This document shows, piece by piece, positions 1 through 64,000 of a stretch of 64,000 bases of DNA. The DNA comes from Bilabrum cf. latius (Eukaryota). The DNA lies in assembly GCA_965178125.1 (NCBI GenBank), contig OZ237768.1:1-64000 (forward strand), given 5' to 3'. The notes under the pieces were generated by a model, which saw only the letters and a list, made by a program, of their open reading frames with translations, was not told where the DNA came from and searched no databases. Each line of letters opens with the position of its first letter. Positions within the stretch are counted from its first letter, which is position 1. A program made the translations under genes and the position numbers.

Positions 1-1379
1 ACCCTAACCCTAACCCTAACCCTAACCCTAACCCTAACCCTAACCCTAACCCTAACCCTAACCCTAACCCTAACCACCCTAACCCTAACCCTAACCCTAA
101 CCCTAACCCTAACCCTAACCCTAACCCTAACCCTAACCCTAACCCTAACCCTAACCCTAACCCTAACCCTAACCCTAACCCTAACCCTAACCCTAACCCT
201 AACCCTAACCCTAACCCTAACCCTAACCCTAACCCTAACCCTAACCCTAACCCTAACCCTAACCCTAACCCTAACCCTAACCCTAACCCTAACCCTAACC
301 CTAACCCTAACCCTAACCCTAACCCTAACCCTAACCCTAACCCTAACCCTAACCCTAACCCTAACCCTAACCCTAACCCTAACCCTAACCCTAACCCTAA
401 CCCTAACCCTAACCCTAACCCTAACCCTAACCCTAACCCTAACCCTAACCCTAACCCTAACCCTAACCCTAACCCTAACCCTAACCCTAACCCTAACCCT
501 AACCCTAACCCTAACCCTAACCCTAACCCTAACCCTAACCCTAACCCTAACCCTAACCCTAACCCTAACCCTAACCCTAACCCTAACCCTAACCCTAACC
601 CTAACCCTAACCCTAACCCTAACCCTAACCCTAACCCTAACCCTAACCCTAACCCTAACCCTAACCCTAACCCTAACCCTAACCCTAACCCTAACCCTAA
701 CCCTAACCCTAACCCTAACCCTAACCCTAACCCTAACCCTAACCCTAACCCTAACCCTAACCCTAACCCTAACCCTAACCCTAACCCTAACCCTAACCCT
801 AACCCTAACCCTAACCCTAACCCTAACCCTAACCCTAACCCTAACCCTAACCCTAACCCTAACCCTAACCCTAACCCTAACCCTAACCCTAACCCTAACC
901 CTAACCCTAACCCTAACCCTAACCCTAACCCTAACCCTAACCCTAACCCTAACCCTAACCCTAACCCTAACCCTAACCCTAACCCTAACCCTAACCCTAA
1001 CCCTAACCCTAACCCTAACCCTAACCCTAACCCTAACCCTAACCCTAACCCTAACCCTAACCCTAACCCTAACCCTAACCCTAACCCTAACCCTAACCCT
1101 AACCCTAACCCTAACCCTAACCCTAACCCTAACCCTAACCCTAACCCTAACCCTAACCCTAACCCTAACCCTAACCCTAACCCTAACCCTAACCCTAACC
1201 CTAACCCTAACCCTAACCCTAACCCTAACCCTAACCCTAACCCTAACCCTAACCCTAACCCTAACCCTAACCCTAACCCTAACCCTAACCCTAACCCTAA
1301 CCCTAACCCTAACCCTAACCCTAACCCTAACCCTAACCCTAACCCTAACCCTAACCCTAACCCTAACCCTAACCCTAAC
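1..1379 (+). repeat. Telomeric repeat array (CCCTAA)n / (TTAGGG)n, about 230 copies; chromosome end
   Basis: Near-perfect CCCTAA tandem from base 1 to about 1379, C-rich strand at the 5' end as expected for a left chromosome end. One variant unit near 73-78 (taaccaccct). Confidence 0.99.
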
Positions 1380-1388
1380 TCTACCCCT

Positions 1389-1658
1389 GGCTGAGTTCTG
1401 CATGTGAGGAAGGTCGAGAGGCGACTAGTGGGTGCGGCGGATGGCTGAGTTCTGCAGGTGGGGAAGGTGGAGAGGCGACTAGTGGGTGCGGCGGATGGCT
1501 GAGTTCTGCAGGTGGGGAAGGTGGAGAGGCGACTAGTGGGTGCGGCGGATGGCTGAGTTCTGCAGGTGGGGAAGGTGGAGAGGCGACTAGTGGGTGCGGC
1601 GGATGGCTGAGGTCTGCATGTGAGGAAGGTCGAGAGGCGACTAGTGGGTGCGGCGGAT
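1389..1658. repeat. Subtelomeric 54-bp minisatellite, 5 copies
   Basis: Unit ggctgagttctgcaggtggggaaggtggagaggcgactagtgggtgcggcggat starts at 1389, 1443, 1497, 1551 and 1605. Units 1 and 5 share the variant catgtgagg...tcgag; units 2-4 are identical. Confidence 0.97.
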
Positions 1659-1802
1659 TGCGGGTGTGGCGGATGGCAGGCAAAATCTCAAATGAGCAAG
1701 AATTTAACTGTCGAAAATCGTATCGCAAGCGCGTAGCACCGTTCGATTGTGAGACACTATGTAGAAACAAGCACAATTGTCAAGCACAGGCCGAAGCTGC
1801 AC

Positions 1803-4389
1803 TCACTGCACCAAGCCCGCACGAAGCATGGTGCCTCCAAGCGGTAGAGCTCCAATGTCAATCTTGACGTCGAAGGATCCATCTCCTAGCCAAGTTATGC
1901 GCGACGGGTCCACTGGAACCCAGCTTGCATCGCGTCTTGCATGCGTTGCAACTGGGTTGGGAGTCCATTGCTCCACACGAACACCAACGGTGTGACTGGC
2001 ACCGAGCACTCGACCCGCACCACGGACTTCGACCAGGACGGTTCGACCATTCTGTTGCTCGCTTGCGCCGCTCGAGCCATAAGTCAGGATAGGCATGATC
2101 AAGCTTCGCTCCGCACTACCGCTTCTGCCAGCTGCGGGCACCGTAAAGCAGTTTCCAAGCACCTGCCCCGGGGCCACAAGGGGGCTATCCCCAAAGGCAA
2201 ATGCGGCGTCGGAGTCAACAAATGAGCAGATGCTATGCGCAACCGCAAGCTCTCTGCCTTGCAAGGCATCAAATCCAGGCGTCCACGGCGCGTACTGCTG
2301 CTGGTCATGCACAGAGAAATCGATTGCATGGTCATTATCGGGATACGGCGCCATGGGCCACACGCCCATATATAGGTGTCGGTGGAAGAACTGCAGCGTT
2401 TCAGTAGCATTACCGCAGCACCCAGAGGACCCGCCAGGATAAACCCACAGGATGGCCGGGGATGCTGCTCCCAAGAGTCCCACCGCGTTGATCGCGTGAA
2501 ACTCGCTGAAGGTTCCATCGAATGGCTTCATGAGATCCAGACGAGACACGCCTGTGTTCAGCAGCATCAGCCGCGGGCCTGCAGGCTGAGACTACCCACT
2601 GCATTGTGGGTCGTCGATTGCAGCTCTGATCCGGTCAGCAGTGTGCTGGAAAGAGACCCGCAAGGAGCGCACTGCCCGCCCCTGCACGGTGGACACGCCG
2701 TCGTCGGCATCTAGGTTATACTGATTAGTATGATCGCTACGGTCTACCACGATTCCATTGAATGGCAGAGTGGAGGCCATGCCACCACCTGAACCAGGCA
2801 CAGACAGGTTGCACGCATGCCGCAGCAGCTGGTCTTCCGAGGAAATCCTCGTACACAGGCACAGCGGAGTCCAGCACGATCCCTCCCTACCAGGTGCCCT
2901 GCAGTTCGCCGATGTGCAGCTTACCATCCCCAGATGCCCAGTTCCAGAGGGGGCCCCCCTGCAGCGAGGTCTCCAGGAAGCGGGATGCATTGCGCCAATC
3001 GTCCGGGGCGGGCTTAGGGGGATTGGGCGAGGGCGAATACTTCACGTTGAGGCCGAACTCATTGAAGTTGAAATAGGACAGTTGCGTGATAGGCCCACCC
3101 TTTGAGTTTTCGCCCATGGCAGCATAGTACTCTGCGATTTGCCGCCTGCTAACGTTGGCAGGTGCTTGCGTGCCCTCAGGGTCGTTGTGCCACTGCTCCT
3201 CGTCGCTCTCTACGGGGGGCAGAAACATGCCCATGTACGGGAAGAACCTCCCGCTAAGGTCCCACCCCACCCTGACCCCCTGATCCTAACCCACTGTGGC
3301 ATTAGGCACCGCAAAGTAAGACGAGTACGTCCCCAGCCCGGACGCTCGCTGTGCCGCCTCTTGGCCACCGTGAGGCCTCCAGTACGCGGCATTCGAGGAA
3401 CCTGGTGATACTTCCCAACGAAGAGCGTCCCGTGGATCTGACCTGTGCGGGACGATGTCCCAAGAGAACGAGTAGCTTGCAGCTGGCCATGCAGAGGAGC
3501 CACCCGGCGGGCATGACAGGCGGGCGGTGCGCTGCCTCAGCACGAAAGATGACGGGGCTAAGCCGGGCGGCGAATCGTCCTGTGGTTTGCGCCCTGGTGT
3601 TGCGCTGGTCAAGAAGTACACATCGAGCGGCTCGTTCGTCGGGTCCAAGTGAATTCCGAGGGCTGCATCGGTCGGGCCTGCCGACGAAGGAGGCAGGGAC
3701 AGCACAGCAATCGGGGCGACTATTCTGTCATGGATGCCATCTTCTGGGACTTCTACACCTAATCGATACTTGCCGGCCCACCAGCCGTCGTGTCCATCCG
3801 AAGGCAGCAGCGGGTCTACGTAGAAGCTGCCTTTCGCTCCATTGGATTCCCTATCCCACGGAGCCCATAGTCTCGGCATGCTTGCATAGTCGTTAGCTAA
3901 TACTGATAGTCCAACATCGATCGGTACGGTAAAGTATGCGCTGCCAGTCTCTGGAGAGCACTCCAAAGCAGAGACTGCCGATATGACTGTAAATGATTGG
4001 CGGGTGGCGTTCCACTCAATATTGTCTTGGACACTAATGCGAGCCGACCCATAGCTCAAAGAGACGTTGAATTCCTTCTGGACCTTGATAGACTTTGACG
4101 TAGGAGATGCCACGCAAGAAACCGGGTGGACGTCTGAAGCGTTGTCACCGAGCCCGAGCGAGGCACCAAGCCCAAACGACTAGCTGCCTGGATAATCAAA
4201 TGGCTGTCCAATCGTAAAGTTTGCGACTCCAGGTCTGTCCGTCTAAAACTCTGGCGCAAGTAAAACTCCTGCGGTGGTAGCTCCACAGCCTGAGGTACCG
4301 GAGAGCTGCAGGCTTCCGTCGGGACTGGACAGCTCCCAAGCAACAACTGACTCTATTAATACTGCCATCAGTGTTGCCAAGCCAAGCAT
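1803..4389 (-). CDS. Secreted protein, about 860 aa, possibly glycoside-hydrolase-like; 5 in-frame TAG plus one apparent 1-nt frameshift near 2837
   Basis: ATG at 4389 gives the signal-peptide-like MLGLATLMAVLIESVVAW. Track ORFs 3286-4113 and 2887-3270 are joined by TAG (4243, 4180, 3286, 2887), and 2592-2990 joins 1803-2567 through TAG at 2592. The frame changes at ttc ctc g gaa gac cag (YEDFL-EDQLLRH). Motifs YFNFNEFG, FNGIVVDRSDH and GVWPMAPYPDNDHAI look like a globular enzyme. Ends TGA. Function is inferred. Confidence 0.7.
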
Positions 4390-4686
4390 CGCACGTGCCC
4401 GCTGTTTATGTGCATGATACGCCGGACCTGCAGATTGTCTGAATTTGCATCATCATGAAAAAATACGTTACTGGTCCTCGTGCTGACTTTCTCGCTGGGT
4501 TTCTCGTTGAATCAACAAAATATCAGACCCCCCCATGAGTTTCTCGCCCACTTGAGTCAGGTTGGGGCTACTGGTACCCTAAGATGTGCTGAAGTAGCCC
4601 GGAATGATGCCAATGGATTCGAAAGGTTTAGCGGCGCAGAGGTAATGCACACTGCCAAGAAACGTTCTATCTTTGTAAATATTCAT

Positions 4687-7600
4687 TCAGTTGAGGGCTT
4701 CTCCGCCCGCTTCAACTCCTAGCCCACGAACCATGGAGCGCGAGGGCCTGACGTGCCGTTCCGAGGCACCATGCTGTTGGTCGGGATAGCTGAGTCCGCT
4801 GAATATGCCGGACCCCTGCTGGTCCCTTGCTGCTCTCTGCGACCGCTTCCTTCCACTCTGAGGTTGCGTTGGTAGGGTGCTCAGTCCGGGCGCAGGCGCG
4901 GCACCCCCCCACTGTTCAGATGGACGCGCTGCTGTCCTCCTACCGGCGGGGGTGACGCCTGTGCCCACGCGAGTCGGTGGGACGGACGAGCTCCTCCCTC
5001 CTCTTGCAGGAGTGGCCCTGCGCTGTACAGCGCGCCTGGCATCTGGCGGCAGTGGAGGAGCCACCTGCTGCTTCAAGATGCGGTACAGCGCCTGTGTGGA
5101 CTCGCGCTCTTGTACTCTCTCTTGCGGCTTTGGCTGGGTCTGACCCGCTGGAGCAGAGGCTTGTTTCTAGCTGCTGTTCTATGCCTGAGACTTGCCGACG
5201 TCGGATTCGTCGGCGAACCGGAGTCTCCTCTTCGGGGACATGCTCGAGGACACTGTCGTGGGCACGTCAGCTTGCCTGCTGGCTTGTGCCTGCGCGGGAC
5301 TGGCTGCAACTTGCTGCCTGCTGGCCTCTACTAGCGGCGAGGATGCCCCTGAGCCGGTGAGGCCGATGGTTCTCTGCCCAGCGGCAGGGAGCTCAGATGG
5401 ATTCGATGCCCTCTAATCAGCCGCAGGCACTGGACCACTGGCCGCCTGCCCGGGTCCCAGCCCGTCGTCCCCTCTCGTCCTCGGGTCTATCACTCGCCGG
5501 CGGTGCTCCGTACCGCTTGCCTCTGGCTGCTGCAGGAGTGCCCCCGCCCCCACGCCGGCCCGCATGCGCTGCGAGTCTTCACCTTTGCCGCGCTGCGTGG
5601 GCCGCGTCGGCACTCGCCCACCTGCGTGCGGTAGCCCCCCACGCTCCGAGCTCGCCTCGCGGGACAGCTCGGTTGGCCTCGGTGGGGCTGGCATGGGAAT
5701 CACCGAAGCGGGCGCACTCGATCGAGCAGCCATGCCCTGGGGTCGGTCCGGGTCATCAATGCCGCTGATTTCGTCCGCTGCACCTGCAGATCCGCTGCTG
5801 CCTCCCAGCACAGAGGCGGACTTGGCTGCGAAAGCGGCGGCTTCAGCGCCGGCCACTCTATCCCTGGCTTCTGGCAGCCTTAACGGGTCATTATTGCCGC
5901 CCTCCATGACGCCAAATCTGCCAAGCCCTTCAAAACCTAGCGCCTGGCTGTCTTGTCCTAGTCGCTCCCGCGTAGCGGCAGCTACCTCGGGGGGCAGCAC
6001 CCCCCTGGACTGGCCGAGTGACACGAAATCACGCCACGACAGCAGTACCTCGCCATCCTTGCCCCGGGCGCTTGCACCCTGCGCGGCAGCTTTCCGCTTC
6101 ATGGGTGCCAGAAAGGCGTCCGCCTGTGCTTGGCTGCACGGGATGCCCGCCTCGAGGAGTGCCCTACGGAATCCTGACAGCCGCACCCTGCCTTGGGAGT
6201 CTCGCTTGAGCCGGAGCCAGGCCCCCCGCAGCCCCCCTCTACGAGTTTCCATCCTCTCCTTGAGCACAAGGGAGTGCCTTGCTTCTTCCAAGGAGTCTGC
6301 CAAGGCCACGCGCTCTACTACAGGCTACAAGGCAGCCTGCGTGCCGCGGCTGTCGGTGATCGGTCTCGCGGGCACTTCTGCAGCTGCAAGAGCAGAGGCC
6401 GAGGAAGGAGTGCTGGCAGCACCGGCTCTGGGAGAGGCTCCCTGCTGCACGGCCTCGGCTGTCAACGCGGCACTGTCCATCACTGCTTGATTAGCGTTGG
6501 ACCCTTGCGGCAGCGGATCGTCGCCCTTGATGGCGTTTGCAAACTCGTTGTACGAGATAGACCCGCTCATATCGTTGTCGAGACGCAGCAAGAACAGCGC
6601 GAATTCGGGCTGCGACAGGGCAATTCCATGCCTCGCGAGACCCACGCGCAGCTCCCGGGCAGACACGCGGCCATCCTTGTCGGGATTCATCCGGAGGAAC
6701 AGCTTTCGCATGCCTCCTTTCCGCTCCAGGTTGGTTGCAACCTTACGCAGCAGCGCGTTGCTCTTCTTGCCCAGCGCGAGCGACTAGGATGGGCCCGTCC
6801 TCCCTCGCGTCTGGCCCCCGTCGGCCTGCTGCCCCATGGCCAAGAATGGGGCAGGCGAGCCCCATGTGTCGCGAGGAGGCACGGCATCCTTCGATCCGGC
6901 TGTTCCATCCTACCGTGCGTCCTCGGGCTTCCGCACAGGAAGGTAGGGGGCAGCTTGGCCAAAGTCTCGTTTCCGCTGGGCCTGCGCAGTCATCGCGCCA
7001 GATTTGTCTCGCTGCCTTTCGCGGGCGCCCACAAATACCCCGTCTTCGTCAATGTGCCCCGCCCCATCAGCATCCTCCTCTACCCCCATCCGCTTGACTA
7101 CCTCCACGACAGCAGCAGCCTCTGCTGAAGAGAGCGCATCCGGATCTAGCGCGCTGCCCGGGGCTCGCTGTGTCATGCCTGCAGATGCCTTCTCGGCCTG
7201 CAGCTCTTCCGACCCTACCGCCCCTCGCGTGTACGAGCTCATCACCATCGCATTCGGGCGTCTCTTCCCGCGACCGAGCGCGCCGTGGTCGCCAGCTGGG
7301 AGCACGTGCACGGTGGCGAAAGGATCAACCCCGGGTGGAAACAAAGTCTTCACAAACGTCTTGCAGTCTACGAGTCCGGAATCGGTTTTGTCGAGTGCTC
7401 TCAGAAGTGGCTCCCTGTCTTCTTGCGGCACCAGGACACCCATGTTGTCGAGACCCTCGAGCACCTCGTCCTTCGTGAGCAGCCCGTCACGCTGGGCATC
7501 CAGCCTCAGGAAGGCGCGGCTGGGAATCGGTTCAATCTCCTCCAGGCGGCCAGCCACTCGCTGGCACGCACGTCGCACGATGGGATCCGGGTGCTGCAGC

Positions 7601-10068
7601 CCGCTTCCAGCTGCCGCTCTGGCTGCCCTGGCAGACGCAGATTGGGCAAGCACGGCTTCCACAGCGGACTGAGCCAGAGTGGATGCACCCCCGATAGACG
7701 CAGACCCACTCGGTACAGAGCCAGGTGCACCCTAGGTGCTGTCTGCACTGTTGGCGCTACTTTGCACGCGACCCTGCGTCCCTCCTTCCCCATGCGATCG
7801 CTGCCGCACCCCGTGCTCCGTCTCAAGCCGGAGCGAGGTGGCCCGCAGCTCCACCGGGTCCAACATGGCTGCGAATGTAGGGAAATCAACTCGAGTCTAC
7901 AGATCCACATTCGATGGCCCACGTGATCGCTCCGGCTTAGCCTGCACCCCCGCCAGCACCGCCAGCGCCGTCAGCTCGCTCTCGTCCACGCGGACTCCCA
8001 TCCCACGAAGGCCTTTCGCTGCCTCTCCCAGAGTTGTCGTCCCCTGGGCGCTTCGGGGCAAACGAAGGAATGCCTTTCGCAACGCTGCCCCCGTGTCCTG
8101 ACTGGCCCCTTGCCCTGCGACCACCACGCCTGCATTCTAGTCAGGCCGCATGACGAAGCGCCCGCTCCCTCCCGAGGACACGTCGCCATGAGGAACAGCT
8201 CCTCCCACCTGCTCAATGCGGTGGGCGATGCGCCGGGCCACCCGCAGCCTGGCTTCTTGCGCCGCTTTGGGAATGCCAGCGGGCGTCTGTGGCCCGCCTC
8301 GGGCAGCAGGAGCAGTCATGGCAAAGGCTGGCGCATGGGCCAACGCAATCTCGTGCGTGGACATCCCTGCAGCCGGAAGCTCGTCGGATCCAGCAGCCTT
8401 CTTATCGAGTATGTGTATTCCTTGCGCTCCTTGCAGCTCTCCATCGGCGGACTTGCTCTCTTCTTCTCCGCTGCTCGGCTGTTCTCCCTGCTAGTGCGTG
8501 CCCTGCTCGGTGCGCTGCCGGTCCACCCACTCGTGGGTACGGCTCAGCATCGGTGTAGCACCACCCTTGCCCTCAATGAGGCCCTCCTTCGACAGACGGG
8601 TCCCGCTCCTTCCAGCTGCGGCAGCGTCCCTGGCCCTGTCCACTGCCCGGGCGAACTCGACATAACGCAGCCTCGCCTAGTTTGCGTCATGCTCTTGGGC
8701 TGGATCCCGCCCTGCCCACCGCAGTACGTCTGCTGCAGACACGTCTCGTGCCCCCGCTCGACGCAGCGCAGCGGCAACGTCGCCAGCAGAAGCGTCACCA
8801 GCAGATCGTTCAGCAGACTCACCCGATGCCCCGGTCATTCGTCGAGCCGCGTCGATCACCACCCCTGCATCTCTTGCCCCGCCCTTGCCCTCATCGTCCT
8901 CCATCGTGCCCAGCATTGTACGGCGATCGCCCTCACTCAGGTACTCACCGCGGCGGGCGGCAGACGCAAGTCTCCTGAGGTGGTGTGCCCGGGCTGGCGT
9001 GATACTACCCCTATCAGGTTCGGAATCCATCGCCGCAAGCGACGCCTGCTCTGCCTCCTGGCCCCTGACCCCCTTCAGCCAGAACTGCATCAAGTGCGGG
9101 CCTCCCCCTGGACCAGAGGGGCAGTGCTGCTCCAGGCCGCGCACAGTCTGCTCCGCCACCACGGTTTCTCGCTCCTCTGCTGCCTCACAGTCCAGCGCCG
9201 CCCCACCACTGGCAGGCTCGTCCATCCCGGCGAGGGCGCGCATACCAGCTGGGAGTCTGACGGGTGTCTTGGCACCTGCCTTTCCAGGGGCTCTGCCACC
9301 CGCCATCTTGGTGATCGCAGCGCGCCCCACGGGCTCAGTTGTGGTGCGCTCCCGCAGCTCGCCCTCAGTGGACTGCAGGGCTGCTCTGGCCCGAGAGCTA
9401 TCGTGGGCTTCTTGCGGAACATCATTATGTGCAATGGCTCTGCTCTCAGCGGTGTGCGCGTCTGCCCGTCTGGTCGTTTGGGGGACTGCGAAAGGGATAT
9501 CAGAAGCGGCGATGAGCGGGTGATCATGATCAAGGCAATTTGGAATCCAGCGGCATCCACACAGCATCTTACCTCGACGCTTCCCTGGCAACTTGGAATC
9601 AACAATTCCGGACAGCTAGCCGGCACCAGGCTGTATATGGCTCTGAAGTGCGCTGTGCCCAGCAACGCGCATCAAGCCTCGCATTTCCGACTCTGACGCG
9701 TGAACTCCTAGCTTGTCCAAAGCACCAGCGAGGGCATTCAGACCAGCTAAGTTTCTCTCTTGCACATGATTCTGCCCAAACAGCGGTCCCCGTGGTCGTT
9801 GTAACCGAGCAGGCTTCTAGACTCGGGCCTTGCGTCCCTTCCTGCCAAGCTCAACGCCTCGTGCGCTGGCTGCAGCCTCATCAAACCTGGCTGTAGTTGG
9901 GAGAGAATATCCATCCGTACCGCCACGCATGCGTGAGCTGTCAAGCTTTGCAATGCTGCCGGGATCCGGGGCACGACCAACAGGTGGAACCAGCACCTGC
10001 TTTGCTGCTAGTTTTGGTTCGCCAAGAAGGGCTGCACCCCCCTTTAAAGAGGATTGCAGCGCAGCCAT
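4687..10068 (-). CDS. Large multi-EF-hand calcium-binding protein, about 1760 aa, 13 in-frame TAG
   Basis: One frame from ATG 10068 to TGA 4687 when TAG is read through (9817, 9616, 8677, 8491, 8137, 7897, 7732, 6910, 6784, 6325, 5413 and two near 5167-5181). EF-hand loops: NPDKDGRVSARE, DNDMSGSISYNE, DAQRDGLLTKDE, DKTDSGLVDCKT. Probable 87-nt in-frame intron at 9486-9572 (GTAAG...TTCGCAG). Confidence 0.85.
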
Positions 10069-10667
10069 AGCCTAAAAATTACTACAATATCCAATAGAGT
10101 TGGTACGAATGCCTGAAAGTCTATTTTTACCGAGGTAGGTTTGGTGTGGTGCAGTTTCGGTTCACCTGGCTGTGGTTGCGACCGCGGCCCGCCGGCGCGC
10201 ACCGATCGTCGAATTTGCGACCACACGGCATGAAGCTTTGCGTTGACCATTCACAGTCAACAAGGGGATAACGTTGCACCAACAGGCTGCATTTTCGTAT
10301 CGAGTCTATTACAAGACCTTTTGTTCGAGTTATAGGTGAGTGAGTGTTGCGACTCCGTGCAAAATAGGCCTACAAAAATGACAAGCGGTTAATACTGTGC
10401 ATTTGTGTATCATGGCTTCCGCTTATGCATGATGCTGTATCAGCTCCCCGGTTACATTTGCATGTCGCTTACGTCCCACCATGACTTGGTTTGGATTGGT
10501 AGAGTTGGCACGGACACGCTAGTGCGAGCTGCACTAGTCGCCCAACGGATCGTATGCCTATTTTCCTGAAGGGTGGACTGCTGCGAATGCGTCGTTACCA
10601 TAACTTGCATCAAAATTATATGATTCAACATTTTCTTGCAGCTACTGCCCCTTGACTAGTTATATCA

Positions 10668-13600
10668 ATGGCAGACCATCACAACGCAACGCACTCTGCG
10701 GCCTTCAAGGAGATTGGCGGGCATTCCGACGGTGCTAGCCCGCTTGGACTTGACGAGCCTAAAGATGTCAGAAGTCACGCTATAAGCAGCTCACCGCAGC
10801 CAAGGGGAGCAGCGGCTGTGGCCACTAGTCCGATTCAGAGGACTGATGACCTGCCTCGCCGGACCGCATGGGGCACCGGTACTGGAGCCCCCGAGGGCCG
10901 GGAATCAGGAGATGAACGCCGTGACCCGCAGCCACGGCAGCAAGTTCCCCCTGTTCATGGGATAGAAAGCTCCCATTCAAAGCCCCCGAGCCCAAGGCGA
11001 GCGCACACAGCTCGCGCGGCTCCACGAGCACGACGGCCGCGCCCTGACCAGCAGGCGTCGACCAGCGGGGCCATGTCTGCGCGCCGCCCGGTGGATGTTC
11101 GGGCGCAAGGTGGACGTATGGCACGCACGGCTGCAGCGGGGCGCAAGCGGAAAGGAAGCAAGCGCGGGGAGGACTCCCCTCCTGCGGATCCCGCGCTGGC
11201 CCGTCTGCAGGCCAACGCGAAGGCCAGGGCCAGGACCGCTCGCACCGCACTTCTGGCCTCCCAAGCAGCACTGTCAGGCGTAGCTGTGGCGGGAGCACCG
11301 GGCGGCGGTCGACTAGGCCCGGGACAGACAGGGGGCGCGGATGGTTTCGGGCGCACTGGAGGCCGAGCTGGGTATGGGCCAGGTGCGGGTCGGTACGGGA
11401 ACGCAGCCTCCGCATCTGGGGCACCCCGCGGGGCAGGGGGACTCGGCGGGGGGCTGGCCCTGGGTGCAGACGGCCAGCCCGCTGATGCTCTTGCAGGTGC
11501 CGCGCTGTCCGGCGTGGAGAGTGAGGCAAAGATGCTGCGGTCTCTGGCGCAGTGGCAGGAGAACAGCTACAACGAGGTGTCCAAGCAGCTGCAGAGGCTG
11601 CGACGGGAGTACGACCAGCTGCGGACAGACAACAAGACCAGGCAACAGGAGGTGGGCAAGGTTACTGGAGAGCTGGACCGGCTGGAGCGGGTCATGATCG
11701 CCGACCGCGAGAGGGCCGGCAAGGTGCACGACCTCGCCAAGCGGAAGGCTGACATAGAATAGCGGGTGAGATCAAGGCCTACGACTGTAGCACACGGCTT
11801 GAAGCGCTTGATTATGGTAGGCAGATCCCACGCACGATCCCAATTCTATCGTACTATTTTCTTACACATACCTCCTAACACCGCAGAGAGACAACGCAGA
11901 GTACTCGTTGCGGCAGGCAGAGCAGCGGGCTCACATGCTCGCTCACATGGCGGAGCGTCTGAAGAACAGCAACACAGACCTGGATCAGCGCGTGAAAATC
12001 CTCCAGAAGGCAAGTAGAGTCGCAAAGTAGAAAGCAGATGTTGCTGCCAACGGAGTCGGTGCTCGCCGCGCCGAGGCAAGTGCAGCGCGTGCGTTGGCGC
12101 AGCACCTGGAGCACCAGATCACTTCGCAGCGAGGCCCGCGCGAAGCCAAGCTGGCAAAGGTGCAGCAGGCCATGATCGAGCAGGAGCAGCGCCGCGCCGC
12201 CTTTGATGAGAAGGAGCGCCGGCGTCTGCACATCCCTGAGCTGCCGCGCGGAGACCTTGACGAGGCGGGCGAAGAGCGCCTCAAGCAGCTCTTTCTTGTC
12301 AGGCGAATCTACGGATCCATGCTCGCTCGGCGTCTGCGGGAGGACACGCGCCGCTGCGATCGACTCGAGGCTGCCTTCCAGCGCATCCGGGCGGCCACGG
12401 GCCTGGCGGACACAGAGGCCATCGTGGAGCGCTTCGCGCACAGGGAGGAGACGCTGGCCTCTCTGCGGCAGCAGCTACATGCAGCCCGCGAACGCTTGGC
12501 ATCATTGCGCGATGAACGCCGCCGGCTGGTCTGGAGGCTGGATGATGCCCAGACGTCCACGGGCAAGGAGCGCGAGAGGCGCGCGCTGTACGCTCGGCTA
12601 GAGGAGCTCGAGTCCAAGCGGGCACTGGCCAAGCGGCGAGTGGGCGAGTCCAGGTCCAGGCTGTATCGCGTGTCCGTGGTGCTGGAGGCGTGTCGAGCCT
12701 CGGTTGCGCGCCTGTTGCGGAGACTGGGCGTGCCGGTCGAGGAGCGCTAGGGAGGCATCGGCCTGGACAGCGACGGGACAGAGACCTTGGAGGGCGGGCA
12801 TGGGGGGGCCAGCAGCGGGTCGCTTGGAGGAGGCGACGATGACCACGAGAGGAAGGAGAGCGATGGCAGTCGGCCGCGGACCTCCTCATCAGCCCGTGCC
12901 TCTGCCGTCCTGGACGCTGAGAGCAAGCAGGAGGCAGGGGCGGCCGGCTCAGGGGATCCACCGGGGACTATCGCTCTGTCCAAGTCCTTGGAGCGTCTGG
13001 TGGGCACTGAGAGCTCTGTGGTGGCCTCTGGCATGGGCGACGAAGGCAAAGAAGACAAAGGCACGGAAGCTGCATCCTAGCACACCGCTGCAGCTGGTAC
13101 CGGTGTCCAAGCGGCTCGTCTGCTAGCCATGCGAGCGAGCGCAACTGCCCAGCAGTTCCGCGATGACACCGCCAATGCGGGGGGCCATTACGGAGACAGA
13201 TCGGACCGGGAGCAGGATGAAGATTCGCGCCGCGGTGAGCAAAGCGGGAGCTCGGGCATTGTAGTAGTGTCTTCGGCCACTCTGGACTCGGCGCTGGGGC
13301 AGCTCGAGGCTGCCGTGTCACGCGCCCTGGCTCATCTGACGGCTGTATTCGAGCGAGAGGAGGCGATTGCAGCTCGCGCTGGACACGGTGATACCTCAGG
13401 TGGCGGTGTGTCGAGCTTGCTGGGCCGCACCGATGGCAGCGGCGCCGGTGGTCCGAATGCGGCGCGATCTCTGTCGGCAGCTCTCCTCGGTCGCATGGGC
13501 ATCCTGCGGCAGGGTGGTGGCGCCCGTGGGGTTGGTGCAGGGGGCGCAGAGGACGAGGGCGAGGACCAGACTGGAGGAGGATCAGGCAGCGGGGCTCTCG

Positions 13601-14073
13601 GGGAGCGCCTAATCGCATCGCTTCTTGCATTGCCACCGAATTTGTCGGAGGACAATGTCAGGGTGAATGCCAGGGCGGCAACACCCGAACCCGACCCATA
13701 CCGAGACGAGGTAATGGACGATTCAGCTGCCGGGGGCAGAGCGGCTGGTCGAGGCTTGCAGGCTGGCGCAGCTGCTCGAGCGAATGCGATGGATGCAGCG
13801 TACTTGGAGGACGAGGAGCGCCAGCTGGAAGACCCGAGCGCGCTACTTTCATCTGAGAAGGGGCTGGACCACCTCCGCAAGGCGCTGGGGATACGTTCGG
13901 GTGGACAAGGCGAAGAGATGGTTGGAGGCCCTGAGGACGAAGGAGATGAAGAAGACGAAATCATGCTGACGAGGGCGGACGTGAAGCACATTTCGTACAT
14001 GATGGTAACGGAGAACCGGCCTGAGCAAGATGACGAAGCGGTGTGGGATGAAGCCCCTAGTCGTGGCAGGTGA
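10668..14073 (+). CDS. Coiled-coil protein resembling outer dynein arm docking-complex subunits (ODAD1/ODAD3, CCDC114/CCDC151-like), about 1094 aa, 4 in-frame TAG
   Basis: Exon 1 is 10668-11765, then a phase-0 intron 11766-11886 (GTGAG...CTAAC...CGCAG), then exon 2 11887-14073 ending TGA. TAG at 11760, 12028, 12748, 13078. LEAAFQRIRAATGLADTEAIVERF matches my recall of the ODA-DC coiled-coil signature. Confidence 0.72.
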
Positions 14074-14158
14074 TGAGATCCGGAGCCGTTTACTGATTCC
14101 TCAAAAGCATCTGACTACAATTACAAATTTCATCCGGGAGTACTTCCAATCATTGAGG

Positions 14159-17100
14159 TTATCCTCTCCTCGATATTCCCGCGCGCCTCCCAGTCCCGTC
14201 AGCCAGCCGAGCTAGGTCCTTGAAACCCAGCCCGGCTGCATCGTCCCACGGCCGACTCTGAGGACTACCCTGCGGCTTCTGCGGCTCTTGAGGCGCTCGA
14301 CTACTGTCTCCTGGACCACCGCGAGCCACCTCTGCCTGCGCCGCAGCAAGCGCACCGGCTGCCGAGCCTACCCCCTTGCTTGCATCTGCAGCTGCCCGCT
14401 GCTGCGTCTCGAGAAGCATCGCCATCACGCCTTGCGTACTGTTGCGGCGGGCACGAGATCTCGCTCTATCTCGCAGCATCGCATTGGCTTGGCGAGCCCC
14501 TGCATCGTGCCGCATCGACAACGGGATCTGCTTCGCGATGCGGCGCTCCATCACTTCAGGCGACTCCGGCACGTGACCCACAGCCTTGGCAAGTAGCCCC
14601 ATAGCTCGCCCCTAGCTAGGTGTCTCGAACTGCTGGGCATAGGTTCGCTTTGGATCAGCTTCCGCCGGGGTAGGCAGAGTGCTGGTCTCGCCTGCCGCAT
14701 TCGAGGCTCCCGGGACCGTCGGACTTGGAGCACGGCTGCGCTTAGCAGTCTTGTGGGTGCGTTTGGTGGTTCTGCGTGGTAAAGCTCGGGCTGGAGGCCG
14801 CGCTGCTTTGTATGTCTTGCCGATATCGTACCCGAGAACACCACCGGGTTTGTCGAAGCCAGGGAGCGGAATAGCCTTGTCATCCCCATCTGCCTCGATC
14901 ACGCTGATCGTGCTGTAGGCCGCATGAGCTCCAAAACCAGTTTCTAGAGTACAAGATCCGTATGGCTTCGCTCTTGTAGCAGCTTGAAGCACATTTGTCG
15001 CTACAGGGAAACGACCAGCTCGATTGAGACCTGTTCCAGGACTCGCATGGGCATCTGATTCGCGTTTCTTGCCGCGACCGTTCGGAGCGGAGGCCTTGTG
15101 GTCCATGCTAGACTCGGTGGATGCATCTCCACGCTCCTGCATGAGCCGGCGCACTTGTCGATCTTCTCGCGGCCCCTATAGATCGACAAGAATTGACCCG
15201 CTTGACACCGATGAGGGAAGGGAAGCGAACGACTACTACACTCCAACTGACCCAAGTCCAGGTCCTCCAATGGCGTCTGACTCAAGGGGCGCCAGCTTGC
15301 TAGCATTACAAGACTCTGCAAGGCCATCAATGCTAGCAATGGCTGAAGCGGAGCCCTGGCTCGCTTGCCGATGCTATGATCGATGATTGGCCAGTTTAGC
15401 AGCTTGCTTGCGGCCATGGGCCTCGGCCAGCACCTTCGATGCTCGGTCAATTGGTGCAACAAATCGGCTGCGTGGTCTGCCTACCTCCTTGGCAGACTGC
15501 TTCTGCACCCCAGCAACCCAGCCAGCAGCATCAAATGGCTCTTGCTGCAGGGCACGCTATTTCCGACCACTACGACAAACTTTCGACGAGATTCCTCGAC
15601 TCTCCATGTGCTCTTGGCCTGGCGATGATTGCCACCCCAAAGGCATTTTTGCCTTGCCAGGCACGGAATAGCGCACTTGAGCAACAATGTTTGCAATTGG
15701 ATTGCATGAAGCACCTGTAGGGCGCGACACCTCGTCTCTAAGTCTAGGCGTCGCCACGGCGCCTTCCTGTGCTGCACCCAAGCCACTATGATAGTGTGGT
15801 GGTTCCCTCGGCAGGACCGATGCATCCAGTGCAGAGCCAATCGCGTCAGTTGCCAGACTTGCTAACCTGATGCTGCCCCCGTGGCCATCACCATCGTCTG
15901 ACAGAGCATCCCAATCCTCTTCCCCCTCGTCCTGTGAACCGTGCATGGAATCACGCAACTCACGTTGCTGCAGCCAGCTTGAGCTAGTACCTTGGCTCTT
16001 TGCTGTGCTACCACGAGGCAGCGCGGCTGTCGAAAACCCTCGAGATCCGGCAGTGCCACTGATCGGAGTCTGGCGGCCGAGTGCCTCTGGGTCTAGAAGT
16101 ATAGGGCCATCTGTTGTGGCAGATGCGCCTTTCGGAACCATTCCAGCCACCATTCCTGCAAGCGCTCCTAAGCTGCGCTCTACATCACCTCCGAGTTGGG
16201 CAGTTGCATTCTGCACAGCAGCACGCTTGTGCTCACGCGCCCGAGCCATTCGCTCTTCCTTGCTCAGTTCCATTGAGTGCCTCTCAATCGATCGCGTTTG
16301 TGCCTCCTCTCGTCGTTTCGCGATTCGCTTTGCCATGGACATCCCCTTGTTGTCTCCTCGCTTTCGCTGCATTTCACGTACTGGAGCCATGGGGTCCAGG
16401 TTGAACGGTCGACCCTGGCGCACTGCTTGCGATAACTCGTCTGCCAATCGTTGGCGCCTCTCCTTTGAAATCTCCGGGAAAAGGACCCCGCTGCCTTCGT
16501 CTTTCAGGATGCGCTCCCGAACGAGAGCAGCTGCACGCTTCCGAATGCGAAGTCGTTCGCTGCGCACATTGCCGGGCAACTGGTCTCCTGCGTCCTCGAG
16601 CCACGCCTCATACTGCGCAATCGCTCGCATAGCTGCCTATCGTTGATCCTCCATCCGCATCTGTCGTTCATCACGCGTCTCCAAGAACTCGCTCGTCTTG
16701 CCCAGCCGGTCATGCAAGGGTTCAAGCTTGCGACGCTGCGCTCGAATGACTGCTCTGGCTTCTGGCGCAGTGGCAGTTGATGATGCCGACGGCAGCATAT
16801 TCAGGGGCTTCAATGGAGATAAAGGCGAGCTAGGATTTGCGCGGGATAGCAACGCAGATCTGGCAAAGTCAGCCTGCTGGCTGTCCAAACCAAGTCCGTC
16901 GAGTATTGAGACATCCAGCGACGGTGCTCTGGTGCTGGCGGATGACCGAAGCGCACCAGATGAATACATCAAAGCACGCTTGGCAGCAGGCCGTGCTGCC
17001 TGTGCAGGTGCAGAAGTAGCCGAAGTACGATCGCGGTTTGTAGTACTTGGTGCATAATTGTGAGACACGGGCACGCTGACAGCCAATTGCTGGCTGGAAA

Positions 17101-20100
17101 AATGACCGCGACTCCCAGAAGGACCGATGCAAGCCTGTGGCAACGGCTTCGAAGCTGGTGCCACGCTGGTCATGCTAGCAACGCTACTCCGCCTGCCCTT
17201 TGTACCAGTTCGGGACGCAAAGCTTCGGTCACCAGCCACGGGGAGGACGGGCTGCAGCGGATTCGTGTCTAGTGGCCGTCTAGATACAAACATGCGCTCA
17301 AACAATGACGAGGTTGCATCCACCGCTGGATCATCCGCCGCAAGCTTTGAGACCGGCAAGCCTCCAGCACGCAGTCTGGCAGGCGTTCTCTTTCGTTGCA
17401 TTTTCATGGATGGAGTCATCCGCCTGCTCTTGCGAAATGCCTCCTCGGTTCGTTCTTTCACTCGCTTGGGACTGTTCATTTCGGCTTGCTGCCGCTTTCC
17501 CTCTCGACGGGCTCTGTGGAGCTGCTTTATCCAGTCCGGCGAGCCCAACGTTTGCCGAGTAAGAGACTACTGCTTTGGCGGGCGCTTCGAGGCAAACGAA
17601 GGGGCCGCAGTTGCTCGAAGATCAGCTCCGCCATGACCCTTTGCAAGTTTCGGGATTCTAGCTGCGTCACTCTTGCTGATTTGCTCTGATCCAGATTCCG
17701 ACTCGATGATTGCACCGTTTAGCTCTTGCACCAGTCGCCCTACTTCCACATGCAGCGCTGCTGGCAGGAAAGGAAGTCTTTGGCGGAGCTCCTCCATCTC
17801 ACCATCCTCGTCGAACAGGCCAGATAGACCAGTGTCAGTTGCATGGAAGGGCAATTGTTTGCCTGGTCTGGACGAACTTGTGGAGGACTTGGGCGAAACA
17901 CCACTTGTAACCTCCGCCCGACGTGCGGCCTGTTTGCGCCTCTCTCGTTTCTCTTGTTGCACTGCTCTCTTTGCTGCACGGAGCTTGTCCACCAGCGCCT
18001 GCACGGTAGGGTCAATGGTGGTCGATTCTGCACCTCCTCTGGCCATTCTCCACGTCCCCTCCATGATTGCAGCATCCTATGCATTGATGCCGTTCCCTGC
18101 ATTCACGTACACCCACCCGCTTCTGACGCTGCCCGAGTCGCCATCGACCACCATCCGACCGACTTCTGCAAGCCACCTGATTCGATTCACTGGTCTCACT
18201 ACGTCAAACTCTGCACGCCTCGCTCTTGCTTCCTGCGTTTTCTCTGCATCTTGGTCTTGTCCTGCGTCGGACTGAGCTGAGGCCTGGCTCTTGCTGGATA
18301 CAGGCTACCGCCGCCTGGACCGCCTCAAGTTGCACCGTTTTCCCGCATCTGCTCTGCGCATGGATTCTTTGATGGGGACAGCAGGCCGTCTATTTCCGGC
18401 GTGCCTGCCGAGAACCAGCCTCCAGGCGGACTCAGACCTGTGTTTCGCAGCAACAGCCAATCTTCTTGCCAGAAATCCTCTTGCAACGCGCTGAATATCT
18501 ACTGCACTAACCTGCTCCAAAGTGATAAGTTTGGCCGCTAGTTTGCGGCCGCAGTGGCCGCGCCAGAGCGCCTGAAATTGGATGATCGTTCTGCGACACT
18601 TGCGAAACCACTGCATTGCAAGCTGCCGTTGCGACTCGAAACGCGATCGCTTCTCAAGCAGCATAGATAGCCATCTCCCAATGCGACCGCGCGCCCAATC
18701 GCGAGCACGCATCACAGGCCGCACCATTGCACGGATCTTGGCGCCTCGGTATAGCCCTTGAATGCGCGCAGCAGCCATATAGCGACCTTCGGTGTCAACG
18801 GATTGGACCACCTTCTTTCTCCTAACTGTATGCGAGCCCTTGGAACGATGAAGCATGATGACTTGCTCGAAACTTCTTCTGGTTTTCCAGCGCCGTATCG
18901 CACGGGTTAACACCTAATTTGCGCGCTTTCGAAGGGCATGCAGCCTGGTCTTCAAGCTTCTCATAAGCCGGTTGATAGTGGCTGCAGCTCGCCGTCGGCT
19001 ATGAGCCTCATGATGCGCCTTCCTAAGCGCCTGAAAGGACCTGTACCATGCCTGAATGGTACTCGCAGCGAGCGAACGCAAACGGCCAAACGCAAATGTG
19101 TGCAAGTAGGATACTCGCAGCCGATCCCTCCACCCGCGCCAGACGGCTTGAATTTGCGTGGCCGCCTTCTGTCCAAGCACTCGGATAGACCCCGGCTGCT
19201 CCACCCACCTGCGATACAACCTTGCCATAGATGTGCCCTACTACTACCGCTGTTGCTTCATTGCTCTAACGATTGCCGAGGCACGGCTCGCATCGCCGGG
19301 GAGTTGTTTCGCGGCGTCTCCACCTTTGGCACCACCGGGTGAGAGGTCTGCCAAGTCCATAGACCCATCCAAACGAACTACGACCGTGGCCTCCACTGGC
19401 ATTTCCCCTGCGATCGTCCTTCGCTCATCCTCGGCCTGAATGAGACCGGACACCCGCATGACGGCCCTTCCGACGGCTTGATGCAGCAAGTGCTTCATTG
19501 TGGCTGCCAGCTCATGCTCAGCCTGTTCCCGTTCTGCCTGGGCTGCTATTGCAGCCTTGCCTTTGGGGCTATCGTCGGCGTGGACGCGGTGAGCCATGCG
19601 GTCTTTGGAGCTGGAATTAGCCTCTGGGTCAAGCACCTGAAGCAATGAGGCAGGCAGGCTTCGCACTGCTGCTTCTCTGATAGTAACCATTTCGTCCTCT
19701 GCGAGCAGGCGGTCAACACCCAGCTTTAGGCCAAGCCTAATAGCCTCGCGAAATTGGCGCGCTTGCTGCTTTTGCTCCTGTTTTTGCGCAAGATGCACTG
19801 ACTTGCTTCGAGTTCTGTGCCCAGACGGCAGGCTAGGACCACGGACCTCGCTGGCATCCGAGCCTGCCGCGCTTCCCTGTTGGGCTTCTGCTTCACCTGC
19901 CCTTGGCTCCTCGCGAGCAAGCCTCTCTCTTCGAGACCTGAATACTGCTGCCTCCGCGTAATAGGCCTTCGCCCGCTCAGCCGGAGTCATCGACATGGCG
20001 TCGCCTTTTCGGAACTCAGCCCACATGGACTTGACTGACTCCCCCTGCTCAACCTCGTCCTCGCTATCATCCTCTTCGGGCGAAGTGGGCTCAACAGAAG

Positions 20101-21286
20101 CGCTCAGCTGGTTGATACCCCGCATTTGGCCACGTTTCGTGCCAGACCGCGCTATAGCGGCTGGACCCCGCGAAGACACCGCCGATGGCCCGAACGCAGC
20201 CGGCGGTGGGCGCAGCGGGTGTGGCCGGGCACCCCCAGAGCCTCCTATTGAGCGCCTCCATTTGCGGAACTGCTCCTTCCCGTATCGCTGCAGTAGGACC
20301 AGATCAATAGCCCGCTAGCGCTAGAGTGCCCGCCTCCTCTACTGCCGCAGGGAACCGGCGCGTCCCTTGCCGCTGGGCCAGCCGGTCGGGTCCCAGCCAC
20401 TGCCAGTAGCACCGGCAGCCGGCCGGTCCTGTGCATGAACCGCGTCGGCTGGTCGGGTGTCCACCACAATCCGCGCATCAGATCGCCAGTCCCACACTCC
20501 CCTGTGCACCGCCCTTGCCAGCAGCCTGCGCACGTCCATGAGGGTGACCCCGCTCCCTGCCCACAGCGCCCCCAAGTCTCTGGCCAAAAAGTGGCGAGTC
20601 GTGGACGGGTCCATGCTGCGCAAATACGCAGAGGCCCAGGCACTCACTCCACCTTGTGCGCTCGCCAATGCTACAGCTCCTGCAGGCAAGCTGGCCTCGG
20701 CCTGGTTGGAAGCCGCTCCGGTCAACCGCTCGCCGGCGGGCTGCCGCGACGAAGTGCTTGCCGCAACGACCAGCGGTACATCTAAGGTACCCCCAGCTCG
20801 CAGCTCATAGGGATCGAAGTTATCCTACCGATCAGCACGGGCTTGCTCTCTCTTGAGCTGCTGCTTCATCATTGCAGACTGCGTTGCAGTGCCAGACATG
20901 GCGCTTCGACTATCCGTTGCAGTTCCGGGCCTGGAGCCATCACTTCGTTCGACGCTATTTGAGGCCGCTATTCGGCTGCTAGATGCTGCGGAAGCCACAT
21001 CGTATTCTGCCAGAGCCATATTGCCATGCTTGTCATACACCTTCGCTGAGCTTAGCCTCGACGCCGCACGCCCTTGCGCATCGCGCATCTTCGGCTACTT
21101 TGAACCAGAATTTTGTTCTGCTACTTGCTACCTCCCCAAGGCATTCGTTGCCTGCACTGCAAGTGCATTGGACGTACCGGCAAAGTTGGAAACTCCACTA
21201 TCACCGCGGCTGGACGGAATAGAGCCACTCTTCTGAGACTCTGATCCACCTGTGCCTGGCCGAAACTGCGCCGCTCCGATCTCCAT
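14159..21286 (-). CDS. Large IQ-motif (calmodulin-binding) protein, about 2375 aa, about 20 in-frame TAG
   Basis: A single frame from ATG 21286 to TAA 14159 links ten track ORFs through TAG only. IQ motifs: AATQIQAVWRGWRDR, AASTIQAWYRS, AAARIQGLYRGAKIR, IIQFQALWRGHCGR, AVDIQRVARGFLAR. Three consecutive TAGs at 19238-19246. Confidence 0.85.
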
Positions 21287-21571
21287 TTAGAGCCGCACGT
21301 TTTATTTTATCAAACTGCACGACACACCGGGTTATGTACGCTCGTCATCGTTAGTGTGCTCCCACACACACCGCGCAAACTGGGACGGGCCGTGCTTTAC
21401 AGTGCACTGCAGAAGATGTACTGCACTGTGATGCAGTGCCTGCCGATCCTCAAGCAGAGCTGCGTACGCAGTTTTGGAGCCACTTCGAGAGTATTGGTTT
21501 ATATTTTGCTGAATTTATAAGATTCATAAGAAATTTCAGTCAAATACAGTGAATAAAGTAGATATTAGGGC

Positions 21572-24500
21572 ATGCAGAATGGAGTCGATGGGTAAGAGAC
21601 TCCAATTGAAACTAGCTTGCACTCCCTGCCAGCCCAACTTGCCATACAAGTTTAGATTCCTTTAATTGATGCCCAGGACAAGTTCAAATTTGTTACATTT
21701 CGCAGCATTGCTGGAGTCGCCGAGCTTCGCGCTACAGACGTCGGTAGGGAGGAGGCTGTAAAGACGGACACGAGTGGGATCCATCCAGATGAATTCATAG
21801 ACATCGCGAGTGATGGACGGCTCAGTGAAGTTGAGATCCAACTTGAGCACGGTAATGCGTCTGATAAGTCTGCTGCAAAGACCGAGATGCATACGGAGTT
21901 CCAGGGGCCGCCCAGCGGAATGGTATTGAGCAGCGCCAGAACTGCTCTTCCAGACCTAGAGAGGCACACTGTATCGGCTAAAAGTCATACTATTCGATCC
22001 AATTAGGCAGCATGGCAGCTTGATGGTATTAGTGGAGGTGATGTTGGCAGTCGTGCCCGTGGGCACGGCGAGTCTGGAGACTCGCCCGTCACCAAGCAGC
22101 CTGAGTGTGGCCAAGCCCCTGATGGTGATCGAGAGCTTACCTCAGATGATTGCAGTCGCGATCTCAGTGCATCAATGCTCCCTGCCTCCTCCAAGCTGCT
22201 ATCACCTTAGAGCCCGCCCAGGCCATACAGCAGGAAGGGTCATGCCAGCCACGCGGCAAGTGCCGGGCCCGTTTCGCGAGCCCACGCGCCCCAGCAGCAT
22301 TCCTTGGCACGGGATGGTATGCATGGCCTGGATTCTACGCTGTCCATGTGTGACGAATCCCAAATGCAACCCACAGCACGCAGGCAAGGCAAGGCCGACG
22401 ATGCAGACCAATCCACTGGGGGCTGTCCGCCCGGCACCTCCTCGGCATCAGCTTCTGCAGCGCTCGAGAGACCCCATGCGCAAGTTTCTCACAGGCATGG
22501 GGGGCAACCATAGAGCATATTAGTCCGGGGTGTCGAGGAGGGGCAGCTGGGTGGGCTCGGTGGGCTTAGAAAGACCCGAGGGGCGTTCAGTGCAACTGGC
22601 TCCGTGGCCAGCGTAGAGCCAGGCTCGCTTCCTAGTCACCCCGCCAAACCAACAGCACGTGTATCACCGCGGGGTACTGCTGGAGCCTTTAGCGATGCTG
22701 GCTCTCAGTCCAACACTGATCGGCTCGATTTCGATGCATGGAGCAAGGACAGGGACGAGTCGCCGTCTCAGTCCATTGAAGGGCGGGAGTATGCAGCAGC
22801 TGGAGACCAGTATGTTCCTAGACAACGCCCCCCAGCACGCGATGGAGTAGACGGGGCGAAGGGGCCGTGTTCGACCGGCAATTCCAGTTCTGATGCGTCC
22901 ATCGCGGTAGACCTGTCTGTGCGTCAACCAGCGTTCGTTTGGGACAGGCCGTTGAGTAAACGTCAAGCACCTCCGAGCGGGCCGGCTGGCCAACTTGATG
23001 CGGTAAACTAGCATGCCGATGCGGATGACGGCCGGGGATCGTTGTCTATTCTTCATCCCCCCCCTTCTCGTACTATGTCCGAGGGCCTCCGGCCGAACTC
23101 ACAGGGACTCAGCAGCTCTCGAGGTCGTGACCGCCTGCGCCAAAGGGGTGCAAGGCTTCCAGGAGACGACACCAGCGGTGGATCTAGTGGTAATATCCGC
23201 CCTACCGTGTCGGTTTCTCATACTCTGGTCAGGCCGCGAGGGCACCGGCGGCTGAGTAGCGATGCGATTGCGTGGTCGCACCGGGAAGCTGGGTTGCAGG
23301 CAATCGATTCTCGAGGTGGCAGATGGTCGGAACACTAGCTGCAGTTCAGCTCCCACGGGAGCGCCCATTCTCTATCTGAGCTAGCGATGGAGACGTCAAC
23401 TGGTCTTGGTGTCCCTCTGGTCGTGCGAAAAGGGTCACACGTCGGTCGGTATCGAGAAAAGGAGCCCAAGACGACGAGGGGTGGCAGCGGCAAGAAATAC
23501 AAGCGATCAAAACGATCGCGCAACCCTGTTCGCGCAGATCGTGGAGCTGCACCATTACAACCGATTTCATCTTCTTCGAGTATCCAAGGGCCGTCACCAC
23601 TAGGCCACCTGCAGCACGACCGTCACTCGCGCCCTGACTCTCGCAGCAGTGCCCCAGATCAAGGCGAACTCCGTAGTCCAGGCCAGTCAGGCAGCCAAGT
23701 GAGCTATGCAGCGCAGGATGTGACCGATGGGGGCCGCGTACGGCGCCGTAGCGTAGATGCCATCTTGGGCAAGCGTGGAGTGCTGCGTATGGAAGTTGCA
23801 GCTGCTACGGGGGCACGCCACATGGGCAGAGTGACCACATTGAACGGTTCTTCCAACACATCCAGCTCGTCGGCTGTGTCAGATGTCAGGGCTTCAGCAG
23901 ATCGGCAAGCCAAGCCTCGTCTGGCCCTTGGGGATGTCCACGACAGTCGTGCCAACTCGGTTGGAAGAGGGTCTGTGAAGTCGGCATTTTCCCGCTCAAT
24001 TCGGAAGACCTCTCCGAAAAATAGCCACGTGCGATCATCGGCGTCTGCATCCGGCAAGGACTCTAGCAGTGAGTCGTTCTCAGCGAAGTCCTCCAGCAAC
24101 GCTCAGCTTGATTCACCTCGCTGTATGCTTGCGAAAGACTCGAAGGGTCATCAACGCTACCAAAACAGCAGGGTGATTGCGTCCCCGAGAGCTGATCAGA
24201 TGCTGCATAGCCCGCGATCTGCGAGATCAAAGTCTCCTGCTGACCCAGATCTCGCACCAGGCAGAAAGCAGGAGCAGTGCGGTGCATCACCGGTGAGCAG
24301 CCCCAGTGCCGAGGCACGGAGCTTAGGTGCGCCTTCGCAACCGGCTGACCAGCCAAATTTGCCAGACAATGGACACGCTCCAAGCTCTATATCAAATCAA
24401 AGCACCAGCTAGCCTGATGCAGGGATTCCTTAGATCGGAATCGGTGGTAGGCAGCATTCTAGCATGGCGCCCGGCGCGGCGCAAGTTCCAGCAAGCGGGC

Positions 24501-27500
24501 TGCCTCAAGTCTCTGCGGGGCAAGCGAGGAATGTCGTACCAGCTAGTGTTTCACCTCATTCTGTACCGTGGAGGTTTCACATGCAGCATCCGGTTGGCCC
24601 GCTTCCACGCCAGAATTACCCGGCATATGGGCATGTGCCGGCTTTCGCTGCTCAAGGATTTCCAGGATAGTTCCCACATCAGCAATAGCCGCCATTGATG
24701 ACGCCCCAAGGCCATATGGGGTGGTCTGGTTTGACTGGTATGCCTATGACGGGACAGCTGCATCCACATGGACAGGCATTTGGTGGGCTAGGGCCGTATT
24801 AGTAGATTCAAGTAATGTAGGGGACGCCTTGGTTGCATCAGCAGCACCAGCACCAGCAGCAGCAACAGCAACACTAGCATTTCATGCAGTAGTAGGCTTA
24901 GAATGCTCAGCGAAAACGTCAAGCCCAGGTGAAATAGTCTCATAATTTGGCAAGCAGATCGCCTACCCTGGCTCCCTTGCCACCGTCATCTGCTCAAATC
25001 GGCCAGAGCCCGCCAAGACAGCCGGGAAGAGCTGGATCGGGAAGCCCCCGCCGTAGGCGGATCGGTTCTCGCTGTTAGCCTTTTCGAAAGAATATTGGCC
25101 AAGCTGCAAGTTCTGTTGGGTCACCACCTAGTCCGAGATCAGGCGAACGACGTACTGCTCGTGGCAGCAAACGCACGGAGAGCGCATTTCCCACGCACGC
25201 CATGAGTCCAATAGGGCACGGGGTTGCAGGGGTCGATGTTGGCCGAGCAGCCGATTCCACTCTATCCCCTGAAAGTGACATGCAGCGCGTATCCCGGCCT
25301 AGAAGCCAACAGCGCCACTAGTAGTCCACTCTCGAGGTGGCTCCTCCCGGGCGGATTGCGGTTGTACAGCCTAATGTCCAATCGAACTCTGTTACATCAA
25401 GTGTAGCCGGAGATTTTGTTCGCGATTCTGGTGCCAACACAGCCAGAGAGAGATCTGTTAGCAACTAGTCAAGTGCTGCATCCAGCTTTGGAATCCATGG
25501 CAGCGATGGTGATACGGACGTGGCTGCAGGGACTGGCGAGTACTCGGATGGAGAAGGAGTCTTCCGTGCCAGTAGACACAGCTTGTTGATAGATTAGGCA
25601 GTAAGTGTATCGGTCGAAAGCTCTCAATACGAGAGCAGCTTTAGGGACAGTAGAGGGATGCACGACGTAACCGCACTTGTAGCTCTGCCCGAAGGCCATC
25701 CATTGCGGTCGTACGAGTCACCTGGACTTGACGTGTCCACAAGCTCAATGGGTAAAATCGGTGCAGCATCGTCATCAGTAGTAGGAAACGCTCGTCCAGA
25801 ATCCAGCGGCAGGTCGGCTGCATTGGAGCCCGAACAGTCCGAACGACCCCCTGAGATGGAATTTGACAAAGCGCCTCAATCTGTTGTCAGTAATTTTGTG
25901 AGCAGCGCATCACATCGCCCATCGTCATCTCCAGAGGCGTCTGGAATCGCTCAGAAAGGAAGACGGACGCCACAGATCCGACCATTCAGTGCCGTTGTAT
26001 CACGAAGCGAGTCTCCGTCAGACTCAGCGGGATTCGGAGAAGGAGAGGTCCCTTCCAACCAAGGCTCCCCTCGCACTAGCAGCATGCAGCCTCCCCTTTT
26101 TATGGGGGGAAGTCCAGGCAGCGTTCCAAGGAAGCTGCGCAGCAATCGAAACCGCCGTCGCCGTGCTCCTAGCAGTGCCTCAAGGGGCTCGCTGTCGCGC
26201 CGGGGCGGACCCAGTGGGGGGTTGGGACTCAGCAATTTTCTCGACGAGCCCCGCAGTTGCACGCCACTTGAGCAGATGCTTCTTGCCGACGACGGCCATA
26301 TTGGGGATGAGTTAGCGATGCAGATTGATGGGGCAGGTAGTGTAAGGTCACACGGCGGGGCTAGTTAGCGGAGTCTTCGGACCCCGGCTGGCACTGAAAG
26401 TGCTGTGGATGGTATAGACTTGATCTGGAGTGTGGAAGGTTGGCATGGTTGGTAGATCCCTACTTCGAAGTCAGGAGACAGCAGCCTGCAATTAGATAAA
26501 CCTGAGGAGGGAAAAATGATCGCTAGAGAGTCCCGTGAGTCTAACGACGTGAATATTCGTGTCAATACGCACAGCATGGTTGGTCAAGGCAATGAAGCCA
26601 GCCAGAGCCGATCCGTGGAGGGCAGCAGCGTAGAGCACAGGGATACCGTTGCTTTGCATGGCATTGTCGACGAGAAAGGCGAACGAGAGGCCCCGCAAGC
26701 CGGTCTTTAGCATCTGCTTTTGCGACCAGTGCACGCCGTGCGCGATCGATTGGTCCTGCCCTCATCACGTGGCGTGCAAGAGGACCCCCTGCACGAACTG
26801 CGCTCATCCTCACCTCCATCTCGGTTGAGGGACGGAGAACATGACCCATCGGACGCCGTTCCTATTCTCACCAATGCGGACGATTCTTCTGCAACTCATA
26901 TGTCTGTGGCTAAGCACGATGGGAGCGTACACTCGACCATTGGACCGCCAAGCAGCAATGAGGGGTTCGGAACGCCCCTAGCCACCGCCATGTCTGTGCG
27001 AGGCAAACCGGTGCACACTAAACCTCGACAATTAGCAGGCATGCGATTTCTATCGTCGTCATCATCACACAGTCGAAGCAGGGCAGGTGACAAGACGCCA
27101 GTTTTGCCAGAGGCGAGCCCTACAGGTCATGATCAACCCCCTTTCAGGGCTGGGCGGCGTACCGCAGTTGAGGGTCCTGCGGGTCAAGTGAGCGCAAGTC
27201 CTGAGTCCGCCAACAAGGGCCCTGATGGTGGTCTCGACTAGGCAACTACGCTCGAGCGACAGGGTACTCAACGCAGCATCGATCTGTCTCCTGCGCCCCG
27301 ACGACTCAGCGAGACCCCCGGCAGGCAGCGCAGCCCGTCGACTCGGTCGCGCAGCAGGTCATACTATGGCCGTCCCCACGAAATGGCAGGACGTCGCACC
27401 CCAGGTCCGGCAGCACAGTCCACAGTTGGTAGCCGACCCGAATCCAGGACAAGTGTGGACATGGCTGGTCTGACAGACGGTGGTGTGCGACTGGAGTTTG

Positions 27501-30500
27501 CTGGCGCGCAGGGTGTGAGGACTCTGCGCCGGGCCTTTGTGGGCATGCACAGCAGTGACTCGCATTCCAGTGTAGCCGACAGTGGTATGGACCGTCGCGA
27601 TAGTGCGCAGAGTTTTGGAATGGCAGGCACGTCATTGTGGAACGATCCTAACGGATCTGGCCGGCGGAGTACCAACACCACTGACTCTATTGACCGACAG
27701 CGGAATGGTGACATCATATTTGGATTCAACCGCCCGAACCTGTGGGGCGATGCGTTTGATGAGCGTATTTTGACTGATGGTTGGATATCATCGCAGGATG
27801 CAGCAGCAGCGTCAATACCAAGGACTGCTAGTAGAGGAGCTGTGGAGGACCAACAAAGTCAGCATGAAGTGATGTCCAGAGTGGTGTGGCAGCTGATGGA
27901 CTCTGGTCTGCAGCAAGAGGCAGGAGCCAGAGAGCCACTGACCCCGCTTGAAGATGCTGACCACGAGCTGGATCCCAGTCCAGCACCCGATGATTCGTCT
28001 CGGCATTGGGCGGCATCGCCCGCTATGCTTTTGTAGCCTGGAGCAGGATCGGTGCGAGAGCACAGGGAGGGCGGGAGTTCTGAAGTGGTTTTTCCAGAGA
28101 AGGGCTTGGGGGTCTCGCCGCGCGGCTCTTCTTGTCACCGTTTGCTGCAGATAGCGTTTGATGGCATGTCGCGTAGCTAGTTCATCTAGCTGGTCGATAT
28201 CGGGCGGTCTAGCCCTTTAGACACGTTTGCGCTTTACGATGGATTTCATAACAGGTCGCATGCGGCCGGGGCTGTCGACCGGATTATCCGGTTGCGCGTT
28301 GGGAAAGCCCAGAAGTATTTGGGTTCGATGCGGACCGAAACAGCATCTGCCTGCATTAATGTTGCAGTTGGCTTGCTGCCTCGGTTGCGGTCTGATTCGG
28401 TCTTGAGGACAGATACTCTCGCGCTCTATATGGAAACTACTGCGTCAGGGCAGATCGTGCCGCTGCCCACTCACCTGCCTGGCCAAGAGTCGAACATGGC
28501 ATTGCGAACTGGGGATGCCGCTAGATCCATGCGAGCACTCAAGCAACTCGCAATCCTCGCCCCGAGGAGCGGCGCCAGCTTTGCCGCACTCGGGCATGTT
28601 CTTCGAGCGCATGAATGTCCTGAACAAGCTGACCGCACGCTTTTCATGGCAATCAAGCGATACCCCGGAAGCCCCAGCGTGTGGCAATCATGGCTGTGGC
28701 TGCGTGAGGCCCAGTTGCTCTCTGCTGCTACGCTCACTTACGGCCTGGAATCACTTTTGCATACTCCCCTTGAGGAGGCAAGGTCGTGGTTCCCGGGTCC
28801 AGCCACCCCCACCCTGCCCCGCATGACTCGTGGAAGTCTAGCATCCATGCTAAATGGGGAGGTTTTGAAGATCCTGTACCATAAAATTGACTCAGAAAGG
28901 GAAGGACTGGCATCCATTGGAAATCACGCTAAGGACAATATGCCACTCGAGCAGGTCTGGGGCATCCTCTGTGATCAAGCTGCAGTTTGGGAGGAACTTG
29001 GAAGCTTATGTAGTGCTTGGATCAAAGCTCTGCAAGAATCCACCCAGGACTCCCGAGCAGCCCCCTCAGCTGTCTACATGGCTCTGAATGATTCCCGCCG
29101 GCCTTTATTGTCTCGGACTCCCACATCTTCGGACCGAGGAGCCAACCCCATGCTTGGGCATGAGACTGATCACCGACCTCGCTCTGCAGGATTGTCCGAC
29201 ACACCTGCGGCTACTGCTGGCCTAGGGGTTCGCACTCCGAGGCACCCAGCAGCGGCAGTAAATTCGGCGAGCATGAGTGCAGATGCTGAATCCAGCTTGC
29301 GAGAGAGGTCAGCAAGCGCATCCACGGAAATTCAACGGCATGGCAACTAGTCTAGATCACAAGTTACAATTGGAGCATCGGCAGCTGCTAAGCACCCGGA
29401 TAGTGGTCACCTGTGTGTGCATGGTAACTTGTCTAGTAATGCCCCGGAGAACTAGCTAACCGCCGGCACACCGGACAGGTCTTCCTACACACAGTCGTCC
29501 ACAGGCAATGTAAGGCGTCAGCAAGAGTTTCGCAGCCAGTCATCCGGAATTGTGATGCGACCCGCAGCGTCTGGCAGTGTTGGCAGTCCGCACTCAGCAT
29601 CCGTGCCCCGAAGTGTGTCCAAGTGGACCTAGCATTCTGATGCTGACCGTAGCATGCAAGAGCAAGACTCTGATCTCGAAGACGACTTTAGCCCCGGGGC
29701 TGAGGACCTAAGTGGTCTGGATCTGGCTGCAACCGCTGCTGATTACGCCGATGATAAGCCCGCCTACAGGGACAATCATTTTTGCAAACGGGACCCCCAC
29801 CGCAGCGGCCGTAGCGCAGCAGCTCGATCTGTCTCAGGTCAAGCAATCGATGCGCCGCGTACATCAAATCTGTCGAAATCCAGGGGAGTTTCCTCTAGGG
29901 AGCTCGTCAAGCTTGGCTAGGTCAGCGCGTCGGCGTCACCGACTCCTGGTCTCTCGCGCTAGCGTGCGCAGTCCGACACAGATACTAGATAGTGGGAAGG
30001 GAATCGCGAGACACTATTGCGGCGGTCGGTTTTGGAAAGTATGCGCAAGGTAATAGGCTTGTACAGGAGTAGGACTCGGGTTCTGCTAATGCAAGCCTTT
30101 CACAGTGCCAAGAGTATCACGAGTGCTAGACAGGCGTCCGGTGCCGTTTGGAAAGTGCTGGCTCAGTGTTCAAGGTACGAAGCAGTCCACGGGGAGAAGG
30201 GACGCGCTCTGCTCTTTGTAGATGCAGCTCATGCCGTATGTGACAGCAAGTCGAAGCATGACCTGCTGCTTGAGAAAGCTCGGGTGCTGGAGGCGTGCCA
30301 TTCCGTGGAGGCTGCCCGACGGCAGTACGCTGCTGTGGCACGATAGGTGTAGGATGGATTGGACTCTGCTCCATCCAAGACCAAGGCTCGGGCCCTCAAG
30401 CAGTTGGCGTGGAAATGCGCTTCGGAGCTTGCTAGCCTGGAGACTAGGGCTGGGAACCACACCGCTGCAGTGAGAATTGTAGCCACGGAGCTGAAACGAC

Positions 30501-32029
30501 AGCCAGAACACGGACGGTTGTGGGCTGCACTCTGCCAAGCATCGTGCCTCGCAGATTGCTCCTCAAAGAAGGGTGGTGCAATGTCGTCTGTACCATTGGA
30601 CAAATTGCTTGCCGAGGCCGTTAGAAGTGCTCCGAGATCTGGAGAAGTATGGGTAGAGGTCGCACGGTATCACTTAAACCCTTGTTCTGGGGCCTACAGC
30701 ACACGGCTTGCCCGTCGTGCCCTACAGTTTGCCCGTGAGTTGACGGGATAGTACGGAGATGCGTATGTTGAGAGCCTGCGACTGCACATGCTCTGCGTTG
30801 TCGGGTTCGCTTCACAAGATGACCCCATGGGGTTGGCGAGCGCAAGGGAGCTACCTGAGGAGCTCGGACTAGACCTCGCAGGTAGGCTATGCCTCGAAGC
30901 AGCACATCGACTCGTGATGATAGACTCCTCCTCAAGCATACAACAACTGGGAACAGCGAGGCAACGAGATGGCAGTCACGTGGCGCATGCATCTGTGCAT
31001 GAAACTAGCTTCAGGCTGCGGTCAGAGTCCGCCAGTGCACGCCTGCGAAGCTAGTTGAGGCACCTCTAGTAGGATGCTTTGGAATAGCCATGGGCCGTTT
31101 CGTGCCAGTCGAACTACGGTCTCATGTTCTCTGTCTGTAGGCCACTGCGGAGTAGCAGTCCAAAGGTAGTGTTGGCAGCAACCTGGGAGGTACTATCGAC
31201 CGAGTTGGCAGCCATGGCCGCTGTGTATGCGTTCGCAGCTGGTGCAGACGTGAGTGCTGCGTGTTCAAGGCTGCAGCAGGAGTTTCACGACCCTGATGCC
31301 AGCGTGGACATATCAGAGTAGCATGCATTTGAGCTGGTGCGCGGCTCTCAGCAGGACACAGTACCGCCGGGCAGCCCCACACGGAAAAGGTCAGCGACCT
31401 TGCAGTCGCTGTGCCAGGGCACACTACAGCCTGGTGATTTCGTATTGGGACTGTCCCGGCCATCAAGGCTGCTTCGAAGTGGAGCGCTCGCAGCTGCAAT
31501 GCAGCGGGAGAGGCAAACGGAGGCTGGACCCAGAGAAACGTGCAGGATGGTACTCTTCAAGCCAGATGAGTTGAGGCGTAGGGACCACAGTTTACGGGTC
31601 ACTAGCGCAGTAGCAATTAGCAGTAGTCTAGCAGCGCAGGCAGACCAGGTCGTCTTTCACGTCCCCACTGGGGACAGTTGCGTCGATGTTGAGCATGCAT
31701 CTCTACACCGAGGCAGTGCACCGCGTTCGCCGGAACTGGCTTCCACGACCAGAATGACGCCAGGTATCGACACAGGCGCAACCCAGGGCCGCCATGAGTC
31801 TGTCAGCCAGACTCCACTGGTGCACCATGCTGATGAAAATAGCTAGCTGCCTCCCGAGGACAAGATTGCACCGGCATCGCAAGACAACTCCGGCCTCGGC
31901 GCAGCCCGGTCGCAAGTACAGATTTCTGGATAGCCACAGCCGCCAAGTGGGGCGGCACCGAAACGAAAGGGGCGAAGGCGGCGCCGCAGAAGGAAGAAAG
32001 CACAGCAGGAAGGTGGTGCTGGGACTTGA
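21572..32029 (+). CDS. Very large (about 3460 aa) low-complexity protein with a Q/H-rich tract and C-terminal TPR/HAT-like helical repeats; about 45 in-frame TAG
   Basis: Sixteen track ORFs (22304 to 31846) share one frame and are separated only by TAG. The frame is open from about 21600 to TGA 32027-32029. The 5' end is uncertain (ATG 21572 or 21579, with a likely GTAAG donor at 21592). HAT/TPR-like segments: AIKRYPGSPSVWQSW, QPEHGRLWAAL, AVRSAPRSGEVWVEVARYHLNP, LTG*YGDAYVE. Confidence 0.8.
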
Positions 32030-32202
32030 CTTCCACCCGCTGGGCATCAGCCCGGCATGTGCTGGTAGTTGCTCCGTGGAGCGGTCTACTTGATTCCGGT
32101 ACCCTCAAGGCTACCTGTGGTCTTCTATGCAAATAGAATGAAATTTAATGGATGTACCGCAATTTGGAATATGTCACATCAACCCCACCTCACGTGTTAC
32201 AG

Positions 32203-34383
32203 TCAATCACTGTCTTCAGACCAGTCTGAAGATGCCCCAGACTCGGACTGAGCCGGCGCGGATCTACCACCCGCTGCCCCACGTCTAGGTTGGTTGCGGT
32301 TCACTGCCATCATCCGCTGTGCAAGCAATGCGGCCAAGCCATTGCCGCTACTACCTGCTGTTGCGCCAGCCCCACCAGGGCTTGCGCTACCATTTCCCTT
32401 TGGCGTCACTTTCTTGAGCTTACGCCCCTTGCGGATTTCATCCAGAAGAGAGGGTGGCTTACTTTCCGATCCACCCGAGTCCTTGCCTCCTCCAACCATC
32501 GCATCCACCTCAGCTGCAGACCTTTGCTTCCTGCTCGACCCCTTCGCTCGGATCTCGGCAAGCAACCCCCCTCCGCCGATGGTACCCGATGCAGCAGCAA
32601 GGCCAGCAGGTGGCCTGCCAGGTCGGCCTGGCCGGCCCGGCCGCAGGGGCCTACCTGGCTGTGCCACCTGAGTCACAGCTCGAGGTTCTGGACGAGGAGA
32701 GCTGGCAGGCCTGCCTGGCCTGCTACTCGGTCTCGGTCTCGGTCTTGGGATCGGCCTCGAGATGGCTCTAGCCTGCGCTGGTGCTGGTGCTGGTGCTGGT
32801 GCTGGTGCTGGTGCTGGTGCTGGTGCTGGTGCTGGTGCTGGTGCTGGTGCAGGTGCTGGAGCTGGAGCACGTGCCGGTGCCGGGGTAGGTGCAGGTGCAG
32901 GTGCAGGTGCTGGTGCAGGTGCTGGTGCTGGTGCAGGTGCTGGAGCTGGAGCACGTGCCGGTGCCGGGGTAGGTGCAGGTGCAGGTGCAGGTGCAGGTGC
33001 TGGTTTCGATGCCGGTGCAGGTGCAGGTGCAGGTGCAGGTGCAGGTGCAGGTGCAGGTGCAGGTGCTGGTTTCGATGCCGGTGCAGGTGCAGGTGCAGGT
33101 GCAGGTGCTGGTTTCGATGCCGGTGCAGGTGCAGGTGCAGGTGCAGGTGCAGGTGCAGGTGCAGGTGCAGGTGCAGGTGCAGGTGCAGGTGCAGGTGCAG
33201 GTGCAGGTGCAGGTGCAGGTGCCGGCGAAGGAGCCACAGTTCCCGTTGCTAGCCGTTCCTTCTATGTTGCCCTAGCAGCTGTTGCTTTGCTGCTAGGTCG
33301 CTTAAGCCGCGCCTTTTTGCCTAGTGTGTTGCCAACCTGAGCTCGCTGCTAGGCAGTAGCAGCGGGCGCAGCACTACTAATAGCAGCATTGTCCGGTGCA
33401 TGCCCCGGTGGTTTCCTGTGTTCAGCTGACTGTCTACTCCTGGTGCTAAATGCCTTGGACTAGCGCTTGAGCGCTGGTCCTGCAGAGCCGATCTCTTGAG
33501 GGGGGACTAGACTGGGTATTAAACGTGGGAGAACTACGCTTCTATCCCCAGTACTAGTCTCCCAGTCTGGAGAGGCCCCCGAGAGCAGCCCTGCTCCGCC
33601 TAGGGGCTGCAGCACCGGCCCTGCCCCGGACGGGACCATGCAGGGCGGCGGGCCAAATCGGCCGCCTCGTGCTTCGTGCTACACGGCGTCTTGTAATGAG
33701 TCGCGGCTCGCGTGGCGCCCGGCTCGGGGACCCGACGCACCTTGTCGCCACCCGCGCGCCGGTCGAACGGCGAGCAGAGGCTGACCACCGTCATCACCGT
33801 CATCTTCTGCAGCCGTATCTGGATGCTACTCCGCAGCCACCACCCGGGGAGAAGATCCGGCCAAGCTAGGAGCAAAAGATCGAACGAAATAGTCAGCATC
33901 GCTGTGGAGCAGCCGGCATGGCCGGTGGGCGGGAGCATGATACGCATCCAGTTGAGCTAAGTCTGGGTCCCGCGCTATCGATCTGACTCGGTTTGCTTCA
34001 TGGGATGGGCGTTCATCCCTACTAAATGGGTTAACAGACCAATGGGAATGAAGCCGATCCTGCGCCTGCGTCGAAACCCTCGCAGTTTTGCGATTTGCTA
34101 GCGCTGCCACCCGCTTTGACGCCAACTCAGCTCTTGCCTTGATGGCGGCTGATCCTGCATATCACGATGAAACTTGAAAGCTGTTCACTTTGTGAGGTGC
34201 TTCAATCTGGTATCACAAGCGATTGCCGCAATGTTGCTATCTCTCACTTGTCGCAACATTCGTAGTCAGGGCGGCCATCCTCTGCGAAATACGCTGGAGG
34301 ACGCCAATAATTGGAAGTGCTTCAGCTTGCAGCACATCTCGTCGTTTTTGATCCAGGGTCAGCTACCGGCTTGGCAGCGACAT
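32203..34383 (-). CDS. WASH/WAVE-like actin nucleation-promoting factor (N-terminal helical domain, Pro-Ala repeat, WH2-WH2-C-A tail), about 695 aa, 6 in-frame TAG
   Basis: ATG 34383, intron 34155-34247 (GTGAG...GCAG, phase 1), ends TGA 32203. N-terminus GVLQRISQRMAALTTNVATRSAAIKARAELASKRV resembles the WASH/WAVE homology helix. C-terminus has LLAEIRAKG, SLLDEIRKGRKLKKV (WH2), LAALLAQRM (central) and an acidic SSDWSEDSD with the conserved Trp. Confidence 0.8.
32773..33222 (-). repeat. Coding hexanucleotide repeat (GCACCT/GCACCA)n encoding poly(Pro-Ala)
   Basis: About 450 bp of ggtgca/ggtgct units on the + strand, interrupted by repeated ASK and TPAPARA cassettes, inside the WASH/WAVE-like CDS. 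Confidence 0.95.
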
Positions 34384-34615
34384 GATCGTTATATGTGCCG
34401 ATCGCAACATCCAGGATCGATCCGCTGGCTGGATGCGGTCGCAACCACTTAAAGATGCAATTCATCAAGAAGAAGATAACAATAGCTGGCTCGGAGTGCG
34501 ACAGAGTTGGAAACCCTCCTGGTCTGCTGCAGCCGGGATCCTGCTGCACTGTATAGATTTGGAAATTGGACCGTTACATTATCCAGCCAGCTTGAAGCCC
34601 TGTCTTCCTGGAGTA

Positions 34616-37600
34616 ATGGATTCCGATGCTCAGCAGAAGGTTACAACGATTCCGAATGTAGATGAAGCTGCAGAATCTGCGGCGGGACGGATACAGTCAA
34701 TCCTGTCGGAGAGTCGAAATGCAAGACAAGCAATGGAGGCAGAACTTGTGAGTCTTGGATGCTGCCTACCTGAGAATCAGTTTGACACTGGATTCTCGTC
34801 GTCTATGCGCTGTGATTGTATACCGAGTGCGATTACGCAACCATTCCCGTTGAGAATATACATATTTTGTTCTCAAGCAGAAATCGTGGGATGATACGAA
34901 GCCCGTGGTGTCCGAAGAGGCGGCACCGCAACCGAAATCTCGATGGGCGTTTAATCTGACACGATCACGCACGCGTTTGTCTTCGGACAGCTCCAGTGGC
35001 CGTGCTGGGAACAACCTTAATGAACAAGTTCCCCGGAACTCGGCTGGTGATCGAGGGCCTGCCCTTGGCGATTTGCCTGAGGTGGATCCCGACTGGGAGG
35101 GCGAATCTTCAGCTAGCAGCAAGGGTGTATTGCCCGATCTAGCACCCCCTGCAGATGATGCGGAAACAGATGCTTTAGAGTAGCAGCACGTCGCATCCCA
35201 TGCTCAAGGACGAGACGAGAACGAGCTCCTGCAGATGCTTTTGGAGCGGGAGGCCCGGCGAGAGGCGAGGGCCATCGAGCTGGCCAGGACTGCAGCAGGG
35301 CGGGGGGCGACTAGTCGAGGGCATGAGGGTGGCGATGGCAGTCGTGGTGCTGATGACAGTGATGCGAAGCAATTCGCTTCTCTGGGTACTTTCGACTTCG
35401 CCGTGGATGCTGCATTCGGTGTGCATATTTCCGATATGCGGCGAGTCGAGCAGGATGACCAAGTCTTTCCTCTTGACGCGGATGCCCCCCCACCTCCCGA
35501 CGAGCCGTCCACGGAATTCGATGGGTATCCCGGTACAATAGAACAGTAGGAGGCGCCACCGTAGGCCCGATGCAGGGTTGATGGTGGCATGGCAGACGAG
35601 GAGCCCGAGCTGGACCGAGAGACAGAGGAGGTGCCAGTGCGCCGGGCAGACGTGGGCAGCGGGGCTGCCTCGGCCGAGGATGACGAGCCCCCTGTCTCTG
35701 AACTGGACTTGCAGCTGGACCTAGGCGGCCTCAAGATACAGGCAGGAGCAGCTAAGCCACGGACAGCCATGACCCCGCCGGGTGCAGCGGCACACAGCGG
35801 GCTATTCACGTACGGGCAGATGCAGGGGGCAGCTCGACTGCGGTACCTCCTCCGGCGAGTGCTCGACGCGCCTATGCTGCTGCTGGTAGAGAAAGAGCCG
35901 CGACTGTGCGAATCGAGCCGCCAAGAATGTGCTGCCATGCGTGGGATCGCAGCGCTGGCTTTAGCCTTCGACAGGCCGACCGCTGCCGATGTATCGAAGC
36001 TGCCGCTGCGGGCCTAGGGGTCGCTGGCGCGATGCTTTGGACTGGACCTACGTCTCGTCGATGACCCCTTCGATGTGGATACCGCAAAGCTAGAAGCCGC
36101 AGATATGCGCGCACTAGTGGCTCCCTCTAGCCTATGCCACCAATCGGAGGAGTGGGCTCGGAAAGAGAAGCAAGAACCCGGCAGTAAAGACGAACCGCTA
36201 GCAGAGCGGGTGCTACGAGATGCCGAGGTTGATGACCTCAGGACCGGGGGCTGGTCTTCACTGCCGGTGTATGTCTGGCGCCTGCAGGTGTGTCTGGCAC
36301 GACTGTTGCGGCGCCGGGCCTACTTGGTTGATGACATCTCAGAGAAGGCTCCGTCGGGCTCAGCCGCTTCGAGTCGGTCGCTCCAACGTATCCGGCGGGG
36401 CTACTTCCGGCCATCGGCATTCCCGCGAGATTCGGTGATGCGTCGCCACGACCGAGTCCTACTGATAGGTCTTGAGCGACAAATAGCTCGTGTAATGGGC
36501 TGTCTCGGAGCCCTGCATCAGCTTGAAAATCGGCGCAATGTTGACGGTGGGGGTCACGGCGTGCTTCTGCTGGACGCGCTTCCTGACGTGCTGCAGGCAG
36601 TCACAGGCGTAGTAGGGGGCGGGGTACAGTTGGCCAAAGAGGGACTGACCTAGACCATTGGTGCGATGCAGTATGGCGCCGTATACTCGGCGCGAGGGCT
36701 GCAGAGAGGTGTTGGCTTCGTGGCGGGAGGTGCGGTGAATCTAGGCAGGGGAGTGGTGTGGTTGCTGGAGGGGCTTGAGTTGCCTGGCGTGGGAGGAGGC
36801 GCTGCTCAAGGCGGGATAGACCAAGGCCACGGTAGTGATGAGGACGAGAGGCACGCTGCATCGCTGACTGGGCGATCGGAACAGGCCGACGGGCACCCAT
36901 CCAGCAGCGTGATGGAGCTCAAACAACAAGACGGACCAGACGGAGGGTTTAGATTCCTGCCAGGTGGCGGCGGTTTCGGTGAGGATACTGCTCCGGAAGA
37001 TAGTAGCAAGGCTGCCAACGCACTGGAGACTCACCAGGAGGCGTCCGGAGGAGCGACAGTCCCTAGGCAATCGGGACGCGAGCGCAGCGTTGGAGGTGAC
37101 ACCGTTCCGTGGTTCTGTTGCTGCTGCCCTGCAGATGCATTGGAGGACTCCGAGATGAGTAGCCAGGAGGACAGTAAATCGAAGGCAGTGGTAGAATCGA
37201 AAACGATTGAAAGAGAGCGGAGCAAGTCCGACCCCATGAAGATTCCTGATCCGTACGACAGCGACAGTGACTTCGACCATGAGCTGGAGGAGCTGCTGGC
37301 GCCACTCATGGGAGAGAGCAGCATTGGCAGGGAGCGGCAGGCCGCTCTAACAGCAGATGCTGCAGGGAACGGTGCAACTGGAAGAGAGTATCCCGCCAGA
37401 TTATCGGGTAAGGCAGGCGGCGTGGACGGTGACGTTGGAATAGGGTCGGGTGGAGCTGCTGCCGCTGCGCAGGACGGTCCCCGCACGAACCTCCAGCGGT
37501 TGGCAGAGGCGGACGAGCAACGGAGGCTTCAAGCAGCAGTTGTACCTCCTGACACTGAGGAATAGGCAGCTGGCAAGGAGGCAGACGGGGCAGGCAAAAA

Positions 37601-40600
37601 GCCACTGAAGCCTCGCCAGCTGCTTCCACTGCTTGTTCGTGCACTGTTGGCCGTGTGCAACCCCAGCATGGCAACGCTGGAACGAGGGCGCAGGATGTAC
37701 GAAGGCGATGTTTGTGATCGAGTATCTCGATCGACGGACCCCCCAACCGCGAGCATGGTTGAATGGTGGCACGCAGAGGGACCAGGGCGCTCTACTGGTG
37801 GTATGCCTGGGACGTCACGGGCGACAGCCAGCAGTGAAGTATAGAGACAGATGGGCGGAAAGCATGCCCTACAGTTTGCCGCGCTGCCTCAAGCATGTGA
37901 AGATCTGCTGAGTGAGTTTTGCGAGCGCTTCCGCATCTCTCGCGTGGCACGGCATGCAGAGCTGCTGCTGGCTCACTGTCAGCTGCTGCAGCAAGCAGTC
38001 GAGGAGCATTGCTGCAAGCAGACCGCTGCTCTTGCAGACCACCTCGCAGCGGTAGCAGCACTGACCGAGTCCCTCGATGCCCTAATTACTGGTCGAAGCG
38101 CGCCGGACATTGCCTTAGGTGGCAGGCGTGATCGGCAGCCGCTTGCAGTTGTGCAGCCCACGCGAGTGCCCCGTGACCCGGTGCCTCAGCTTGATCTGGA
38201 CCTTGCCCAGGCTGCATCGATGCGTCTGCTTGACATAGCCAGCATTGCCACGAGGCGAACCCCGCAAGTACTTGCTGGCACTGATGGCACCCTTTGCCTG
38301 GGTCTGATACTCCGGATCTACCTTGCCAGTCACCGTGTGTTCCTGCGACTCACCCCGAGTGTGGCTGCATAGTCGCTTGCCTTTGGAGCTATGGTCCTTC
38401 GAGACGTGCGATCGTCGCTGCGGAGGGAGTGGCGCATCCGGACACGTCGTCTAAAGCGGGAGTACGAGCTGTCTGGCGAAGGGGGCATGTTCGTGGGTCA
38501 ACTGGCAGTTTAGCGAAAATTGCTGACGAAGCCATCAAAGACGTCTCTGTCTGCATTTCTTGGCTAGGAAAGCGCTGTAAGCGGCCAGAAAGTAGCACCC
38601 CGTTCTGGCCATGCACGGGTGCCAAGCTCGCAGAAGGATCCGCTGCACGTGGCTGCTCATGGCGCCGAAGCAATTTTTGGAGTGGTGCCATCTGGACATT
38701 AGTTCCGGTCTTTAGAAGACCGTGCTGCAATGATGGTCGGTCCCGAGGCGTTTTCGCTATCTCGCGGCACTGCCGAATCGGCGCTTGTGCAGTCGTATGG
38801 CGGGCACCAGGCAGGCAGTTCAAGGCTGGCCAAGATGCTGAAGCTGACTCCTCCTGCTACCGTCCAGGTAGAGCGCAGCAGCAGCAGTAGCGGCACTGGC
38901 AAGGGCGACTCTGTTTTCGTCTCCATGCTCGTGCAGCTGAACCCGGAGCAGTGCAAAGGAGTGCGGGTGATGCAGAACGAGGGACGCATCATTCTCGCAA
39001 CGGTGCCGCATGGGGCCTCAACTTCGGGCTTGCGACTGCTGGATCGGGTCTTGCTCGTCGATGCCATGCCTGCCCGCCCTGCCCGTGTCCACGACGTGCA
39101 ATCCCGGCTGGATCGATGCGCAAGGAGCGGTGCACGCGGCCGCCCCATTGAGCTCGTTGTATCCCGCGCGTGCCGCCCACGGCAAGCGGCGGTGTTTCGC
39201 ATGTTGGAAGCCACTCGAGCAGTCGACGGCCCGAGTACAATGCTGAAGGGGGTGTCCGGTGCCGACGCTAGAGCAGCACCGGCGGCCGCTGCGCTGCAAC
39301 TAGAGACAGAGCATAAGAGCTCGGCAGCTCGGAGCGCTACACGGGTACAGAGCATCAGTTGCTTGGCAGTGGAGCTCGTGGTAGGCCGCGCGGTTTCTCT
39401 GCTATCCGGCATCATCGCGGAGCGGGCGCGCCTGCGAGTAGTTGCCCGGTGGCTTTCTGCAGAACCACTGGACGCGAGAGGAGTACAGGAAGTGATCGAA
39501 GCTGAGGAGAAGAGAGCGGACGAAGAGGTAGCCGGGCGAGTGCTGCCACCTGCCGTGGCACTTCGCCCGCTTGCTGCTCGACCTCTTTCCGAGTCCACTG
39601 GCGGGCCCGGAGAAGGGGCTGCTCGCACAACCGAAGTGGCTGATCTGGGATTCGTCTCAACGGCGCAGGCTCGGCATTCGTAGTTGCTGACAGGCCTTTA
39701 GGCGCAAGAACTTGTGAGTCAGATTGAGGCTCGACGAATCGGGCGCGTGTCGCTGAATATGGCTGTAAGGCAGACCAACTGGGAAGGAGAAAGGGTGCAA
39801 ATTGCGCTACCGCCAGCTGCTCAAGTCCTGGCTCGCGAGCAACTGAGTTCGGGCAAAGACTCAGTTGGGAGTCAAGTGCCTGACCACGAGATTCTGACCC
39901 AGTCCAAGTAGGTGTGTCTCGTGGTGGAGATCAGAGATGATTCGCAGGCGGCGCTGGGTCGCGGCGGTAGTGTATCGAGCGAGAGGAAAGATGGGGGAGG
40001 TGAGAGAGTCGGCAATAGCGACACTGAGGACGAAGATGACCAGGGGACGCCACTGCCGGCTACGCCGTCCAGTTCCACTGAGCCCGCGCCTCGTCGCCGA
40101 CTCCGAGGCGCGCTGGTAGGACACATGATGTGCATCTTCCAGGTGAGACCTCTACAGGACTTGCGCGAGCCCGAGTTGTTGTCATGGCGGCAGGACTTGA
40201 GGCTGCTGGGCAAGGCCAGGCAGAACATGGAGGCGGCCAAGAAGCGTACCGAGAATCCGGTACGTGCAGCAAGCGCGGGGCCGCAGCCTCGTCCTGAAGA
40301 AGACACGTACTGCAGCCCGGCACTTTAGGTTGATGCAGGGCTCACACTCTCTCCATTTCTGGCAGCCACAGATCATGGAGCAATCCACAGAGCCTTTATT
40401 GAGTCGCAATCGGAATCAGGGCATGCAGCAGGCTCGGGCCAGTCGCAGGACTCGAGGCAAGATGTGGCCACTGCGAGTCCCGGGCACGAGGAAGAGGATG
40501 TGGTTGGCGACTGGAGCGACGAAGACTGTGCAGAGGCGGTTCTACGGCTGAACGATATGCTGGACTAGGGTGTGGGAGCTGAAGGGCGACGTGGAAGTTA

Positions 40601-43600
40601 GCAGATGCACAGGTTGCATGTGGGACGCAGCCAGCACAGGCTATCAGGATCGGGAAGTGGCCCGTTGGATAGAAGTGTTGCTGCAGCTAGTAGCAACGAG
40701 CCTCTGGGGACGAAGTCGCCAGAACTGACTAGAGCTGGGGAGGCCAGCCATCCCGGGAGCACTGGCGTGACGGCGTCTGGCTCCCTGCCGATGTCGAGGC
40801 AGCTTGGGGGGCGGCGGGACGGGCATCAACAACCTTCATTTCATGACTTGGTGCCCAGAGCCGCAGGGTAGGCGGAGCGAAGGCGCAGCAGTGCGATGCA
40901 ATCTTAGCTTCTTGCAGCTGCCGTGCAGCACGTGGCACTGCCTGAGTCATGGCGCGTTCGGCCTATGTGCACGCAGAGAGCCATCCGTTTGGCCGAGTTC
41001 GTGCGGGGAATTCTGCTTGCAGCAAGTGACGCGGAAGACGGGGAGGCACCCACGGCGGCTCAGCACGTGGCAGCAGTGCTGGCGACAGCCCAAGTTGAGC
41101 GGGAAGAGGACAGGCAGGCTCGCGGGAGGGTACTCAGAGCCCGCCTCCGCAGGTAGGGCAGAGCCGCTGCACCCGAGGAAGTGGAAGCCGTGCTGCGGCA
41201 AGAGGAAGAAAAGGAGGCAGAGGCGGCTGGAGCAGTTGCAGGTGTGCAAGCCAAGTACACAAGTGTAGCTGACATGCTGAAAACGGTAGAAGCTGCAAAG
41301 AGGCGGACGAACGCCGCGCGAGCGTTGTTGATGAAGGGTGAGCTCGACTCGGACGACAGCGACCTAGCTGGCCCCGTGCTGACCAGTCACACATAGGCCG
41401 CCAACACAGTAGCTGACTACATGCCCTGGCTACAGACAGTTGCAGCTGCGGTCCTATACCCCCGCTTGCGCCGTGCACTCCGCCGGGCCCTCCGGTGGAC
41501 TCCTCCTCAGGTCAGTAGCTGCCCACCGGAAGTAATTGAGCTGTTCCAAGGCATGGAAGCAACTCATGCAGCGCTCAAAGGCGCGCCCCTGCCGCCGTCA
41601 GCCGGCGGACTGGTTCGATTGGACGCCACATTTTCTCCTTACCTGACTGGACTTATTGCCTCTCGTTCCGAGCGGAGCGTCACGTCAGTGGTGCCCACGC
41701 TGCTCCTAAAGGAGGAGGGTCGAATCGCGCCGGCTGGAGAACAACAAGGTGCGCTATACTCCTCAGCAGCCTATGCACTGTTCCGGTAGAGCGTTGCAGA
41801 GCTAGAGAGCTTTAAGAATTTGCCGCGTGGAGTGAGAGGCAACGCGGTAGTAAGGTTTGCATCCGATGTGATGGTAGAGCCGGTGCGACGGTTTGCTCAT
41901 GCTCATGCGCATCGGGCGGCCGAAGTTCTCGCAGTTGCTCATGCGTATGCTCGAAGCGATGGAAAGGACCCCCCGAGGTCTTAGATTGCAGAGCTGGGTC
42001 CGTTTGGATGCGCCGCGGAGGAGCTGCGCGCCAAGTACCCGGCAGCTGCAGCTAGGGCGGACAGCCGCAGGGCTGATTAGATCAGAGGCGAACGGGAGCT
42101 GGCCCGCCGGGCTGGGACACCCCTTCCTGTGGATCCCATGGAGCCAGACGCAAAGGGAAGGAAGGGGTGGGACCCGATGCGACTCGGCGAGCACGTGCAC
42201 CACTTCTTTGCAGATGCGAGTCGGTTGGGGGGCAAGGTCGGGAAAGCCGCTGGGGCGGAGAGGCGATCGCATGCCGAGGCACAGCGCGCCCTGCAGCGGG
42301 TGGCCGTGCATCTCAACAACGCGTACTATTGCCGGTAGTAGCTGTACTCTCTGCTGGGGGCTCTGCAGCAACTTGATGTGGTGGACCTGAAAGCAGTCAT
42401 GGTGCGGCCCACCGAGGCGGTTGATACCCGCGACATAGCACAGGATGACGCCGAGCTGAAGGCACAGGAGGCGGGTGACTCTGATGATGAGCCCACCGCC
42501 TATGGCACAGACGAGGGCGGGCAAGCAGGGGGTGCCAGCGCGAGGGCGCGCGATTCCAAAGGCACGTCTCAGACCGCGGCCGATGCTCTGAGTCCGGGTC
42601 CTACTCGCGCCAGGGACGATCTGATCGCCGGCGTGTAGAAGGCACGAGGTGATGTAGAGACCAGCGATACTGTGAGTGGGGCTGAGGCGTAGGTTAGGTC
42701 CGAGCAGGCCCGTGGCATCGAGGCTGCTGCTTTGGCGGCCTCAGACCAGAGAGCCGTGCGAGAGGTCGCTCAGATCATGGACGTCGGGGCCGTCCCACTC
42801 GAGCCACAGCCAGAGCCGGAGCTGCCTCCGCGAGGTGCAGCCTCGGGAGCGGGCCATGACCGCGGCCTGGAAGTCGTATCTGGCTCCCTGGAGGTGCTGG
42901 ATGCGAGGATCGAGGAAGCCACGCGTGCCTTGGAGGGGGGCTCTCTTGAAATCGCGGCGCTGCCGGTGAGCGCTGCCATCGGCGCCAAGTTGGAGGAAGC
43001 GGAGTAGGGACAGATTGGAGCAGGGGACGAAACGCCAGGGACGTTTGGAACCGAGGATGGTGATGGAAACAGCTCTGGCTTGGGAAGCGAGATCGGTAGC
43101 GTGCAGAGCGCGACGAGAGCGGAGCGACAAGTTCTGCGAGAGCTGGAGCTGCTATCGGTCGACGTGAGCATTCAACGAGGGGTGAACCTCGCGCAGATGG
43201 ACCGCTGGAGTGCCTCTAACGTGTTCGTGGTATCGCACGTAGCTGCGTCTCGGCGGGAGCTGCAGGCGCTGCTGACGCATCATGAGACCACAAACACGCA
43301 GCGACCCGAGTCTCAGGCCAGCCCCATCCTCAATCATAGCTTCAGCACGGCGGTGCCCTCAAACAGGGCATGGCTGCGGCTGGAGGCCTACGACTGGGAC
43401 GAGAGCAGCCTGCAGCCGAACAGGTTCGGTGTTTCCCCGGACGATGACTTTATTGGTTCGGTGACAGTGCCTCTGCGCGTGCTGGCAGGGGCTGGGCCGC
43501 ACCGCTTCAGGGCGCACGTGCGTCGTCCAGGTGGTCCCCAGGCGTGGGGTGTGCAGGATGGACTCATGGTGCCAGAGACCGACCTAGTGCGGGAGGCAGT

Positions 43601-44684
43601 GGGCGGTGCCGATCGCCCCGGGGGCGCAGACGGCAGGTCCATGCGCTCTGTAGACGTGAAGGATTGGATGTCGGTCGCCAAGCGCGTGGCGAGAGAGGCC
43701 CCTGACAGGATAGGGGGCATCATGGCCGCCCTCACGCCCGCTCAGAGGCAGGTTCTGGATGTAGTAGCCGGCTCCAAGGCAGACCTGCTGAGGGCAGCAG
43801 CTGCAGCGGACGCCCGCAGATCTGCATGGATGGCTGGACTCGCCGCTCCCACTGCGCGCCGCGGTGCCAGCGGCGATGGCAAGCCTCTACAGACCTACGG
43901 AGCCCTCGAGTTCCAGGTGGAAGTGCAGAGGGAGCCGCTGGGGGAGCATGCGGTGGACGGGGTCGGCGTGGAGCTGAAGAAAGCCATGCTGCAGGTGGCC
44001 CGAAGCGTGCACAACTCAGTGCGCGAGAAGCTGGAGGAGACTGTGTGCGGGGCCAAGGCAGACGCGAGCCCCAAGGAGCTGCTGCTGCGGGCGATTCCGC
44101 TCATCGTGCACTACAGGGACCGCATCCCCGTCTTGCTGCAGCACCTGCAGCCCGCACTGCGGCTGCACTTGCTTCGGCTGCTGTGGCGGGCTCTTGTGAT
44201 TGAGCTGACAAACCTGCTGTTGCCCACGCTCTGCTGGGACGAGCCTGTGACGCTGCCGACGGCCAAAGCGCCACCCCGCGGAGTGCGGGCGACCTTGCAC
44301 TCGAGTGGTGCCCTCTTCTGGTACAGTGAGAGCAAAGAGACCCAGTGGCTGGCGCCGCATGAAGTGAACCTGCTGTCCGGGCTGCTCTCTCACTTGAGCC
44401 AGGTCTTCGAGCGACTGGGCCTGCTGCACCGGGTGCTGAGGAGAGAGGCAAGGCCGATTGTAAAGCTGTTGCAGCTGTGGGTGATGCCCAATGAGGCGCT
44501 AGTCAAGAAAGCTACCCAATTCTTCATCAAAGCGAGGCAGGCCAGCAAGCCTCTTGACGGATGGAGGCACCCCTTCCACGAGCTGGGGTTCCCGCATGTG
44601 CGGGCTGTGCTGGCCTCTAGGGCCGAGCAGTCAGGTGATGCTGACGCAGCCGATCTTATCGAGACGATAGACTCGTATGAGTGA
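34616..44684 (+). CDS. Munc13/MUN-like protein with C2 domain(s), about 3310 aa, about 29 in-frame TAG
   Basis: ATG 34616, phase-0 intron 34748-34880 (GTGAG...AAGCAG), then a 9.8-kb single frame to TGA 44684 broken only by TAG. C2 domain: VDVSIQRGVNLAQMDRWSASNVFV...LRLEAYDWD...DDFIGSVTVPL. MUN/MHD-like segments: LYSSAAYALFR*, VHLNNAYYCR**L, LLRLLWRALVIELTNLLLP. The family call is from recall. Confidence 0.75.
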
Positions 44685-44807
44685 GTAAGAATAGACCATT
44701 GATTCAACTAGATTTGGATTGGGCTTAGGGCGATGTGTTGTACCAAACCACACGCAACTCGAAACACAAATGCGATATTCTCTGCCAAGCACTACTATCC
44801 AGCCAGC

Positions 44808-46334
44808 ATGGCGTCTCAGCCGTGGCAAGCTGTTTCCGCTTAGCAGGTCATTGGAATATTGCACCGATTGCGTGATGGAGCGAGTGATGTATCTCTTGTT
44901 GACTCCGCTGTCGACCAAATCGCGTGAGTTCTCCAGGTTGGCCACGTGTACGGTTGACCCTTTGTTGCAGGATCTTTGGGGGGCCCGGGACTTGATGGGA
45001 ACTGATTTGGCAAGAGTTTCAATATTCATCGCAGGGCCGCGTTTGGTATCGAGGCAGGCAGTATCGAGGCAGCTGCTGGTGATACTGCTGTTGTGTCGTT
45101 GAAGGATCTGAAAGAAGTGAAGGGTGTCGAAGACGACCCAAAATTTAAGCTGTTCCTGGAAAAAGCAACTGAGAGAGGGTACTTTGGGGGGCATGCCGTC
45201 GGGTCACCGGAGCATGCACGCAAAAGAGCTCAACTTGAGGTGAAGTATAGGGAGCGATTCGGCCTACCAGTTGCTGATAGTCTGCGCCAAGCTGCCGCAG
45301 CTGAAGAGCAGAAACCAGCAGTAGCTGCTGGAGCTAAAGAAGCTGCCGTGGGTGGTGGTAGTGGTGGAAACCCGGGGGGCGAGCGATTCGAGCCATCCAC
45401 CGAGGCGGCTGCACAGGCCGAGGCTGCCAAAGCAGAGGGCACTGCAGCTCTCAAGGCAAAGGACTACGATGCGGCGGCCCGGGGGTACGGCAAGGCTGTT
45501 ATTGCCCTGTGTCCTCCTAGCGAGGCTCCCAGCGATCCTATGGACGAGGTGAGCGAGGCCCTCGCCGGCAAGCTGCCCAAAGCCGCTGCGGTGATGCTGT
45601 GCAATCGGTGCGCCGCGCAGCAGCGCAGGAACGACCTCGTTTCGGCGGAGGCAGACGCGCGCGCTGCAGTCGCCTGTGACGGCGGTTGGTTCAAGACACA
45701 CCTGCGGCTCGGCGAGGTGCTCAAGTCCCTGGGCCAGGTGGAGGAGGCGAGGGTCTCGTTGCAAAAGTGCCTGGAGATCGAGCCGGGGCAGAAGTCGGCG
45801 GAGAGGCTGCTTGGGGCCATCGACAGGGCGTCAGCGGGAGTGGGCCTTGGGGGAGATAGCGCGCTAGCGGGAGGGGGCATGCCCGGTGGGATGCCAGGTG
45901 GGATGCCCGGTGGGATGCCTCCGGGAATGCCCCCGGGAATGCCTCCGGGATTGGCTGGCATGATGTCCAACCCGGCGATGCAGCAGGCGGCCGCGCAGAT
46001 GATGCAGAACCCTGCCATGCAGCAGATGGCCCAGAACTTGATGTCTGACCCAGCCGCCATGAGTCGAATAAGCCAGATGATGGGCGGAGGGGCCATGCCC
46101 GATTTCGCGCAGCAGGCCGCCTCGGCTGGCGCTGACCAGTCTGGCTTGCTGGAGCGCATGCGGGGCAACCCTGCGGTGCAGGAGATGATGGAGGACCCAG
46201 AGGTGCGCGAGGCGGTGGAAAAAGCCAGGGCTGAAGGCCCTGCCGGTATGGCCGCGCTGATGACCTCGCAAGTGGGACAGCGTCTGATGGCTGCCATGTC
46301 TGGTGCAGCCATGCAGGCGGGTGGTGCTTCGTGA
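44808..46334 (+). CDS. SGT/SGTA-like co-chaperone (N-terminal dimerisation domain, TPR, STI1/DP repeats), about 471 aa, 1 in-frame TAG
   Basis: Exon 1 44808-44923 (MASQPWQAVSA*QVIGILHRL...SAVDQI), phase-2 intron 44924-45034, then AAFGIE, together resembling the SGTA N-domain. TPR: AEAAKAEGTAALKAKDYDAAARGYGKA...NRCAAQ...WFKTHLRLG. GGMP repeats and STI1 motifs MMSNPAMQQ, MMQNPAMQQMAQ, MMEDPEVRE. Ends TGA. Confidence 0.85.
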
Positions 46335-46518
46335 GACTGGACAAGGATTTCGGATGCACATGAGACTCTTCAATGCAGAAGCCTTTGCTCAACAGGGAAT
46401 CCATCCAACCAGGTATTCATGTTTCCAGATTGTGGATTCGTTGCTCCGGCCACCGGTTCGGGTGCTGGCGCTACCCTTGGATCGACTGCGACAGCCCTGC
46501 AGCCAGGCCCACACCAAG

Positions 46519-49320
46519 TTATGGGTGAATAATGTCATTCCACACCTCTACCACCACGTGCACTTCGTTGCCCCCGTCGTGCACCACCTGCAATCCCCTC
46601 GGCTCCCCTGGCATGAGGGTCACATAGTTGTCGCTCCAGTACGAGACCAAGTCCGGCTCCCCATCTCCCACCTGCTCCTCGCCATCACTACCACTAGCTG
46701 GGCCCGGACGAAGCCTGAGCCGCACGAAGAATGCGAGCACACGGGGGCTCGTGTTCTGCACCTGCACGTCCGAGATGCACCGGCCCAGAGCCTGGATCCC
46801 TTGCTGCTGCACGGCAAGCCCGCTGCCGGTAGGTTGGCACTTGGTCGAGGTGATGCTGGCGTGCAGCGAGTTTTTCACGGAAGGCATGCGCTGCAGGGCC
46901 GAGAAGTCAGCCAACACCGAGCAGTTGCACCTGTAGAAGTTGCACTGCTCGAAGTCCACTTGGTCCTGCTGTTCCCCTAGCCAGTAGTGGTTCACAGCCA
47001 CAGGGTTACCGAGCTGGGATGCCCGCCGCAGCTCCAGCCGCAGAAAAGTGACCCCACCCGAGCTGATTGCAGCACGACTTACCTCTTCCTGGGGGATCAT
47101 CAGCACGTCCACCACTCCATCAGCTGGCACGGACCCTCCAGTCAGGTTGCGGTCTAGCCTCCAGTGCGCGTGCCCGTCGGGACCGAGCAGCAGGGCCATA
47201 ACAAAGAGCGGGTCGCTCGAGTTGCCGCTCGGCTCGTACATTGAATTCACAACTCGCACTTGACCGCTGACCGGGTCGTACTGCGGGTGGAGCGGCTCCA
47301 AAGCCCGCTGGACCCCAAAGTATGCCCCGCCAGTGTTGAGGTACTGGTCGTACAGGTGCCAGATGTGCTGCGGGAGGGCGTTATTCAACATCCACTGGAT
47401 TACCCCAGTGGCATTCCTGTACTTGAACGCGCCGTACGACTCGAACATCGCCCGGTGGCTCTCGTAGGCAGCCGCCTGCGACCGCAGGAGGAACCCCGGC
47501 GCGTCTTCTGCCTTGCCGTACCTCTGCTCCAGGGGCCCCAGGAAGAACCGGAGGCTGCGGAACAGACCGTGCTGGTTGCCGCAGTGGAAGTCCCACACCT
47601 CGGAGGAGGCCCCCTCCGCCCCCCACAGCTGGTCAGCGGGCACAGTCCTGGCCCAGCTCTCGAGGGCCATGGGGCTGGCACCCGGGCTAATCTCAGTCGA
47701 GAACCCCGACGCTCCCCCGAGGGGCCCAAAGGACCGCGGATCCGTCCAGTAGCTCGGGGGTACCCACGCGTATGGGCCATTCATCTTCACCCCCGACGGA
47801 CCAGAGAGAGGCGAGTCCACAGCGGAGGCAGCCGGCAGCGTGGGCAGATCCCAAGCCGCCTCGAGGGCCTGCCGCGCATACGCCGCCTCCACCTCCTCGG
47901 GGGGCAGTTCGTCGCTCGAGAGCAAAAAGGCCAGGGAGCTGGGGTGCTGCCGGAACCGCAGCAGCTGGGCTCGCACGCTTGCATTGGCCACTGCCCTCTG
48001 CTCGGCCCCCCACAGCTTCCAGTTCTGCCAAGCATCGCAGCAGCACAGCCCAGGGAGGGCCAGCAGCCCCCACTGGTCCATGCGCTGATATAGGTCCTCG
48101 TCCTCGAACTTCCCCTCGAACCGAATGGCGTTGAGCCCCAGGGCCCGCACGTGCCTCAGCTGGGCCTCATTGCGCTCTGGGTCGTGTCTCTGCAGCAGGT
48201 CCGGTGCCCAGCCCCCACCGCGCACCAGGAGAGGCCGGCCGTTCACACGGAAGAGGCGGCCCCCACCGTGATCATCCAGTTCCGAGCTTGCCTCCCGCAG
48301 ACCCACCATAGCTGATGCGCTGAATGCAGCCTGCTGCTGGTGGTCGGCCCGGAACGCAACTGTCAGGTTGTGCAGCGGCTGTGCACCCATCTGCCACGGC
48401 CACCACAGCAGGCCCCGCGCCGATGCATCTCGCATAGCAAGCCCATCGCACTGCTTTGCACCCACCGTCACGACCAACCTCCCATAGGCCCGCCCCTCTG
48501 GCCCTGCCCCTGGCGCAATGCCGCCCGCGGGAGCCCCTTTCACTAGCACTGCTCCGACAGTGCAGTGCACGTCTTCTCCCAAGGTTATCGTAATGCTGCC
48601 GTTGATGGGAGCATTGTGGAAGTTTCTTAGCTCTGCGGATACAGTGATGTCCGCAACGTCATTTGTGGCGTTGAAATTGGTGCTCGCGGCGGGGTGGCGC
48701 ACCGCCACTGGAGCTCCGGGGTCCAGTGGATCCAGCTCCACGGCACGCCACAGGCCGGCATTCCCATCGGGTGGGTCAACGGACCAATCTACAACGTCAA
48801 TCGCGAGGTCTGTTGCATTTCTAGTCCAAAAGACATCGTGTGGCCGCTGCACGAGAACGGCAACGCACGACTGGCCTAGGCCTAGACCAGAGCCCCGACT
48901 TCCAGCGAATTCGAAGTCCCGAAAGGTTCCAACAACACTGCGGTTATCAGCCACATGAGCTCCGTCTATCCATACATCAGCACGATAGTTAATTCCAAGG
49001 AAACGCAGCGTGTATGCGCTTGCAGGCGCATCGAAGCAGCTGCGCCACCAGAATGCAGGATCAAAAGCTGCTGAATCGACCTAGAGCAACGTCGTGTTGT
49101 AGTACAAGTTCGTTGGCACGATTCTATTTTCCCTAAGTACCTCTAGCGCAGTTGAGGGTACTGTGGCATTCCACCACGATGAATCATCGAACGACAGCAA
49201 GGATATTGTCGCTCCAGACCCTATCACGGAGTCAGATGACGCTACTTTCCACGATGTCAGTCGATATGCACTCACTATTGCATCAAATGCCAGCGAAATC
49301 GCGATAATTCGTCGCAACAT
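46519..49320 (-). CDS. Secreted GH2 exo-beta-D-glucosaminidase (CsxA-like), about 933 aa, 1 in-frame TAG
   Basis: Signal peptide MLRRIIAISLAFDAIVSA from ATG 49320. TAG at 49081 joins the N-terminal ORF to FLGINYRADVWIDG and the 811-aa ORF. Motifs: LWWPWQMGAQPLH, NGRPLLVRGGGW, GLNAIRFEGK, CCCDAW, FLLSSDE (acid/base Asp), GVKMNGPYAWVPP, FSTEISPG (nucleophile Glu), TGVIQWMLN. Ends TAA. Confidence 0.92.
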
Positions 49321-49485
49321 CGTGTGTATGGTGGATGAAAAGCATGGCAGCAACTTTATATCGGAGTTTGTACGGTGTGATTCGGTGGAGAGAGCCGGCA
49401 AAAACCTATCGCTGGCATTAACGCAACAGCGCGATTTTGTGGCTGCAAATCAGAGGAATTTATTGAAAACACGGTACATGGGCCC

Positions 49486-52400
49486 ATGAAGCATCCTGAT
49501 CGCTGTCTAAGGGTGATTCGTGCCGACTCTGCCAAAGACTCCGTACATGCATGGTCATCACCAGAGGAAGCAGCATTTCTGCTGACCCCACGGAACGCCA
49601 GAGCCTAGCCGTTTGCTTACCCGCGCGGTAGCTCTGTGATTGGAGCTCGTGGCAATGGTAATACCAATGTGAAGGTTGGCACCGCGGTAGCTCCAGTGGA
49701 TGGCGCTGCAGGCCCATAGGACGGTGCGGCGGACGAGATTGTGGTGCATCCCAAGGTAGAGATAGCTGTAAATCAGAGTGTATCCAGCGCCTCGGCCCGT
49801 CTTGAGTTACTGGCGCCGAGGCTTGCATGGATGTTGCCGCGGTCCGAAAAGAGCTAGCAGCAGCTGCAGTACCGCAAGAAGCGTGGCGCACCTATTTCTG
49901 GTGGGTGTGCGTGCATTTCTAGACCGATGTTTGTGGCCCTTTGGACTCGGTTGCTGCTTCCCTGGGTGCTCGTGCTCGTTGCCATGCTGCTGCTGCACGC
50001 TGCCAAGTGGCCATGGATTGTCTGGGCCTGGCGCGTGGGAATTAAGGGCACCAGCAGAGCGGAGGCAGACCGACTGTGGGAATCTGTCGTGTTCGCAGGG
50101 GACAGGGACGCTGGCGCCGCCGAGCGAACCCTGCTTGGGCCCCAGCTGGAGCTGCTCTGCGTGGCACTGCAGTTCGCACTCGTCACAGGGCTCACGTGGG
50201 CCATGACGGAGGCGCACGCCAGCGACCCCGGGATCGTGCCTCCCGCGGTCACCCGACGAGCAGTGGCCCTGGCTCTGCTGGCGGAAGCCCCTGCCCCCGG
50301 GCTGCGCATGGCCAGGCTCCGGTCCCAGGGGGCAAGGGGCTCCGAGGAGGGTCCCTGGCAGGAGGCGGGGGCCGTGCCGCTGGGGCCGCTGGGGGAGGGG
50401 GAGCTGCTGGGGGCGGCGGTGGCGCGGCTGGGGAGGGCAGGGAGAGCTCAGGGGGACTCGGGCAAATCGGTGGCTTAGGCAGTGGGCTCTGCGCAGTCGT
50501 TGCAGCTGGCGGTGACTCGTGAATCGGTCCGTGCAGGGATGCAGCCGTGGGACCCTCGCTGGCTGGAGGTGAAGAAGTGGGGCCGGCGCATCGGGACCGT
50601 GAGGGTGTGCGGGTACTCTGACCCCGTGGCCTGGTCGCATCCTGCAGTGCGATGCACCCATGCCGGTGCACAACCAGGGAAGGGTGCAGCTGGAGGTGCG
50701 GGCCTGGCAGCGGCAGAAGCTCGTGCTGCAGCTCTGCAGCAGGACCCCGTGCCCCTCGGGGTGCGGGCCCGGCTAGTGGAGGAGGGCGAGGACGAGAAAG
50801 CTCCTCAGGGCGGGGCACATGCAGACACGCGGTTGGTGTCAACAGCAGCGGTTGCAGGCTCTCGCGATCTGATGCACCCGCTGGAGCCGCACCTGGACGG
50901 CCAGGTGGCGGGCTCCTTCGTGCCGGGGCACAGGGGAGCCAAGGCATTCGTGGGGGGGCGTGGGACCGTGCAGCCGGTGAAATCAGATTCAGCGCATTAC
51001 TGCGAGCACTCGGGGCGAGTCATCTCAGGCATGGACCACTTCTGCCCGTGGCTGGGCGCCAACATCGGGGAGGGCAACCGCAGGGTCTTCCTCGTCCTCC
51101 TGTCCCTGGCTGCGAGCTCCATGGCAGTGCTCGTGCTGCAGTCCGCCTCGATTGCGGCGGGGGCCGTCACTGGGCTGCGATAGGCCGTGGCGGCCGGCCC
51201 TTGGCTGATCGCGGCTGCCACATGCGCGGGGCTGGGCATGGGCGTGGGATCTTTCGCTGTGCACCACTGGCTGCTAGCCTGCCGCGGGCTGACCACGGTC
51301 GAGTACGTGGAGAAGAGGGTGGCGGGGACCCAGTGGTCGAGGGCGGCTGCTTGGGAGATGCGCCCGGGGCAGCTGCGCGAGGAGGAAGACAGCACACCGG
51401 GGAACAAGGACGAGGACGAGGTGCCACCCAGTGCTGCGGCGGAGGCGGGCAGGGGCACGGGGGGCACTGGGGTGCGCGTCCCGCCGTCTCTGCGCTTGGA
51501 GCGGGAGGACTGCGACTTGCGGCTGGCCTCGAGGGCAGCCACGGGGACCGGCACGGCGCGCGCCATGGCTCTCCTGCAGCGGCAGAGGACCAGCGAGGAA
51601 GACGCGAAGAATGCGTTCAGCTCGGTGCCTATGAGGCTGGCGCGGCAGGCGTGGGCAGAGGTTCAGCCCGCCCTGGCACCAGCGGCATCGCTGTCAGGGG
51701 GCACTGCAACGAGCTCGGATCCTGCGGGTAGTAGCGGTACTGAAGGTGAGGAGGAGGATGACGCGGCGGCGCCTGGGGCCTGTGATTCGGTCTTGAGGGC
51801 CAGCACGTGCGGTGCCTGCGGCTCCAGCGACGCGTACTTGGGCGAGGGGCCGTGGGCGGCAGGAAGGGATGCGAGTGCTCTGCTGGCGCCGGGAGCCCCT
51901 GCCTATGGAGATCCGGACTCGCAGGGAGCTGGCATGGTGATGCGGCCAGATGCACGTGGTGGGGCGGAGCAAGGGGGTGATTCTACCGAGTCTGAGGATG
52001 GAGACAGGCTAGGCCATCGGGCGCGCATGTCGTGGGCCCGTGTGGGACCCGGGGCTTACAGCAGGGGCTGCCTCGCGTGGGTGCTGGTTCTGTGTCCCTT
52101 CCGGTGCCTGAGGTCCCAGGCCTGGGCCAGGGCAGGCTCCTCCCCCGCCCCCGCCTCTCGGAGGGCGAGGGAATTCCGGGCGGCTCAGCTGCTGCACCGT
52201 TTCCCTGCCCACTGGCTGCACGTCAGCGAGCGGGACCCCCTGCAGGTCCCTTTGCATCGGGATCGCGCGAGTCTGGTCGCTGCTGCAGAGCTGAGGACAG
52301 ACATGTGGATCAGATCGTAGGACAGGAGGATGGCCGCGACAGGGGGCAAGCAACTTTTACACCCAGGAGAGGGACCAGCGGCTGCTGCTACGAAGGGCAG

Positions 52401-52524
52401 CCAGGACGAGGCGGTGGCCAAGGCGAGTCAGGAGGCTGCGTCGGGATCGGGATCGGAATCGGGATCGGGATCGGTGGGGATTTCGCGCGGCGGGCGCGGC
52501 GAGGCAGGGCTCGCGTTGGGGTGA
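49486..52524 (+). CDS. DHHC-family palmitoyltransferase-like protein (DHFC variant), about 1012 aa, 6 in-frame TAG
   Basis: A single frame from ATG 49486 to TGA 52524 through TAG. Transmembrane helices, SDPGIVP, AHYCEHSGRVISGMDHFCPWLGANIGEGNRRVF, then TM3/TM4 and GLTTVE (TTxE). The TAG at 51181 lies between TM3 and TM4 within the conserved domain. Confidence 0.85.
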
Positions 52525-52675
52525 ATCTCATCGTAATTGAGTTGTGAGCCCAGCCGGATCTGCACTTTGTCCAGAAAGAACTAAAAGCAAGGTATCCAAA
52601 TCAAACACGGATTGACATGCATGCCAAACGCCCAGACCCGCGTATCCTATGGATCAGATATCACGGATCTTTGGA

Positions 52676-54084
52676 TCACACCTACGCTCCGCCTGCCAGC
52701 TTGCGCAGCAGCCCCAGCGCCTCCTCGAGCGCCTTGCCCTGCCTCGCCTGCTCCTCCCGGAGCCCCCTCACCTCCCCTTGCAGCGTCTAAACAGCCGCGC
52801 TCACCTCCGCTAGCACCGCCACCTGCGCCTCCCTCGCGCTGCTGCTCGCGGACCTCCGCCGCTCTCCTCCACCCCTCCGCACCCGCTTCTCCCCCGCCCC
52901 TTTACCCCCCGCACCACCCATGGGATCAGCGCCCTCCCCATCGATGGTCTCCAGGGCCTGCGCCATGGCCCGCGCCGCCTCGGCCGCGCGACTGCCGGGC
53001 GGAGAGGGGGACAAGGAGGGCATCCCCCCGAGGCCTGCACCCCCGCCTGGGTCCACCCGACCCATGCCCAATCCACCCGTGGACTGCCGCCCCCTGCCTG
53101 ACGGGGAGCCACTCTGCCCCCTGCCCGCCCCCGACAGCCGCCTCCCACCGAACTCAGGCCGCCTGCCCCCAGCCCCGCCCCCGCCAAAGCCATCCGGCCC
53201 GCCCCCGCCAGCCTCAGGGGACAGACCGACGGCTCCATCCAGGCTGGGCAGCGGGCTGGCGTGGGTGCCCGTGCCGGGGCTGGATCCGGATCCCTGGCTA
53301 GGCCCACCTCCGCCTCCACTTAGCGAGCCACCGGCAGTTCCGAAGCCCCCCGTGCGGCCCATCGCCCCTTGCCCTTGCCTGCGGCCCGCGGGTTCTGCCG
53401 ATCGAGGGCCTCTGCGGTGCACATCGGCGGCAGACGCTGGCCGGCGAGCTTGGGGCGTGGATATCTTGCTCGTGGCTCCCGGCCCCTTGAGGATCGCACC
53501 CCCTCCGCCTATGCCGCCGCGGGGCCGGGCACCATCGGTGACGCGCTTTGCCGGGGCCTCTGCCTTGCAACTCTTCAGGTGAATAGCTAGTCGGTCCGGC
53601 AGGAACGTGCGCCCGCAATTGGGGCAAGACTCGAGCTGCTTGTCGTTGAACTCGCGGAAGGCAGCGTCGTTCGCTGCTCTGAGCTGAGCGTCGGTCATGC
53701 CGGAAATGCCCCCCGCTCCAGTTGGTCCACCCTTCATGCCAACACCGGCCGCAGAAGCAGAAGCAGGCCTCTGCGGCGTCACAGCACCGCCGTCCTCTCC
53801 TCCGCCGGGTCCACCCAGGTAGGCCGGTCTCGCCGGAAGCTTTTTGCGCTTGCCCCGAGGCAGCTACGATTGCTCCGAGAGAAACTTCTTTTCGCAACTC
53901 TTGAGATGGATCATAATGCTAGCGGTACCTGCGAAGATCATGCGATGTATGACAGGTAGCGCACGCTCCGGCCGTAGGTGGTGGTCGGTCGCTGTCTGGA
54001 ACGGTATCTTGGGTCAATCTGTTTATTCTCACCGTACTGCCGACCACAGAGGTGACAAATGACAGCTCGAGGCATTTTGCCCAT
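52676..54084 (-). CDS. C2HC-type zinc finger protein (ZNF474-like), about 434 aa, 3 in-frame TAG
   Basis: Exon 1 54033-54084 (MGKMPRAVICHLCGRQY-G), intron 53929-54032, then TASIMIHLKSCEKKFLSEQS*LPRGKRKKLP. Second finger CPNCGRTFLPDRLAIHLKSC. A C-terminal coiled coil continues through TAG 52787 to TGA 52676. Confidence 0.85.
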
Positions 54085-54283
54085 CTAAAACCCCGCCATC
54101 GTGTCGCCGTTTCGGGAGGCTCGCCTTGTGTAGATTCTTTCGTCGGGTTTCCGTTTTCGCCTCGATTTGCAGTACAGTGCGATGATTTATAAAACCGGAA
54201 CAACATGATATCAAATTGCAAGCCATTCGTTTGGCACAGATTTGCTCCTGATAAACAGTATTCAACGATTTGAGCGAAGTAAA

Positions 54284-56914
54284 ATGAGTTCAGTTAGTGG
54301 ATAGTCTTCCGATGATCACATCAAAACATTCCCTGTGTCAAGTGCAGCGCGGCCTGACGCAACTGTTCGGCTCCGGGCCGCGCTGCACTTCAACAGCTCA
54401 GATTGGCAGGCGTGTGCATCTTTGGATACCAAAGAAGGGACTACTGTTGAGGTCGAAGATGCATGGGCTTCGTTTCAGGTGCCTTTGCTCCATCACGATA
54501 TTGCACCGGGGCTTCCCTGCCCTACTTCTGATATATCTGAGAACGACGTGAAGCTTAGGTTTGAGAACAAATTGATTGAGATAACTGCCAGAGTAGTGCG
54601 CTGTAAACTAAATGCTGTCCGGCCTGCTCGAATACCCATGGTTTCCAGCGCCAGTGCTGGCGGTATTGACGAACAAGACCAGAACGACCATGCATTTGTT
54701 GTACCGTTTCGGCGTCCCTGGCTCATTTATCTCGCCGGGGGCCCCGGAGCGGCGGTCTCTCATCGATCGCCCAGTATGGAGTACATGGCTCGACTGCTGC
54801 GGGCGGGCTACGTTGTAGTGCTGCTGGACCAGCGGGGCACGGGCGAGTCCACTCCTGTGCAAGCAGAGCGCCCGCCGCCCAATGCAGGTACCAGAGACAC
54901 CGAGTCTAAGGGTGGTTGCAACCTCTCCCGACTGTGTGGCTCGGTCTCTCCCGGCTGGCAGGCTGCCTACCTCTCCCTCCACCGGCAGGACTCGATCGCG
55001 AGGGACGCCGAGGTGCTGCGGCAGCTCTTGCTGGGGGCCGAGTGGAGCGCGGGTGGGCATGACAAGAGCGTGGAAAGGGGCAAGGGATAGGTCGAGGCGG
55101 GTGCTGTCGATCCATCCCACGCGCCTTCAGCTGCATCGTCCCGGTCCAGGTCTACCCCTGAAGAGACCTGTCGCCTAGCTGTCCAAGGGGCCCTGCAGGC
55201 AGCGGCCAGAAGGGGGGCGCCGGCGACTGCTTCGGATAGCTGGACGGCGATGGGGCAATCGTTCGGAGGGTTCATTGCCTTGGAATGGATGAGTCGGTTC
55301 CCACGCTGCCTGGCCGGAGTCATGCTCACTGGCGGGCTGCCGGGTCTCGAGGCATGGCCGGAAGACGTGTACAGGCACACTGGGCGGGGCATGATGGAGA
55401 TGTCCAGGCTATTTGCCAGGAAATACCCCGAAGAAGCGCGAGTTATGCAAAAGGTGTGGCAGCTGCTTCTACCGAGGGCGGGAGCAGCCAGCGGTGGAAG
55501 CAGCGCTCGCCCGGGGGTGCTGCTGCGGTTCAACATGCCCGATGCACCCGGTCCGAGCTTGCCACACAGTGCGAAAAGGAGGAGGATGAAGGCCGCCACA
55601 GGAAGTGCGGTGAAGCCGGAGAAGGCTGCAACCACCGGTAGTCCCTCCGCAGCTGGCGAGGCATTGGTCCCTCCCACCCGCCCCCCCACGTTTCACCCAT
55701 CACCCAGATCGGAACAAGCTTGCATTCGGCTAAGTGCACGCATGGTACGGGTGCTGGGCTGCAACATGTGTTCCGGCAAGCTGAACAAGATGCAGCAGCT
55801 GGGGTAGAAAGCCCTCTTCGCAGCGGTGCTGGCCAGCACCCAGGCTCGAGTTGAGGCCAGCGCGGCAGGGGACATGATCGACCAGAGACGCATCTTGTTT
55901 GACTGGGTGCGTGACCATTACGGTGGCGAGGCACTTCTGGAGATGCAGGCCGCCGTACAGCGCGCGATTGAACAGAGGGGTGCAGAGGAGGTGCGTGCCA
56001 GCGAGGGACTAGGCATCATGTCTCTGGACCTTCTGGAGGCGAGCGTGCCCTTCCAGCTGCAGGCGGACAAGGACATTTCATGGACCCGCCCGCTCTACAC
56101 TCTGCTACAAGAAGCCATTTACATGCACGGGGGTCCTGGGCGGGCCTCCAACAGAGCCGCTGAGCGCACGCTGAAGGAGCTGAGCCCAGCCTATGCCGAG
56201 GCAGACGCCGCGGAGAGGGGCGAGGTGCCGGCCGGGGAACAGCACGGATAGGTGGCAGCCGAGGGGAGCCAGGCTGCACCCACCCGGGCGTTTGCCTGCC
56301 TGGGCCCGGGAGATGCAGCAGGGGATGCACCCCGCTCTGCAGCATCAGGAGGAGTGACTGACGCAGCCTCCGCCAGGGCAGCGGCTGGCCTGGTGCCACA
56401 CGTGGGGCCCGCCCTGCCCTTCTTCGGGGAACATGCCACGTCCGGTCTGTGCCAGGATATCCCTTTCCTGCGCCCCCTGGCCCGGGTCGACGCCATGCTG
56501 CACGCCAAGGACGACTGGCCCGCCCTCTACGACCAGGAGGGGCTGGCACGGTGCACCGCCCCCGTGGTTGCGCAGGTCTTCAGAAAGGACAGGTTCGTGC
56601 CCTACGAGCTCTCCATCGAGACCGCTAGCAAGATCCCGCGGTGCAAGGTGGTGGAGGACACAGTCAACGGACACTTTGGTCTGTTCTCTGACCCGAGCGT
56701 GCTGCCCGGTATGCTCGAGCACCTGTGGGACATGCAGGGGATGGTGGCACCGGCAGAGGTACCTGGTACGAGCGGTGAGCGAGTGGCGCTTGCAGCCGGC
56801 GGGAGCTTGGTAAGGCCGGTCGTCAGTGTTGTGGCCAGCGCCGACGGGAAATCCTCGCAGGCTGGGGCTGCAGCTGAATCTAGTGAGAAAAGCAGCAAGT
56901 GTGCAAGCAGCTGA
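54284..56914 (+). CDS. Proline iminopeptidase-like alpha/beta hydrolase (peptidase S33), about 876 aa, 4 in-frame TAG
   Basis: ATG 54284 to TGA 56914; TAG at 54302, 55088, 55805, 56249. Motifs FQVPLLH, YLAGGPG, LLDQRGTGESTP, DSIARDAEVLR, GQSFGG (Ser), PLYTLLQEAIY, DWPALYD, DRFVP (Asp), NGHFGL (His). The catalytic triad is spread across TAG-separated fragments. Confidence 0.9.
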
Positions 56915-57095
56915 GATGAGGCACGAATTATTGCTCGAATCAAACCATTGTTGAGTGAATGTGGACTCCGCTGGATCCTGTGGATCTCGTGCCGGCCCGG
57001 TGGGTATTGAATCTGATGGTATTGGATCCTGCTCCATCCGGGATAGTGGCATCCATTCGGATAATCTGATATTCTAAATGCCAGATCCGGATAAA

Positions 57096-60000
57096 TCAAA
57101 GCGTGGTCGGCATGCCCTTCACTGCCACCGTCTGGCTCTGCGACGCCCCACCCAGCGTCCAGTGCACCCGCAGCCGGATCTGCAACCCCTTGCCCTGCCC
57201 GCGCTTGGGGTTGATCAGCGTCACCGGGAGCCTCATCTCATTCGTCGCGCCGGACGGGTCGATGCTGCTCCCCGACGGCGTGCCCAGCCGCTGCTTCATG
57301 TACTTGGGCACGGCCGACTCGATCCGCACGCCCGTGGCCTGCCCCTTGCCCGCGCCCGCTGGCGTCAGTCGTGCCACCACCACCACGTCGGTCTCCGGCG
57401 GATCTTCACGCACTGCCACGAACTCAACGGACACAGTAAGATCGCCTCCTGGCACGGCGGATGAGATGGGAGACGGCAGTGGCGGGCCGCTCGGTGTCTC
57501 CGCGGCGCCTCCCCCGAAGAGGTCTTCTTCATCATCCTCTCCTGCGCCTGCTGCTGGTGCAGGGGCGGGCGCACTCGCAGTAGCACCCCCGTTGGGGGCG
57601 GCACCTGCACCGCCACTCCCCCCGCCCAGCATCGCCAGCAGGTCATCGTCGTCTCCGTCACCTCCACCTGCTCCAGCACCGCCCGCCGCCGCTATCGCGC
57701 CCGTTGTGACACCCGCAGCAGCACCCCCGTGCGATGCACCCCTCGAGGCTGACTCCGTGCCCATGGCCAGCAGATCGTCATCGTCGCTGAGTTCCTCCTC
57801 CCCGGCGCCCGCAGCACCGTGCAATGCACCCACCCCCGCCACCGCCACCGCGCCTCCCTCCCCCTCCCCTTCCTCACCGCCCGCCTCATGCAGCACCCCG
57901 GCCCCGATCGCTGCCGCTGCTGCCACAGCGTGCCTGTCTTCCACCAGCACGGGCATGCGCTCGAACAGCCCCAGGGCGTCGTCCTCTGACAGAGCGGGGG
58001 CCAGCGCCGATTGCAGCTCCGAGTCCCCCGTCCAGGCCTCCTCGGCGTCCTCCTCCTTGCCCGGGCCACCGGCGCCGCCCGCCGCAGAGCCAGCGGCAGC
58101 CGCCGCCCGCTCCCCCACCAGCTGCCATGCGACCGCTGACAGCTCCACGCTGCGGGCCTGCAACTCGGAATCGGAACTCCGGGCCAGCGACCGCAGCCCG
58201 CGAAGGAGAGCCACGGCTGCCTTCGGACCGGTGGCTGGGTAACCGCGCGGCGCCTGTTCCGCCAGTTCCTTCGAGGGGTCCCCCTCCTCCCGGTCGGCAA
58301 GCGGACCAGCCGCCACGCGTCGCTCCGCATCCGCTGCGGCCGCCGCCCCCGGTCCCCTGAAGCCCTGCACGCCGGCCTCTGCAAACCTAGCCGCCAGCTT
58401 GCCCAGCGCCACCAGGGTCATGGCCTTGGTCACCCGGCCCGATGCGTGGTGCTCCAGCAGGGAACACAGCGCGGATGCCACCTCCAGAGGAGACCGTCTC
58501 TTGCCCAGCGGCCCCCTGGGAATCACGGTCGGGTCCGCCCTCCCGTCCCCGTCTCCTGCACCCAAGGCCCCACCGGGGCTGACCTGCTGCTGCCCGCCCT
58601 TGGACAGCGGCGGGGGAGGCAGCAGCAGGTCAGCCCCGAGCTCGCCCACGGTCCATGCCGCCACAGCGAGCATGGGCGCCTGCACGTCTGTTGAGTCCGT
58701 GGCCTCGAGCAGCATGGCGAAGACCTTGTGCGCGATGCTGCGGCGGGCCAGCGCGCCCCGTGTGACGAGTGGCCCCCGGCCCTCGCCCTCCTCTTCCTCC
58801 TCGTCGTCGTCCTCGTCCAGCGCCCCGATGAGGTGCACCAGCCTCGAGATGACGGGCGGCCTCGCGTGCGCCCCCGCCACCGAGAGCACCATGAGCAGGC
58901 AGTCAGCCTCCCAGCGAGGGGTGGGCGCGTACCGCCGTGCCACCAGCGCGATCTTCTCCACGAGCGGGCCCCTTTCCTCCGCGCTGGCCACCACCAGGTA
59001 GTTCACCAGCTCCCCCGCGACCTCTCCGATCGACTCCGAGTCTGCCAGCGCCACCACGAGGTCGAGGGCGCGCCGGCGGAGAGACACGTCCGCGTCCCGC
59101 AGGCAGTCCACGATCACTGCACGGTGCCGCCGAACTGCGTCCATGTCTGCGCGAGGAGGTGGGAGAGGCGCGGGTGAGTGCAAAAAGGGAGGGTAAGCGC
59201 TGGCAGTTGGTGAGACCGGAAGGAGGGGCGAGAGACGCGTGAGCCAAGTCGTAGGCCAGCCGTGTTGGGGCCAGAAAGCAAAGGAAAGCATGGGGCCTCG
59301 GAGCAGAAACCCTTGTTCTCTCACCGGTGTCCACGACCCTGCAGAGGGCTTGCAGCGCCACGTACCGGATGTTGTGGTCTCTATGCAGGAGGAACTTGCC
59401 CAGTATGTTCACGGAGAGCACCCTCAGCCCGCCCTCCGAGTCGGTCCGCAGGATGGTCTGCACGGCCTCGTAGAGCACCGCGTGGCCTGCGTTGCGGGAG
59501 GTGTCTGTCTTGGTGGCAACGCGCGCCAGCACGTCATTAAGGCAGTCCGTGGCCTGGATGGCGCGGGCCAGTTCTTTATCAGTGACTCCCTTGCGCTTCT
59601 TGCCCTTGCTCCCCTCCTCGTCCTCGTCGGAGTCGTCATCGCCCTCGCCCTCGCCCTCATCGTCCACGGTGCCTCCCGCGGCTCTGGCCTGCTGCATGGC
59701 CGCCGCTGCCCCCAGTCTCCTGCACAGTGATAGGATGCGGCACTGCAGGAATGGGTCTGTCACTCCCCCGATCACGTAGTCCCTCGCGAAGGTCGCTCCG
59801 ATTAGCTTGCCCAGCACACGTGTGAGCAGCGGCACAAGTCGCACCAGCTTGCCCGGCAGGTGCGACTGCTTGGCCTGCGTCATCATCTCCTCCAGCGCGG
59901 TCGTGGCCCCCAGCAGCACGCTGTGCGAACGTTCGGGAAGGTTCGCCACGAGCTTCGGCACGAGGTCGCCCACCAGGTCGGGACACTTGAGCGCGATGCG

Positions 60001-60621
60001 AACAGTGGCATGGGCCGCTTTCTTGCGCTGGTAGGCGCCTCCTGCCTGCAGGTGGGTCAGCACGTCGGGAGCCACGGCCCTGCACAGCTCCTCTGATCCC
60101 AGGTTGGCAGTGGTGGAGAGAGCGAGGGCGTTCCGGTGCGGGTCCGGAGACCTGAGGTCCTGCTGCACGGTGTTGATGACGAGCGTCATGACCTCGGCGC
60201 CCTCGGTGAGCAGCAGCATCAGTGCCAAGTAACCAGCCTGCGGAAGATGGGGCGTGGGGGAATGGAAGAGACGTCAAATACGTTCGGTGCGCTGCCTGGC
60301 GGCGAGATTCGTGGTTGGGCACGATGCATAGGCACGGGTTCGTGCGTCGGGGCCTGTGCTCACGCGCTTCTCGTGGTAGGCTCGCCTCGCAATCAAACGC
60401 ACGCATGCCATCTGACCCCAGTGGGTGGGGTACCCGAGCATGTGAAGGAAAAGGAGCTTCAGCACGTCCTGCTCGAGCGAGGACGCGGACGAGGACGGCG
60501 CGTGCTCCTTCAGAGACGTACGCATCAGGGCACTCTCTCTTGTAAGGCAAGCCCTTTCCTCAGCAGCAGTTTTGCATGATCGAACAGACCGGATCAGGTC
60601 GTGCAGCTTCGCGCTTGACAT
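57096..60621 (-). CDS. AP1G1: AP-1 complex subunit gamma (gamma-adaptin), about 1073 aa, 3 exons, no in-frame TAG
   Basis: KLHDLIRSVRSCKTAAEER, KLLFLHMLGYPTHWGQM, EKR|AGYLALMLLL, GVTDPFLQ, NAGHAVLYE, GLRVLSVNILGKFL, NIRYVAL, DCLRDADVSLRRRALDL, ELQARSVE, ERMP and a C-terminal ear (AVPKYM). Introns 60238-60363 and 59147-59324 restore the frame. Ends TGA. Confidence 0.96.
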
Positions 60622-61972
60622 GGTGACGGCCTCGGGGTGTCGACAAGTGTTGCGGAGTACCGCAAGCCTGCAAGTTTAAAGAACGTCCGTGCGCTGCGAG
60701 GAGGGACAAGCAAACGTGCGCTGCGATTCAAGGCTGACCAATTTCATCGCTGATTCCGTTCATGCACCCTTGCCACGACCGAGCGACCTAGCGACCATGG
60801 ATGCTGACAGCATCTGCACCAGCAGCAGGCAAGAATCCTATACAATTAATGCCACTTCTAAGCATGCAATGCTATAGCGCGAGCCCAACCGAGCCACGAG
60901 CTAGCAAGCTCGTGCTTGTGACAAGCGTGGCTTGACACAGCAACTGCGCAGGGTGGAGCGTCTATCAATTACAAGAGACATGCTGCGAATACATCTCACC
61001 TATTAAGATATGTGCTACAAGTAGCTTTGTCCCTAACTAGCCACGTACAAATGAGTTATCAACGTTTTCCTGGACTTGCTGGGGCGCTGTCCGAGTGATG
61101 CTTCATCTTTATTATTGTGCATTAAGAAACGAACTAGTACTATAGTTCGCCCTTCGGGGGTTTTGAATTCGAACCTTTCTGCCCCGCGGGGCCCCATCCG
61201 GAGCCCTCGGACTATCTTTGTCTATCTAAGTAGAATCGTTTGCCGCTGGCTGTTTCTAAATCGAGGTTTCAGGCATCGAGCACGAAGCGAAAATCATGAC
61301 GCCGACGGCCACCTCCAGCAAATCTTTCGGGCCACAGACACATTGAGAGCATATCTCAAAAATTTGCTAGTACAAAAGTTCCTAATTGCAAAATGAGGAA
61401 GAAATCTGGAGTCCTTAATTCAGTACATGTACTAGGGAAAAAGCCTTTACGATTCTCGCGCCCGGAAAATCTGTGTGGCTGCAGGCTGATCCGATCAAGG
61501 TACCACCAGTCATCTTGACTGAATCAAACTCACTTCTGTCTTTTAGTATGATAGTATCGCGCGTGTATGCTCCGCGACTTCTTTTGCGCATAAGTAATGC
61601 CCTTCGTTGAGCGAGTCGCGCACTTATAGCTGCGAAGTGGCACCGGAATTCAAGCAGTGTGTGCGCGCTCACATCCAACAAGCACTCGCACTCCACTCGT
61701 AAGATACCCTAACATCGGCAACAGGTAAATGGTTCAAGCATGCATAATCTGTGACCATATTATCGTAACTCGGGGATCAATTTTGCAGTAGCTGTCTGTA
61801 TAAGCACTGCCTGAAGCAATTTCTAATATGTTGGTACATGTAAGTATTGGTAAGACATCAGCTTGCGTGACACCGACCTAGAAGCACGTATCGACAATTT
61901 AAGACAAGTTTTACGATGTATGGTCCACGCAGAGCAGGCAGTGAGCCCGGACTGGGGAAAACACCCGGATTC

Positions 61973-64000
61973 GGCTCCACCGGGTGCACGAGGATGCGGG
62001 GCTTTGCAGCTGGCCAGCGGGCCACTGACGGGCTGGGGCAGCTGCACGGCATTCGACTCCACCGGGTGGACGAGGATGCGGGGCTTTGCAGCTGGCCAGC
62101 GGGCCACTGACGGGCTGGGGCAGCTGCACGGCATTCGACTCCACCGGGTGCACGAGGATGCGGGGCTTTGCAGCTGGCCAGCGGGCCACTGACGGGCTGG
62201 GGCAGCTGCACGGCATTCGACTCCACCGGGTGGACGAGGATGCGGGGCTTTGCAGCTGGCCAGCGGGCCACTGACGGGCTGGGGCAGCTGCACGGCATTC
62301 GACTCCACCGGGTGGACGAGGATGCGGGGCTTTGCAGCTGGCCAGCGGGCCACTGATGGGCTGGGGCTGCTGCACGGCATTCGACTCCACCGGGTGCACG
62401 AGGCAGCTGCACGGCATTCGACTCCACCGGGTGGACGCGGATGCGGGGCTTTGCAGCTGGCCAGCGGGCCACTGATGGGCTGGGGCTGCTGCACGGCATT
62501 CGACTCCACCGGGTGCACGAGGATGCGGGGCTTTGCAGCTGGCCAGCGGGCCACTGATGGGCTGGGGCTGCTGCACGGCATTCGACCCCACCGGGTGCAC
62601 GAGGATGCGGGGCTTTGCAGCTGGCCAGCGGGCCACTGATGGGCTGGGGCAGCAGCACGGCATTCGACTCCACCGGGTGGACGAGGATGCGGGGCTTTGC
62701 AGCTGGCCAGCGGGCCACTGATGGGCTGGGGCTGCTGCACGGCATTCGACTCCACCGGGTGCACGAGGATGCGGGGCTTTGCAGCTGGCCAGCGGGCCAC
62801 TGATGGGCTGGGGCTGCTGCACGGCATTCGACTCCACCGGGTGCACGAGGATGCGGGGCTTTGCAGCTGGCCAGCGGGCCACTGATGGGCTGGGGCAGCT
62901 GCACGGCATTCGACTCCACCGGGTGGACGAGGATGCGGGGCTTTGCAGCTGGCCAGCGGGCCACTGACGGGCTGGGGCAGCAGCACGGCATTCGACTCCA
63001 CCGGGTGGACGAGGATGCGGGGCTTTGCAGCTGGCCAGCGGGCCACTGACGGGCTGGGGCTGCTGCACAGCATTCGACTCCACCGGGTGCACGAGGATGC
63101 GGGGCTTTGCAGCTGGCCAGCGGGCCACTGATGGGCTGGGGCAGCTGCACGGCATTCGACTCCACCGGGTGCACGAGGATGCGGGGCTTTGCAGCTGGCC
63201 AGCGGGCCACTGATGGGCTGGGGCAGCTGCACGGCATTCGACTCCACCGGGTGGACGAGGATGCGGGGCTTTGCAGCTGGCCAGCGGGCCACTGACGGGC
63301 TGGGGCAGCTGCACGGCATTCGGCTCCACCGGGTGCACGAGGATGCGGGGCTTTGCAGCTGGCCAGCGGGCCACTGACGGGCTGGGGCTGCTGCACGGCA
63401 TTCGACTCCACCGGGTGCACGAGGATGCGGGGCTTTGCAGCTGGCCAGCGGGCCACTGATGGGCTGGGGCAGCTGCACAGCATTCGACTCCACCGGGTGC
63501 ACGAGGATGCGGGGCTTTGCAGCTGGCCAGCGGGCCACTGATGGGCTGGGGCAGCTGCACGGCATTCGACTCCACCGGGTGCACGAGGATGCGGGGCTTT
63601 GCAGCTGGCCAGCGGGCCACTGATGGGCTGGGGCTGCTGCACGGCATTCGACTCCACCGGGTGGACGAGGATGCGGGGCTTTGCAGCTGGCCAGCGGGCC
63701 ACTGATGGGCTGGGGCAGCTGCACGGCATTCGACTCCACCGGGTGCACGAGGATGCGGGGCTTTGCAGCTGGCCAGCGGGCCACTGACGGGCTGGGGCTG
63801 CTGCACGGCATTCGACTCCACCGGGTGCACGAGGATGCGGGGCTTTGCAGCTGGCCAGCGGGCCACTGACGGGCTGGGGCTGCTGCACGGCATTCGACTC
63901 CACCGGGTGCACGAGGATGCGGGGCTTTGCAGCTGGCCAGCGGGCCACTGATGGGCTGGGGCAGCTGCACGGCATTCGACTCCACCGGGTGCACGAGGAT
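61973..64000. repeat. 82-bp GC-rich tandem satellite, about 25 units, extending beyond the window
   Basis: Unit ctccaccgggtg(c/g)acgaggatgcggggctttgcagctggccagcgggccactga(c/t)gggctggggc(a/t)gctgcacggcattcga. The 82-nt period is visible in the ORF track offsets. One internally deleted 37-nt unit lies near 62385-62420. Confidence 0.98.

What the first reader, a model, noticed from the sequence alone, without database searches (positions are those of the whole stretch)
1803..56914. Non-standard nuclear genetic code: TAG is a sense codon across the window
Seen in the sequence: in 12 of 13 genes, neighbouring track ORFs lie in the same frame and are separated only by TAG (roughly 130-140 by manual count). 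Two frames stay open for about 10 kb (21.6-32.0 kb and 34.9-44.7 kb) with dozens of TAGs and no TAA/TGA. TAGs interrupt conserved domains: they separate the Ser from the Asp/His of the peptidase, TM3 from TM4 of the DHHC protein, and the signal peptide from the body of the GH2 enzyme. Read-through also supplies proper ATG starts at 4389, 21286, 34383, 44808, 49486 and 54284. Pseudogenisation would give all three stop types and frequent frameshifts. Inference: UAG has been reassigned from stop to sense genome-wide.
Basis: partly seen in the sequence, partly recalled or inferred. Interest (0 to 1): 0.97.

Follow-up and report, generated by a model that had tools for sequence, protein, structure and literature searches.

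The report
TAG codon read as glutamine
In this GC-rich chromosome end of an unidentified single-celled eukaryote, the stop codon TAG is used inside nearly every gene and stands where relatives have glutamine, so the organism uses a rare variant of the genetic code.

Summary
In 16 open frames (13 genes, 18,598 codons) there are 138 in-frame TAG and no in-frame TAA or TGA. Every frame ends in TGA (13) or TAA (3). Reading TAG as sense opens frames of 3477, 3276, 2375 and 1824 codons. Reading TAA or TGA as sense does not. Contigs from two further studies carry GT..AG splice joints, so they derive from RNA. They keep the TAGs unchanged, including one in the first exon of a spliced transcript.

TAG most likely means glutamine. 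One TAG sits at a column that is Q in 12 of 12 homologues. At 5 of 6 TAG sites covered by close relatives the relative has Q, and E at the sixth. TAA and TGA remain stops; the GH2 enzyme ends in TAA at the family's usual C-terminus.

This is the UAG-only-to-Gln code already known from Iotanema and some ciliates. The organism is unidentified. It is not Amoeboaphelidium, which has 40% GC and also reads TAA as Gln. No suppressor tRNA or eRF1 gene lies in the window, so the mechanism is inferred. I rate it a new member of a known kind, of moderate to high interest.

The parts
1..1388 (.). Telomere, (CCCTAA)n on the + strand, about 232 copies. The window starts at a chromosome end.
1388..1658 (.). 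Subtelomeric tandem repeat: 54-bp unit, 5 copies.
1803..4389 (-). Gene of an unnamed secreted-looking family, as two ORFs (2725-4389 and 1803-2990) joined by an intron or frame change. It has 6 in-frame TAG and ends in TGA at the family's C-terminus.
2887..2889 (-). TAG at codon 501 of ORF 2725-4389. It aligns with an invariant Q ([ST]-W-Q motif) in 12 of 12 homologues that cover it.
4687..10068 (-). EF-hand protein gene: 1793 codons, 13 TAG, ends in TGA.
10668..14073 (+). Coiled-coil gene with a weak ODAD1_CC match, as two ORFs (10668-12206 and 11908-14073). 5 TAG.
14159..21286 (-). IQ-motif protein gene: 2375 codons, 20 TAG, ATG at 21286, ends in TAA.
21617..32029 (+). Frame of 3470 codons with 46 TAG and no TAA/TGA. 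It includes a Q/H-rich stretch (codons 1010-1110) with 20 Q and 10 TAG. No known family found.
32203..34383 (-). Gene with a (Pro-Ala)n repeat and a weak WH2 match. 5 TAG in the main ORF. ATG at 34383 lies in a separate short exon that has 2 more TAG.
34905..44684 (+). Frame of 3259 codons with 29 TAG, a C2 domain, and a conserved C-terminus ending in TGA. One zero-difference contig of run X5 covers it whole.
41394..42341 (+). Stretch holding five TAG codons (2164, 2295, 2392, 2478, 2479; starting at 41394, 41787, 42078, 42336, 42339) where the closest relative has Q. TAG codon 2360 (41982), where the 96% relative has E, also lies in this stretch.
44808..46334 (+). SGT/STI1-like TPR gene. Exon 1 is 44808-44923, the GT..AG intron is 44924-45034, and exon 2 runs to the TGA at 46334. 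TAG at codon 12 (44841-44843) is present in the spliced contig.
46519..49401 (-). GH2 exo-beta-D-glucosaminidase-like gene. One TAG (codon 107, 49081-49083). It ends in TAA at the family's C-terminus.
49486..52524 (+). DHHC palmitoyltransferase gene with 6 TAG. All 6 lie in zero-difference pieces of runs X6 and X7.
52676..54116 (-). zf-C2HC gene. A minus-strand GT..AG intron of about 104 nt (53927-54030, cut may lie 2 nt further right) is removed in a contig of run X7, which restores the first zinc finger. 3 TAG in the main exon.
54284..56914 (+). S33 alpha/beta-hydrolase (prolyl aminopeptidase-like) gene. 4 TAG, all in family-unaligned insertions. Ends in TGA.
57096..60228 (-). AP-1 gamma-like adaptin gene, as two ORFs. 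No TAG. It is the one gene of 13 without one.

Best explanation
The organism's nuclear code reads UAG as glutamine and keeps UAA and UGA as stops. This is the pattern of NCBI table 15 (table number recalled).

Shown here:
- TAG sits inside transcribed, spliced, conserved coding sequences at about 0.74% of codons. If it is Gln, that is about 15% of Gln codons: 138 TAG against 545 CAG and 255 CAA.
- Where orthologues can be aligned, they have Q at those positions.

Inferred, not shown:
- A tRNA-Gln with anticodon CUA decodes UAG but not UAA.
- The release factor eRF1 has lost recognition of UAG.
- The trait is genome-wide and shared with at least one related species.
For: 1. Frames. 138 in-frame TAG against 0 TAA/TGA in 18,598 codons. 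Chance of no TAA/TGA in the four longest frames is 6e-39 to 1e-17. TAA-sense and TGA-sense controls do not open long frames.

2. No selection against TAG. In 21617-32029 there are 46 in-frame TAG against a mean of 47.5 in the other two frames.

3. RNA.
- A contig of run X6 joins 44923 to 45035 across a GTGAGT..GCAG intron.
- A contig of run X7 joins 53926 to 54031 across a minus-strand GT..AG intron.
- These two runs come from two studies.
- 40 in-frame TAG lie in 34905-54904. The listed zero-difference pieces cover 9 of them (X6) and 11 (X7), 12 in union. Those of X5 cover 38, but the tool guesses that X5 is probably DNA.
- The SGT exon-1 TAG at 44841 lies in the spliced X6 contig but is not among those 40.
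- The only letter difference reported over the 20 kb is A>G at 42802, which is not in a TAG.

4. Identity of the residue.
- Codon 501 of ORF 2725-4389 is Q in 12 of 12 homologues that cover it.
- In the 3259-codon gene the closest relative has Q at codons 2164 (95-96% identical fragments), 2295 (70%), 2392 (96%), and 2478 and 2479 (63% and 55% fragments).
- A 32% distant orthologue also has Q-Q at 2478/2479.
- Overall, 6 of 7 informative sites are Q.

5. Relatives' ORFs. Six of the nine close-relative fragments (P0139, P0147, P0144, P0145, P0140, P0146) end exactly one residue before one of our TAGs. This is what a standard-code gene caller produces if the relatives also carry an in-frame stop there.

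6. TAA and TGA are stops.
- GH2 ends in TAA where 69 of 120 homologues end within 5 residues.
- The 1803-4389 gene and the 3259-codon gene end in TGA at conserved C-termini.

7. No readthrough-type context. The base after TAG is A 0.19, C 0.30, G 0.32, T 0.20, close to the base after any codon.
Against: - At codon 2360 the 96% relative has E and the 70% relative has N. At 2164 the 70% relative has E, next to a gap. At 2295 the distant orthologue has V.
- The GH2 TAG column is variable (S 50, Q 14, N 11, A 10, K 9 of 120) and says nothing. Serine, the meaning of UAG in Scotinosphaera, is the commonest residue there.
- The neighbour-composition test did not single out Q. Log-likelihood ranked I, H, V and R ahead of Q. 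The residues most enriched next to TAG are N and H.
- No tRNA gene of any kind is in the window and no eRF1 gene, so the mechanism is untested.
- Only 64 kb was seen.
- By construction, a gene that really ended in TAG would be read on to the next TGA/TAA. The zf-C2HC frame has a TAG two codons before its TGA.
- The relatives' DNA was not seen, so their stops at our TAG positions are not known to be TAG.
Confidence: 0.9

Rival explanations
1. TAG is sense but encodes another amino acid: Glu as in some ciliates and Blastocrithidia, Ser as in Scotinosphaera, or Leu as in the rhizarian exLh.
For: - E stands opposite TAG codon 2360 in a 96% identical relative, and opposite 2164 in the 70% relative.
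- S is the commonest residue in the GH2 column.
- The context test does not favour Q.
Against: - Q stands opposite at 6 of 7 informative sites.
- These include an invariant column (12 of 12) and a Q-Q pair kept even in a 32% orthologue.
- Neither S nor L stands opposite a TAG at any site covered by a close relative; they appear only in variable family columns.
- With 95-96% identical relatives, two Q and one E is far likelier under TAG=Gln than under TAG=Glu (inference).
Confidence: 0.04
2. The code is ambiguous. TAG is glutamine inside genes but still ends some genes, depending on position or context, as in Condylostoma, karyorelict ciliates, or UAA in Blastocrithidia.
For: - This cannot be excluded by frame reading alone.
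- The zf-C2HC frame has a TAG two codons before TGA.
- Transcript ends lie close to the stops: contigs end 32 to about 110 nt after them. Short 3' ends are the setting in which position-dependent termination has been proposed (recalled).
Against: - 0 of 16 frames needs TAG to end.
- All three genes with a homologue-supported C-terminus end in TGA or TAA at that point: GH2, the 1803-4389 gene and the 3259-codon gene.
- One TAG within the last two codons of one of 16 genes is expected by chance about one time in five at 0.74% per codon (my arithmetic).
Confidence: 0.1
3. The TAGs are not translated. The genes are pseudogenes, the TAGs are assembly or base-calling errors, or they are removed by splicing or RNA editing.
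For: None found. In principle, a systematic C-to-T error at CAG would mimic this pattern.
Against: - Only one of the three stop types occurs, and there are no frameshifts in 10-kb frames.
- Contigs from three studies agree with the window at every TAG covered, and spliced contigs retain them.
- The two introns seen are short (about 104 and 111 nt) and do not remove the TAGs.
- Independent relatives break their ORFs at the same positions.
Confidence: 0.01
4. The code is standard, with unusually efficient readthrough of TAG by a near-cognate tRNA-Gln. There is no dedicated suppressor tRNA and the release factor is unchanged.
For: Near-cognate tRNA-Gln readthrough of UAG exists in standard-code organisms (abstract of PMC13192750, seen in the listing).
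Against: - 46 TAGs in one gene would leave essentially no full-length product unless decoding were near-complete at each one (inference).
- In-frame TAG is as frequent as off-frame TAG.
- No readthrough-type context follows the TAGs.
Confidence: 0.03

Closest known systems
Iotanema spirale (Fornicata): UAG to Gln, UAA kept as stop (PMC5304391 and PMC9161772, passages read)
   Same: Same code pattern: UAG is sense and Gln, while UAA and UGA terminate. It is a flagellated non-ciliate eukaryote.
   Different: Iotanema is an anaerobic gut endobiont known from a transcriptome. Whether this window is related to it could not be tested. Its eRF1 GTS-to-GGS change and predicted tRNA-Gln(CUA) could not be looked for here.
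Ciliates with UAG-only to Gln: Protocruzia tuzeti and two phyllopharyngean lineages (PMC11687900, discussion passages read)
   Same: Same reassignment of UAG alone to Gln.
   Different: The window has (TTAGGG)n telomeres on a large chromosome, 60% GC and ordinary GT..AG introns. That ciliates differ in telomere repeat and GC content is recalled, not tested.
Amoeboaphelidium protococcarum (Aphelida): UAG and UAA to Gln (PMC6299283 and PMC5304391, passages read)
   Same: A non-ciliate with stop-to-Gln reassignment.
   Different: Amoeboaphelidium genomes are 40.5% and 39.9% GC (Table 1 of PMC10608142); the window is about 60%. TAA is reported as Gln there, but here it is absent in frame and ends GH2 at the conserved C-terminus.
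UAG-only reassignments to other residues: rhizarian exLh (Leu) and Scotinosphaera (Ser) (PMC11687900 and PMC5304391, passages read)
   Same: UAG is uncoupled from UAA.
   Different: The residue differs. Here close relatives show Q at 5 of 6 sites and one family column is invariant Q.
Code 15 in crAss-like and Lak phages (PMC9523058, abstract in listing)
   Same: TAG read as Gln.
   Different: That is a viral, suppressor-tRNA-driven switch inside standard-code bacteria. This is a eukaryotic chromosome with a telomere, introns and eukaryote-type domain families (DHHC, adaptin, C2).

Membership tests
Nuclear code with UAG = Gln and UAA/UGA = stop (table 15 type) | In-frame UAG in genuine, expressed protein-coding genes | tested here: met
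   138 TAG in 12 of 13 genes. Spliced RNA-derived contigs retain them.
Nuclear code with UAG = Gln and UAA/UGA = stop (table 15 type) | UAG aligns with glutamine in orthologues | tested here: met
   6 of 7 informative sites are Q: one invariant column (12 of 12), and 5 of 6 sites covered by close relatives. The seventh is E.
Nuclear code with UAG = Gln and UAA/UGA = stop (table 15 type) | UAA still terminates | tested here: met
   0 in-frame TAA in 18,598 codons. Three frames end in TAA. GH2 ends in TAA where 69 of 120 homologues end within 5 residues.
Nuclear code with UAG = Gln and UAA/UGA = stop (table 15 type) | UGA still terminates | tested here: met
   0 in-frame TGA. 13 frames end in TGA, including conserved C-termini of the 3259-codon gene and the 1803-4389 gene.
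Nuclear code with UAG = Gln and UAA/UGA = stop (table 15 type) | UAG no longer used as a terminator | tested here: inconclusive
   No frame needs TAG to end, but only three C-termini are homologue-supported. One frame has a TAG two codons before its TGA.
Nuclear code with UAG = Gln and UAA/UGA = stop (table 15 type) | tRNA-Gln with anticodon CUA | not testable with these tools
   No tRNA gene in the 64 kb, no Rfam match, and no whole genome held.
Nuclear code with UAG = Gln and UAA/UGA = stop (table 15 type) | eRF1 altered in stop-codon recognition (such as the GTS motif change in Iotanema) | not testable with these tools
   eRF1 is not in the window and no genome is held.
UAR = Gln code (table 6 type; Amoeboaphelidium, many ciliates, hexamitids, some green algae) | UAA also read as Gln | tested here: not met
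   0 in-frame TAA against 138 TAG. TAA sits at the conserved GH2 C-terminus. TAA-sense reading opens no long frames.
Ambiguous stop/sense codes (Condylostoma, karyorelicts) | The same codon both encodes and terminates, by position in the mRNA | tested here: inconclusive
   No case of TAG termination was seen, but a 64-kb sample cannot exclude it.

The most novel reading that the evidence does not exclude
This may be a lineage not yet described as a code variant. It would be a GC-rich (about 60%), TTAGGG-telomere, intron-poor flagellate-type eukaryote that independently reassigned UAG alone to glutamine. At least one related species (63-73% protein identity) and several 94-96% variants, all known only from environmental or anonymous assemblies, appear to share the trait. 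If so, a stop-codon capture happened in a GC-rich genome, where loss of UAG through AT pressure cannot be the explanation.
Probability: 0.45. Interest if true: 0.7.

Novelty: new member of a known kind. Interest (0 to 1): 0.62.

Why it matters
- Only a handful of eukaryotic lineages are known to separate the meanings of UAG and UAA (PMC11687900, PMC5304391). Each new one is an independent test of how release-factor specificity and suppressor tRNAs co-evolve.
- A case in a 60% GC genome would bear on whether stop-codon reassignment needs AT-driven codon loss. Here in-frame TAG is as common as off-frame TAG.
- There is a practical cost. Standard-code gene callers break this organism's genes into fragments. 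The relatives found in public protein sets are such fragments, ending at TAG positions. Annotation, completeness scores and metagenome binning will be wrong unless TAG is read as Gln.

Tried and rejected
- Whole genome: none is held. No Codetta-style inference, tRNA survey or eRF1 check was possible.
- tRNA scan and Rfam scan of the window found nothing.
- The look-up of sequencing runs listed no holder on record as RNA. The RNA nature of X6 and X7 rests on the spliced joints only. The tool guesses X5 is probably DNA.
- Runs X8-X12 hold 6-9% of the sampled words.
- Metagenome scan with the SGT protein found no close relative; the best hits were 42-44% over part of the protein.
- GH2 family column at the TAG is too variable to use.
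- Peptidase TAGs fall in unaligned insertions.
- PDB searches with the two giant proteins gave no hits at E 0.1 or better.
- Neighbour-composition and adjacency tests for the residue's identity did not discriminate.
- Protein atlas search on adaptin gave no lineage signal.
- The adaptin homologue search was limited to fragments by the length filter. Identity was 35-41% to everything, with no lineage signal.
- Amoeboaphelidium hypothesis: rejected on GC (40% against 60%) and on TAA.
- Mikhailov et al. 2022 (recalled author and year; the call used only a recalled DOI) is not held. Karpov 2013 (author and year from reference lists read here) was seen only through citing papers.
- Literature: searches found no report of UAG-to-Gln in a GC-rich, non-ciliate, non-fornicate lineage. 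Subscription journals and supplementary files were not searchable, so this is not proof that none exists.
- The organism's lineage stays unknown. The best named homologue of GH2 is Cafeteria roenbergensis at 41% identity, which is too weak to place it.

Full report
What the window is. The window begins with about 232 copies of CCCTAA, followed by five copies of a 54-bp repeat. It is therefore the end of a eukaryotic chromosome with TTAGGG-type telomeres. GC content is 56-68% along the window and about 60% overall. From 1.8 to 60.2 kb the window is densely packed with genes on both strands. The last 2 kb are an 82-bp satellite.

Pfam finds eukaryote-type domain families:
- EF-hand, IQ and C2 domains
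- STI1/TPR
- a GH2 exo-beta-D-glucosaminidase
- a DHHC palmitoyltransferase
- zf-C2HC
- an S33 alpha/beta-hydrolase
- an AP-1 gamma-type adaptin

Checking the observation. I used 16 ORF models, which make up 13 genes and 18,598 codons. They contain 138 in-frame TAG and no in-frame TAA or TGA. Thirteen end in TGA and three in TAA. Reading TAG as sense gives stop-to-stop frames of 3477, 3276, 2375 and 1824 codons. The standard code gives at most 853, TAA-sense 869 and TGA-sense 957.

The other two frames of the four longest genes carry 39 to 88 TAA+TGA. The chance that the coding frame has none is therefore 1e-17 to 6e-39. TAG is present in 12 of 13 genes; only the adaptin gene lacks it.

- Two TAGs lie between the serine block and the C-terminal block of the peptidase, and both blocks align with the solved prolyl aminopeptidase 8jgn.
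- One TAG lies inside the DHHC domain envelope.
- One TAG follows the N-terminal hydrophobic segment of GH2, whose body matches CsxA at E 8e-91.
- ATG is present at all six claimed start positions.

Is the TAG in the message? One 10-kb stretch was used to find public runs, and four runs were laid on 34905-54904. All are Logan contigs, so depth and absence carry no weight.
- Run X1 carries the whole stretch in one piece and may be the source of the window.
- A contig of X6 joins 44923 to 45035, skipping 111 nt with GT..AG ends. It starts at 44808, the ATG of the SGT-like gene.
- A contig of X7 joins 53926 to 54031 across about 104 nt with minus-strand GT..AG ends. This restores the first C2HC finger of the zinc-finger gene.

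These two runs, from two studies, therefore contain spliced RNA. There are 40 in-frame TAGs in the stretch. The listed zero-difference pieces cover 9 (X6) and 11 (X7), 12 in union. The pieces of X5, which the tool guesses is probably DNA, cover 38. The spliced SGT contig carries a TAG at codon 12 of exon 1. The only letter difference reported in 20 kb is A>G at 42802, which is not a TAG.

Splicing and editing therefore do not remove the TAGs, within the limits of contigs, which drop rare variants. Introns exist but are few and short.

Which amino acid? The family column at the GH2 TAG is variable (S 50, Q 14, N 11, A 10, K 9 of 120). The peptidase TAGs lie in insertions. Composition of neighbouring residues did not discriminate. 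Two results did.

First, the gene at 1803-4389 belongs to an unnamed family with 13 database homologues. Its TAG at codon 501 (2887-2889) sits in a [ST]-W-Q motif that is Q in all 12 homologues covering it.

Second, I ran a full HMMER search with the last 1200 codons of the 3259-codon gene. It found:
- short fragments 94-96% identical to the window
- fragments 63-73% identical (one further cluster member at 55%)
- one unbroken 919-residue orthologue at 32%

Further members of the same clusters were read. The residues opposite our TAGs are listed below.

| Codon | Residue in relatives |
|---|---|
| 2164 | Q (two 95-96% fragments); E in the 70% relative, beside a gap |
| 2295 | Q (70% relative); V in the 32% orthologue |
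| 2360 | E (96% relative); N (70% relative) |
| 2392 | Q (96% relative) |
| 2478, 2479 | Q-Q in two fragments of the more distant relative and in the 32% orthologue |

The closest relative therefore has Q at 5 of 6 sites. With the invariant column, 6 of 7 informative sites are Q.

Six of the nine close-relative fragments stop exactly one residue before one of our TAGs. This is what a standard-code gene caller would produce if those organisms also carry an in-frame stop there. Their DNA was not seen, so this is inferred.

A Q/H-rich stretch of the 3470-codon protein has 20 Q and 10 TAG in 101 residues. TAG follows TAG 8 times in 138. This agrees with Gln but is weak evidence.

TAA and TGA. No in-frame TAA occurs, although CAA is used 255 times. 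GH2 ends in TAA, and 69 of 120 homologues end within five residues of that point. The 3259-codon gene and the 1803-4389 gene end in TGA at conserved C-termini. Both codons are therefore still stops. This separates the window from the UAR-to-Gln code.

Whether TAG still ends some genes cannot be settled from 64 kb. No frame needs it. One frame has a TAG two codons before its TGA, which is within chance.

Mechanism. The window holds no tRNA gene, no Rfam match and no eRF1. The mechanism is therefore taken from what is established for this kind of code.
- A tRNA-Gln with anticodon CUA reads UAG but not UAA.
- eRF1 has lost UAG recognition. In Iotanema the GTS motif is changed to GGS (PMC5304391 and PMC9161772, passages read).
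- The lack of any special base after TAG and the equal frequency of TAG in and out of frame argue for general decoding rather than site-specific readthrough.

Comparison with what is known. UAG-only-to-Gln is known from Iotanema spirale, Protocruzia tuzeti and two phyllopharyngean ciliate lineages. UAG-to-Leu is known from a rhizarian and UAG-to-Ser from Scotinosphaera (PMC11687900, discussion passages). That this pattern is NCBI table 15 is recalled.

I tested the idea that the organism is Amoeboaphelidium, and the evidence is against it. Its genomes are 40.5% and 39.9% GC (Table 1 of PMC10608142), and its TAA is reported as Gln (PMC6299283).

The organism could not be placed. The best named homologue of GH2 is Cafeteria roenbergensis at 41% identity. 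Adaptin is 35-41% identical to everything found. No close relative is in the JGI metagenome contigs.

Nine literature searches found no report of this code in a GC-rich, non-ciliate, non-fornicate lineage. Subscription journals and supplements were not searchable.

Verdict. I add that TAG means Gln and that TAA and TGA remain stops. The kind of code is known. The lineage may be new to the literature.

Noticed in passing
window 1-1658: The window starts at a telomere, (CCCTAA)n of about 1.39 kb. Five copies of a 54-bp subtelomeric repeat follow directly, and the first gene ends only about 150 bp further in.
   Followed up: partly
window 61969-64000: An 82-bp tandem satellite with at least 24 copies at 97-98% identity runs off the window's end. 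The ORFs listed there are artefacts of the repeat.
   Followed up: partly
window 32780-33222: A (GGTGCA)n hexamer array of about 74 copies encodes a long Pro-Ala repeat inside the gene at 32203-34383.
   Followed up: no
window 41529-41531 (codon 2209 of the 34905-44684 gene): One 94-96% identical variant in the public protein set has its ORF broken at this codon: P0135 ends just before it and P0144 starts just after it. Our sequence has GAA (Glu) and another variant, P0145, has E. The type of stop in that variant is unknown. A single change from GAA would give TAA, not TAG.
   Followed up: partly
proteins P0134-P0147 (relatives of window 41082-44681): At least two distinct variants 94-96% identical to the window, and a more distant relative (63-73% identical in the search hits, 55% for one cluster member), exist as ORF fragments in Logan, ENA and JGI-derived protein sets. 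This points to a species complex present in environmental data. The fragmentation is what in-frame stops cause for a standard-code gene caller.
   Followed up: partly
window 42802: The only letter difference among the four laid runs over 20 kb is A>G in one low-depth contig of run X7. It may be an allele or an error.
   Followed up: no
window 21617-32029: In-frame TAG (46) is as frequent as TAG in the other two frames (mean 47.5). The best-conserved genes (adaptin 0, GH2 1, SGT 1) have few. TAG therefore looks like a freely used but minor Gln codon, concentrated in long low-complexity proteins.
   Followed up: partly
window 1803-4389: This gene belongs to a family of about 700-850-residue proteins with no Pfam domain and no name in any source. 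The family has a conserved G-[ST]-Y-S and [ST]-W-Q-x-x-[IV]-V-x-D pattern, and this copy has an N-terminal signal-like segment. It may be an uncharacterised secreted enzyme.
   Followed up: no
window 34905-54904: Intergenic spacers are very short. Contigs of runs X5, X6 and X7 break at gene boundaries 30-110 nt past the stop codons. Only two introns (about 104 and 111 nt, GT..AG) were seen in 20 kb.
   Followed up: partly

What the first reader, a model, noticed from the sequence alone, without database searches (positions are those of the whole stretch)
14159..46521. UAA remains a stop, so UAG and UAA are decoupled
The 13 genes end in TGA (11) or TAA (2: the IQ protein at 14159 and GH2 at 46519), never TAG, and no TAA is needed internally. 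Established knowledge: most nuclear stop reassignments change UAA and UAG together (translation table 6; ciliates, diplomonads, some ulvophytes). UAG-only reassignment is known from few lineages, for example Iotanema spirale (Gln), a rhizarian (Leu) and some phyllopharyngean ciliates. A GC-rich genome with TTAGGG telomeres and 90-180 nt introns does not obviously fit those lineages, so this may be an independent origin. The Ala/Gly/Ser-rich protein style reminds me of bicosoecid stramenopiles, which is only an impression.
Basis: partly seen in the sequence, partly recalled or inferred. Interest (0 to 1): 0.88.

Follow-up and report, generated by a model that had tools for sequence, protein, structure and literature searches.

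The report
UAG means glutamine, UAA still stops
This chromosome end belongs to a GC-rich microbial eukaryote that reads the stop codon UAG as glutamine while keeping UAA and UGA as stops, a rare split of two codons that nearly always change meaning together.

Summary
Read with TAG as sense, the window gives 13 genes: 11 end in TGA, 2 in TAA. Eleven stop-to-stop ORFs (16,297 codons) hold 124 in-frame TAG, 0 TAA and 0 TGA. About 57 TAA would be expected if TAA were used like CAA.

TAG most likely encodes Gln. In DNA of an environmental relative about 60% identical in protein, 6 of our 14 aligned TAG sites are CAG or CAA and 1 is TAG. Ordinary Gln codons are conserved at a similar rate. Gln beats every other residue by about 9 log-likelihood units. 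The relative's coding frames hold 8 TAG, 0 TAA and 0 TGA.

TAA works as a terminator. The GH2 gene ends at TAA exactly where 120 homologues end. The second TAA (IQ gene) is followed two codons later by TGA, so it decides nothing. Transcript-like contigs carry the TAGs unchanged.

The mechanism, tRNA-Gln(CUA) plus an altered eRF1, is inferred only: no genome, tRNA or eRF1 was available.

The code variant is known (NCBI table 15 type: Iotanema, Protocruzia, some phyllopharyngean ciliates). The lineage looks different: TTAGGG telomere, about 60% GC, and a GH2 that groups with Cafeteria. My reading: a new member of a known kind, probably an independent origin.

The parts
1..1388 (.). Telomere, (CCCTAA)n, about 232 units, so the window starts at a chromosome end. 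Five copies of a 54-bp subtelomeric repeat follow at 1388-1658.
1803..4449 (-). Hypothetical gene made of two overlapping ORFs (2725-4449 and 1803-3041) with no Pfam match. The exon join is not resolved. The last stop is TGA at 1803-1805. The upstream ORF ends TAG..TAA..TAA, which may be intronic.
4687..10161 (-). EF-hand protein ORF, 1824 codons. It has 14 in-frame TAG (13 after the first ATG) and ends in TGA.
10656..14073 (+). ODAD1-like coiled-coil gene: two overlapping ORFs, so probably one intron between 11812 and 12206, not mapped. It ends TGA TGA. Transcript-like contigs of three runs stop at 14111-14119.
14159..21286 (-). IQ-motif protein gene, 2375 codons, 20 in-frame TAG. One 7195-nt transcript-like contig (14152-21346) covers it with no differences and no splice.
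14150..14161 (-). End of the IQ gene: TAA CCT CAA TGA. The TAA named in the finding has a TGA two codons downstream, so this end does not discriminate between TAA as stop and TAA as sense.
21572..32029 (+). Giant gene with no Pfam match. The ATG is at 21572 and a 114-nt GT..AG intron lies at 21592-21705. There are 45 in-frame TAG after the intron, several inside a poly-Gln tract. It ends in TGA.
32203..34161 (-). Ala-Pro-repeat protein with a weak WH2 motif. 5 TAG in the ORF. It ends in TGA.
34854..44684 (+). C2-domain protein ORF, 3276 codons, 29 in-frame TAG, ending in TGA. This is the gene used for the comparison with relatives.
40326..42638 (+). TAG codons of the C2 gene whose partners in relatives are Gln codons or TAG: codons 1825, 1916, 2006, 2018, 2181, 2312, 2409, 2495, 2496 and 2595.
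45006..46334 (+). SGT-like TPR/STI1 protein: last exon ORF, 0 TAG, ending in TGA.
46519..49320 (-). GH2 exo-beta-D-glucosaminidase-like gene, 933 codons from the ATG, with one TAG at 49081-49083. It ends in TAA at 46519-46521. If TAA were read through, the next TGA is 34 codons on.
49381..52524 (+). DHHC palmitoyltransferase ORF, 6 TAG, ending in TGA.
52676..54013 (-). zf-C2HC protein ORF, 3 TAG. One of them lies two codons before the terminal TGA.
54209..56914 (+). Alpha/beta-hydrolase ORF, 4 TAG, ending in TGA.
57096..60273 (-). AP-1 gamma adaptin gene with a 178-nt GT..AG intron at 59147-59324. 0 TAG. It ends in TGA.

Best explanation
The organism reads its nuclear genes with a UAG-only variant code. 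UAG is an ordinary sense codon for glutamine, making up about 15% of Gln codons in this window, while UAA and UGA remain the only terminators.

Shown here: UAG lies inside long, transcribed ORFs that are conserved in relatives. It pairs with CAG, CAA or TAG in those relatives. UAA and UGA are absent from coding interiors. UAA ends at least one gene at a conserved C-terminus. Environmental relatives share the same pattern.

Inferred from what is known of such codes, and not tested here: decoding is by a tRNA-Gln with anticodon CUA. Its C34 pairs only with G, so it reads UAG and leaves UAA alone. This would go together with an eRF1 whose N-domain no longer recognises a G in the third position but still recognises UAA and UGA.
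For: 1. ORF lengths. The longest ORF is 853 codons under the standard code, 3477 with TAG as sense and 869 with TAA alone as sense.

2. Codon counts. 11 ORFs (16,297 codons) hold 124 TAG, 0 TAA and 0 TGA. Composition predicts 185, 92 and 93. With CAA making up 32% of CAG plus CAA, about 57 TAA would be expected for 124 TAG, and the probability of seeing none is about 10^-20.

3. ORFs bounded by TGA only. TAA occurs only upstream of the ATG or at the 3' end.

4. Relatives as protein. A search with 1200 residues of the C2 gene gave 9 hits, 8 of them short fragments 63-96% identical. With five further members of their clusters (P0262 adds no TAG site or end at one), our TAG sites face Q at 6 sites (codons 1825, 2181, 2312, 2409, 2495, 2496), K at 1, and N or E at 1. 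Fragments end exactly one residue before our TAG at 5 sites: 1686, 2101, 2312, 2495 and 2595. A 34%-identical homologue also has QQ at 2495-2496.

5. Relatives as DNA. The coding frames of L001 and L002 hold 8 TAG, 0 TAA and 0 TGA in 1089 codons. Our 14 aligned TAG sites face CAG 4 times, CAA 2 and TAG 1, and AAC, AAT, TCC, GAG, ACA, AGA and GAC once each. That is 7 of 14 kept as Q or TAG, against 14 of 34 for ordinary Gln codons.

6. Likelihood. Over 22 aligned pairs, using BLOSUM62, Gln is best; Lys, Arg and Glu are about 9 log units worse.

7. TAA as a stop. Of 120 GH2 homologues, 83 run 0-4 residues and 108 run fewer than 10 residues past our last residue. The Pfam Ig_GlcNase match reaches position 104 of 105 at residue 971 of 976.

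8. Expression. Contigs of run X5 follow gene borders: depth is 63.5, 21.6 and 5-12 over three genes. One contig lacks the 114-nt GT..AG intron that DNA run X1 keeps. All contigs match the window with 0 other letters, so the TAGs are in the RNA-like contigs.
Against: Only one TAA terminator (GH2) is independently supported. The other has a TGA two codons on.

The sample is 13 genes from one subtelomeric window plus 1089 codons of a relative. Rare sense use of UAA elsewhere in the genome cannot be excluded.

At the relative's own 5 aligned TAG sites our sequence has AAG twice, AGG, CAT and GTA, and never Gln. Taken alone, that subset favours Lys or Arg.

The single TAG in a well-conserved protein (GH2) falls in a variable column: S 65, K 14, Q 9 among the 120 homologues.

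The tool labels the runs 'RNA?' and X5 'probably DNA', so expression rests on depth steps and one spliced contig.

No tRNA gene, eRF1 or rRNA was available, so the mechanism is untested.
Confidence: 0.85

Rival explanations
1. The code is the ordinary 'ciliate-type' code (NCBI table 6), with both UAA and UAG read as Gln. On this view TAA is missing from this window only because the genome is GC-rich.
For: The genome is about 60% GC. TAA is the rarest of the three stop triplets in the window: 193 on the + strand against 510 TAG and 784 TGA. Most known UAG reassignments also involve UAA (PMC5304391 abstract).
Against: CAA is not rare: 226 against 488 CAG in the same ORFs, so about 57 TAA would be expected and 0 are seen. 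Out-of-frame TAA is common in the same DNA, 110 in the two other frames. The GH2 gene stops at TAA exactly at the family's C-terminus. The relative also has 0 TAA in 1089 coding codons.
Confidence: 0.02
2. The code is ambiguous and depends on position. UAG would be Gln inside genes but would also terminate near mRNA 3' ends, as in Condylostoma or karyorelict ciliates.
For: 3' UTRs look very short: contigs stop 7 nt after the IQ gene's TAA and 38-46 nt after the ODAD1 gene's TGA. Two ORFs have a TAG 2-4 codons before their terminal TGA or TAA, the zf-C2HC gene and ORF 2725-4449.
Against: None of the 13 genes lacks a TGA or TAA terminator. The three proteins whose C-terminal parts match known families (GH2, AP-1 gamma, SGT-like) end at TAA or TGA, not at TAG. 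Contigs cannot prove transcript ends (tool note).
Confidence: 0.07
3. UAG is a sense codon for a residue other than Gln, for example Lys, Glu, Leu or Ser, as in other UAG-only codes.
For: Our sequence has K twice, R, H and V at the relative's own 5 TAG sites. Non-Gln partners (N, S, T, D, R, E, K) occur at about half of our TAG sites.
Against: Gln is the commonest partner, 9 of 22 pairs, and is about 9 log-likelihood units ahead of Lys, Arg and Glu. A QQ pair is kept even in a 34%-identical homologue. TAG codons sit inside a CAG/CAA poly-Gln tract.
Confidence: 0.04
4. The apparent code change is an artefact. The TAG-bearing ORFs would be pseudogenes or assembly errors, or the TAGs would be removed by splicing or RNA editing.
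For: The TAG-richest genes are poorly conserved, low-complexity and subtelomeric.
Against: Frames of 1824-3477 codons free of TAA and TGA cannot arise by chance; 92 and 93 are expected across the 11 ORFs. Contigs of four runs match the window with no differences, and one contig spans the whole IQ gene unspliced. Two independent metagenome contigs of a relative keep the same frames open except at TAG.
Confidence: 0.01

Closest known systems
UAG-to-Gln nuclear codes with UAA kept as a stop (NCBI table 15 type): the fornicate Iotanema spirale, the ciliate Protocruzia tuzeti, and two phyllopharyngean ciliate lineages
   Same: The codon meanings are the same: UAG is Gln, UAA and UGA are stops. Table 15 reads the window's genes open. 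Literature basis: passages of PMC11687900 and PMC5304391.
   Different: The genome type differs: a TTAGGG telomere on a chromosome of at least 64 kb, about 60% GC, and introns of 114-178 nt. Its GH2 groups with the stramenopile Cafeteria. That ciliate telomeres are G4T2 or G4T4 and Giardia's is TAGGG is my recollection, not a call. Cognate tRNA and eRF1 changes, such as T32G in Iotanema, could not be compared.
UAA+UAG-to-Gln codes (NCBI table 6): many ciliates, diplomonads, oxymonads, some ulvophytes, and Amoeboaphelidium protococcarum as reported
   Same: A stop codon is reassigned to Gln, and TAG codons arise next to CAG and CAA.
   Different: Here TAA is never in frame, 0 of 16,297 codons plus 0 of 1089 in the relative, and it terminates GH2. 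Passages of PMC6299283 and PMC5304391 describe A. protococcarum as using both TAG and TAA. I did not see the primary paper (Karpov 2013).
Other UAG-only reassignments: rhizarian exLh (Leu), Scotinosphaera (Ser), and some phyllopharyngeans (Leu)
   Same: UAG changes meaning while UAA stays a stop (passages).
   Different: The residue differs. Here Gln is favoured.
Ambiguous stop/sense codes (Condylostoma, Parduczia, karyorelicts, Blastocrithidia)
   Same: In-frame standard stop codons, and apparently very short 3' UTRs.
   Different: Only one codon is affected here, and dedicated terminators (UGA, UAA) remain. No gene was seen to end at UAG.

Membership tests
UAG-only Gln nuclear code (table 15 type) | UAG occurs frequently in frame inside real coding sequences | tested here: met
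   124 TAG in 16,297 codons of 11 ORFs, and ORFs reach 3477 codons. The relative has 8 TAG in 1089 codons. Transcript-like contigs keep the TAGs.
UAG-only Gln nuclear code (table 15 type) | UAG positions correspond to Gln in homologues | tested here: met
   9 of 22 aligned pairs are Gln. Gln is best by about 9 log-likelihood units. TAG sites are kept as Q or TAG at 7 of 14, against 14 of 34 for ordinary Gln.
UAG-only Gln nuclear code (table 15 type) | UAA is absent from coding interiors and is used as a terminator | tested here: met
   0 TAA in 16,297 codons and 0 in 1089. The GH2 gene ends at TAA where 108 of 120 homologues end within 10 residues. The second TAA end is not decisive.
UAG-only Gln nuclear code (table 15 type) | UGA remains a stop | tested here: met
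   0 in-frame TGA, and 11 of 13 genes end in TGA.
UAG-only Gln nuclear code (table 15 type) | A tRNA-Gln(CUA) is present and no tRNA(UUA) | not testable with these tools
   No tRNA gene in the window and no whole genome held.
UAG-only Gln nuclear code (table 15 type) | The eRF1 N-domain is altered (GTS, NIKS, YxCxxxF regions) | not testable with these tools
   eRF1 is not in the window and no genome is held.
UAR-to-Gln code (table 6) | UAA also occurs in frame at Gln positions | tested here: not met
   0 observed against about 57 expected. In TGA-bounded ORFs, TAA occurs only at the ends.
Ambiguous stop/sense code | The reassigned codon also terminates genes near their 3' ends | tested here: inconclusive
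   No gene needs TAG as its terminator. Two ORFs have a TAG 2-4 codons before the terminal TGA or TAA. Transcript ends are known only from contigs.
Ciliophora (the lineage holding most known UAG-only codes) | G4T2 or G4T4-type telomeres (recalled, not from a call) | tested here: not met
   The telomere is (TTAGGG)n, about 232 units, on a contig of at least 64 kb.
Bicosoecid or bigyran stramenopiles (organism placement) | Marker genes group with the clade | tested here: inconclusive
   One gene only. GH2 forms a 7-row clade with 4 Cafeteria rows and 2 unnamed rows, SH-aLRT 100, in a quick tree of 51 rows. The best AP-1 gamma hits are unnamed at 45% identity. No 18S is available.

The most novel reading that the evidence does not exclude
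This is a further, independent origin of the UAG-to-Gln, UAA-stays-stop code, outside ciliates and metamonads. It lies in a GC-rich flagellate lineage, possibly a relative of bicosoecid stramenopiles. The lineage includes at least one environmental relative only about 60% identical in protein, so the change is old enough for TAG to have reached near-neutral frequency in fast-evolving genes. Because the organism has a telomere-level assembly and RNA-like data, it could serve as a workable model for how eRF1 and a CUA suppressor separate UAG from UAA.
Probability: 0.55. Interest if true: 0.8.

Novelty: new member of a known kind. Interest (0 to 1): 0.72.

Why it matters
UAA and UAG almost always change meaning together. 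Passages of PMC5304391 and PMC11687900 discuss why, including the role of the single eukaryotic release factor, eRF1, which recognises all three stop codons. That a tRNA with U at the wobble position reads both codons is my own knowledge, not taken from those passages. Each independent lineage that splits the two codons is a natural experiment on how eRF1 can lose recognition of G at the third position while keeping UAA and UGA.

A case in a GC-rich genome outside the ciliates would show that the split does not depend on ciliate biology or on AT pressure.

There is also a practical consequence. Gene callers using the standard code shatter this organism's genes. The public protein collection holds its relatives' genes only as 69-254-residue fragments that break at TAG. 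The assembly and related metagenome bins therefore need table 15 for annotation.

Tried and rejected
- Whole-genome route (tRNA-Gln(CUA), eRF1, 18S): no genome is held. The window has no tRNA and no Rfam match.

- Strain polymorphism test (TAG against CAG between runs): all laid contigs were identical to the window, so there was nothing to compare. No listed holder is on record as RNA. The RNA nature of X5-X7 is my inference.

- Loose ends of contigs: none of the four is found anywhere in the window. I set them aside as chimeric or foreign.

- TAG in the conserved GH2: the column is variable (S 65, K 14, Q 9 and others), and the solved CsxA structure has N there with Q one residue before. Not informative.

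- Neighbour-context test for the residue: TAG is enriched near TAG (4.8% against 0.76%) and only slightly near Gln. The profile likelihood did not discriminate. The base after TAG looks like that after sense codons.

- Taxonomy. The AP-1 gamma searches gave only unnamed best hits (45%) and a scattered set of named ones, including fungi, Thecamonas and plants. The Atlas gave no useful taxa. Cluster look-ups named only Cafeteria, two choanoflagellates, Copromyxa, Phalansterium and Prasinococcus. The careful GH2 tree did not finish in time, so only the quick tree is reported.

- Aphelid hypothesis (Amoeboaphelidium): considered because of the fungal-looking AP-1 gamma hits and the reported UAR-to-Gln code. 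There is no sequence support, and GH2 groups with Cafeteria. The 2022 aphelid genome paper was not in the listings I scanned, and I did not read it.

The single protein P0251 was used instead.

- Literature: eight searches found no report of a UAG-only nuclear code in a stramenopile or other GC-rich non-ciliate. The library lacks most subscription journals, and supplements were not seen, so this is weak evidence that nothing is in print.

Full report
**What the window is.** The window starts with about 232 CCCTAA units (1-1388), followed by five copies of a 54-bp repeat. It is therefore the end of a eukaryotic chromosome with TTAGGG telomeres. GC content is 56-68%. There is no tRNA gene and no Rfam match. 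Everything below rests on this window and on related sequences found with it.

**Checking the observation.** Under the standard code the longest ORF outside the telomere is 853 codons. With TAG read as sense it is 3477, followed by 3276, 2375 and 1824. With TAA alone read as sense it is only 869.

Eleven stop-to-stop ORFs with coding character total 16,297 codons. They hold 124 TAG, 0 TAA and 0 TGA. Position-specific base composition predicts 185, 92 and 93, and the two other frames of the same DNA hold 110 TAA, 301 TAG and 630 TGA. About 120 of the 124 TAG lie after the first ATG.

Pfam names most of the genes: EF-hand, IQ, C2, GH2 exo-glucosaminidase-like, DHHC, alpha/beta-hydrolase, AP-1 gamma adaptin, SGT-like TPR/STI1, ODAD1-like, zf-C2HC and a weak WH2.

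I count 13 genes, of which 11 end in TGA and 2 in TAA, at 14159 and 46519.

**Is UAA really not a sense codon?** ORFs drawn with TAA as a stop cannot contain TAA, so I also used ORFs bounded by TGA only. In these, TAA appears only at the extreme 5' end, before the ATG, or at the extreme 3' end. Examples are codons 92-117 of 3594 in the giant gene, codons 3-79 and 2455 of 2457 in the IQ gene, and codon 977 of 1010 in GH2. The 3276-codon C2 ORF and the 1824-codon EF-hand ORF contain none.

GC bias does not explain this. CAA makes up 32% of CAG plus CAA in the same ORFs, so a synonymous TAA would be expected about 57 times for 124 TAG. The probability of seeing none is about 10^-20. Even at a tenfold lower usage it would be 0.02.

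**Does UAA terminate?** The GH2 gene ends ...VEVWNDIIHP-TAA. If TAA were read through, the next TGA is 34 codons on. I aligned 120 homologues. Of these, 83 have 0-4 residues and 108 have fewer than 10 residues beyond our last residue, including Cafeteria (...VQTWNAQLAA). The Pfam Ig_GlcNase domain reaches position 104 of 105 five residues before the TAA. So this TAA is a true terminator.

The IQ gene's TAA is followed by CCT CAA TGA. That end is compatible with either reading and adds nothing.

**What does UAG encode?** In the giant gene, TAG codons are interleaved with CAG and CAA in a poly-Gln tract.

The decisive evidence comes from relatives. A full HMMER scan with codons 1600-2799 of the C2 gene found 9 proteins. 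Eight are fragments of 69-254 residues at 63-96% identity, which is what a standard-code gene caller makes of a gene full of TAG. Five further members of their clusters were also aligned (one of them, P0262, adds no TAG site or end at one).

Fragments end exactly one residue before our TAG at five sites: codons 1686, 2101, 2312, 2495 and 2595. Where a fragment runs across one of our TAG sites it has Q at 1825, 2181, 2312, 2409, 2495 and 2496, K at 1616, and N or E at 2377. A 34%-identical homologue of 919 residues also has QQ at 2495-2496.

Two metagenome contigs of the roughly 60%-identical relative were fetched, L001 and L002. Their coding frames hold 8 TAG, 0 TAA and 0 TGA in 1089 codons, while the other frames are full of TGA and TAA. 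Codon by codon, our 14 aligned TAG sites face CAG 4 times, CAA 2 and TAG 1, and AAC, AAT, TCC, GAG, ACA, AGA and GAC once each. That is 7 of 14 kept as Gln or TAG, against 14 of 34 for ordinary Gln codons in the same alignment.

Results against this reading: the relative's own five aligned TAG sites face AAG twice, AGG, CAT and GTA in our sequence, and never Gln. Even so, a BLOSUM62 likelihood over all 22 pairs puts Gln first, with Lys, Arg and Glu about 9 log units behind. The one TAG in GH2 lies in a variable column and is uninformative. A neighbour-context test did not discriminate.

**Expression.** Four public runs were laid on 12000-31999. X1 holds the stretch in one piece and may be the source DNA. 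X5, X6 and X7 are labelled 'RNA?', and X5 'probably DNA'.

In X5 the contigs follow gene borders. One contig runs to 14119 at depth 63.5. One 7195-nt contig is exactly 14152-21346 at depth 21.6, covering the whole IQ gene with its 20 TAG. Fragmented contigs at depth 5-12 cover the giant gene. One contig joins 21590 to 21705 across a GT..AG gap of 114 nt that X1 retains.

I read this as RNA-derived contigs. All contigs match the window with no differences, so neither editing nor splicing removes the TAGs. The spliced contig also fixes the giant gene's start at the ATG at 21572, with an intron at 21592-21705. Contig ends 7 nt after the IQ TAA and 38-46 nt after the ODAD1 TGA hint at very short 3' UTRs, but contigs cannot prove transcript ends.

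**Mechanism.** What is shown is the pattern of codon use: UAG as Gln-like sense, and UAA and UGA as stops. The mechanism is inferred from established knowledge. A tRNA-Gln with anticodon CUA reads UAG only, whereas a UUA anticodon would also read UAA. eRF1 must stop recognising UAG while keeping UAA and UGA. Passages of PMC5304391 describe such candidate changes: T32G in the GTS motif of Iotanema, and an alanine at the position of human Leu69 in rhizarian exLh. None of this could be tested here.

TAG makes up 17% of Gln codons in the four giant, poorly conserved genes (109 of 626). In the six ORFs with conserved domains it makes up 6% (11 of 178). The Fisher test gives p = 1e-4. This fits either weaker decoding of UAG or slow accumulation of the codon. 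In the giant gene TAG is near its neutral expectation, 46 observed against 42 expected. Only 1 of 14 sites is TAG in both species. The change therefore predates the split from the 60% relative, and TAG sites turn over quickly.

**Comparison with what is known.** Passages of PMC11687900 list UAG-to-Gln with UAA kept as a stop in Iotanema spirale, Protocruzia tuzeti and two phyllopharyngean lineages. They list UAG-to-Leu in rhizarian exLh and some phyllopharyngeans, and UAG-to-Ser in Scotinosphaera. NCBI table 15 gives the same reading as used here. The code variant itself is therefore known.

Amoeboaphelidium protococcarum is described in passages I read as using both TAG and TAA.

The organism here has TTAGGG telomeres and about 60% GC. 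Its closest AP-1 gamma relatives are unnamed: a fragment at 77% and 66% identity in an ENA assembly, then hits at 45%. The best named GH2 homologue is Cafeteria roenbergensis/burkhardae. In a quick maximum-likelihood tree of 51 rows, the window's GH2 forms a clade with four Cafeteria rows and two unnamed rows, with SH-aLRT 100. This is one gene, of a kind prone to transfer, so the placement is only a lead.

Eight literature searches found no report of such a code in stramenopiles or other GC-rich non-ciliates. The library is incomplete and supplements were closed.

**Verdict.** UAG is decoupled from UAA and most likely encodes Gln. The code is a known variant in what appears to be a new lineage. 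Independence of origin and the mechanism remain to be shown with the whole assembly.

Noticed in passing
window 61969-64000: A tandem array of an 82-bp unit with at least 24 copies at 97-98% matches runs off the window end. Because 82 is not a multiple of 3, all three minus-strand frames stay open for about 700 codons, which mimics a gene.
   Followed up: partly
window 1388-1658: Five copies of a 54-bp subtelomeric repeat lie directly next to the telomere. The telomere tract has one irregular unit near position 70.
   Followed up: no
window 14111-14152: The convergent ODAD1-like and IQ genes have transcript-like contig ends only about 33 nt apart. The implied 3' UTRs are about 7 and 38-46 nt. 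Several genes have tandem or back-up stops (TGA TGA; TAA..TGA; TGA ctg TAA).
   Followed up: partly
window 4687-60273 (all genes): TAG makes up 6% of Gln codons in the six ORFs with conserved domains (none in AP-1 gamma or the SGT-like gene). In the four giant low-complexity genes it makes up 17% (Fisher p = 1e-4). TAG codons also cluster with each other: 4.8% of the neighbours of a TAG are TAG, against a background of 0.76%.
   Followed up: partly
window 46519-49320: The GH2 exo-beta-D-glucosaminidase-like gene forms a well-supported clade with Cafeteria and two unnamed sequences, apart from choanoflagellate, amoebozoan and acidobacterial homologues. This may reflect shared ancestry or an old gene transfer.
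   Followed up: partly
window 32780-33222: A hexamer repeat encodes a long (Ala-Pro)n tract in a protein that has a weak WH2 motif near its C-terminus.
   Followed up: no
window 1803-4449: Two overlapping minus-strand ORFs without any Pfam match probably form one gene with an unmapped intron. The upstream ORF ends TAG..TAA..TAA.
   Followed up: no
L001 and L002 (whole contigs): Two metagenome records hold near-identical DNA (98% in protein over the overlap) of a relative about 60% identical to the window's C2 gene. The clade therefore occurs in at least two environmental data sets. Public protein collections hold its genes only as fragments that break at TAG.
   Followed up: partly

Follow-up and report, generated by a model that had tools for sequence, protein, structure and literature searches.

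The meaning of TAG inside a long coding frame, and the extent to which a single tract rich in it can reveal that meaning, are the questions raised by this locus. The window (the whole stretch of DNA analysed, 64,000 nucleotides) carries on its plus strand a long ORF of 3470 codons encoding protein P0001 (21617..32029), which contains 46 in-frame TAGs and ends at TGA. Within this frame lies a Gln/His-rich tract of 91 codons (24668..24940, plus strand), which includes 10 TAG, 13 CAG, six CAA and nine His codons and is devoid of TAA and TGA. A sequence-only reading had counted 10 TAGs in about 90 codons here, compared with one per 75-100 codons elsewhere in the gene, and proposed that UAG stands for glutamine. 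Both counts were reproduced, the ORF outside the tract having 36 TAGs in 3380 codons, or one per 94.

The TAG-dense tract

When the 46 TAGs were placed randomly along the ORF (20000 permutations), a 91-codon window with at least 10 TAGs occurred with a frequency of 0.0001. Gln-type codons represent 32% of the tract codons, and TAG accounts for 10 of these 29, a marginal excess over its share of 0.198 in the rest of the gene (binomial P = 0.046). Very likely the tract is translated, as a segment of low complexity rich in Gln and His, where TAG is abundant mainly because one third of the codons are Gln codons; the extra local clustering, seen as TAG-TAG doublets, is such as could arise from triplet slippage or from C-to-T transitions in CAG runs.

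The mixture of TAG with CAG and CAA in one Gln/His tract, previously taken as an argument for glutamine, is suggestive only: several contexts in the tract fit Leu equally well by eye, so that context alone could not settle the residue. Three of the four further contexts that had been cited fall in supported ORFs: SQQRH-X-X-S at 25319 (X standing for TAG) is in the P0001 ORF itself, the one at 49855 belongs to the DHHC gene, and that at about 5170 to the minus-strand EF-hand gene. The fourth, VSA-X-QV at 44841, had to be abandoned as a coding example, being located in a 408-base intergenic stretch with its frame broken by TAA and TGA. Nor does TAG generally stand beside Gln, no enrichment being found outside the tract: once the tract was masked, Gln near TAG reached 0.87, 1.07 and 1.19 times background within 1, 3 and 5 positions on either side, respectively (z = -0.4 to 1.4). 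Likelihoods based on neighbour profiles were left out of the evidence, their top residue (C, W, N, K, I or Q) shifting with the size of the neighbourhood. P0001 itself gave no Pfam family, no homologue among long proteins for residues 2150-3300 and none among shorter proteins for residues 900-1700. As it is without detectable homologue, its 46 TAGs, including the 10 of the tract, stand outside the alignment evidence for Gln given below.

Gene content and terminators of the window

The window has a GC content of about 60% and begins with 231.8 copies of (CCCTAA)n (1..1388, assigned to neither strand), a telomere by which the window is recognised as a chromosome end from a eukaryotic nucleus; GT-AG introns are present. 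Many long genes occupy both strands and are open only if TAG is a sense codon. With TAG read through, ORFs reach 3470, 3259, 2375 and 1793 codons, and no in-frame TGA was observed in the window inside ORFs up to the longest of these. The 16 ORFs examined hold 136 in-frame TAGs in 18264 codons but not a single in-frame TAA; they end at TGA in 13 cases and at TAA in the other three. Their Pfam families comprise C2, IQ, EF-hand, DHHC, GH2, alpha/beta hydrolase, ODAD1-like and zf-C2HC. Within the ORFs of the window (CAA:CAG = 248:550), about 15% of the Gln-type codons are TAG, which is rare, indeed nearly absent, in conserved, codon-biased genes, frequent in long disordered proteins and clustered in disordered tracts rich in Gln.

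Of three genes defined by Pfam match and ORF on the minus strand, the EF-hand gene (4687..10068; 1793 codons, 13 TAG) stops at TGA, whereas the IQ-motif gene (14159..21286; 2375 codons, 20 TAG) and a GH2 exo-beta-D-glucosaminidase-like gene (46519..49401; one TAG) stop at TAA. The last domain of the GH2 protein, a C-terminal Ig domain, runs exactly up to this TAA, which is thus a real stop. TAA and TGA terminate genes in this genome.

In the window, ARAGORN found no tRNA gene, Rfam gave no match at the gathering score, and self-BLAST of six-frame ORFs in search of paralogues returned only low-complexity noise. An adaptin exon is also present, whose protein-atlas matches are generic eukaryotic AP-1 gamma clusters.

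TAG aligns with glutamine in homologues and orthologues

It is the alignment of TAG with conserved Gln in homologues and orthologues that supports the proposed glutamine meaning. In ORF 2725-4389, the TAG at residue 501 (2887..2889, minus strand; motif TW-X-GGIV) adjoins an invariant Trp and corresponds to Gln in each of the 12 homologues that extend across this column. The C2-domain gene identified by Pfam and ORF (34905..44684, plus strand; 3259 codons, 29 TAG), which ends at a TGA matching the protein ends of its relatives, supplies the majority of the alignments of TAG to Gln. Two metagenome contigs, L001 and L002, carry orthologues 58-61% identical to it, also with in-frame TAG. Here, the TAG at residue 2001 (40905..40907; AMQS-X-LLAAAVQ) is CAG in L001, that at residue 2295 (41787..41789; ALFR-X-SVAELE) is CAA in the orthologue, and the TAG-TAG doublet at residues 2478-2479 (42336..42341; NNAYYCR-X-X-LYSLLGA) corresponds to CAG CAG in the orthologue of about 60% identity and to QQ in a distant (30%) homologue, P0017; all three lie on the plus strand. 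At the three best-conserved TAG sites nothing but Gln is aligned, in 12 of 12 homologues for one of them and in both lineages for the remaining two.

Over the whole orthologue alignment, 14 window TAGs of the C2 gene have a counterpart, which is Q in six cases, TAG in one, N in two, and S, E, T, R or D in one case each. Seven of the 14 are therefore aligned to Gln-type codons (CAG, CAA, TAG), as are 14 of the 34 Gln codons of the window, compared with 30 of 842 other residues; TAG differs from non-Gln residues (Fisher, P = 4.3e-7) and not from Gln codons (P = 0.75). Opposite the five TAGs of the orthologue itself, the window has K, R, H, K and V, and no Q. L001 and L002 are 98.6% identical and show one TAG/CAG and one TAG/AAG difference. 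In a closer relative, about 95% identical and also having in-frame TAG in this gene, Gln occupies two of the three readable sites (2164 and 2392, position 2360 being E), and its fragments break off immediately ahead of TAG 2295 and TAG 2478, which is what retention of TAG there would produce. Comparison of sequences thus aligns TAG to Gln.

Could UAG nevertheless encode another single amino acid, Glu, Lys, Arg or Asn being the best placed and Leu, the rhizarian exLh residue, an a priori rival? Polar residues other than Gln do face TAG, as in the orthologue list above and at E 2360 of the close relative; moreover, TAG 107 of the GH2 gene aligns with an Asn of the solved bacterial enzyme CsxA. 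An empirical likelihood drawn from the small orthologue alignment alone even gives Asn, on the basis of 10 Asn positions, a slim lead of 0.8 bit over Gln (8.8 versus 8.0 bits), and the Leu-like contexts of the tract have been mentioned. Against this stand the three conserved sites where only Gln is aligned, the rate at which TAG faces Gln-type codons, which is that of true Gln codons, and the residues observed at window TAGs (25 observations), including 11 Gln, two Glu, one Ser and no Leu. With BLOSUM62, the 32 aligned observations give 28.7 bits for Q, 10.5 for K as the next residue and -30.3 for L; the 25 window-TAG observations give 25.7 for Q, 9.8 for E and -24.5 for L. Gln is therefore 15-18 bits ahead of the next residue, Lys or Glu, and Leu 50-59 bits behind Gln. 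We hold any such other residue to be very unlikely.

These figures come from a small sample of 17 window TAG sites in three genes, with two variable columns entered as their modal residue only, K (3 of 13 homologues) and T (4 of 10). They omit two TAGs of ORF 2725-4389 (one in an insertion, the other in what is probably the tail of an intron), the TAG of ORF 1803-2990, which falls in a gapped and variable region, TAG 275 of ORF 11908-14073, which is Ser in bovine ODAD3 but within a tail aligned with low confidence, and TAG 2578, which is TAG in the orthologue too.

A related question is whether UAG is decoded by a dedicated tRNA at all. An eRF1 blind to UAG could leave the codon to near-cognate tRNAs (Gln, Tyr, Lys) and give a mostly-Gln mixture, or UAG could be an ambiguous, context-dependent stop. 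The few sites where Lys faces TAG and the TAG/AAG polymorphism would agree with a mixture, and the gene at 52676-53941 (minus strand), where a TAG is found two codons ahead of the TGA, is compatible with a TAG stop. Yet a single Tyr faces TAG, at a place where the alignment is poor, and the ends of all 16 ORFs are TGA or TAA. Furthermore, given the TAG load of these ORFs and the presence of one TAG at an invariant Gln beside an invariant Trp in a globular protein, a mixed product would be hard to tolerate. We accord this explanation very little weight, much as the preceding one.

TAG in transcript-like contigs

The stretch is present in four sequencing runs of one sample, none of which is labelled outright as RNA. 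Run X5 is labelled 'RNA? (probably DNA)', and its RNA status is deduced from a spliced joint and from contig boundaries following the genes. The joint (21590 to 21705), seen in X5 only and absent from the DNA run X1, removes a GT..AG intron of 114 bases (21591..21704, plus strand) with which the P0001 gene begins at its 5′ end. The X5 contigs track gene boundaries and display no difference across the TAG-bearing genes; the IQ-motif gene, for instance, is covered by one transcript-like contig (14152-21346) with no difference. Spliced contigs with TAG unchanged imply that the mRNA keeps UAG: TAG is in frame in expressed genes. Where they match, the four runs are identical to the window except for one unrelated 129-base repeat copy, and they offer no CAG/TAG polymorphism within the species; the sole listed differences, at 20657-20706, come from this copy, a second, divergent contig also found in the DNA runs.

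The listed X5 contigs span most of the P0001 ORF, ending at 32149, and one of them (record 9, 24772-26718) crosses most of the tract with neither difference nor joint, whereas for the first 104 bases of the tract X5 cover is given by the depth table only. That the tract or the TAG-bearing ORFs are not translated as read, owing to a multiple-of-3 intron, a pseudogene, an assembly error or U-to-C RNA editing, is the least probable explanation and can practically be dismissed, since, although listed X5 pieces begin at 24772 and a non-coding equivalent of these 273 bases would lack TAA and TGA in one frame in roughly one case out of ten, the frame, 3470 codons long in all, is clear of both on either side of the tract, no joint, gap or base difference was found in the tract in X5 or X1, the X5 depth of the corresponding bin (24388-25051) is similar to that of its neighbours, in-frame TAG recurs in the C2 gene of the orthologue contigs and of the close relative, and the stretch was recovered in all four runs.

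Comparison with known genetic codes

We therefore consider it very likely that the window comes from a GC-rich eukaryote whose nuclear genome uses UAG as an ordinary Gln codon and keeps UAA and UGA as stops. This code, which we take to be NCBI table 15, is rare and already known elsewhere. By its GC content of about 60%, its (TTAGGG)n chromosome end and its many long genes on both strands, the window differs from the described cases of UAG-only Gln; long genes on both strands and such an end are unlike ciliate macronuclear DNA.

Described nuclear codes of the UAG-only Gln type are those of the fornicate Iotanema spirale, the ciliate Protocruzia tuzeti and two phyllopharyngean ciliate lineages (PMC5304391, PMC11687900). 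The window shares with them UAG at conserved Gln, UAA and UGA as stops, and the expectation of a tRNA-Gln(CUA). TGA terminates 13 of its 16 ORFs, whereas UAA is described as the dominant stop of I. spirale (PMC5304391). The lineage of the window looks different from the described UAG-only Gln cases.

Both UAA and UAG (UAR) are reported as Gln in many ciliates, ulvophycean green algae, hexamitin diplomonads, Streblomastix and Amoeboaphelidium (PMC11687900). As in these codes, a stop codon one transition away from CAG or CAA has been captured by Gln. A UAR code was rejected for the window: the CAA:CAG ratio predicts about 60 in-frame TAAs beside the 136 TAGs, none being found, and TAA ends the GH2 gene at its domain end and the IQ gene at its transcript end.

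In other described codes, UAG is read as Leu in the rhizarian exLh and some ciliates, as Ser in Scotinosphaera (PMC5304391, PMC11687900), and as Glu, together with UAA as Lys, in an uncultured ciliate (PMC10553269). The code of the window resembles those of exLh, Scotinosphaera and the uncultured ciliate in that UAG carries a meaning independent of UAA, and differs by the residue; Leu of the exLh type was rejected on the alignment observations and their likelihood, as given above.

Amoebophrya sp. ex Karlodinium veneficum is described as reading all three stop codons contextually, with in-frame stops in about half of the gene models, UAA and UAG being likely Gln according to the authors, and its genome as much more AT-rich than those of other Amoebophrya (PMC12005148). 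AT-rich and having the three stops in frame, as there described, it is not a match for the window, where only TAG is in frame.

Our full-text literature search found no description of a GC-rich non-ciliate eukaryote with UAG as Gln. We put forward tentatively, at slightly less than even odds, that the window represents an undescribed, non-ciliate, GC-rich lineage that gained UAG as Gln independently and kept the UAA and UGA stops, the trait being old enough for environmental relatives of only about 60% protein identity (L001 and L002) to share it.

By analogy with known codes, UAG would be decoded by a tRNA-Gln with anticodon CUA, unable to pair with UAA, and eRF1 would no longer recognise UAG (PMC5304391). 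Changes in eRF1 motifs are described as typical of such codes, although not universal (PMC5304391).

Implications

Nuclear codes in which UAG and UAA differ in meaning are rare, about eight lineages being listed in the papers cited here. In practice, annotation with the standard code breaks the genes of this genome at TAG, and the database fragments of relatives, which end exactly at TAG positions, indicate that such breakage has already happened. More generally, codes splitting UAG from UAA bear on the co-evolution of release-factor specificity and suppressor tRNAs. A further non-ciliate case, with chromosome-scale DNA and environmental relatives sharing the trait, would permit dating of the change, finding of the tRNA and eRF1 substitutions, and measuring of the spread of the new synonymous codon. 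If the lineage is truly independent, tRNA-Gln(CUA), the eRF1 changes and the spread of TAG from CAG would be directly readable in its long, telomere-bearing assembly.

A chromosome end with long reading frames

The window opens on a telomere of the (TTAGGG)n type, 231.8 ACCCTA units over bases 1-1388, of which one near base 75 is irregular. A 54-base subtelomeric repeat, present five times, follows directly, telomere and repeat spanning 1-1658, and the first gene begins about 150 bases further inward. GC ranges along the window from 0.53 to 0.70. The standard code gives only moderate open reading frames (ORFs), while taking TAG as sense opens ORFs of 3470, 3259, 2375 and 1793 codons, on both strands, with 46, 29, 20 and 13 TAGs respectively. 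These ORFs and their neighbours display C2, IQ, EF-hand, DHHC palmitoyltransferase, GH2 exo-glucosaminidase, alpha/beta hydrolase, AP-1-type adaptin (two exons), ODAD1-like coiled coil, zf-C2HC and STI1/TPR Pfam families. Telomere, TAG-open long ORFs and eukaryotic families together thus identify the window as a nuclear chromosome end of a flagellated, intron-poor eukaryote.

The AP-1 gamma-type adaptin gene (57096-60228, minus strand) is split over two frames, matching Adaptin_N profile positions 64-296 and 298-404, and therefore contains an intron or frame change near 58900-59320; its conserved parts are devoid of TAG. The protein encoded at 32203-34125 (minus strand) combines a WH2 actin-binding motif, close to the C-terminus, with a long (Pro-Ala)n tract, whose underlying repeat (32780-33222, 73.8 copies of a 6-base unit) could not be crossed by read alignment. 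A tandem array of about 25 copies of an 82-base unit extends from 61969 to the window end at 64000. It is open in several minus-strand frames, which rotate along the array since 82 is not divisible by 3, and probably represents satellite DNA, not a gene. Within the gene carrying IQ motifs (14159-21286, minus strand), the 129 bases 20615-20743 recur in a second, divergent copy with 18 differences, carried by other contigs in each of the four runs compared, and are a dispersed repeat or paralogous segment. Two convergent genes end 85 bases apart (14073-14159) and transcript-like contigs stop there at 14119 and 14152; if these contigs are not truncated, the 3′ untranslated regions are just about 46 and 7 bases long.

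TAG density and codon context

The sequence-only reading had proposed that UAG means glutamine from a tract, 24668-24940 (plus strand), where TAG is mixed with CAG and CAA. This density is real: in frame with the ORF 21617-32029 (plus strand), the 91 codons comprise 10 TAG, 13 CAG, 6 CAA and 9 His codons and no TAA or TGA, against 36 TAG in 3380 codons elsewhere in the ORF, and so dense a cluster arises with a frequency of 0.0001 (20000 random placements of the TAGs). Three of the four further contexts cited lie inside supported ORFs, and the remaining one, at 44841, falls between genes. Gln-type codons occupy 29 of the 91 positions, and the TAG share among them, 10/29, compares with 0.198 in the remainder of the gene (binomial P = 0.046), so that the excess is mostly explained by the Gln content of the tract.

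Over all 16 ORFs, eight TAG-TAG doublets are observed, where a random distribution of TAG among Gln-type codons would give 1.8 (Poisson P = 6e-4). With one TAG-TAG-TAG (residues 681-683 of the IQ gene), they reach four times expectation even among Gln-type codons. This excess is compatible with slippage of triplets or with C-to-T changes arising locally within CAG runs, either of which may be the mechanism.

The expected enrichment of Gln next to TAG was not seen in the window once the tract was masked (0.87, 1.07 and 1.19 times background at ±1, ±3 and ±5). His and Asn codons are enriched about 2.2-fold at ±1, and the ranking of residues by neighbour-based likelihoods shifted with window size. 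Codon context is thus weak evidence of residue identity.

Transcript evidence

The stretch is complete in four runs of one sample, and 97% of it is contained in X5, a run from another study. Its contigs behave like transcripts, though the run is labelled ‘RNA? (probably DNA)’: one (14152-21346) comprises the IQ gene and short flanks, others end 46 bases past the ODAD1-like gene (14119) and 120 bases past the long ORF (32149), depth varies from gene to gene, and a GT..AG joint skipping 114 bases (21591-21704) is found in X5 alone. The listed pieces show no difference from the window over at least 61 TAG codons (counted from piece coordinates), and X5 has no reported gap or joint within the tract, of which one record (24772-26718) covers all but the first 104 bases, these being covered per depth table only. 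This agreement argues against RNA editing, an intron or an assembly error, with the reservation of the run's label.

Residues aligned with TAG

Homology carries the identification. In the ORF 2725-4389 (minus strand), with 13 database homologues at 30-39% identity, TAG residue 501, in the motif TW-X-GGIV, faces Gln in all 12 homologues covering the column; of the other TAGs, two fall in variable columns and two in an insertion or probable intron. This ORF and another in a different frame jointly encode, over 1803-4389, one secreted-looking protein with strongly conserved motifs such as WDLSGRFFPYMGMFLPP, NDPEGTQ and VVDRSDW. Its family, in which the 13 homologues measure about 700-850 residues, has no Pfam match, and the change of frame near 2990 points to an intron.

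For the C2 gene (34905-44684, plus strand), an exhaustive profile search with the C-terminal 1160 residues returned 11 proteins, among them a 30% homologue and fragments of two other relatives, one approximately 95% identical and the other 55-70%. The approximately 95% relative shows Q opposite TAG 2164 and TAG 2392, and E opposite TAG 2360, and its fragments stop exactly before TAG 2295 and TAG 2478, as would be expected of a standard-code gene caller meeting TAG there. Two metagenome contigs, L001 and L002 (GC 0.58-0.60), carry a 58-61% orthologue with in-frame TAGs of its own, one sharing its position with window TAG 2578. Codon by codon, 14 window TAGs face CAG or CAA six times, TAG once, N twice, and S, E, T, R and D once each; the doublet 2478-2479 lies opposite CAG CAG in an otherwise identical 15-residue motif, where the 30% homologue has QQ. 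Gln-type counterparts are thus found for 7/14 TAGs, 14/34 Gln codons and 30/842 other residues (Fisher test: TAG versus other residues, P = 4.3e-7; TAG versus Gln codons, P = 0.75). BLOSUM62 likelihoods favour Q at 28.7 bits over K (10.5), E (10.2) and L (-30.3) for 32 observations, and for the 25 window-TAG observations give Q 25.7, E 9.8 and L -24.5.

Several observations point the other way. Residues other than Gln make up half of those aligned to TAG, the five TAGs of the orthologue itself lie opposite K, R, H, K and V, and TAG 107 of the GH2 gene (46519-49401, minus strand) lies opposite Asn in a solved enzyme. An empirical model from the small orthologue alignment alone places Asn 0.8 bit over Gln. 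L001 and L002, 98.6% identical, differ at two TAGs, one being TAG/CAG and the other, on the contrary side, TAG/AAG. The non-Gln counterparts are polar, common exchanges for Gln in fast-evolving proteins, and none is at a conserved column. The glutamine reading, for which the original context argument was suggestive, is very probably correct on these independent, homology-based grounds.

Stop codons and decoding

All 16 ORF ends examined are TGA (13) or TAA (3). One TAA (2725) falls in a probable intron, and both others have support: the end of the GH2 protein coincides exactly with that of its C-terminal Ig domain, and the IQ gene TAA at 14159 is 7 bases from a transcript-like contig end. The C2 gene TGA matches the position where relatives' proteins end. 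With CAA:CAG at 248:550 and 136 in-frame TAGs, about 60 in-frame TAA would be expected if TAA were also Gln, and none was found, so that this possibility was rejected and reassignment is limited to TAG. Alignments and reading frames thus show UAG as a sense codon corresponding to Gln, and UAA and UGA as terminators. At one window site only, the end of the zf-C2HC gene (52676-53941, minus strand; …GGA-X-V-stop), TAG precedes TGA by two codons, and a TAG stop and read-through look alike.

The TAG share of Gln-type codons is 0-4% in the adaptin, STI1/TPR and GH2 genes (GC3 0.68-0.78) and 14-22% in long disordered proteins (GC3 0.54-0.63), a pattern resembling the usage of a minor synonymous codon. 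According to the account of decoding in PMC5304391, a tRNA reading UAG but not UAA must have the anticodon CUA, one mutation from tRNA-Gln(CUG). By that account, UAG would be decoded here by such a tRNA, and UAG recognition by eRF1 would be lost or weakened. The 64-kb window contains no tRNA gene.

Relation to known codes

The present genome is GC-rich, with TTAGGG telomere, long multi-gene DNA and TGA as main stop, which looks unlike a ciliate macronucleus. In Iotanema, stop usage is stated to be dominated by UAA, in contrast to the TGA found here. A full-text literature search found no description of a GC-rich non-ciliate eukaryote with UAG as Gln. In PMC11687900 and PMC5304391, UAG is given as Leu in a rhizarian and some ciliates and as Ser in Scotinosphaera. 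The same sources report UAG as Gln with UAA kept as stop in Iotanema spirale, Protocruzia tuzeti and two phyllopharyngean ciliate lineages; this code is therefore already known, and the present genome is probably a further case.
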